Below are positions 1 to 44,020 of a stretch of DNA of 44,020 nucleotides, piece by piece. Every line of letters starts with the position of its first letter. The first letter of the stretch is position 1. The translations under genes were made by a program, and so were the position numbers. The stretch comes from Chiloscyllium plagiosum (Eukaryota), in contig NC_057759.1 of NCBI RefSeq assembly GCF_004010195.1, positions 900,112 through 944,131 on the forward strand. The letters run 5' to 3'. A model generated the notes under the pieces. It was not told the DNA's origin and ran no database searches. It was given only the letters and a program-made list of their open reading frames with translations.

Positions 1-940
1 TGTCTATCTTCCATATTCTTCACAGTAATCACTGATGGGAAATATTGGTTTGGTATCTCCTGCAGTTCCACACATCGGCAACCTTGCTGATCTTTAAGGT
101 ACCCTATTCTCTGTTTTGTTACTCTTTGTCCTTGGAGACTTCATAGATTGTCATTCGATTCTCTTAACTCAATTTGCTAAAGATAACTCATGTCTCCTTT
201 TTGGTCTCCTTATTTCCCTCTTCAGCATACTCCTACTGCCTCGATACTCTTCTAAGGAGTCATTTGAGCCCAGATATGTATACCTGACAGATGCTTATTT
301 CTTCTTTCTTGACCAGAACCTCAATTTCTCTCGTCATCCAGCATTCCCCACACCTACCATCCTTGCCTTTCACTGCAACAGGAACATATTGTCTCTGGAC
401 TCTCCATCTCTTTTGAAATATTCTAACTTTCCATCTATCCCTTCACCTTAAAACGTCTGCTCCCAGTCAACTTTTAAAATTCCATACCTAATATTGTCAA
501 AATTTGTCTTCATCAAATTTAGAGCTTTAACTTTTGGATAGTTCTATACTTTTCTTTCATTATTTTGAAACTAATAGAATTGTGCAACTGGGCACAAATT
601 GCTAACCTACTGACGTCTCAGTCACTTGCTCTCTGTCATGCTTCCCAAGAGCAGGCCATGTTTTACACCTTCTCTAGCAGGTACGTCCACCTACTTGAAT
701 CAGAAAACGTACTTGTATACATTTAATATATTACCAAGCCCCTAGCACTACGGTAGACCTAATCTATATTTAGAAGGCCTAAATCTCCCACTATAACCGT
801 TCTATTATTCTGATAGATAACTGAGATATCCTTACAATTTTGTTTCTCAATTTCCCACTGATTATTAGGTGTCTATAGTGCAATCCAAACAAGGTGATCA
901 TCCCTTTCTTATTACTCCATTCCACCGAAATAATGTCCTT
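1..940 (-). mobile_element. Decayed CR1-clade LINE, APE endonuclease and linker part of ORF2
   Basis: Minus-strand reading gives degenerate CR1 endonuclease motifs (NKKGMITLFGLHYRHL, TVIVGDL), with stops and frameshifts. Confidence 0.75.
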
Positions 941-1139
941 GAATTAATTTGCAAAACAAAAATCAGATATTTCCAAATGTAACACCCATTTACTTAAGGT
1001 ATCACCGACTGATGAGTGGAGAATGTATTAGAAAATTTATGATGCAGAAACTATATCCACTCAAAGAAAGAAGCAGATACTGAGAGGTTTAATCTGAGTC
1101 TAGAACTACTGAATGTTTGAACTTCACATAAAATGTTGC

Positions 1140-1209
1140 TGAATACTAGAATTGAACCTGGGTCACTGGTGCTGTTAATCCGCAGTGGCAACCATTGATT
1201 CACTGTGCT
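1140..1209 (-). mobile_element. HE1-like SINE head fragment (tRNA-derived)
   Basis: gaattgaacctgggtcactggtgctg...cactgtgct resembles the reverse complement of the SINE head at 38621. Confidence 0.6.
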
Positions 1210-1415
1210 TACTATAATGTACTTATCATACCAATAATACCACATGGATATTGACACATAATGAATCTCACTTCAAGAACATTAACAGAAAAGGCAACCT
1301 CGTGCAATCCAGAAGAAAAAAATATGTGGACCTCATCCATTCATTTTCCAGAAATTTATCCCATATTCATTCAGAGCACAAAAAGCTATCAGATCAGAAT
1401 AAAATTCGAACTCAC

Positions 1416-1436
1416 CTACCAGGTTCCAGGTTGACA
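1416..1436 (-). pseudogene. Putative 21-bp signal-peptide mini-exon (S2) of an Fc-receptor-like gene
   Basis: Minus strand ttcttctttaaa|TGTCAACCTGGAACCTGGTAG|gtgagt: exactly 21 nt, phase 1-1, encodes (L)STWNLV(G). The donor is canonical but the acceptor reads AA instead of AG. Confidence 0.4.
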
Positions 1437-1652
1437 TTTAAAGAAGAAATTCGTTATTTTCTCTTTGGGATTCAAAGTTAATAAAGCACAAACACATACG
1501 GTAACAATGAGTCATGCTGACAGAATTGCATCCACATTCTCTGACTGTGATGGATTGGCAGATGGATAATTGCAATCACACAGACATACACAGATCATCA
1601 ACAAATTCGCAAAGAGCTTAAAACAAAATCAATTGAGTGCCAGCAAACTCGC

Positions 1653-1695
1653 ACCTTAAGAGGAAGATGAGTAGAAATGTGACTGTACTCATCAT
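1653..1695 (-). pseudogene. Putative signal-peptide exon S1 (MMSTVTFLLIFLLR)
   Basis: ATGATGAGTACAGTCACATTTCTACTCATCTTCCTCTTAAGGT|gcgagt: hydrophobic leader ending in a phase-1 GC-type (or mutated gtgagt) donor, in frame with the 21-bp exon. Confidence 0.4.
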
Positions 1696-2451
1696 GCAGA
1701 AAGCTAGCCTAATTCTATGGGAACACAGGTAGTGATAACATTATGGCAGTTGATGATATTTCAATTCAATTGATAAATCCGGATAACAATTGCTGAAAAC
1801 AATGATGGCCTTGAAACTATCATCCAATATCTTTCTAATGTTCATTATCTTCATTTGGTCTGACTGAAATTAACTCCAGAGACAAACCAAAGTTGGTGAT
1901 TTTTGCCTTGGCTGTGATATCCATTCAAAGCGGAATTTAGGATGGGTAACAATTCCTGACTTCACTAGCCTTGCACAAATCACATAAGAAAACAGGGGGA
2001 TAAAAAACATGGAGCGCAGTATCATGGGTAATTCACTCAGTAAGACAAAATGCTATAGGATATAAGGTAGGAGCTGTGAAAACTCTCACCCATTCACGGT
2101 CTTCTTGACTAACTTTCTACATTCATTTGACTTCACTGTTTCCTCGGGATTGTCAACTAAACGTCAGGAAATTTAAGTATGAATGTTTTGTTTTTTGACA
2201 AAGCAATGTATTCAGCCACTAGATTATGTTGAAATTGTATTCTGCTTACTACGATTTTAAACACATAAAACCATCAGTTATATAGCCGTACTAATCATGA
2301 CTAATAATAATAGAAGTAAGAGTTTAAAAAAGTGAACATCATATTTACAAACATCGTATTTCTATGAAGAGAAAACCATTCACTCAAGGAACGTAATGTG
2401 AAGATATCTGCCATCCTTACCCTTCTAGTGTTGTCAAGGTTGTGAGTTTTA

Positions 2452-2651
2452 GGATTTGGACATGCCGGTGTTGGACTGGGGTTTACAAAGTTAAAAATCA
2501 CACAACACCAGGTTATAGTCCAACAGGTTTAATTGGAAGCACATTAGCTTTTGGAGCGACGCTCCTTCATCAGGTGATAGCCTGATGAAGGAGTGTCACT
2601 CCGAAAGCAGTGTGCTTCCAATTAAACCTGTTGGACTATAACCTGGTGTTG
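2452..2651. mobile_element. Palindromic non-autonomous Penelope-like terminal-repeat insertion (copy 1)
   Basis: Arms of about 80 bp (cacacaacaccaggttatagtcc...catcagg / cctgatg...ggtgttgtgtg), flanked by the 11-bp direct repeat tgtgagtttta at 2441-2451 and 2652-2662. Confidence 0.8.
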
Positions 2652-3284
2652 TGTGAGTTTTAAAAGTCGTGTTGAATGAGCCTGTGAGAGTTATTGGCTA
2701 ATTTCAGTGCTTATGAAGGTAATATTAATTAGAAGCAGCGAACCATAGAAAATAGAAGCAAAAATAGTCCATTCAAACTTTTGAGCCTTCTCAGTCTTTC
2801 AATGTGATCATGACTGATCACCCAAAACAATACCCAATTTCTCCAGAATCGCGTTTAGCCAGAGGAATTTGGAAAAAATGTATTCATCCTGCTGAAACTG
2901 AAAGTGACTGGTTGACAGTGACACTCAAGATTTCTTATAGCACCTCCTATCCAAATTTGTTGCTATTCCGATAACCTGCCTTTCTTTTCTTTTATACCAA
3001 AGTGAATAATTTCTTGTTTATCCATATTATATTTTGACTATTATTCATTTTCATTCTCACTCAAAAATTGTATTCTGCTTACTACGATTTTAAACACATA
3101 AAACCATCAGTTATATAGCCGTACTAATCATGACTAATAATAATAGAAGTAAGAGTTTAAAAAAGTGAACATCATATTTACAAACATCGTATTTCTATGA
3201 AGAGAAAATCATTCACTCAAGGAACGTAATGTGAAGATATCTGCCATCCTTACCCTTCTAGAGTGGTCAAGGTTGTGAGTTTTA

Positions 3285-3485
3285 GGATTTGGACATGCCG
3301 GTGTTGGACTGGGGTTTACTAAGTTAAAAATCACACAACACCAGGTTATAGTCCAACAGGTTTAATTGGAAGCACATTAGCTTTTGGAGCGACGCTCCTT
3401 CATCAGGCTATCACCTGATGAAGGAGTGTCACTCTGAAAGCTAGTGTGCTTCCAATTAAACCTGTTGGACAAAAACCTGGTGTTG
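3285..3485. mobile_element. Palindromic non-autonomous Penelope-like insertion (copy 2, in the duplication)
   Basis: Duplicate of 2452-2651. Confidence 0.8.
3412..3446 (+). ncRNA. Minimal type I hammerhead ribozyme motif
   Basis: cac-CTGATGA-a-ggagt gtc actct-GAAA-g-CTA-gtg: stem I CAC/GUG, intact core, palindromic AGCU stem III, CUA cleavage triplet. Confidence 0.7.
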
Positions 3486-3999
3486 TGTGAGTTTTAAAAG
3501 TCGTGTTGAAGGAGCCTGTGAGAGTTATTGGGTAATTTCAGTGCTTATGAAGGTAATATTAATTAGAAGCAGCGAACCATAGAAAATAGAAGCAAAAACT
3601 TTTGAGCCTTCTCAGTCTTTCAATGTGATCATGACTGATCATCCAAAACAATACCCAATTTCTCCAGAATCGCGTTTAGCCAGAGGAATTTGGAAAAAAA
3701 TGTATTCATCCTGCTGAAACTGAAAGTGACTGGTTGACAGTGACACTCAAGATTTCTTATAGCACCTCCTATCCAAATTTGTTGCTATTCGATAACCTGC
3801 CTTTCTTTTATTTTATACCAAAGTGAATATTTTCTTGTTTATCCATATTACATTTTGACTATTATTCATTGTCATTCTCACTCAACCTGTCCAATTTACA
3901 CTGAAGCATCGCTGCATCTTCCTTATAATTTACAGCTTTGTATCATAACACATAAACAGTGTAAAGCCCATTTACAGAACACATTGATTTTTATGTGAA

Positions 4000-4101
4000 C
4001 ACTCTCTGCTCATTCCTGAAGTAGGGCCTGTGCCCGAAACGTCGAATCTCCTGTTCCCTGGATGCTGCCTGACCTGCTGTGCTGTTCCAGCAATAAAGTT
4101 T
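4000..4101 (+). mobile_element. Penelope-like 3' terminal fragment between two copies of a 108-bp direct repeat
   Basis: Same sequence as the right arm at 6683-6774. The flanks 3892-3999 and 4102-4208 are near-identical. Confidence 0.85.
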
Positions 4102-4427
4102 CAATTTACACTGAAGCATCGCTGCATCTTCCTTATAATTTACAGCTTTGTATCATAACACATAAAGAGTGTAAAGCCCATTTACAGACACATTGATTTT
4201 TATGTGAAGCTCAAGACCTTCACTTTCAGAACATAAATTGATAGATAAACTTTGACTAAAACAAAGTCATTAGAAAAGCATAAAAGTACAGATGCAGATT
4301 TGGTCAGATTTCCAAGACACTTACAAACACTTACAAAGTGAAAGACTGTGATTTTAAAAGTAACAACTACTCATTCATAACTGAAATTGCAGGATAAAGG
4401 TTCGAAATACACGTGTAGCCAAATGGA

Positions 4428-4800
4428 AATAAGACCATAGGAGCAGAAGTAGTCTATTCAGCCGATTAGGTGTGGCATATTTGGTACTCTTTTACTCTTC
4501 ATTCCTGCATTTTCCCCATAACCCTTCATTTACTGACCGCTTAAAAATTTGTCTGTCTCAACTTAAAAAAAACACTTGACTGATATGATAACCCTCTGTG
4601 GTAAAAGTTTCCACAGAAGTGCTATGCTCAGAAGAGATTCCTCCTCATCTCTACCTTAAGTATGCAATCCCTTATTCTGTGTTCATGTCTTTTAATCCTA
4701 GTACCTTCCATAAGGAGAATCCAGCTTTGTCAGTCTCCACTCCTTTGTCCAGTACCATTTGAATCCAGTATGTACCACAAAGGCCACCTCTCAGTCAAGG
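4428..4800 (-). mobile_element. CR1 LINE 3' end, decayed
   Basis: Starts ataagaccataggagcagaagtagtctattcagcc, the typical reverse-complemented CR1 tail. Similar to the pieces at 5070-5370, 9113-9530, 11765-12020 and 13575-13835. Confidence 0.6.
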
Positions 4801-5069
4801 ATTGTGAACACATTCATATGATTATCAGATAAAGCTCCGTAGGAAAGAAAACATTGTAAATTACAGGTTAAACAAAAGACAAAAAAATTGGGAACTTTTT
4901 TTTAAATCTATGAAATCTACAGCTCAAACCTGCCAGGCCCTACCAGGAATTGACAGGCACTATTTAAAAGACCCCGTAATTAAAGAATCCTCTTAATTTC
5001 TGAATCCAAAGCAATGAAGATGCGATTGAGAGCTTTAGAATAAAACCAAATCTATTGTCGGCACGTTAA

Positions 5070-5370
5070 ACAGAAACTAGGAGTAGGAATGGACCATTCA
5101 GCCCTTTGACCTATCCACTATTCAATATGATCATGAATGATCATCTATGTCAGTTTTCCCTACGTCCGCGTAACTCAGGATGCATTTAAAATCTAAAGAA
5201 CTGTATCTATGTACTGACTCGGCCTCCACATCCTTCTCTGGTAGAGAATTTCACAAGTGTAATATCTGCTGTGTTAGAATTATTTCATTATCTCAGTCTT
5301 AAATGTTTTACCTTAGCCTGAAACTGGCCATTGATTCTAGACCCCATAACTAGAGAATATATCCTGCCTG
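5070..5370 (-). mobile_element. CR1 LINE 3' end, decayed
   Basis: aggagtaggaatggaccattcagccc...gtagagaatttcacaag pattern shared with the other CR1 tails in the window. Confidence 0.6.
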
Positions 5371-6599
5371 ATGGCAAGATCACAGTCACGAGTTAGGTGG
5401 TTGAGTCAGCGTTCATCAAAAGCAATGAGCCAAAGTGCCTTTTCCTCTACTCAAGTTTTCTCTGATTCTAAATCCCACAATTGATTTACTGCACAGCAGA
5501 CAGGTACATGATATATCCCTCACTCACATTACTGAAGATGAAAGTTCAGACTCAAATATACACCCCCATTCAACATATTACTTTTACAGATAACTGAGAT
5601 CTCCTTTCAAATTTACTTCTTAATTTTCGGCTGGCTATTGTGAGGTCGATTGTGCAGTCCCAATATGCTGATCATCCTGTTCTTATTTCTCAGTTCCACT
5701 GGATGTTCTCTAAAAAATATCATCCCTAAAAACAGTCGTATTGATTACCCTGACAAAAAAACCTCTCCCCCTCTTCTCTTGCCCCTCCCACTTACTATCC
5801 TTCACATAGCATCTGTAGCCTGGAATATTGAACTGTTATTAGTCCTGTTCATCCCTGAGCTCCGTTTTGTAATAGCCATGGTGTCCCATTCCCATCCTCC
5901 CAACCATGTCCTGAATTTATTTACCTTAATTGTTATGCCTCATACATTGAATTAAAGCAGCCTAATTAATTAACCCTTCTTCATTCTCTGAATTGCTCCT
6001 GCCTGCTTTGATTATTTTACTTGCTTCTTTTCTCAACTGCAACAGACTCAGACAGATCTCTTTTCACAATAGCTCTCTGGTTCCCAGCACCAACACTGCC
6101 CTCACCCCATCCCGAAACCCCACCCTGCTCTGACTATGAGGGCCTCAAGCAAACTTCCCTGCAAACGCATTAATCCCCTTCCTTCTCAGATGTAACCACT
6201 CTCGTTCTACAGGTCTCATCTATTCCAGAAGACCTTCCTATGGTCCAAACATGTGCGTTCATGCTTCCTGCACCAGCTCTTCAGCCACACATTCAACTGT
6301 TCTATCCTCCTATTTCTACTCTCAGTAGCACGGGGCACCAGGTGTAATCCAGATATTACTAATGCAGAGGACCTACTTTTTAATTCTTTCTTATTTGCTA
6401 CGTTCTGACTTTATAACCTCGTCTTTTTATTTTCCTATACCATTGGCTCCACCCTGTTAAAGTACCTGCTTCTCCCCTTTGCGAATATTTTTCACTCTCA
6501 CCGAGATAGTCTTGACCCTGAGAGTGGGGAGGCCACACAACGTTCTGACGTCTCGCTGGCAGCCACAGAAACACCTGCCTCGGCCTCTGACGAGAGAGT

Positions 6600-6808
6600 T
6601 GAAACTTTATTGCTGGAACAGCACAGCAGGTCAGGCAGCATCCCGGGAACAGGAGATTCGACGTTTCGGGCACAGGCCCTTCTTCCTGAAGAAGGGCCTG
6701 TGCCCGAAACGTCGAATCTCCTGTTCCCTGGATGCTGCCTGACCTGCTGTGCTGTTCCAGCAATAAAGTTTCAACTTTGATCTCCAGCATCTGCAGACCT
6801 CACTTTCT
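6600..6808. mobile_element. Young palindromic Penelope-derived insertion with 16-bp TSD
   Basis: Near-perfect arms of about 88 bp centred near 6686. TSD cctctgacgagagagt (6584-6599) / cctctgatgagagagt (6809-6824). Confidence 0.9.
6683..6716 (+). ncRNA. Minimal type I hammerhead ribozyme motif
   Basis: ttc-CTGAAGA-a-gggc ctgt gccc-GAAAC-GTC-gaa: intact core, 4-bp stem II, palindromic ACGU stem III, GUC triplet, stem I UUC/GAA. Confidence 0.8.
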
Positions 6809-7004
6809 CCTCTGATGAGAGAGTCCCCTGTCACAATTAATCGCTTGGAACCTGAAGTACCCCTTGGTATAGTAGAGACAGTCTGGGTAACAGAAACGTA
6901 GTTATCAGTGCCACATTCTCCTGAGATTACATCACCCCTTACTTTTACCATAACAGCATACTTATTTGAAATGGCGATAGCCTCAGGAGACCCCTGCACT
7001 CTCG

Positions 7005-7197
7005 AGGAGGAAGGGAGGACTGCAGATGCTGGAGATCAGCGTCAAAAAATATGGCGATGGAAAAGCAGAACAGGTCAGGCAACATCCAAGGTGCAAAACA
7101 GTCGCCATTTTGAACAAAACCCTTCATCACGAATGTTCGAGTCCCCTGCTGCTCGGATGCTGTCTGACCTGCTGTCCTCTTCCACACTGTTCGACTC
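7005..7197. mobile_element. Older degenerate palindromic Penelope-derived insertion
   Basis: ctgcagatgctggagatcag...caggtcaggcaacatcc...ggatgctgtctgacctgctg, with cctgcact repeated on both sides. Confidence 0.7.
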
Positions 7198-8794
7198 CTG
7201 CACTACCTGCCTCCCTCTCCTAGCTTTCCCAGAGATAACCTCACTAACTGCATCTGTGTTTTTCTACCTTCTTGAATCTGCCATCCATCACATTGCCAGC
7301 TCCTATAAATTCCTCATTACCTCAACTTGCCACTGCAATAGAGCACATCATTCAAAGGCCATGTTTGCGCCTAACCTACCGGTTCAGAAAATACCAAGTC
7401 TTACTTCTCGAGGATAACTTAAATACTTATATTTTATACTTGAACAGTTAATCAAGAGACAGATCTCAATAAAATATATTTTAAAAATGCATTCAGCGCA
7501 CTCACTGCTATAGATTTACAACAAAGACAAACATTAGGATTTTAAAATATATATCAATTTCAATACAAGCATTTAGCTCAGATTGGGAAATTCTGAAACT
7601 CCCAGCTGTGAGTAGTTCTGATATTGAAGTCTCTGTAAGGCAGCTGTGAAATTTCACTGTGTGTTTGTTTTTTTTTGAACCAGAGTCTATTTGCAGAGAA
7701 GCTTGTAAATTCACAGTCAGTCAGCTATGAAAGTTGACTACTTGATCGTTTTGACTTTTTTTTTGTTGATCTCTAGACCCATTCCTCGACGTCCCACGTG
7801 GTCTCTCCCGAAACTATGACTCCTGCTCTGTCTGCTTCCTCCTCTTTAAAATACTTACGATTTTTTCTTATTTTTGTAAAGTTCAAACAATAAAGCAAAA
7901 CCTTAAATACGCTAATTACTGCTCCAAGGAAATCAGCTTCATCAGTGGAAAAAAAAACCTTCAAGAAGAGCATCTCTTACAGCCACGATTCTCCCTTGTC
8001 CACCATAGGTGGAAAGTTGACAGATTAAAAAATACCACAAACAATTCCTTAGGGTTGGTCTCCTTTTGCCTTCCGTTGCCCAACCGTTACACAATGCACA
8101 CAGTCAGTTCCCTTTCAGTTCAATGGTATTGCTTGTGCAAGTGGAGTCCTGTCACACTGCTGCTAGTGAGACTGGCATGGAAGAGTGGCGTGCAACTAAC
8201 ATTACTCAGAACACTGAGTATTTTTCGAAGCTGCTTTTGGCAAAAGAATTCTCTCTCATTCTGTGCATCAGGCAAACTCTGGTATTAACGCCAGAGGCTT
8301 TGATCCCCTCCGAGACTGACATGATTTTATATTCTTTTAATAGCAGATGACTCACTGGGGCATTCATGCTTCTCGGATGTCACTATCACTATTACTTCAG
8401 TCCCTTCATTTGCAAATGTGAGTTTCAAAAGAATAAAGGCGCATTATTCCATTGGCCTCCCAATAAGTCCCTGGGGCATGGTTTTGTGCCCTGATGTTGT
8501 TTAGAACAGATGACTAATGTTGTCTTTGAAATGCAGTTTGTTGTGGTCCCAGCACATGGTTGTGTTCAAAGACCAAACACAGGAAAACAGGACAGGCAAA
8601 TACAATTAATATTTTCTGAACTGCTGTGCGTTACGTTTTGACTAACCATAAAGAAAAGAAGCCAATACAGTGAGTTTGGAACTTTGAATCTTAGCCCATT
8701 TATAAATAGGACAATTTTAGTTCTGACTGTGGATTGGAACTAAATGCATTGCCAAGCACTTACACCAAAACATGTATCTGTATTGTAATGATTT

Positions 8795-9020
8795 TATCAG
8801 GAAGGCTAATGGCGCCTTTGCGATTATTTCAAGGGGGTTGGAGTATAACAGCATGGAAGGCTTACTGCAACTGTACACAGTGCTGGGGAGACCGCATCTG
8901 CAGGACTGTGAGCAATTTTGCTCCCCTAATTTACAATTTCTTTGAAGGCAATTCAGAGAATGTTCACTCGAATGATCCCGGGTATGAAGGGATTTTTTTC
9001 ATCAGCAATAGCTAAACAGG
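8795..9020 (+). mobile_element. CR1 ORF2 C-terminal fragment
   Basis: Reads ANGAFAIISRGLEYNSMEGLLQLYTVLGRPHLQDCEQFCSP, homologous to the RPHLEYCVQFWSP motif in 17045-18061. Confidence 0.75.
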
Positions 9021-9112
9021 TTGGGGCAGATATTAAAAGCGCTGCAGATATTCAACTGGTCTGGCAGAGTCTGTAGAGATTTAAAAGCAGAGTTAACATT
9101 TGTGTCGCTAAA

Positions 9113-9530
9113 ATCATAAGAATTAGGATCAGGATTAGACCATTCGCACAATCGAGAGTCCCCCATCATTCAATAAGATCATGACTGATCCAATATTTCT
9201 TGTGTCCACTTTCCTGCCATTTCCCAATAACCTTTGATTCCCTGACGAAAAGAAACTATCAATGGTCGCCTTAAATATACTTAAAGACTCTGCTTCATAG
9301 CTCTCTGTGGTAAAGACTCTTCACCCTCTGACAGGATAAATTTCTCCTCATCTTAGTCCATAATTGGTGCCCCTTTATTTTGAGAATGTGCCATCTAGTC
9401 CTAGACTGTCCTGTGAGGGAGAAATATCTGCTCAGCATTGACCCTGCTGAGCCCGCGTATGTTTCAATGAGATCACTTCTCATTCGACTAAACTCCCATG
9501 AGTTGAGGCCCGCTCCATTAGAACTCTGAT
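9113..9530 (-). mobile_element. CR1 LINE 3' end
   Basis: ORF 9295..9483 reads MRSDLIETY...TRWHILKIKG, the CR1 ORF2 C-terminus. Confidence 0.75.
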
Positions 9531-9570
9531 CTTGAAGACAACTATAGCCAGAGTATGTTGTGACCTGTCC

Positions 9571-11165
9571 TGTAATGTGTTACCTGAGGCTTCCTGTATT
9601 TACCACATAAGAAATGTTTTATGTTTTGTATCTAGACAGACTGTCGCCACTATTGTATCTAAAGGAGCATTATGTGGCTGTTTTTGACACTTCATAATCA
9701 TTTGCGATTTAGTTAACAGTATAAAATCAGTGGCTGGAATTGGACTTTGTGATCAGAGATTGGTCAATTCATTGGCTGAGTGCCAACAAATTTCTGGAAG
9801 AATGAGCACACTTTGAAATAAAAGTTACCAGAACAAAGGATTGTTCGGGAGTGAGCCCTCAAGACCACATTTGAGAAGTATGTGATGTGACGTTTTCTTC
9901 GGTGAAGACAAAGTGGCAAGATCTACACTGAGAGCACAGTTGTTCAATTGACTCAAATCGGGGCAGCATTTGTTTCAAGCTAAACTTATAATGTTAGAGA
10001 CAATATTAAATGTGAATTGAGTTCAGGTGAAATAAAGTCAAGCAAATTACATGTTGCATCGAGTGTATATTTCATTTTGATACCTAAAGTTTTAAATACT
10101 GGAAGGTTTATTTGGAAGTGAAATTCCAAATCGATTGCCTCTGTCACACAAGGGAGGAACATACGTGAAAAGCGTGAAGTTCTCTTTCAGCTAAAAACTT
10201 TTCCCAGCCCGTGAAAATAGTCTCAAAAGCATCCGAAATAAATAACATCCAGAATCGGCAACAATTGATTGCCTTGCCAGTAATATCCACATCCATCAAA
10301 AAATTAAGAGACCAATAGGGAAACAGATTTTCTAACCAGAATCCCTACAGTGCAGATAGAGACCATTCTGTCGATCAAGTCTGCATGGACGCCCAAAGAC
10401 CATTCAACACCTCCTGTCATGACTAACCCACAAAGCTTGCACATCCCTGGACACAGTGTGGCAATTTTAACACGGCCATTCCACTGAACCTGCAGGTCTT
10501 TGAATTGTGGGAGGAAGCCAGAGCACTCACAGGGAACAGACACAGACGCAGGGAGAACATTTAAGCTCCAAGCAGGCAGTAAGTCAAAGCTGGAATCAAA
10601 CCATGGTCCCTTGTGCTGGGAGGCAACAATGTTAACCACTGAGCCATCATACCACCCTAATTAGTTTAGCTCTGCCTTTTCCTGTTATTTGTTGAAGACT
10701 TCAATCAGATTTCACTGAAACATTTTAAATTCTGGAGAGGAAAATATTACCTTCGAAAGGTCGCAAAAACCAATTAGATTGGAAATATCAGAAAAGACTG
10801 AGATAAGATATTTACATTCAAGAGACTCTGTGAATACATATTAATTTCTCTGGAAAAATTTGGAGTTTTGGAAAATTTTCTGAAGTGTTGCGGCATAACT
10901 GTGTTCCTTCCCTTGGGAAGGATACAAGTTTGACGATTCATTGCTCAGTGAATTAAGAATTGAACCTGAATGTACAGTATACACTGGAAATAAGTATATG
11001 GATCTGTTCACAGTGCTTATTAATTTTTGGACAAGTCATTTCTTTACAAGAAAGATCTTTGTTTTGTTAATACTATGAAACCTTGCAGTGAAGCTCTCTT
11101 GGTTAAATCAGGGTTCAAGAGTTTCTATTTAATTTTTAGCGTGGTCAGTAGGGAGATTGTAAAAA
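9571..11165 (+). mobile_element. Possible decayed solo LTR containing a SINE insertion
   Basis: Begins tgtaatgtg and ends gtagggagattgtaaaa (TG...TAACA-like), non-coding. Weak pattern only. Confidence 0.25.
10340..10658 (-). mobile_element. HE1-type V-SINE, diverged
   Basis: The reverse complement aligns by eye with the SINE at 38621-38937 (tRNA head, central V-domain, CR1-like tail). Confidence 0.85.
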
Positions 11166-11374
11166 TAGCCCCAATTTCCTTTAAGGCTCAACATTTCGAC
11201 AACACTTAGATTTGCTGTTGATTTCTGTAACTTGCCTAAGTTCCATAATGTATGAAATCATGATCGCATGATTCAGAGACAGTAATTTGCTTCAAGTTGT
11301 CTCCTAACAAACAACTGTGTGCTGTTCCCACTCGTGAAGATGTTAATCACTCGATAACTCAACAACACAATAAC

Positions 11375-11620
11375 TCAGGTTCAGAGGGGATGTGAAGAAA
11401 ATCAATTTCACCCAGAGAATAGTGGGGAATCTGGAACTCGTTGATGCTAACAGTAGAAGAGGTTGAAATCCTCATCACGTTGCAGAAGGATTTAGATGTG
11501 CACTTGCATTGCCAAGGCTATGGGCCAAGCGAAGGTAAAGTGGAATTGAAATAGTTGGCTTTTTTGATGGGTGCAGAATCCATCGACTGAAGAGCCTCAA
11601 AATGCATTGGACGTCTCTGT
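11375..11620 (+). mobile_element. CR1 3' end, decayed
   Basis: ttcacccagagaatagtggggaatctggaac corresponds to the FTQRVVxxWN motif. Confidence 0.65.
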
Positions 11621-11764
11621 GACGTTAATAATTACTATGAAAGCATCTACTTACACAATAAGTAATGGGACCCAATGTATTCAATACTTCTCTAAATCCG
11701 AAACTCGACATAAACCATGACAGCACAGAAAATGATGCACATGCATGTTAGACGAAAAAACATC

Positions 11765-12020
11765 AGAGCAATATTAGGCCATTCAGCTCATTGAGTCTGC
11801 TCCGCCATTTGATTGTAGCTCACATGTTTCTCCTGCCTTCTCTCTGCAACATTTAATCCGTTTAATCAAGAACCTATCTATCACTGGCTTAAATACACTC
11901 AATGACTTGTCCTATGGAGGCCTCTTCGGCAATATGTTCCACAGATTCACCTGCTTCTGGCTGAACAAAATTCCCCTCATCTCATTTCTACAGTGCTGTC
12001 CTTCACTGTACCTCTGGGTC
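11765..12020 (-). mobile_element. CR1 3' end, decayed
   Basis: aggccattcagctcattgagtctgctccgccatt...ttccacagattcac. Confidence 0.65.
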
Positions 12021-12877
12021 CGATTCTACCGACAATCACAGCACGTTTTACTTCTGTGATGGGTGCTCATCACACACGGTACTTGTTCCTCCAGGTCAAG
12101 AGATTTGCTTAATGTGAAAATTTAAATACACATGATATTAGTGATTTTGAAACCAGAGTCCAGACTGCCAAGTTTTTACCTCCACTATTTAAACCTAAGA
12201 ATAGATACGGTCAAGTGTGAGAGCTGGATACCAGCTTTTGCTTGTTAGTCTATTATTTTCTTCCTCGTATATTTGGCATTACCTGGGTTTTGTGCCTTTC
12301 AGTTTTAAACTTGCTATAGCTGCTCCTTTTAATTGTTGTTTGCAAAAATGCCCAGATGGTGAGCTTTGCAGTATTACATAAATCATGTGCACTTTAATGG
12401 CTTTTACCTCATACTGGTTTTCATTCAAACCTGCATACGTATGGAGCCATTAATTTATTGGCGAATTTGGCAGAATTTGCAAAGAAATCAAAAAGTCTTT
12501 GCAAACTCTTATCGATTATTTCTAGTTTGAAATTTAAAGCAAGCCATCGAAAAAATCTGTTATAAATATCATGAAGACGGAATGAGTACTTTTAAAATGT
12601 ACAAATAACATGAGAGCATATGCAACGAAATGATGCATAGGTCATACTTGCAGAATGAGATTGGGAAGGGTTGGTGGTGACCAACAACAGAAAAGTACAT
12701 TTTTGCTTCAAGAGACTATTTACGAGCAGTTAAGTATACGCATTTGTTTCGAACACTTCTTAAACGTTCTGTTGGTGGCTGTTTCAGAACTCCAGCACCC
12801 ATCCATTGCTCTTTGTCCTGTTTTATTTTGCAACCTTGGAGAGGCTTCAAAGAAAATGGCATAAAGCCAGGTAAATA

Positions 12878-13002
12878 CCTGAAGAAGGGCTTATGCCCGA
12901 AACGTCGATTCTCCTGTTCCTGGATGCTGCCTGTCCTGCTGCGCTTTTCCAGCAACACATTTTCAGCTCTGATCTCCAGCATCTGCAGCCCTCACTTTCT
13001 CT
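12878..13002 (+). mobile_element. Penelope-like 3' terminal repeat starting at a hammerhead core
   Basis: CTGAAGA-agggc ttat gccc-GAAAC-GTC (12879-12906), followed by ...gatctccagcatctgcagccctcactttctc. Confidence 0.85.
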
Positions 13003-13574
13003 CAAAGGACAAATTGCCTTCCTTCAATTGGATAGGTACGAGATGATGGAATTTCCCTTTTTATGAAGAAATCCATTTTGACAGGATATTGGTTGGAACT
13101 ACTCAATGCCACAGCTGTTCTAAGAGAAGAAACGAGAATTGCATAGTTTCCGCTTGGGGGAATTGCAAGAATCATGATTGCAAACTGAACGGAGAAGGTA
13201 GAATTGAGCAAACTTTTTTTTTCCATTCTACAACAGGTTAGGAAGTGGAACGTTTGCCTTTTGCAAAAATATAATATCCATTTGTGGCTTTCAACAGTTA
13301 CATAGACAAGCTACCGAGAAGAGTATTCATATTAAAGAAACAACAATTGCCATTTGGAATATACAAACTGATTTCCTGTGAGAGACAACTGAAACATCTT
13401 GCCGAAGGACCATAATTTGTACTTTAATAATTCTGCAGTCCCATAAAGGAGTTCATCATTTTCACTTTCTTCAAATTATTTGCCCTGTTGATTATGCCAC
13501 CTCATTCGTTAATGGCTTTGAGCGAAGAAAATCCAAGGTTCTTACCTGGTCTAACAAACAGAAGGTGGCAAGGT

Positions 13575-13835
13575 TTAAGAACTAAACGAGGCCATTCAGC
13601 CCATCAGACATGCTCTGCGAGTATCTCATGGCTGAAATGTTTCTTAACTCCATTCTCCTGCCTTCTCTATGTAAGCCTTGATTCACTCACCAATCAAGAT
13701 CCTATTTGTCTCTGTCTTAAAGGCACTCAATATCTTGACCTCCACGGCTCTGTGCAGCAAAAAATATTGCACAGAATCACATCCATCCGGCCAAATAAAT
13801 TCATGCTTATCTCCATTTTACTAGGTTGGTCCTTT
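13575..13835 (-). mobile_element. CR1 3' end, decayed
   Basis: gaggccattcagcccatcagacatgctctg... CR1 tail pattern. Confidence 0.6.
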
Positions 13836-13889
13836 CACACAGAAAGTGCTGGAGAAAGTCAGCAGATATTGCAACATCTGTAGAGAGAG

Positions 13890-14055
13890 ATAGTGCTTGC
13901 CATGCTGCTTGTCAGCCCAAATCTGGATATTGTCGTGATCTCCTTGATATTGAACAGTATCAGAACAGTGGTGTATGGTGCTGATCATAGTGTAATCGTC
14001 GGCAAACATCCCACTCCTGACCTTATGCTGTAGGGAAGGGCAAGGATGAATGTGC
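13890..14055 (-). mobile_element. LINE reverse-transcriptase fragment (family distinct from the HER1-like CR1)
   Basis: ORF 13821..14114 contains VRSGMFADDYTMISTI...NIQIWADK (FADD catalytic motif). Confidence 0.75.
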
Positions 14056-14402
14056 TGAATTGAATGTATTATTAAAACCAGCAACATGAATAATTTAGCC
14101 AGTGTTCTGATCATTGAATTGAAGGTAAAAGGGAGCTAATTTATTCAGATGAAATGTTATGAAGGTAAAATGTTATTAAAATGAGATCGATATGGATGAT
14201 GTATAACAAAATATGATCAGGTTATAATTAACATGTGTCAGAACAGAAAGACTGCCTCGGAGTTCCGTTAGACAACTGCGGTTCTATTTTCAGTGCTCCA
14301 CATTTCTGGCTATCATCACTGAAGGAAAACTTCAATAGACACTGAACATTAAGAAGGAGCTAGGACAATATCATTTTCCAATATACTTCACATTGTACAT
14401 AC

Positions 14403-14880
14403 TGTTGTGGTTCTGTTCGCCGAGCTGGAAGTTTTTGTTGCAAACGTTTCGTCCCCTGGCTAGGCGACATCATCAGTGCTTGGGAGCCTCCTGCGAAGTG
14501 CTTCTTTGATGTTTCCTCCGGTGTTTATAGTGGTCTGTCCCTGCCGCTTCCGGTTGTCAGTTTCAGCTGTCCGCTGTAGTGGTTGGTATATTGGGTCCAG
14601 GTCGATGTATTTGTTGATGGAGTTTGTGGATGAATGCCATGCCTCTAGGAATTCCCTGGCAGTTCTCTGTCTGGCTTGCCCTATGATAGTAGTGTTGTCC
14701 CAGTCGAATTCATGTTGCTTGTTGTCTGCGTGTGTGGCCACTAAGGATAGCTGGTCGTGTCGTTTCATGGCTAGTTGATGTTCATGTATGCGGATTGTTA
14801 GCTGTCTTCCTGTTTGTCCTATATAGTATTTAGTGCAGTCCTTGCATGGTATTTTGTACACTACATTCGTCTTGCTCATT
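14403..14880 (-). mobile_element. 5'-truncated Penelope-like element (Poseidon/Penelope-type) with open GIY-YIG endonuclease frame
   Basis: NVVYKIPCKDCTKYYIGQTGRQLTIRIHEH...AREFLEAWHS..SINK, an uninterrupted GIY-YIG domain followed by a terminal repeat with a hammerhead motif. Confidence 0.92.
14440..14479 (-). ncRNA. Minimal type I hammerhead ribozyme motif
   Basis: Minus strand gca-CTGATGA-t-gtcgcc tagcca ggggac-GAAAC-GTT-tgc: stem I GCA/UGC, ACGU stem III, GUU triplet. Confidence 0.75.
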
Positions 14881-15109
14881 CTAAAAACAAACCTAGATTT
14901 CTCAGGGAAATGGATAAACACACTCTCAAATGTGGAATGTACAATCAGCTTTTTTTCCTCAAGTTTGTTCCTCAAATTTATAATAGCATATAATACAGCA
15001 TTTCAAATTTGACAAATTACAATGGTTTAAACTCAATATCGTCCTTTCAATGGTCCCGGTGTAACTACAGAAAATGGAGTGTTGAAGAGGCAGCCATAAC
15101 TGGGACTCA

Positions 15110-15145
15110 CATGGGCAGCCCCAGCCATAACTGGGGCTGCCCATG
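15110..15145. repeat. Perfect 15-bp-arm hairpin
   Basis: catgggcagccccag-ccataa-ctggggctgcccatg. Confidence 0.9.
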
Positions 15146-15184
15146 GTGACCCCTTAGATCTGGAGGAAGTGGGAGGATTCAAAG

Positions 15185-15765
15185 GATTCTGCCAACTTGT
15201 GGAACCTTTCAGACAACATCTCTGGGAGACCCACACTAAACAACCCCACCGCCCTGTGGCTGAAAACATTAGCTCCCCCATCCATTCCATCAAGGGCGTG
15301 GAAGTCCTGGTCCCCCTCTGCTGCCAAACACTAGCCACCGGACACCTGGAGCAAGGCCTCCTCATCTTTCGCCTTGGGACTCTCCAACCATACACGATTT
15401 CACGAGTTTCTTCATTTGAACTCCCTCCACCAACTCAGATCACACTCAGCACAGTCTTCTTGAACTGTCCTATCTGTCCATGTTCCTGCCCACCTATCTG
15501 CTCCACCTCCTCTCCGACCTAACACTTTCTCCCCGCCTTCATCTACCAATCCAATTCCCACCTACCTCCCCCACCCCCCACCCCCAGCCTCTTCCCTCTC
15601 CCATTTATCCATCAGTTCCCTTAGGTCATCTCCTCATTCTTGATTAAGAACTTATGCTCGAAACGTCGACTGTCCTGCTCCTCGGATGCTGCCTGGCTGG
15701 CTGTGCATTTGCAGCACCGTACTCTTCGACTCAACTCTTCAGCATCTCCACTCTTCACTTCTTTC
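15185..15765 (+). mobile_element. Penelope-like (Neptune-type) 3' fragment: GIY-YIG end, C-rich UTR, terminal repeat
   Basis: LVEPFRQHLWETHTKQPHRPVAENISSP...EQGLLIFRLGTLQP, with a decayed hammerhead at about 15636-15672. Confidence 0.85.
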
Positions 15766-16321
15766 ATTTTTCAATCTAACATATTGTGCCTTTTCATGTA
15801 ATAAGTTTGAATTTGCCAATTACTGCTGTGTCCCGTTACTGTTCCTTGTAATTTCCCTATGTCAACTTATCTTTTATTAAGTACCTTTTAACACTTAGGG
15901 CTTTAAATGAATTCCTTGTGCTTTTGGAGATAATTCATGTTTCATATTCTTTTTCATGGTAATTGGCATTAATGAAACATTTTCTTCACGACAGCTGCAC
16001 TATTAATTTGTTCTTGCTCGTTATTTTACACGAAATAAAATGGAAATGTGCATGATCAGAGATTTCTCAACATGTTGCAGTATGCTCAATGTATCACCAG
16101 GCTCTTCACATTTTGTGTAGTCTCACAGAAAGATAAATTGAACCTAAATGCCTAACATTGTTTACCAATCCGTCCTGCCCACTGATAATGTCTGTTCCTG
16201 GTTGGGATGTCAAATCTTTAACTGACCACAAACATCTCCCAAAGAAAGGAAGTAAGCATAGATGTAATGAATGCATCAGCAGATATTTTACAACATTACA
16301 TAGATTCTGCTAAAGGTATTT

Positions 16322-18692
16322 TGCTATGGATCAGGCCAGACCAACTCAAAACAATTTAAGAATACAGCCCAGATCCTAAGTATTATTCTTTTTAGGCAGA
16401 TGTAAAGCAAATATTATGGATGTTGTGTGGCTCGTCAACCACTCAGCTTTAGACAAAACAGGATTTATTTAAACACTACGAATGAGACACGAACAAAAGA
16501 AGACCGAGTTTAGACCAACTTGACTTATTTGATAACCCAACTGATTCTATCGCAATTCAACGAATCTCGTCCAATCCTGCAACATGCCTTAAACGCAGAT
16601 CTTGGCAAACTGATAAAATTTATTCTTATAAAAGACGCAAGTTCGTAACTGGAGAAAGGATTGGTCCACTAAAAGATAGTGAAGGAAGACTGTGTGCAGA
16701 ACCTGAGAGAATGGGTGAGATTCTGAATGATTACTTTGCATCAGTGTTCACTGAGGAGAGGAACATGATGAATCTTGAAATTAGAGATAGAAGTTTGATT
16801 GGTCTGGATCACGTTGGCATAAGTAGGTAAGATGTGTTGCGTATGCTACAGGTTAAAAGATGGGCATATCCCTAGGACCAGAAGGCATCTATACCAGGTT
16901 TCTGAGAGAGGCAAGAGAGGAAATAGCTGGCGCCCTGACAGCTACCTTTGTATCCTTCAATACAAGTGAGGTGCTGGAGGACTGAAAGTTTGCTCATATT
17001 GTCCCACTGCACAAGAATGGTGGTAGGGATATTCCAGGTAACCAGTGAGCCTGAAGTCTGTGGGGGCGGGGAAGTATCTGGAGGGGGTACTGAGAGATAC
17101 GATCTATTTATATTTGGAAAGGAATGAGCTTATCGGTGATGGGCAACATGGTTTTGTGCGGGGAAGATCGTGCCTTACCAACTTGATAGAGTTCTTCAAG
17201 GAAATGAACAAGTTGTTAGATGAAGGAAGGGCTGTTGATGTCATATACATAGACTTTACTAAGGCGTTTGATAACGTTCCCCATTGGAGACTAATGGAGA
17301 AAGTGAAGTCACATGGTATGCAGGGTATTCTAGCTAGGTGGATAAAGAACTGGTTGAGCAACAGCAGACAGAGAGTAGTAGTTGAAGGGATTTTCTCGAA
17401 ATGGAGAAAGGTGAACAATGGTGTTGCACAGGGGTCAGTATTCGGGCCACTGTTGTTTGTAATATACATAAATGATCTAGAAGAGGGCATTGTCGTTATG
17501 ATCAGCAAGTTTGCAGATGGCACACAGATTGGTGGAGTAGCAGAAAGCATAAGGGACTGTCAGAGAATACAGGAGGATATAGATAGACTGGAGAGTTGGG
17601 TGGAAAAGTGGCAGATGGCTTTCAATCCAGACAAATGTGAGGTGATGCATTTAGACAAGTCTAATTCTAGAGCGAAGTATGCAATGAATGGAAGAACCTT
17701 GGGAAAAGTTGATGGGCAGAGAGATCTGGGAGTGCAGGTCCATTGTGCCCTGAAGGTTGCTTCGCAGGTGGGTAGAGTGTTCAAGAAGGCATATAGTACG
17801 CTTGTCTTCATTGGACGGGGTATTGAGTATAAGAGCTGGCAAGTCATGATAAAATTCTACAAGACGGTAGTTTGGCCGCATTTAGAATACTGTGTACAGT
17901 TCTGGTCGCCTCATTACCAAAATGATGTGGACGCTTTGGAGAGGGTGCAGAGAAGGTTTACGAGGATGTTGCCTGGTATGGATGGTGCTAGCTATGAAGA
18001 GAGGTTTAGTAGGTTAAGTTTATTTTCTTTAGAAAAAAAGGAGATGGGGGGACCTGATTGAGGTTTACAAAACCATGAAGGGTATAGACAGGGTGGATAG
18101 AGACAAGCTTATTCCCAGGGTGAAGGATTCAATGACGAGAGGTCATGCTTTCAAAGTAAGAGGTGGAAAGTTTGAGGGGGATACACGCGGTAAGTACTTC
18201 ACACAGAGGGTGGTGGGCGTTTGGAACGCGTTGCCAGCAGAGGTGGTAGAGGCAGGCATGGTAGATTCATTTAAGACGCTTTTGGACAGATGCCTGAGTA
18301 GGTGGGAAACAGAGGGATACAGATGCTTAGGAATTGGGCGACAGGTTTTGACAGTACATTTGGATAGGCTCAGGCTTGGAGGGCCCAAGGGCCTGTTCCT
18401 GGGCTGTAAAGTTTCTTTGTTATTTGTTCTAAACACAGGTTCTTACAGGCAACTGAGTTTTCAGAGAGAAGGTTCAGGAAAGATCTTTGTTGAAGCATGT
18501 AACTGCTTCTCTCAGTCCTCAGCAGATTTTTGGCTGGTTTCTAAAACAAACCAGCTAAAAATAAAATAACTGGCTGAACTGCCATTGTTCTAAATAACCT
18601 TTCCCAAACAGCTGGTCACCTCTGCCTTTAAGACCGTTTTTGAAAAAAACCAAAGGACACAATGACCTTATTAAAGGGGCAGCATCGTCACA
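16322..18692 (-). mobile_element. Gypsy-type solo LTR split by a CR1 insertion (LTR parts about 16322-16625 and 18430-18692)
   Basis: The minus strand starts TGTGACGATG and ends ggtctggcctgatccatagCA, resembling the LTR end ggtctggtctataaCA at 19902-19917. No clean TSD. Confidence 0.5.
16628..18430 (+). mobile_element. 5'-truncated CR1 (HER1-like) LINE, RT domain to 3' tail
   Basis: ORF 17045..18061 has QHGF..GRSCLTNL, DFTKAFD, GVAQGSVFGPLLF, FADG (catalytic D>G) and PHLEYCVQFWSP. A frameshift leads to 18075+ (FTQRVVGVWNALP). Tail ttctttgttatttgttct. Confidence 0.95.
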
Positions 18693-18829
18693 GTGTGCAG
18701 ATCAGGCAGAAATGTGTAGTTGGTTTGTTTTAGTGTCAGTGAGGGAAATGTTAGAATACATTGCAAAGGCTGACTTAATCGGGCACTTACTGTGATGAAA
18801 TCTTCAACTGAGGTCTGTTCTGCTGGTTC

Positions 18830-19308
18830 ACTTATACAGTCACAGAGTGATACAGCAGAGAAACCAACCTTTCTGTACAACCAGTCCATACTGATTATAA
18901 TCCCAAACTAAACTATTCAAAACTGCCCGTGGGCCATATCCTTGCAAACATTTCTTAAAATGTATTTATCTAAATGTCTTTTAAACGTTGTAACTATACC
19001 CGCATCCATTACTTCCTCTGGAAGTTCATTACAATCACGAACATACTCCGTTTAAAGAAGAGTGAACCCATGTCTTCTTTTATAAATCTTTCACCTCTCA
19101 CCTTAAAAAATATGTTCCTTAGTCTGAAATACCAGAACCAAGAGAACAAGATACCTGGAATTCGCCTCATTATTACGTGTAATGATTTTATAAAGCCCCA
19201 CAGGTCACCTCTCTACCTTTTTTGCTGCAGTCGAATGACTCCCAGACTATCCAGCCTCTATTTGTATCTGAAACACTCCATTCTCGGCATATCCTGGTAA
19301 ATCTGTTC
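18830..19308 (-). mobile_element. CR1 LINE 3' end
   Basis: cagtcacagagtgatacagcagagaaacc tail and the reverse complement of an RLRGDL-type segment (caggtcacctctctacc). Confidence 0.7.
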
Positions 19309-19309
19309 T

Positions 19310-19436
19310 GAGGAGAATATATGGACTGCAGATACTGGAGATCAGAATCGAAGAGTGTGGTGGTGGAAAAGCACAGTCTTTCAGGCAGCACCCGATCAGC
19401 AGGAGAATCGACGTTCCGAAAATAAGCCCTTCATCC
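19310..19436 (-). mobile_element. Penelope-like terminal repeat fragment
   Basis: Diverged reverse complement of 12878-13002. Confidence 0.75.
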
Positions 19437-19439
19437 TCA

Positions 19440-22400
19440 AGTTTTGCTGCCAGTTAGTGAGAGTTTTCTGTTAACTTTTGATGCACAGTTGTGACTGTCT
19501 GGCTGTGAGAGTGAAAAGTTAGACAGCAGGACTTCCTTTTAAATATCAAAAGGGTCAGATTGTTTCATTCCGCCAGACTGGGAAGGATGCAGAACAAGAA
19601 AAACAAAATTGAATGTCTTGCTGAGTTAGAGTTTTGTCAAAGGGAGTGTTTGATGGACGATGTCTACACTGGAACAGTTGATGATTAGTTGTTAAAAAAT
19701 ACATTACCTTGCTAAGTACTTCAATTGATTTAAAGTTGTGTCTTCTGTTGGTATATTAACTGTGCAATAAGCATAAAATGTGTTTTTATTAAAGACTCAT
19801 CGTGGACCACTGAATCATAACTGGAAGCTACTACATTTAAATAAATGAAAAACTTACAGTCTAGGCTATGTAATGAAAACAATTTGGGGGATATGGGTTC
19901 TGGTCTGGTCTATAACAAAACGGGAATCTGGTCTGGAATCAATGTCTCTAATTCAAGATTGGAGTCTGGACTTTTGAATATAAAGACCTTTAGTGGTCCG
20001 GGTTGGAACTCTATTTTCTTGCGTAGATTTCGCCTGATTCATACGGTTAGTGCCTTGAAAAAGTCAGTAGAAATGTCGGCTTACTTGTAAAACGTGATGA
20101 AGGCAGACATTCTTAAATTGGCAAATAAGCTGGAGATAGAGTTGCCTGTCTTCACATGGAAAGAGGGGGGTTATTGCTGCAACAGATTAGCGTTTGGAAT
20201 TGCCAGAAATGCATGCAGAGCTATTAAAAATAGCTAAAATTCATTTGCAAATGAAACCGCTTGAATTCCAAGCGAAAGCAAGGGGAAAGCAAAAGAATGA
20301 ATAACCTAAACGTAAAAATACAGAAACAAACAAATAAACGTAAAAGAAGGAATGGAGGAAGACAGAACTGGAAAGTCAAGACCGACTTAACAAAGTGGGA
20401 GGTAAAATTAACAGTTGGGAGTAGTGACGAGAGCAACGATGAACAGGAAAACTATCGTAACCAAAAGACTGCATGGGATCTGTTTAAATACACATAAATG
20501 CTGTCAAGGTTCGAATAGAGGGAATTGTTTTTTTTCCAGTTCGTTTGAGAAAATGGCTAGATAAATCAAATGTCCACTGAATATTTGGATATTGTTGATT
20601 GAAATAAAATTTGGGAGGTAGTGCAAATGTGGTGGTTGCCTCACCGAAATGGCAGGTAGCTGTGAAGCATGATGAGGCGAAAGAAAGAAATGATTTTAAG
20701 CGTTTATGAAGTCATTCCAGAAGTTTACAGACAATGTCTTTGTAATCTAAAGAAGGAATTTGCTCAGGCATACACAAAATTTGAAAATTTCAAACAATGT
20801 AACTTTGAAAGCTGGATAAAGTCATTGAAAATAGTTCAGATTGCATGACCAACTTAGCGAGACTGTTACTTTAGAGAAGTTCAAATAATCATTGCCTGAA
20901 CCGGTAAGAAGCTCTGTGGAAGTGCAAAGGGTTGAAACAACAAGTTTCTCTGCAGAGATGAAAAATGATAATGAGCTTGTTCATTGCTTAAAGTTTTACC
21001 ACAGGAATTTCAACCAGTCATGGCCAGAAATTGTGGTAAAGAGACAACCTCAGGTGGTAAAGGAAAATAAGACAACTATGATGACAGCAAGAATAGGTTA
21101 CCACAGGTTAAAAAAAGTAGGTGAGGGTATTAGAGAAGGAAAAAAATAGATTCTCAGATATTTTCTCTGTAATACAGTTGAAGCATGCGTCACAGTTAAC
21201 ATGATTTTAAAAAGGCACTGGGAAAACTGAAGTGTTTAAGCAGAATAAGACAGTGAGGTTTGTTAAAGCTGGAAGATAAAGCACAGGGAAAGTGGAAAAT
21301 CTGCATTTGTATGGTTATGGTTTAATCATGTGTATCAGGAAACAAGTAAATAAATTGTAATTCAACGGATATGGAGCAAAGAAATCTTTAATGGTGAGAG
21401 ACCACGAGATATCGTAATTCAGAAGATTATTGGCAGAAAAAGGTGGTAATACGTGAAATTGCACAAGGTGAGTTAAGAGAGTATAAGTGAAAAGTAATGA
21501 TGTGACAGTAGCAAAATTTTGGGATTCTCTGTTCCAAAAATACAGTTTAACCTTGTTAATGATATACCAGGAGCTGTTTCGAGGTGGGAGTGATGACTAC
21601 TGTGATTATAATGCCTGTGTAAGATCAAGCAACACAAGTGTTACAGGAAGCATATCCAGGGTTTTAATTCCTGTCTGTGTGGAAAAGGGTCAGAAAGCCT
21701 TGTGTCAAAATGGGAATTAAATTCCAAGAGTAAAATTAGGAAGGTGAAGTTCCATGATCAGACACCACTTTTTTGATCAAGTGAATGAGAAGAAGACAAA
21801 AGAACAAGCGAAAGCCAGATTGGGCAATATAGCTCAGAGAAGGCAGGTGAATTGCAACAGAGAGACGGAAAGATAAAGCATACATAGAAGACGAATCCGA
21901 GTGTATCCCGGAATGTTGCTGCCTTAAAATGACATTTTGATGAGGAAGTGGAGGCCATTATGTTTTAAGTTGGATAAACAGAAGCTCATAAACTTGCATT
22001 ATCTGTGGGTGAGAGAAAGGGGGTCTTACTAGTTACAACATGAGTTACCAGTAGGAGTAAGAAAAACTCAACCAAGATGCAAAACAATTCAGTTGCCTGG
22101 AATGATAACAACGTATTTGAATTTTAATGAACTCATCACACGTGTCAGATAATAGGGAAAACTCAGGCACTGATAAAAGGAACACCCCTAATACGCATTC
22201 CAGCAATTTGCAAGACGCATCCTTGATTGTTTAGAACCCTTCGTTAAAGCAGAAAAAAGAGTGAATAAATAGTTATTGATGGTAAAAGATATGACCACTA
22301 GATTTCCATAGGGATTTTTATTACACAATGCCACAGCTAAAGGGATTGTCAAAACGTTTCAATTTTCTTTTTTCCTGTGTGCAGATTCCCCACAGAAATA

Positions 22401-23000
22401 GGGTCAAATTATTCCATGAAGGTATTCAAGGACATTATGGATACCTTAGTAGTTAAATAATTGAAATTAACTGCGTACTATATATAATCGTAAGGAACAT
22501 CAGAACAGTGGCAGCAAACTTCAAAGTATATATAGACGGTCGACAGTCAAGAGAACCCAAAGGTCTGGGGTAAAGAAATTCAAATGTACTTGCTGAAAAT
22601 CGGATGCACATAATGAGTCAAATAAATTCAGTCCAACTGAATTAGATGTTTTTGGACGTTATGTGAAGAAGCACATAAATAAAATGAGGAAAGATTCGGG
22701 AGCCAGAGTTCAGACACTACATTATTGGGCTTGGTGTCACATTTTACGGAGACTCTAAATAGAGTGGGCAAATTGGCAAGACAGCATTTAAAAATAGAAC
22801 ACCGATTAATGTAACAGGAGGCAGGAAAGAGATCAAAAAGTTGTAGTGTAGCAAGTTGGGGATAAATTGTTGGTATTATTCCATACATCTTTAGAAGCGA
22901 AGGACTTATCAAATCGAAAAAAGAAACTAATTGGTTTGAATTATTTGACGAGATGGAAAATTGTGTCATACTAATATGCTGAAGCAGTATTTTGTTAGGG
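19440..23000 (+). mobile_element. Decayed Gmr1-like Gypsy LTR retrotransposon: partial 5' LTR, PBS, SCAN-like gag, protease, integrase; RT absent
   Basis: The LTR ends tataaca at 19917, followed by a degenerate tRNA-Pro-like PBS. From 20693 it reads ILSVYEVIPEVYRQCLCNLKK..YTKFE..FESW. Near 21375 GAKKSLM. From 22040 to 22530 HELPVGVRKT, HTCQIIGK, DMTTRFP and AYY.*S*GTSEQWQQT. Near 22970 CHTNMLKQY. Confidence 0.85.
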
Positions 23001-24169
23001 ACAGAAATCAAAAGGACAATGTACTACTTGTTACAAGTCCGAGTGTATAAAACTGACTTGAACGTTCAGGGTAGGATTCAAATGCTGTACCTATCCATAA
23101 AAAGAGAGGAGTATTCCTGTCTCTTGCTGAAAATGGTCAGCATGCTAAGTCCAAAAGACTGAACCGCATATTTCATAATTCCAGCATCGTAATAGCTCCT
23201 GTACTGGTTTGCTTGGGATTTCCAGAAAACTTAACTGGTTCTAACTTTGTTGTATTTACACTGGCTGTGCTGTACCAGAATCTGTGCTGGTGGAACACTC
23301 ACTCTTACCAATTCAATTGAATATTCCAGTGTTAATCCAGTTCGTTTCTTTCTGCCAAAATAAAATGCTTATACAACACTCTGCTGCTTTACCCTACCTC
23401 AAATAGAGCCCAAACGCTCATAAGACCAACGTGTAATGATTGGCTTTGGACCTCATTCTCACCCACCTGATTTTAAAGGTCTGCCCCTCGTATCCAAAGA
23501 CAACTCATTGTGGATTGCCGTGTCATTAGACGCCGGATTAGACTCCAAGCAATCTCTGTCACAGCCGACCTCGATGCCTAAGAGAAGGAGCCTGTCTAAT
23601 GCTGGGAAGAAGTGTTGTTTTCAATTAGGAGATCACAGAAATTAACCCTGATGAAAAAGCAATGAGTTACCTACACCGATAAGGCTTACCTCCAACAATA
23701 GACTATTGATGCTTTGGGGAAATGGTTCACAACTTGCTTTTGAATAATTGCAAATTAAAAATATTATTGTAAGTATTTTAATGTTCTCGAATGTAGCTTT
23801 CAAAATATCGATTCTTAGAGATCTGGGCATGCTGCACTAAATCTCTGATATCAATTCATAAATCTTTGCTTTTAATTTTGCTTCTGGTGCTCGAAAATGA
23901 CTTTTTTTTTTTGTATTGTTAGACCACAGCCAAGGGCTAAACCATTCGATGTAACAACGCTCTGTGGCAAACCTCATCTCAAGAAGTCACAGATGGCAAG
24001 TAAAGCACACTCGTGCAACATCTATGGTTTTGGGAAGGTACTCAATCCCACACCGCTTCCATCAAATTTTCCAACTTGTGGCCAAAGCATTTGCATATCT
24101 TGAAAGTCCAAAGACACAAATACATACTTTTCATTTTTATCACTGATTTCTGCCTCTACCATCGTTATA

Positions 24170-24600
24170 TGTGGAGAGATCTATATACCATTCATGGTCT
24201 GTGTGCGAAGTCTTTTCCTAAGATGCCTTATTTGTCTCTTAACTTAAATCCATGTCTCTCTGGCGATCTTTATTTCAAAGATCAAAGTGACAAGCTTATT
24301 CCTGTGTACGCTATTTATGTCCTTCAGGATTTTGCTCATCTCAATAATATCCCCTCTGAATTTCTCCTGCAGTAACAAAAACAATCCCTGTCCGTCCATT
24401 CTCTCTTCGTGACTGAAGCATATTAACCCATACAATGTACTGTTTAACATCCTCTCCACCCTCACCGTTCACATGACATACTTTCAACTGTACGAATTCG
24501 AGAACTGGACATAACACTCTCGCTGTGACCTAACAATATTTTACACGATTTCCGTTTAATTTCCCTGGTCTTAAATTCTGCCCGTTGATTAATACATGTA
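24170..24600 (-). mobile_element. CR1 ORF2 C-terminal fragment
   Basis: ORF 24244..24465 reads GLFLLLQEKFRGDIIEMSKILKDINSV. Confidence 0.7.
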
Positions 24601-24769
24601 AATAGGAAATTTGCAGACTAAGATATGCTGCATTTGTGTTGTCGCTGACAATATTGCAAATTACTCGAGCAAGGATAAATTGTGAACATCATTTGCACTG
24701 AAAGGTGTTCCGTTTCCCTTTAAACACAACTTATGTTTTCGTATAACTCCCTGTGCATTCAGTCCAACA

Positions 24770-26686
24770 TCAAGAGATGTGGCATTGTTAGTCAAGGCCA
24801 ACAGTATGGTGGCAGAAAGGAGGTTTGACGATTCATCTATTGAGATAGTATGGACTGAGGTTAGAAACAGGAAAGGAGAGGTCACCCTCTTGGCAGTTTT
24901 TTACAGGCTTCCAAGAGTTCCATAGATGTAAAGGAAATGTTAGCAAAGATGATTCTTGATACGAGCGAGAGTGACAGGGTAGCTGTTATGGGGAACTTAA
25001 ACTTTCGAAATATTTACTGGCACTACAGTAGTTCGAGTACTTTAGATGGGGCAGTTTTGTCCAAGGTGAGTAGGACGTTTTCTTGAAAAAGTATGTAGAC
25101 AGGCCAGCAAGTGTTGAGACCACATTTGATTTGGTACTGGATAATGAACACGGTCAAGTGTTAGATTTGGAGGTAAGTGAGCACTTTGGTGATAGTGACC
25201 GCAATTCGATTATGTTTACTTTAACTATGGAAATGAAGAGGTATATAACGCAGAGCAAAAGTTACAGCTGGAACAAAGACGTGATGTGATTAGGCAAGAT
25301 TAAGAATGCATTGGGTAGGGAAGAAAACTGTAGGGGATGGGCATAACTGAAATGTGGAGCTTATTCAAGGAACATCTACCACGTTTCTTTGATGCGTGCA
25401 TACCTGTCAGGCAGTGAAAATGTGTTCGAGCGAGGCAGCCGTGGTTTACAAAAGAAATTGAAGCTCTTGTCAAGAGGAAAAAAAGGTTTGCATGATAATG
25501 AGACGTGGAAGCTCAGTTAGGGTGCTTGAGAGTTAAAAGTTAACCAGGAAAGATCTAAAGAGAGACTAAGAAGAGCGAGGATTGCATGCGACATCGTTGG
25601 GAGATAGGATCAAGGAAAACCCTAAGGCTTCGTATAGCTTTATCAGGAATAAAGGAATGACTTGAGTAATATTTGGGCAAATCAAGGATTGTATGGGCGT
25701 CTGTGCGTGGAGTCAGAGGAAATAGGAGAAGCGCTAAATGAATATTTTGCGTCAGTATTCACACCGGAAAAAGACGATATCGTCTAGGAGAATACTGAGC
25801 TAGAGGCTACTAAAATAGATGGGGGTGAGGGGCACAACGTGGAGGTGTTAGCAATGCTGGAAAGTGTGAAAATAGATAAGTCCCCGAGGTCGGATAGGAT
25901 TTAACTTGGAAATGGCTTTGATCTTTGTGCCGTCATTGCTTACTAGAATAGTACCAGAAGACTGGAAATTAGCAAATGTTCCTTTGTTCAAAAAGAGCAG
26001 TAGAGACAACCCTGGTTATTATAGACCAGTGAGCCTTATTTCGGTTGTGGGTAAACTGTTGGAAAAGTGTATAAGAGATAAGCTTTATAATCATTTTGAA
26101 ATTAATACGTTGATTAGGGATAGTTTTGTGAAGGGCAGATCGTGTCTCATAAACCTTACTGCGTTCTTTTACTTGGTGACTAAACAGGTGGATGAGGGTA
26201 GGTTGGTTCATGTGGTGTATATGGATTTGAGTAAGGCGTTTGATAAGTTTCCACACGGTAGGCTATTGCACAAAATACATGGGATTCAGGGTGATTTAGC
26301 GGTTTGGATCACAAATTGACTCCAAGAAAGAAGACAGATGATGATGGTTGATGGGAAATGTTCAGCCTGGAATTTAGTTACTAGTGGTGTACCGCTAGTA
26401 CACTGCTGTTCGTCATTTTTTTATAAATTATCAGGATGACGACTAAAAGTTTGGGTTATTAAATTTGCCAATGACACTAAGATCGCTGGAGTTGTGCATA
26501 GTGCCGAAGGATGTTGTGGGTTACCAAGGAACAGAGATAAGTGGCAGAGCTGCGCTGAGAGTTGGCAAATGGAGAATAATGTGGAAAAGTGTAAGGTGAT
26601 TCACTTTGGAATGAGCAACAGGAATAAAGAGTACTGTGTAAAGGTTAGAATCTTGGCAGTGCCGATGTAAAGGGAGATATTGGTGC
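24770..26686 (+). mobile_element. CR1 LINE ORF2 (APE to RT), 5' part before a Penelope insertion
   Basis: WTEVRNRKGEVTLL, DLVLDNE..EHFGDSD, VPEDWKLANV.LFKKSSRDNPGYYRPVSL and YMDLSKAFDK, with many stops. Confidence 0.92.
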
Positions 26687-27960
26687 TGAAAGTGTAGAGT
26701 TGGAAAAGTGCAGCAGGTCAGGCAGCATCCGAGGTGCGGGAGAATCGATGCTTCAGGGATAAGCCCTTCATTGGAAATGAGGTTTACTGGCAGGGGGCGG
26801 CTAAAATTTAACTGGGAGGGGGGTGGGTTGAGCGGAAGTTAGCTGTGAATGTGATAGTTGGATGAGGTTGGGGAGAAAGTGATAGGTCGGAGAAGAGGAT
26901 GGGGTGAACAGATTGGAAATGGGATGTATAGATGTAGAGGGTGGTACCGATTTGGAGGCTTGAGACTGGAATGATGTTAAGGGAGGGGATATGAGGAAAC
27001 AGGTGAAATCCACGTTTTTCCTGTGTTGTTGCAGTTTGCCAAGGTGGAATATGAGGTGTTCTTCCTCCAGATGTCAGGTGGTAAGGGTGTGGTGATGGAG
27101 GAGGCTCAGGACCTGCATGTCTTTGGTGGGTGGAAGGGGCAGTTGAAGTGTTCAGCCACATGACGGTGGGGTTGGTTAGTGTAGTTGTCCCTGATATGCT
27201 CACTAAAAGGGTCCGCCAGTTGGCATCCTGTCTCCACGATGTAGAGGAGACCACATCTGCTGTAATGACGTTGATGGAAGTATAGGTAAATTTCTGTTGG
27301 ATGTGGAAGGATTCTTTTATGCATTGGACGGAGGTGAGGGGGGAGATGTATGCGCAGGCTTTGCAATTCCTGTGGTGGCAGGGGAAGGTGCCAGAATGGG
27401 ATGTGGGCAGGCAGCTGGCTTGGATCTGACGAGGGAGGAAATGGTCTCACTGGAATGTCGACAGGCGTGGGAAGGTAAATGTAAGTTTGGTGGTGGGGTT
27501 CTTTTGTAAGTGACGGAAGTGGCAGAGGATGATGCAATGGATATGGAGGCTGGTAAGGTGGATGGTGAGGTCCAGGGGCTTCTGTCATTGTTGCATTGGG
27601 AGGGGTCTGGTTCAAGGGTGGGGATGTGGAAAGAGGAGATGTGCTCGAGGCCATCGTCGATCACGTGGAAAGGGAAATTGCGAAATTGGTAGATGGAGGC
27701 CATCTGGGATATTCGAAGGTGGAATTAGTCATCCTTGGAGCAGATGCAGCTGAGGCAGAAGACTTGGGAATATAGGATGGTGTTTTTACAGAAGGTAAGT
27801 TGGGAGGAGTTGTAGTTTCGGGAGCTGTGGGAGTCGGGGGCCTTGTAGTAGATTTCCATGGTCGTTGCTCACCGGAGGTGGAGATGGAAAGATCAAGGAA
27901 GGCGAGGGAGGTGAAAGAGATTATCCAGGTGTGAAAGGTAGTCGTGAAGTTGGTGAAGTT
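26687..27960 (-). mobile_element. Penelope-like element, left inverted arm (RT end, GIY-YIG, terminal repeat)
   Basis: ORF 27106..27654 contains SRCGLLYIVETGCQLADPFSEH..RHVAEHFN. The terminal repeat is at 26687-26780. Confidence 0.88.
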
Positions 27961-29514
27961 AAACCTTCAACAACTTCTTCCAATCGTCCCACTTTCTCCA
28001 AACCAAATGGGAAGCCACAGGCACCCGCATGGGACTCAGCTATGCCTGCCTCTTCATCCACTATGTGGAACAGTCCATCTAGCGCAGCTACATTGGCTCC
28101 ACCACCAGCCCTCCTCTGCTACATTGATGACTGTATTAGTGCTACCTCATGCTCCAGCTAGGAAGTTAAACAGTTTACCAACTTCTGCAACACTTTTTAC
28201 TCGACCTCAAATTCAACTGGACTATATCGGAACCTCCCTTCCATTCTTGGACATCGCCATCTCCAAATCTGGTGACCAACTTACCATGGATATCTACTAC
28301 AAACCCATTGACTCTTATAGGTACCTGGACTACAGCTCCTCCCATTCTACCTCCTGTAAAAATACCAACCCTTATTCCAAATTCCTTGGCTGACGCTCCA
28401 TCTGTTCCCAGACAGACCAATACCGCCTCAGAAAATCCCAGATGGGTTCCGACTTCTAAGATCGCAATTTCGCTTCCCACATTGTCAACGATGCCCTCCA
28501 GCTCATCTCCTCCACTTTCCACAACTCCACCCTTGTACCCGACACCGTGCAATGCAACAAGGACAGAAGCATTCCGGCCCTCACCTTCCACCCCACAAGC
28601 CTCCATATACCTCGCTTCATCTTGTCCACTTCCACCACCTGCAAATGGACCCAACCAGCAAAGATATATTATCCTCCCCGCCCAATCAGCGTTCTGGAGA
28701 GACCATTCCCTCTGCAACTTCCTCGTCAAATCCATGCCCACCAACAGCACACACCCCACTCCCAGCACCTTCACCTGCCAACACAGGAATTGAAAAGCCT
28801 GCACCCATACCCACCTCACCTCCGTCCAAGACTCCAAAGGATCCTTCCACATCAGACAGAAATTTAACTGTACTTCCCCAGTATCACCGACTGCATCTGT
28901 GGCACTCGATGTGGTCTCGTCTACATCCGGGAGACAGGACGCCAGCTTGTGGATCTGTTCAGACAGCATGTCTGGGACAGCCGCACCAACCAAACACACC
29001 ATCGCGTTGCTGAATGCTTCAACGTCCCCTCCCACTCTACCAAGGACATGCAGTTCGTGAACCTCCACCATTGCCACACCTTTACCACCCGATACCTGGA
29101 GGAAAGACGCCTCGTGTTCTGCCTTGCGATACTGCAACCTCACAGGATCAATGTGGATTTCGCCAGTTTCATCATTTTCCCTTCCTCCGCATTATCCCTG
29201 TCCCAAGCCTCCAACTTCGTACCGTCCTCTTGACCTATTTGTCCCTTCTCCCATTTACGCTTTCCACCCTCCTCTGCGACCCATCACTTTTTCGCACACC
29301 TTTAATCTACATATCGGATTCTTAGCTACCTTTCCCCAGACCCACCTTCTTCCCATTTACTTCTCAGCCCACGGCTCACAAGCCTCATTCCTGATGAAGG
29401 GTTTATGACGGTAATCGATTCTATGGCTCCTCGGATGCTGCCTGAACTGCTGTGTTTTTCCAGCACCGCAGTATCGCCTCTGATCTCCAGTATCTGTGGT
29501 CCTCACTTCCTCCC
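27961..29514 (+). mobile_element. Penelope-like element, right arm (RT core, GIY-YIG, terminal repeat)
   Basis: CYIDDCI, LPFLDI..DIYYKPIDS..YLDYSSSH, RCGLVYIRETGR and VAECFN, with the terminal repeat ending cctcacttcctccc. Confidence 0.9.
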
Positions 29515-30200
29515 AGAGAGATCTCGGTGCCCATGTGAATAGATCCCTGAAATTTGCCACCCGGGTTCATGGTGTTGTTGAGAAGGCATATGGTGTGTTA
29601 GCTTTTATTAGTGGACGCATTGCATTTCGGAACCATGAGGTCATGCTGCAGCTGTACGAAGATCTCGTGCGGCTGTATTTGGAGTATTGTGTGCAGTTCT
29701 GGTCACAGCATTATAGGAAAGATGTGGAAACTTTGGAAAGGGTTAAGAGGAGATTTACTAGGATGTTGCTTGGTATGGAGGGAAGATCATACAAGGAAAG
29801 CCTGAGAGATTTGACGTTGGTTTCGTTAGAGAGAAGAAGATTGAGAACTGACTTAATTGAGACATATATGATAATCAGAGGTTTAGATCTGGTGGGCAGT
29901 GAGAGCCCTTTTCCTCGGATAGTGGTGTCTAGCACGAGAGGACATTGCTTTAAATTGAGATGTGATAGATATAGGACAGATGTTAAAGGTAGCTTCTTTA
30001 CCCAGAGAGTAGTAGGGGTGTGGAACGGACTGCCTGCAACAGTAGTAGACTCGTCAAATTTAAGGGCATTTAAATGGTTAATGGATAGACATATGAATGA
30101 AAATAGAATAGCGAAATTTAGATGGGCTTCAAATTGGTTCCATAGGGTGGCGTGATATCGAGGGCCAAAGGGCCGGAATTGCATTGTAATGTTCTATATG
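29515..30200 (+). mobile_element. CR1 LINE 3' part, resumed after the Penelope insertion
   Basis: ORF 29496..30155 RDLGAHV...LEYCVQFWS...FFTQRVVGVWNGLP continues the sequence broken at 26686. Confidence 0.93.
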
Positions 30201-30914
30201 GTTCCTGTTTATCGATGAAAACACAGCAGGAAACATATTTGAAATAGTTCTTAACACAGCAAGTCTATTTAGTACAAATCTATCTGAAAACATGTCTGCA
30301 TTTCCATCTCTTGAATGTTGCCTTTTCTTTGGCCTGTGAATGAAAGTGTTGAACTACACTCTTATGCCTGAAATTATTTGTCTTACGTTCTGTGAATGGT
30401 CGAAAGAAATATGCAGTAGAAGCCGAGTAGATTTTAATTTACTTTGCCCGGTGCATTCACTGCTCTGTTTTGTCTAAATAATGCGTCCCTGTTGAGAAGC
30501 TAAACTAAATCGTAAATATTAAATCTTAAGAGCACATGTTGTGCCTGATGTCCCCACTGTACTGGGTAATGAGCTGACATTATGATTGCCATCTAAGCAG
30601 AGAATTGCATTAATGCAGAACAGCAGATTTATCCATTGTCACAGTGGAGTATAAATGATACCTTCCCCATTAAAGTCGTTATCATAAGAAACAGACCCCC
30701 AATTCCCAATCAAGATATGAAAGTAATCAATCATCCCGATTCTCCAGAGTCTATGGCTCCTTATCGTGTGCAACATATGTTGCCCCATTTCCCATATCTT
30801 GACTGCTGAGCAGTTTCTCATTGTTGCCGTCATTGTGACTGGAACTATGGCAAACGTGAAATAAAACGAGGAACCAATGCATTTTGTAAGTTATTCATTT
30901 ATTCTCATTATTCA

Positions 30915-31744
30915 ATGATTGAAAAGTTAAGCGATATCTAAGCTTGGGTCACCACATAAATACAAGCGTTCATGGAACAACTCAGGAGCCGCAGCAAGAA
31001 GCCAAGTTCCATCACAAAAATAATTGAGAAACAAAATGCGGTACCCTAACTCCCACATCTTGTCCCACTTGGAACACAATAAAAACTGCTCATAAGAGAA
31101 TGAAATTTGCTGAAATTAAAAAAAAAGTCTGCTTCTGCTATTCATCTCTAGGTCTCTGTTTCTTAAACCACCGCTGTGAACATGCAGTCTCTTCTGGGCT
31201 CTGCTAGTCACTGAAATGTGCCTGATGGCTAAAGCAGCAGCATCAGGACAAATGGTATCCCAGGAAGTCGATTGACCCCCAGATATGAAAGAACTGAACA
31301 TTGTCTGTTGCCTCACAAAACCACGGTTCATTCCACAGCCAATACCAACTGGTTAATATATAATGCCAGGTATTTCTTTTTGAAAAAAACAACAGCTTAA
31401 CACAGTTACAGTTGGCAAAACTACAATCGCAGTTTTTTTGTCAGTGCAGTACTTATTTTTCAGATTTTGGCAGCAAATTGTGACAAATCGATCAAAGGTG
31501 AAAGTAACAGTGAACCAGACAGAACTGTCAATGGCTCCATATCGCAGAACAGCATGGGTATTACGCAAGGGGACAGACTTGAAGAAGGAAAATTGCTCCA
31601 GATAAACAATCAGAATGTGTCTCAATATCAGATCGATGATAAGTGCGAGTAAATATGCTGCAGTCATTGCTACGAGATAGCGAATAATACAATGAGAAAG
31701 ACTACACACTCTTTGGCACAGGATGAACATTGTAAATAAATTAA
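30915..31744 (-). pseudogene. GPR139/GPR142-like class A GPCR pseudogene, main coding exon
   Basis: Acceptor tttttctttcccacag at 31745+, then (V)NLFTMFIL..C..S....RYLVAM, SVWFTVTFTFDRFVTICCQNLKNKYCT, IPFVLMLL, RDLEMNSRSR, ISANFILL* and LLSCSMNACIYVVTQ. Multiple frameshifts, deletions and stops. Confidence 0.88.
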
Positions 31745-33002
31745 CTGTGGGAAAGAAAAATATTTAGGAAAACTATGCATAAGTCTGCTTCAAAAAGCAA
31801 ACTTTTGATTTCATTATCTCTTCAGAACTTTCAATGATATATTGTATCCAGACGCTTTTTAAAATATAGAACATTAAATAACACAAGAGAATGGCATAGA
31901 TGCGATGGACTGCATGAAAATTTTCATGACATGCGCATGTTGTCGAAATTCTTCACCTTAACCTCTGTCACAATCCATAGCTCGCCAGGAGTTACTCAAA
32001 AAGGTGCAAAATGTGGGCATAGTAGTAGGAAATTTCCAATCCTTAAAATATTTTCAAGGTAATAAAATATTTTCACATTGTACTTGTTTAATAGAAGAAA
32101 AACTTAGAGGAGTGAAACTTCGAGAGTTAATTGAGCCGTCAGAAGGTGCAGTCATCGTTGGGGTGTCACGTTAAACTTTGAGATGATGAGAAGTTAAGAG
32201 AAGTAGTTTTTTTTGTATCAGCGCGTTTTGTGGAGCAGTAAGACTTCACTGTTTTGGGGGACAATTAGACATGAAATTAGTTGTAATGAAGGCATTGATT
32301 TTTTCATCAAGACACTGTTTCGTGTGGAGAAAAACTGGTTGGTTTAATAAGGTCAGGCTTCACAGGTTATCATCATTTTATTTAAGTTAATACACTACTT
32401 ACAGGGGTTTTTTCGTGAACAATGTTTATTCATGTGTCGTGTGAACATCGATCTAGCAGCAAGATCATGAGATACCAGACCTGAAATTAATCATTCAAAT
32501 CATTGAGTACAGTCAATGCAATCATAGTGGCCCAGTCATTTTAAGTATGTTTCCCAACCGCACAAATGCAGCACTTGTTTCCCTTAATGCATAATTAATA
32601 TTTTTATCATAAGCATTCAATATGCTTAACAACCCAACTTATATGACCTTCCACAATCAGGAATCCCAAGGTAACCTCTTATACTTATTTAGGGAGGTAA
32701 CAATTTGACAGATAGCTTTAAGGCAGTGATTGTAATACATTGGTCTCTGAAGGAAGAAAAATATCTCTTATCTCTCTCTTTTTTATGTTTCCTCTGAGTC
32801 TGAAATTATGCCCTATAGTTATACAGTCGTTCACAAGGGGAAACAATCCTTGCTGCTCCTCCATAGAATTCCATGTAAAAAAAGTTTATCTTCCCCTCCA
32901 TATGAACTGAACAAAGAACAAAAGGATGCTACCTTTATTTTTAGCAAATTGTGCACGGCATCTCTTAAACTCCACTCTGCTGTGTTTATTTTATTCTGCA
33001 AG

Positions 33003-33255
33003 GCAAAATTGAGGACTGAAGATGCTGGAGATCAGAGTCAAGATTAGAATAGTGTTGGAAAATCACAGCAGGTCAGGCAGTATCCGAGGAGCAGGAAAAT
33101 CAATGTCTCAGACAGGAGCCGTTCATCAGGATGACGCGATTCCTGATGAAGGGCTGCTGCCCGAAACATCGATTTTCCTGCTCTTCGGATGCTGCCTGAC
33201 CTGGTGTGATTGTCCAGCACCACTCTCATCTTGCCACTTATTTTTTTTCTGCAGT
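33003..33255. mobile_element. Palindromic Penelope-derived insertion with hammerhead motif
   Basis: Inverted arms centred near 33135. CTGATGA-agggc tgct gccc-GAAAC-ATC at 33143-33170. Confidence 0.82.
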
Positions 33256-33299
33256 CTCTTCTGATTCAATTAATACTCAGCTTTTAAGTTATTCGTACC

Positions 33300-33830
33300 A
33301 ACGTGTGTAACCTCATTTCCTCCCAAATGATTATCTATCTGCATTGTTTATTTCCCATTCGCTTAACCTGCCTGCATCTCGCTGCAGACATGATATGTCA
33401 CCCTCTGCATTTGCCGTTCCCCCTACCAATTATTCAGTGCCTGAAAAAATATTGCATAGTAGATAGTATCCCATAGCATCCCATAGTATATTCACTTGCA
33501 TTGTCCAAACTGTGAACACTGAAAAATATCCAATATTACACACACTGGTATTATGGAAATCTTGTCGAAAACATGGTGAAAGTGTGTCCTTGGTCCTAAT
33601 TATATGTCTTCGATTCATTAATAAATCTGCATTCTATGTAATTTTACTGCCTACCTGAATCAGTACGGTGTCTTATGTTACAGTGTAAACTAATTCTTCG
33701 TATCATATAAAACAACTTCTGAAGAGGCAAATGAATTATATCCACCGCATTAACGTTATCTCTTTAATTGTTACATCATCAAATAAATTCAACAGGTTTG
33801 CCAACGGCAATATCCCTTTCATGAAAATAT
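33300..33830 (-). mobile_element. Highly decayed CR1 RT fragment
   Basis: aaattcaacaggtttgccaacggcaatatccctttcatgaaa resembles the reverse complement of FMKGKSCLTNLLEF. Confidence 0.55.
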
Positions 33831-34724
33831 CTATCTTGTGATATTTATTGCTTTTTCTTGTCGACTATTAGCTGAGTTGAAATCGTCAATTTCAAATGTG
33901 TTGGGTTGTAGCAGGAAATAACAAAAGAGCATTGCCAAAAGAAACCGTTTTTGTTCTGGTGTAATTATACATTCTCAGCACACGAGGGATCGAACAACAA
34001 CTGCACGGTTGCACAGTTTGCTATTCCCCAGACAGTTTCATGGAGAGAGGGAGTAAGTTATAAGAAAATAACATTTTAGCAGTTACTGGATATATTTGTT
34101 TCCATATTTACAGTATTGCATTGAATGTTGGATTTGAAGGATCATGTTTCAGCTCTATATGTTTGGCGAGATAACACAAGACCGGGAAGTTTAGATTTCA
34201 ACCTTGAAGATATGACGACAGATTGACAAAATAGCTGTGAAAGTGAGTGAAATTCTATGCATTACTGATCAATTTATCGACTTCCACAACAATTAGTGTT
34301 TTTGAGCACTTTAAAAAAAAAGACATTTAAAATAATCCATTTGGGAATTGTAGTCAATATTGTGTGCTGCCATGAAAATTTCGAATTTTTCCAAGGATTC
34401 GCTTTTCACACATAAAAAAAAGTTCTTCATCAGTGACTGAACTTCGGTAAAACACAACACATGATGTCATCCTGAAGCTCATGACCAGTGAAATAATGAC
34501 AACAAAATGCATCGGTCGTCTCATAAGTTAATAACTATATTGTACAGAATCAGACTGCATATCAAGTGATGCAGACCAACACATGAAAATGTTATATTTA
34601 TGTAACAAGTTGTTGTGGCTTGCAGTTTTCTGCAGTGGGATTTTCAATATTATTATTAAATTTTGAAAGACAATAAAATCAAAGTTTTGGGCAAATATCA
34701 ATGTCTACAACTAAATGCGTTGTA

Positions 34725-35245
34725 CTTCAATGGAAAGTGGGAACATCTCTGAGACACATGCAACAACTAACCACAGTGTCCTGTGGCCAACTTCAACTCC
34801 CCTCCCACTCTACCAAGAGCATGCAAATCCTGGGCCTCCTCCACTGCCAAATCCAAGCCTCCTAACGGCTGGAGGAAGAATGCCTTATCTTCCACCTTGA
34901 GACCCTCCAACCACATATCGCTGATTTCACCAGTTTCCTTATCTCGCCTCCTCCCACCTTATCCCAGATCCAACCCTCCAAATCGGCGCAGCACTCTTGA
35001 ATTGTCTTATGTGTCCATACTCCTTCCAAACTATCAACTCCACCCTCCCCTGCGACCTACAACTATCACCCCCACCTGTTTCTAACCATTGCCCACCCCG
35101 TGAACTTACCCACGCCCTCAAACACACCCTCCTGTCTTTTTTTCTCTCAGTCCCCTTCACTGTCCACACCTACATCCCTGATGACGAGCTTATGGACGAA
35201 ATGTCGACTTTCCTGCCCCTGGGAGGCTTCCTGACCATCTATGCT
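34725..35245 (+). mobile_element. Penelope-like (Neptune-type) 3' fragment
   Basis: cctgtggccaacttcaactcccc...ggctggaggaagaatgcctt, homologous to 15185-15765 and 28950-29514, with a decayed hammerhead at 35178. Confidence 0.8.
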
Positions 35246-35247
35246 TT

Positions 35248-35371
35248 TCAAAGTTTGTGCGAAGATTTGTAGCTCGGGTGAACGTTGTTGTGGTTCTGTT
35301 CGCCGAGCTGGAAGTTTATGTTGCAAACGTTTCGTCCCCTGGCTTAGCGACATCATCAGTGCTTGGGAGCA
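35248..35371 (-). mobile_element. Poseidon-type PLE terminal repeat with hammerhead motif (35323-35362)
   Basis: Near-identical to 14403-14488. Minus strand gca-CTGATGA...GAAAC-GTT-tgc. Confidence 0.85.
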
Positions 35372-35909
35372 TCATCTATGCTTTTGCAGGACTATACGTT
35401 TCGACTTCAGTGGAAGCAGGGCAGGATTGAGACATCACGTTGCCTTCTGGACAGTACTGTGATTCTGTGTTTCTTCCTTATCCTGCGTTTGAATTGCTTT
35501 AATAATTCAAAGGGGATTGGGAAATGAATGATTATCAGGCTGGGTTATCATTGAAGTATCAGGTTTACAGCTGAACATGGCTCTGAATCAGTTGGCCACA
35601 CATTCCAATCACGAGCAGTTAACACTGGATACAAATCCAACAGGAGACCTGAGCGCAGTAATTAACGTTTGCAGGCCATTTTATATTCATTGCGTGCAAC
35701 ACTGTGGGTGAAGTGTCATCGATGATCCGACTCATGTTCTTCAATGTACATTACGCAACCACTTGCTGATTCAGGAAATATTATTCTCTCAACGCCCGGG
35801 TTCATATGTCCATTCACAAAAAGATGGTTTCATAATAACAGATGATCTGATTGTGTTCGATTTGCTGTCTTTCTGAGCCTGCAGCGGCAGAGTGATTGGA
35901 TTGAAATGC

Positions 35910-36035
35910 ACCTACCTTCCAATGCCAAAAGTGATGCGTTTGACTTATTAAACCACGGCTCCCTCGCACGACCCTTTCCTACCTGCCTGACAGGTACATA
36001 ATTATCAAGGACACTCAATAGTTGCCCTTCCAGGT
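35910..36035 (-). mobile_element. CR1 ORF2 fragment
   Basis: VLDNYVPVRQVGKGRAREPWF. Confidence 0.75.
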
Positions 36036-36324
36036 AGCATTGAAGTCAAACCAGTCAAATATCTCTGTGAAAAGTACGAATCAGCTTTAGGATGTCACGG
36101 AGAAACTAAACAATTTGGCATGTCATTTGCTGCAGAAATCTTTGTTGGTGGACATCATAGAAAGAAAGGTTACAAGTAAGTAACTGGTTAAACCTCTGCC
36201 CTCTTGTTTTCAACTCTCTCACACGTGGGTAATACTTTGAGTATGGCTTATCTATGGCCATTAATGGCAAAACAAGTTAAGGCTTGCATATTTCATGCTA
36301 GAGTCCAGGGGACTATTATCAAAC

Positions 36325-36685
36325 AGAAATACGGAGAGGTACAAATACAAAGATCCTTGAAAGTGATGCCTCACAGGTGTGAAGAATGCGTTTGGCACAC
36401 TTGTTTTCACTGTTCAGACCACTGAGCACCGGACTTGGGAGATGACGCTATAGATGTATAAGACATTGATTCGGCTGCATTTGGAGGATTGCAAATAGTT
36501 CTGGTCCCCCTACTATAAGAAAAGAATTATTAAACTTGGAAGGAAGAAGAAAAAAATCGTACAAGAGTATGTGACACTGAGGCTGGAATATTTGAGTTTT
36601 TAGGAGAGATTAGAGAGGCTGAGATTTTGCTCCCAAGTATATAGGAGGCTCGGGAGTGAGCTTATAGGGGTTTGTAACATCAAAG
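36325..36685 (+). mobile_element. CR1 ORF2 C-terminal fragment, decayed
   Basis: MYKTLIRLHLEDCK*FWSPYYK. Confidence 0.75.
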
Positions 36686-38620
36686 ATACTCACGCCCAAT
36701 TTTGGATGTTGCACTGTTTAGGATGTAGCTAGGTTTATGAAATGTCCCATTTTTGGAATGTGGCCCAGTCTAGTTTAACGCTCAATTTAGGATGTCACCC
36801 AGCTTAGAATGAGGCCCAGTTTAGGATGAGGCCCAGTACAATATATGGTCCAGTTTACAATGAGACCTCGTGTGACTTCATGCCTAGTTAAGAATGAGGC
36901 CCAGTTCAGGATGAGGTCCATAATAGGATGAGGTCCAGTTTACGACAAAGCTCACTTTACAATGGGACAAGGTTACGATCTGGAAAAATAAAACCATGAG
37001 GCTCATGTTAGGGTGATGCACAGTTTGGAATGTGGCCCAGTTGAGGGTGAGGCCCAGTTGGGAAATGGCCCAGTTTAAGGTAAGGCCGAGTTTGCAATGT
37101 GGCATTGTTCAGGTTGAGGCTGAGTTTATGATGTAGCCTAGATTAGGGTGAGGTTGAATTTGTGACATGGCCTAGTTTAGGGTAAAGACCAGTTTGGGAT
37201 GCGGCCCAGTATAGGGTGAGGTCCAGTTTGGGATTTGGCCCTGTTTAGGGTGAAGCTCAGTTTGGAATATGGCACTTTTTAGGCTGAGGCTCAGTTTGAG
37301 ATGTGGCCAAGTTTAGGGTGAGGCCCACGTGGGATGTGGCCCAGTTTAGGGTGAGACCCAATTTGAGCTATGTCCCAGTAATGGGTGAGGCCCAGTTTGG
37401 AATGTGGCCCTGTTTAATGTGAGGCCTAGTAGGGATGTGGCCCAGCTTAGGGTTTTGCCCAGTTTGGAACAAAGACACATTTAGTCCGAGGCCCAGGTTT
37501 GGATGTGACCTAGTTCATGGTGAGTCTCAGTTTCGGATGTGGCCCAGTTTAAGATGAGGTCTAGTTTAGGATGAGAACCAATTTTGGATGAGGCCCAGTG
37601 TAATATATGGCCTGTTTAAAATCAGGCCCAGTTTAGGATGGGATCCAGTTTACGATGGGGACCACTTTACGATGGGGCCAAGTTTGCAATGTGAAGAAAC
37701 TGTGAATGAGGCTCACCATAGAGTTAGGCCCAGTTTGGAATGTGGCCCAGTTAAGAGTGAGGCCCAGTTTGGGATGTGGCCTAGTTCAGTTGACACCCAG
37801 TTTGGGATGTGGCCCAGTTTAGGGTGAGGTCCAGTATGAGATGAGGCTCAGTTTAGGGTGAGGCCCAATTTCTGATGTGAACCTGTTTAGTGTGAGGCCC
37901 AATTTGGGATGTGGCCTAATTCACGGTGAGGCCCAGTTTGTGATATGGCCCAAATTAGGATGAGACCCAGTTTGTGTTGTGGCCCAGTTTAGGTTGAGTC
38001 GCAGTTTGTGTTGTGGCCCAGTTTAGGGTGAGGCCTACTTCGGGACATAGCCTAGTTTATTATGAGGCCGCATTTGTGTTGAGGCCCTGTTTAGGTTGTG
38101 GCCCGGACTGGAATGTTGCCTAGTTTATGGTGAGGCTCATTTTGGGATGTAGCCTAATTTAGTGTAAGGCCCAATTTGGGATGTGGCTCAGTTTAGGGTG
38201 CAGCCAACTTTGGGGATGTGGCTTAGTTTTGTGTAAGGCCCAATTTGGGAAGTGGCCCAGTTTAGGGTGAGGCCCAGTTCGGGGTATAGCCCAGTTTAGG
38301 GGGCAGCCCACTTTAGGATGTGACTAGTTTAGTTTGAGGCCCAATTTGGGTTGAGGCCCAGTTAAGGGTGAGTCCCAGTTTGTGATGTGACTCAGTTTAA
38401 GGTGTGGCCCAGTTTGAAATGTAGCCCAGTTTGGAATGAGGCTCAGTTTAGGACAATGCCCAGTTTAGGCTGAAGCCCAGTTTAAGACAAGGTCCAGTTT
38501 AGTATGAGGCCTAGTTTGTGGTAGGACTAGTTTAGGATGTGGCACGGTTATTTTTGATTCCCAGTTTAGGATCAGCCCCAGTCTAGGATGAGGCTTAATT
38601 TAGGATGGTACTCAGCTTTT

Positions 38621-38937
38621 GGGCGGCACGGTGGCACAGTGGTTGGCACTGCTGCCTCACAGCGCCAGAGACCCGGGTTCAATTCCCGCCTCAGGCGACT
38701 GACTGTGTGGAGTTTGCACGTTCTCCCCGTGTCTGCGTGGGTTTCCTCCGGGTGCTCCGGTTTCCTCCCACAGTCCAAAGATGTGCAGGGCCAGGTGAAT
38801 TAGCCATACTAAATTGCCCGTAGTTTTAGGTAAGGGGTAAATGTAGGGGTATGGGTGGGTTTCGCTTCGGCGGGTCGGTGTGGACTTGTTGGGCTGAAGG
38901 GCCTGTTTCCACACTGTAATGTAATCTAAATCTAATC
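38621..38937 (+). mobile_element. Full-length young HE1-type V-SINE
   Basis: A box TGGCACAGTGG (38632-38642), B box GGTTCAATTCC (38676-38686), V-domain gtgtggagtttgcacgttctccccgtgtctgcgtgggtttcc, CR1-like tail gggctgaagggcctgtttcc and an (aatct)n-like end. Confidence 0.93.
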
Positions 38938-39499
38938 AATGAGGCCCAGTTTAAGGTGAGGCTCAGTATAATATCTGGCACAATTTAGGATAAGGCCTGG
39001 TGTGAGATCTGGCCTAGTTTAGAATGAGGCCCAGTTTAGGATGAAGTGCAACGTACGATGCATCCAATTTTATGATAGGGCCTAGTTGACGATCTGAAAT
39101 AAAAGTGTGACGCTCACCTTAGTGTGAGGCCAAGTTTGGAATGTGGCCCGGTTTATGGTGAGGCTCAGTTTGAGATGTGGTCTAGTTCAAGGTGAGGCCC
39201 AGTTGGGATGTGGCCCTGTTGAGGGTGAGGCCCAGTTTGGCTTGTGGCCCAGTTTAGTTTGAGGCCCACTTTAGAATGTGGCCCAGTTTAGGGTGAGGCC
39301 CTCTTGGGATCTGGCCCTGATTAGGGTGAGGCACATTTTGGAATGTGGTCCAGTTTAGGATGAGACCCCGTTTGGAATGTGGCCCAGTTTAGGGCAAGGT
39401 CCAGTTTGGACTGTGGTCCTGTATGAATGAGGCCCAGTTTGGGATATGGCCCAGTTTAGGATGAGGCCCATTTTCAGAAATCGCCTAGTATAGTGTGAA

Positions 39500-39744
39500 G
39501 CAGAAGTGGGTACTGCAGATGCAGGAGATGAGAGTCAAGGTTAGACTGGCGCTGGAAAAGCATAGCACGTCAGTCAGCACCCGAGTTGAAGGAATATCAA
39601 CTTTTCATGCAAAAAAAAACTCTTCATCAGGAATGAGACTCATCATTCCTGATTAAGGGATTTTGCCTGAAACATTGAATTTCCTCCTCCTCAGATGCTG
39701 TCTGAACTGCTGTGCTTTACCAGCACCACTCTAACCTTGACTCT
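39500..39744. mobile_element. Degenerate palindromic Penelope-derived insertion in the satellite
   Basis: Arms agagtcaaggttagactgg...catcaggaatga / tcattcctgatt...ctctaaccttgactct. Confidence 0.8.
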
Positions 39745-40368
39745 AGTTCAGTGTGAGGCTCAGTCTGGGATGTCGCCCAGTTTAGGGTGAGGCCCAGTTT
39801 GAGATGTGGCTCAGTTTCAGGTGAGGACTAGTTTGGGATGTGGCCAAGTTGAGGGAAAAACTAGTTTGGGATGGACCAGTTTATTCTGAGGCCCATTTTG
39901 GGATGTGGCCCGGTTTATAATGAAACTCAGTTTGGAATGTGGCCCAATTTAGGGTGAAGCCCAGTACGGGATGTAACCCAATTTAGGGTGAGCCCTAGTT
40001 TGGAATGTGTACCAGTTTACGGTGAGGCCCAGCCTAGTCAGCAAAATGGATAAATCTCCCTGGAGTAGTTAGGTCCTGAAACTAGGTCACAGATCAGTCG
40101 TGTGACTGACTGAAAAGTGGACAGGATCAAGGGGCCGAATGGCCTACTCTTTTCCGATTTCTTCTGGTCCTGATAATCAACATTTAAATCTGGGGAGTTC
40201 GAGAATACCCTTTCTTGGGAGGTGTGGTGGAACTCCTCAGTTCATTGCCGTGCCCCTTGTGAATCGATGAATGGAAAAGTGTGCAGTACAATATATCGTG
40301 TGGTCTCTTTGCAAAAAGGAATGTTGTTTGACACAGAGTACATTCGTCAACACTCAATGTTAACGTAC

Positions 40369-40610
40369 CAATGGTCATCACTTCCAAAGGTTCACTTTGT
40401 GAAAAGATGTTCCCAATTTGTCACTTGTACAAGCCCTCAGTTTTACTGCCAACTCTTCTGCTAAAGTCATAAGATTTAACATTGTAAAGTTATTCTTCCA
40501 CCAAGAAGCCTTTATAAATCTGTTGTTGCACTGAGACTTCAGAGTGAACCACTCCCCTTCTGTCATGACACCATCCCTGGGATTAGTTATGACGACCTCT
40601 GTGGATTGGC
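40369..40610 (-). pseudogene. Disabled C2-type Ig-domain exon, Fc-receptor-like (D1-type)
   Basis: ttgttctgcag|GC...ATTG|gtacgt, phase 1-1, 242 nt (one short of 243). Reads GQSTEVVITNPRDGVMTEGEWFTLKSQCNNRFIKASWWKNN/YNVKSYDFSRRVGSKTEGLYK*QIGNIFSQSEPLEVMTI. Confidence 0.7.
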
Positions 40611-40744
40611 CTGCAGAACAACAATAACAGTCATTTCTAATGAGTAAACCTTCAATTGAAACCATTCACTCTTCATCACAGTTCATGCCTTTGGTTTTTC
40701 TGTCCAATGCAAAATCTGCAGTTGGTCATTTAATCAATGTTTCT

Positions 40745-41325
40745 CCTCCCTAAAGCCTGTCCACCACCCAAACGAGTCATCACCTGAAACTGAGCCGCAT
40801 CTCAAACTGGGCCTCACCCTAAACTGGGCCACATCCCAGACTGAGCCTCACACTGAACTAGAGGCACAAGTCAGGAGCCAGGAGAAGGAATACTCCCCAC
40901 TAGCCTGGATGGGTGCAGCTCTAACAATATTCAAGATGCTTGACACCATCCAGGGAAAAAGCAGTTCCCGTACCATTCCCTCCTCCATTGACACTCAGTA
41001 GCAACAGTGCATACCATTGACGTGGTGACGTAGATCCTGAGACAGCACCTTCCAAACCCATAGCAACTTCCATCCAGAAGGACACAGTATACATGGGAAC
41101 ACCATCCCCTGCAAATACTCCTCTGAGTCACTCACCATCCTGGCTTGGAAATGCATCAGCTGCTGGGTCAAAATCATGGAATTCCCTCTTTGGGGCATTG
41201 TGTGTCTGACTACAGCACGTGGACTGCAGTAGTTAAAGAAGTCAGCTACCCATCACCTTCTCAAGGGGGCAACCAGGGAAGGGAACAATAAATGATGTGC
41301 CCAGCCAGTGATGCCCAGGTCCCAT
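40745..41325 (+). mobile_element. LINE 3' end (RT C-terminus and UTR), interrupted by an inverted satellite copy
   Basis: SLST..//..AQVRSQEKEYSPLAWMGAALTIFKMLDTIQGK. Confidence 0.7.
40767..40863 (-). repeat. Inverted copy of 39741-39837
   Basis: 93/97 identity by manual comparison. Confidence 0.92.
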
Positions 41326-41329
41326 AAGC

Positions 41330-41965
41330 AGAAATGATCTTCAACGGGACTCCACTTCCACAAGCACTGTGCAGGGTCATTCTTACCAATATGGTCAGGG
41401 CAGATGCATCTACAACTGGCAGGTTGGTAAGGATGAGGTCATGTTGTTATTCCCTTTTGTTGGTTCGCACACCACTTGCTGCAGACCCAGTCTAGCAGCT
41501 ATGTTCTTTAGGCCCCGACCAGCTCGATCAATAATGCTTCTGCCGAGCCACTCTTAGTGGTGGACACTGAAATCCTCCACCCAAGTTAGCTTTTGTGCCC
41601 TTGCCATCCTCAGAAATTCCTCAAAGTGTTGTTTATCATGGAGGAATACCGATTCATTAGCTGAGGGAGGACGATACGTGGTATTCAGCAGGAGGTTTCC
41701 TTGCCCATGTTTAACCTGAAGCCATGAGACCTCATGTTGTTCTGAGTCAATGTTGAGGACTAGCCGTGTAACTCCCTCTGGACTGTATCCCATTGTGCAG
41801 CCACCTCTGCTGAGTGTGTCCCACTGCGGGACAGGACATATCAGGGATGGTATTGGTGGTGTCTGGGACATTGTCTGTAAGGTATGATTAAGTGAGTACG
41901 CTGATGACTCTCCCAGTTCTGGTACTAGCCCCCAGAAGTTAGTGAGGAGCTCTCTGCAGGGTCGA
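41330..41965 (-). mobile_element. LINE APE endonuclease fragment
   Basis: HEVSWLQVKHGQGNLLLNTTYRPPSANES...LTWVEDFSVHH. Confidence 0.8.
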
Positions 41966-42099
41966 TAGGGTTGTATCTTCCATTGTCTTTTCCCGTTTCC
42001 AGGTTGATACTGGGTGATCCGTCTGGTTTCATTTCATTGTTGACAGTTTAGAACAATGGATTTTAAAGCTCAGCCATTTCAAAGGGCAGTTAAAGGTTA

Positions 42100-42490
42100 A
42101 CACTGAGAAACGGTTACAGGACTCGACATGTTGACACTGTTTCTGTCTCTCTCCATAGATACAGTCAGACCTATTGAGTTCCTCCAGTACTTTCTGTGTT
42201 TATAACCTGAAAAGTTAACTCTGTTTCTCTCTCTCCCCCCCTCCAAAGATGTTGTGAAACCTGCGCAGTTTCTTCAGCATTTTCTGTGTTTATAACCTGT
42301 AATGTTAACTGTTTCTCACTCTCCACAGATGTTGCTGGACCTGCTGAGTACCTCCAGCACTTTCTGTGTTTCTAACCTGCAATGTCAACTGTGTTCCTCT
42401 CTCCGTAGATGCTTCTAGACCTGCTGGGTTTCTCTGGTACGCTCTGTGTTTATAAGCTGTGACGTTAATTCTGCTTCTCTCTATCTCTCT
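42100..42490 (+). repeat. Tandem repeat of about 80-90 bp (about 4.3 copies), derived from a PLE-like terminal sequence
   Basis: Units gttaactctgtttctctctccacagatg..gacctgctgagt..ctccagcactttctgtgtttataacctg start near 42130, 42214, 42304, 42384 and 42464. Confidence 0.85.
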
Positions 42491-42879
42491 CTTTGTTGCT
42501 TTCTCTCTTCCCCCCCCCCCCCTCCACCAACACACCCCACCCCCACAGACTTGCTAAGATGTTGAAACTTTTGTATTTTTGCTTTCCTGTCCTGATTAAG
42601 ACGAGACAAGTAACCTCAAATAGAATCAGTTCATTCTCCAGGATTATTACTCCCAAGTGAATATCGACAAAGATTCCCAACTTCCGACATTGGCTGGGAT
42701 CTACTTAATGAGTTATTTTACCACGGCAGGGGAGTGTCATGGTCATTGGGATTGACATTCTCAGTAACACCTGGTACAAAATACAGCTTTCTGTCGCTTT
42801 TTAATGTTTAAAAAAGAACATGCCATTGGAACATTGTTGTCAGTTTCAGATCGTTGTAAACTCACAACAGTCTTACCAG

Positions 42880-43062
42880 ATCATTGGGCTGTTCTCTCAT
42901 TAAAGAGCGATGACTGCATGGTGGTTTAACCTGAGGGTCACCACTCCTCAGGCGAGGGGAGGGGTTGAGAAGGAAAGTCCTTCACGGTAACCTCAGCTAG
43001 TGTGGGAACTGAACCCTCGCCACTGGCGTTCCAAAGCAGCTTTCCAAGCTACACCAAACCCA
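42880..43062 (-). mobile_element. Probable tRNA-derived SINE (non-HE1)
   Basis: gggaactgaaccc is a reverse-complement B box near 43004-43016. The body is unlike HE1. Confidence 0.45.
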
Positions 43063-43229
43063 ACCTCTGCCTGGGGCAGGAATCGGAGCTGATAGAGAGT
43101 AATTATAATTCAAATAGCCTTAACCCATACCCAACCCCAACATCATTGGAGCCAAAAATTCTGATTGAGTCCAAAGATTTATCTTAGGAAGAGTAATTGA
43201 ACAGTTTGTGCCGAATCTCGCTGGAGTTT

Positions 43230-44020
43230 AGAGTAGAACATAGAAGAATACAGCGCAGTACAGGCCCTTTGGCCCTCGATGTTGCGCCGATCCAAGCCCA
43301 CCTAACCTATACTAACCCACTATCCTCCATATACCTATCCAATGCCCGCATAAATGCCCTTAAAGAGGGAGAGTCCACCAATGCTACTGGCAGGGCATTC
43401 CATGAACTTACGACTGAGTGAAGAACCTACTCTTAACTTCAGTCCTATATCTACCCCCCCTTAATTTAAAGCTATGCCCCCTTGTAATACCCGACTCCAT
43501 ACGTGGGAAAAGGTTCACACTTTCAACCCTATCTAACCCCCTAATCATCTTGTACACCTCAATCAAGTCACCCCTAAACCTTCTTTTCTCTAATGAAAAC
43601 AGCCCCAAGTGTCTCAGTCTTTCCTCATACGATCTTCCTTCCATACCAGGCAACATCCTGGTAAACCTCCTCTGCACACGTTCCAGTGCCTCCACATCCT
43701 TCCAATAGTATGGCGACCAAAACTGCACACAATATTCCAGATGCGGCCGCACCAGAGTCTTATACAACTGCATCATGACCTCAGGACTCCGGAACTCAAT
43801 TCCTCTACCAATAAAAGCCAGTACGCCATATGCCTTCCTCACCGCACTATTTACCTGGGTGGCAACTTTCAGAGATCTGTGTACATGGACACCAAGATCC
43901 CTCTGCTCATCCACACTACCAAGTATCCGACCATTAGCCCAGTACCCCATCTTTTTGTTACTCTTACCAAAGTGAATCACCTCACACCTACCTACATTGA
44001 ACACCATTTGCCACCTTTCT
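43230..44020 (-). mobile_element. Young CR1 (HER1-like) LINE 3' end, extends beyond the window
   Basis: Open 199-aa frame RDLGVHV...RPHLEYCVQFWSP...RGDLIEVYK...FFTQ, with a small deletion before WNALP and a ttctatgttct tail. Confidence 0.95.

Follow-up and report, generated by a model that had tools for sequence, protein, structure and literature searches.

We found that the hammerhead-like motifs in the 44-kb window (the whole stretch of shark DNA analyzed here) are very probably minimal hammerhead ribozymes (min-HHRs) in the end repeats of three families of Penelope-like elements (PLEs), and that the copies in the window are short and likely inert leftovers of insertion. PLE end-pieces are present as 21 arms of families A, B, and C (Table 1). 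A strict descriptor, defined as the exact core, a stem II of at least 3 bp, NN-UH, and a stem I of at least 3 bp, is passed by 4 of the 21 arms (3415+, 6686+, 14476-, and 35359-), while the remaining 17 fail.

Hammerhead motifs in the window

Cores of the form CTGAnGA...GAAA are found at 2582+, 3415+, 6686+, 12879+, 33143+, 35178+, 14476-, and 35359-, which includes the sites near 2582 and 35178 where an earlier note on this DNA had correctly placed decayed motifs. The coordinates of the six copies that it called intact were also right, and four of these pass the strict test, but at 12879+ stem I falls short of 3 bp (TAC against GAT), and 33143+ carries ACAU in place of ACGU. The four strict sites compare to a mean of 0.013 and a maximum of 1 in 300 dinucleotide shuffles and are always at the same place within the three repeat families, and the palindromic AGCU or ACGU is present at 4/4 of them and at none in the 300 shuffles. 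The core alone is modestly enriched, with 13 matches compared to a mean of 3.15 and a maximum of 9 in 300 such shuffles. We discarded the core-only matches at 1009+, 16751+, 33016+, 34433-, and 40211- since they lack stem II or NUH; these, probably including 34433-, appear to be chance matches. An Rfam search of the window returned no matches at the gathering score and, up to an E value of 5, five weak matches, none to a hammerhead family. Three of those five are miRNA models placed on the family A palindromes.

All four strict copies have a self-complementary stem III without loop III, AGCU or ACGU, as the earlier note had described, with ACGU common to three of the four (families B and C), and their best stem II has one bulge. 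An unpaired base lies between A9 and G10.1 (an extra A in families A and B, an extra U in family C), and the G10.1-C11.1 pair is G-C in 6686, 14476, and 35359 and G-U in 3415, the latter differing from the duplicate copy by a C>T change at a CpG. The stem I pairings CAC/GUG, UUC/GAA, and GCA/UGC that had been reported are present in the strict copies, but UUC/GAA is no rule for family B, in which the 3' strand, read by eye, is GAA in 4 of 15 arms and GAT, GAC, or GAG in 11. The claim of cross-family covariation stands insofar as there are three different 3-bp helices, but the pattern is a published one, and the third pair is usually mismatched within family B. We rejected a double change in stem II (C-G to U-A) between family A arms as proof of covariation, since both positions are CpG sites; among the five substitutions that separate the arms of family A copy 1, three also fall at CpG sites. 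The motifs are genuine, but they are a PLE-end motif that has already been described, and most copies are likely inert relics. The earlier note's identification of them as type I minimal hammerheads of the dimer type located at PLE ends is supported, directly for families B and C and indirectly for family A.

Copies of the three families

Table 1. Features of the three PLE families in the window
Feature	Positions	Strand	Remarks
Family A palindromic insertion, copy 1	2491..2663	.	Both hammerheads broken: 2582+ lacks U16.1, 2573- has GAAA>AAAA
Family A palindromic insertion, copy 2	3324..3497	.	Duplicate of copy 1 within 2232-3064/3065-3885
Family A minimal hammerhead	3412..3446	+	Strict pass; CAC/GUG, extra A after A9, G-U-closed stem II, AGCU
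Family A 3' signals	3455..3497	+	ATTAAA 3455-3460; poly(A) site of related copies ~3473; GU-rich 3477-3497 to element end
Family B (young subfamily) stub	4009..4101	+	Core broken (CTGAAGT)
Family B palindromic insertion	6597..6810	.	89-bp arms, 1 difference; tail on one arm only
Family B minimal hammerhead	6683..6716	+	Strict pass; predicted buried in palindrome
Decayed family B palindromic insertion	7004..7200	.	No intact hammerhead
Family B stub with tail	12878..13001	+	Core, stem II, ACGU intact; stem I not formed
Family C 3' fragment	14403..15002	-	GIY-YIG endonuclease frame, stop codon within hammerhead stem II
Family C minimal hammerhead	14440..14479	-	Strict pass; GCA/UGC, extra U after A9, ACGU; no palindrome
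Longer family B 3' fragment	15190..15760	+	Hammerhead decayed
Family B stub with tail	19310..19441	-	Begins inside core
Large head-to-head family B insertion	26687..29513	.	Linker and endonuclease remnants; both hammerheads decayed
Family B palindromic insertion	33003..33241	.	33143+: core and stem II, but ACAU not ACGU
Longer family B 3' fragment	34740..35256	+	Hammerhead decayed
Family C stub	35286..35373	-	Hammerhead 35323-35362, strict pass; 95% identical to 14403-14490
Decayed family B palindromic insertion	39500..39744	.	Inside 17/34-bp satellite

Several relations among the copies had been overlooked in the earlier note. The motifs at 2582 and 3415 are one insertion, copied by an 833-bp tandem duplication whose halves are 96% identical, and the 6-nt centre of copy 2 is the reverse complement of that of copy 1. 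At 3415, 6686, 33143, and 39649 the motif forms the right arm of a palindrome, an antisense copy lying immediately upstream of it, and further arms lie at 2573-, 3406-, 6687-, 7135-, 7137+, 19438-, 26773-, 33129-, and 39630-. The strict family A copy has a predicted cut after 3443 and is predicted to be buried in its palindrome. A search of metagenome contigs with the family A pattern gave two loci (L001 and L002), in the second of which the motif recurs downstream of a GIY-YIG-type frame, a match that the search pattern itself largely fixed and whose similarity further downstream is weak, being equalled in 102 of 5000 shuffles. It is through these contigs only, and hence indirectly, that family A appears tied to PLEs.

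In family B, the young-subfamily stub sits between 108-bp direct repeats (3892-3999/4102-4208). Among 12 insertions scanned for a target duplication, a clear one was found only at 6597-6810, which is flanked by a 16-nt target-duplication-like repeat (6584-6599/6809-6824, 15/16 identical), and imperfect ones of 12 to 14 nt were found at three. With one difference in 89 bp between its arms, the 6597 insertion is young, and family B may still be active. Long family B copies carry a cysteine linker and endonuclease remnants; in the large head-to-head insertion, the arms (26701-27912 and 28232-29462) are 73% identical, and frame 26808-27446- contains the linker CHHRNCKAC (CxxxxCxxC), with a decayed version near 28780. 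To judge from the sequence, this Zn-finger-like linker between RT and EN matches a feature of the Neptune/Nematis clade. Searches with the family B pattern gave no loci in viral contigs and none in the metagenome contigs searched.

Chiloscyllium and Hemiscyllium proteins, some of them with RT domains, share 86% identity with the family C frame, which also gives a weak Pfam match to GIY-YIG (E 0.0042, below the curated cut-off); of the 12 frames submitted to Pfam, 10 gave no match, among them every family B fragment. The homologue P0001 has an RT plus the same region as the GIY-YIG fragment, whereas no full-length PLE copy (RT plus C-terminal GIY-YIG) is present in the window. Both P0001 and a second protein, P0006, lack a cysteine linker before the EN, which would place family C in the Penelope/Poseidon clade.

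Folding, RNA reads, and rival explanations

The motifs at 3415 and 6686 lie inside fold-backs of 84 to 89 bp, and with at least 30 nt of real flank the predicted probability of stems I and II is 0.000. Such fold-back copies would be expected to base-pair from end to end, leaving the ribozyme hidden. For 14476-, the predicted stem II probability is 0.99 with 10-nt flanks and 0.15 to 0.39 with longer ones, and for 35359- it is at most 0.017 with at least 30 nt of flank. Since 14476- is outside a palindrome and keeps some stem II probability, it could fold, and we regard 14440-14479(-) as the best candidate for activity among the copies in the window. Because ACGU is common to three of the four strict copies, dimers in trans might form between abundant transcripts. 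RNAcofold of minimal motifs was rejected as evidence for active dimers, the lowest-energy forms being intermolecular stem II pairing.

The RNA evidence is from one run, X21 (about 2% of its reads), with 4276 reads mapped, nearly all on repeats; 4038 of these are less than 99% alike and hence from paralogues. A second run, X22, gave no mapped reads. We observed an RNA depth of 0 to 0.6 in unique flanks and an apparent sense excess in family C (26.4 versus 4.8) and family B (135 versus 70). No pile-up of read starts or ends is listed for this 3'-end library, which is blind to short cut products. In paralogous family A reads, which are apparently uncut, poly(A) follows ATTAAA by about 13 nt and lies 30 nt beyond the cut site. 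None of the 15 joints listed, beyond which there are 1527 more, skips 6597-6810 to give an empty site. Repeat bins reach 10^5 to 10^6 in summed contig depth compared to about 10 to 40 in the lowest unique bins, which reflects very high abundance and not copy number.

We propose that the element protein nicks DNA and then primes reverse transcription downstream of the hammerhead, at either of two internal sites, these start sites being suggested by arms with and without a 30- to 40-nt tail. Copying would usually halt at the hammerhead 5' edge, which is the arm start in 13 of 19 arms, probably since this is where the template RNA starts, and the copy would often be joined head to head with a second one in inverted orientation. 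Selection would have kept the hammerhead in those parent elements that are active, a protein-assisted dimer being its likely working form there, and the inserted copies would then decay neutrally.

The earlier note had instead suggested that copies cut read-through transcripts, and a pool of working ribozymes acting on host RNA, as tandem pairs in cis or in trans, could draw on the four arms that keep every descriptor position, on the ACGU that families B and C have in common, on partner RNAs (the X21 reads on repeats, with the apparent sense excess in C and B), and on the weak in vitro cleavage by dimers of such motifs (PMC4209133). We consider it improbable: two of the four strict copies are predicted to be sequestered, the other two are 20.9 kb apart, the predicted stem II of 35359- is nearly lost in its flanks, and the window holds no intact same-family, same-strand pair within about 20.8 kb. 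In addition, the flanks are near-silent, no read-end pile-up is listed, and family A reads apparently span the cut site. Published min-HHR monomers were inactive and their dimers weak (PMC4209133), and the anole motif required the element protein, with no RNA-seq ends at its cut site (PMC11167929). The idea of a live ribozyme pool is thus corrected, as most copies are broken and the fold-backs would silence themselves.

Less probable still is a retrozyme- or MITE-like origin, in which the stubs and short palindromes would belong to a non-autonomous family that propagates itself and moves as one unit. The 44 kb contain five short palindromic insertions (one duplicated), and the insertion at 6597-6810 is complete and bears a target-duplication-like repeat, but the centres differ (arm starts at -7/-1, -3/+2, -9/-4, and -9/-6 relative to C3, read by eye), five long arms run from the same ends into endonuclease-coding sequence, and the 2.8-kb head-to-head insertion at 26687-29513 is a larger version of this layout. 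Moreover, we found no tandem hammerhead-bearing repeats, none of 13 TRF rows overlapping a strict hammerhead. Chance matches to a short motif would suffice for the five core-only sites, given 3.15 cores per shuffle, but as an account of the strict sites, which exceed every shuffle and hold a fixed position in three repeat families, they have almost no probability.

The family A poly(A) reads and the 13 of 19 arms that start at the 5' edge hint at an LTR-like R region that holds the ribozyme. We put forward tentatively, and as rather doubtful, that the PLE "pseudo-LTR" functions in the manner of a genuine U3-R-U5 repeat whose R is occupied by the hammerhead, so that RNA would start about 5 to 12 nt before the hammerhead core and, in family A, be polyadenylated 30 nt after the cut. 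With one hammerhead at each transcript end, the full-length RNA would be a built-in cis dimer, and the final 24 nt at the genomic end, which the poly(A) site precedes, would have to be copied from the RNA 5' end. If this is true, stubs and palindromes would derive from cDNAs of a strong-stop-like kind that were inserted without having made an end-to-end jump. The palindromic stem III would then have less to do with cutting host RNA than with joining the two RNA ends. A literature search, outside of which lay most subscription papers and Repbase, found no published link of PLE hammerheads to a poly(A) site or a strong-stop step. A poly(A) site just behind the ribozyme and 5' ends just before it would make the question of function testable by end-mapping of full-length PLE RNA from a genome in which copy numbers are enormous.

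Comparison with known systems

Every feature found here, including the extra base after A9, the loop-less palindromic stem III, and the divergent families, is in the account of Cervera & de la Pena 2014 (PMC4209133), which reports thousands of min-HHRs per vertebrate genome, and our copies add shark examples, from families that its accessible text does not name, to the class described in 2014. The likeness extends to the type I core without loop III, the palindromic 15.2-16.2, the unpaired base between A9 and G10.1, the G10.1-C11.1 pair, and the presence of several divergent families per genome, mostly solo with some opposite-strand pairs. In contrast, helix I is 2 to 4 bp here compared to 4 to 5 bp in Schistosoma and 2 bp in D. 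virilis, and opposite-strand pairs are 0 to 10 nt apart compared to about 100 to 700 bp in that study. Animal non-LTR retrozymes, which a 2026 preprint defines as tandem hammerhead-bearing repeats, two or more successive units each holding a complete hammerhead (bioRxiv 10.64898/2026.07.22.740005), are PLE-derived, carry type I hammerheads, and are reported from one chondrichthyan genome. They are tandem arrays with a hammerhead per unit, whereas the copies in the window are solo or inverted.

EN+ PLE insertions are described as having an inverted pLTR, a one-sided 30- to 40-bp tail, a target duplication, and a palindrome at the inverted junction (PMC3846280, PMC8557442). Head-to-head arms with a mostly one-sided tail are likewise seen at 6597-6810, 33003-33241, 39500-39744, 7004-7200, and 26687-29513, and 6597-6810, which combines an inverted arm with both a one-sided tail and the 16-nt duplication, matches this mode of insertion. 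Unlike those insertions, most units here are 170 to 250 bp, with junctions at the hammerhead 5' edge, and the accessible text of the two papers does not tie the inverted junction to the ribozyme. One of them (PMC8557442) describes what PLE hammerheads do as still unclear. A 2947-nt Penelope transcript starts in the upstream repeat, in a report whose accessible text does not contain the word "polyadenylation" (PMC2377424).

Reverse transcription from two internal start sites has been shown for PAc, the Poseidon element of Anolis carolinensis (Frangieh et al. 2024; PMC11167929), in a study whose accessible text has no 3'-end mapping. The PAc ORF begins in stem II, whereas that of family C ends there. 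The absence of a cysteine linker before GIY-YIG in family C is as expected for Penelope/Poseidon and is shared with PAc. As proposed here, PAc has a hammerhead in the pLTR, two internal RT starts that define the tail, and nicking and extension of both DNA strands (PMC11167929).

Hammerhead motifs and palindromic insertions

The bare hammerhead core shows only a modest enrichment in the window: it matched 13 times, compared with 3.15 matches on average and 9 at most over 300 dinucleotide shuffles. A strict descriptor of the minimal hammerhead (min-HHR) matched four sites, named here by position and strand (3415+, 6686+, 14476- and 35359-), against a shuffle mean of 0.013, and the palindrome AGCU or ACGU was present in all four. 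These motifs were not detected in an Rfam search of the window. An earlier note had listed six intact copies, whose core coordinates we confirmed in the sequence; four pass the strict test, but the other two do not (Table). The UUC/GAA stem I that it gave for family B is found in 4 of 15 arms, as we call single end-pieces of Penelope-like elements (PLEs), but in most, by eye, a 2-bp helix is followed by a mismatch. Self-BLAST, alignment and profile searches identified 21 arms in the window (family A, 4; B, 15; C, 2), 17 of which have broken hammerheads under the strict descriptor.

Self-BLAST also revealed head-to-head palindromes, missed by the earlier note, in five short insertions. The motif, the family structure, the palindromes, the tail and the decay can all be read directly in the sequence. 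Both family A palindromes stem from a single insertion that an 833-bp tandem duplication has copied, so the independent arms number 19. The 6-nt palindrome centre is reverse-complemented between the duplicate copies (96% identical), with the arms unflipped; this is a micro-inversion at the hairpin apex and decides which arm has stem I. The insertion at 6597 has arms with a single difference over 89 positions; it is flanked by a 16-nt repeat (15/16 identical), and only one of its arms has a tail. This anatomy matches the PLE insertion unit in sections of PMC3846280 and PMC8557442, and the one-arm tail is explained by two internal reverse transcriptase (RT) start sites described for an anole PLE in part of PMC11167929. 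Copying would stop at the 5' end of the RNA, and we checked the clustering of arm starts by eye: 13 of 19 lie from 14 nt before to 2 nt after core position C3, one lies near GAAA, five extend into coding sequence and none is at the cut site.

Coordinates of hammerhead loci, insertions and other features (window-relative unless a contig is named)
Feature	Position	Strand	Remarks
Listed hammerhead	12879	+	no stem I
Listed hammerhead	33143	+	no palindromic ACGU
Family A palindrome centre	2575-2580, 3408-3413		duplicate copies
Short palindromes	6597-6810; 7004; 33003; 39500		in addition to family A, duplicated
Long palindrome	26687-29513		same layout, arms 1.2 kb
Family B stub	4009-4101		between 108-bp direct repeats (3892-4208, 98% identical), much longer than usual target duplications
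80-bp units	42121-42485; 13837-13910 (-); 9036-9101 (-)		about four in tandem, resembling family B end; probable fourth PLE family by similarity; no intact core, decayed core-like motif at 42103
17/34-bp satellite	36680-40032, 40747-40870		119-bp inverted copy (39738-39856/40747-40866, 91%); contains an inserted family B palindrome
GPR139-like frame	31353-31763	-	136 residues, E 1.6e-06; probably a receptor pseudogene fragment
LINE-type RT fragments	17042-18569; 25876-26319; 29514-30197; 43240-44019		RVT_1 match at 17042-18061 (E 6e-25); others by similarity or eye
Family C frame over hammerhead	14460-14476	-	crosses core, stop codon within stem II; same end point in homologue P0001
Marine-metagenome PLE	L002 1327-1400; L001 963-1050		family A hammerhead, 5-bp stem I; inverted RT fragment adjoins repeat in L001

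Coding sequences linked to the families

Long copies of family B contain a CHHRNCKAC linker and nuclease remnants, and the linker sequence fits Neptune/Nematis. The end of a 180-residue frame overlaps the family C motif at 14476-. This frame matches GIY-YIG weakly (Pfam E 0.0042, under cut-off) and shares 86% identity with proteins from Chiloscyllium and Hemiscyllium, of which some have an RT domain; 183 candidates yielded 13 hits. These homologues have no cysteine linker ahead of the nuclease, an absence that fits Penelope/Poseidon as described in part of PMC8557442, with the clade read from this feature. Family C endonuclease sequence also occurs in predicted shark host-gene isoforms (P0004, MAP3K7; P0005, 5'-nucleotidase; P0009, CUEDC2; P0011, WBP2-like), through either exonisation or annotation artefact.

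The coding part of family A is absent from the window. Its motif recurs in two marine-metagenome contigs, L001 and L002, with identity to 3411-3446 at 31 of 36 positions, most of them fixed by the search pattern itself, and in L002 the frame upstream of it is of GIY-YIG type and has a cysteine linker. Since, in addition, the downstream similarity is weak (reached by 102 of 5000 shuffles), the assignment of family A to PLEs is indirect.

Poly(A) ends behind the family A hammerhead

RNA run X21 showed loose ends at mirror positions of the two family A arms: poly-T ahead of 3346 in 330 reads, and TAC followed by poly-A after 3470 in 278. In a further 365 and 258 reads the loose ends fall at 3407 and 3408, respectively, and share an upstream sequence that comes in two variants (agreement 0.77 and 0.80). 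Loose and aligned lengths sum to 151 and 152, close to the 150 nt of a read, so both sets probably consist of the same reads, which would cross the cut site at 3443/3444 uncut and continue to the tail. Some 600 RNA reads of related family A copies have a poly(A) end about 13 nt past ATTAAA (3455-3460) and 30 nt past the cut site, ahead of a GU-rich stretch, with the genomic end of family A about 24 nt further; the top DNA loose ends among those listed (3321-3323), with 4499 further rows beyond them, were not poly-A. ATTAAA, then the site, then a GU-rich stretch is the classic order at polyadenylation sites. AATAAA is found 18 nt past the cut in L001 and L002, and at 6762 in a young family B copy.

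The poly-A reads may reflect priming on a genomic A tract, although a single such tract is less likely given that both variants end at the same site. They could also be host 3' UTRs ending in family A copies. Sections of PMC2377424 place the start of the D. virilis Penelope transcript in the upstream repeat. One tentative idea, which we consider rather doubtful, is that the PLE end is organized like a U3-R-U5 repeat and that every transcript carries a hammerhead at both ends. No statement on the hammerhead and poly(A) arrangement was found in the literature covered, which lay outside subscription papers, Repbase and supplements.

Predicted folding and likeness to known hammerheads

When the copies were folded with their real flanks, the probability of stems I and II at 3415 and 6686 was 0.000 once at least 30 nt of flank was present, since the entire motif is paired with the antisense arm (predicted minimum free energies -136 and -182 kcal/mol over some 190 nt). 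The hammerhead of these two copies is thus predicted to be sequestered by fold-back. At 35359-, the probability fell to 0.017 or less, and 14476- alone retained a stem II probability of 0.15 to 0.39; the distance between these two copies, both of family C, is 20,883 nt. In the available part of PMC4209133, min-HHR monomers are uncleaved and dimers weakly cleaved. For the anole PLE, sections of PMC11167929 describe an internal RT start and protein-assisted cleavage, with the motif cut only with the element's protein and dispensable for insertion in vitro, and with no RNA-seq ends found at its cut site.

We mapped reads from four runs to 3065-15800 at 90% likeness. None of the reads of RNA run X22 mapped. 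In X21, 4276 RNA reads mapped, 238 at 99% or more, with a depth of 0 to 0.6 over unique flanks and no pile-up of read starts or ends among those listed. These reads are weak evidence on cleavage because they come from a single sample and cover about 2% of a 3'-type library, in which 30-nt cut products would go unseen. The earlier note had proposed that some copies may be catalytic on read-through transcripts. The possible folding of 14476-, the ACGU common to families B and C and the apparent plenty of sense-strand repeat RNA speak for some catalytic copies with an effect on host RNA, a reading that we nonetheless regard as improbable; that the short units are an independent mini-element is hardly credible. 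The window copies are very probably inert PLE end-pieces, and the ribozyme would be selected in parent elements only.

The window copies do not match a retrozyme array. All five sequence features tested from the available part of Cervera & de la Pena 2014 are present in the window motifs, which are members of the PLE min-HHR class and, by likeness, would work as it does. The class was already described in 2014, and the window adds members to it.
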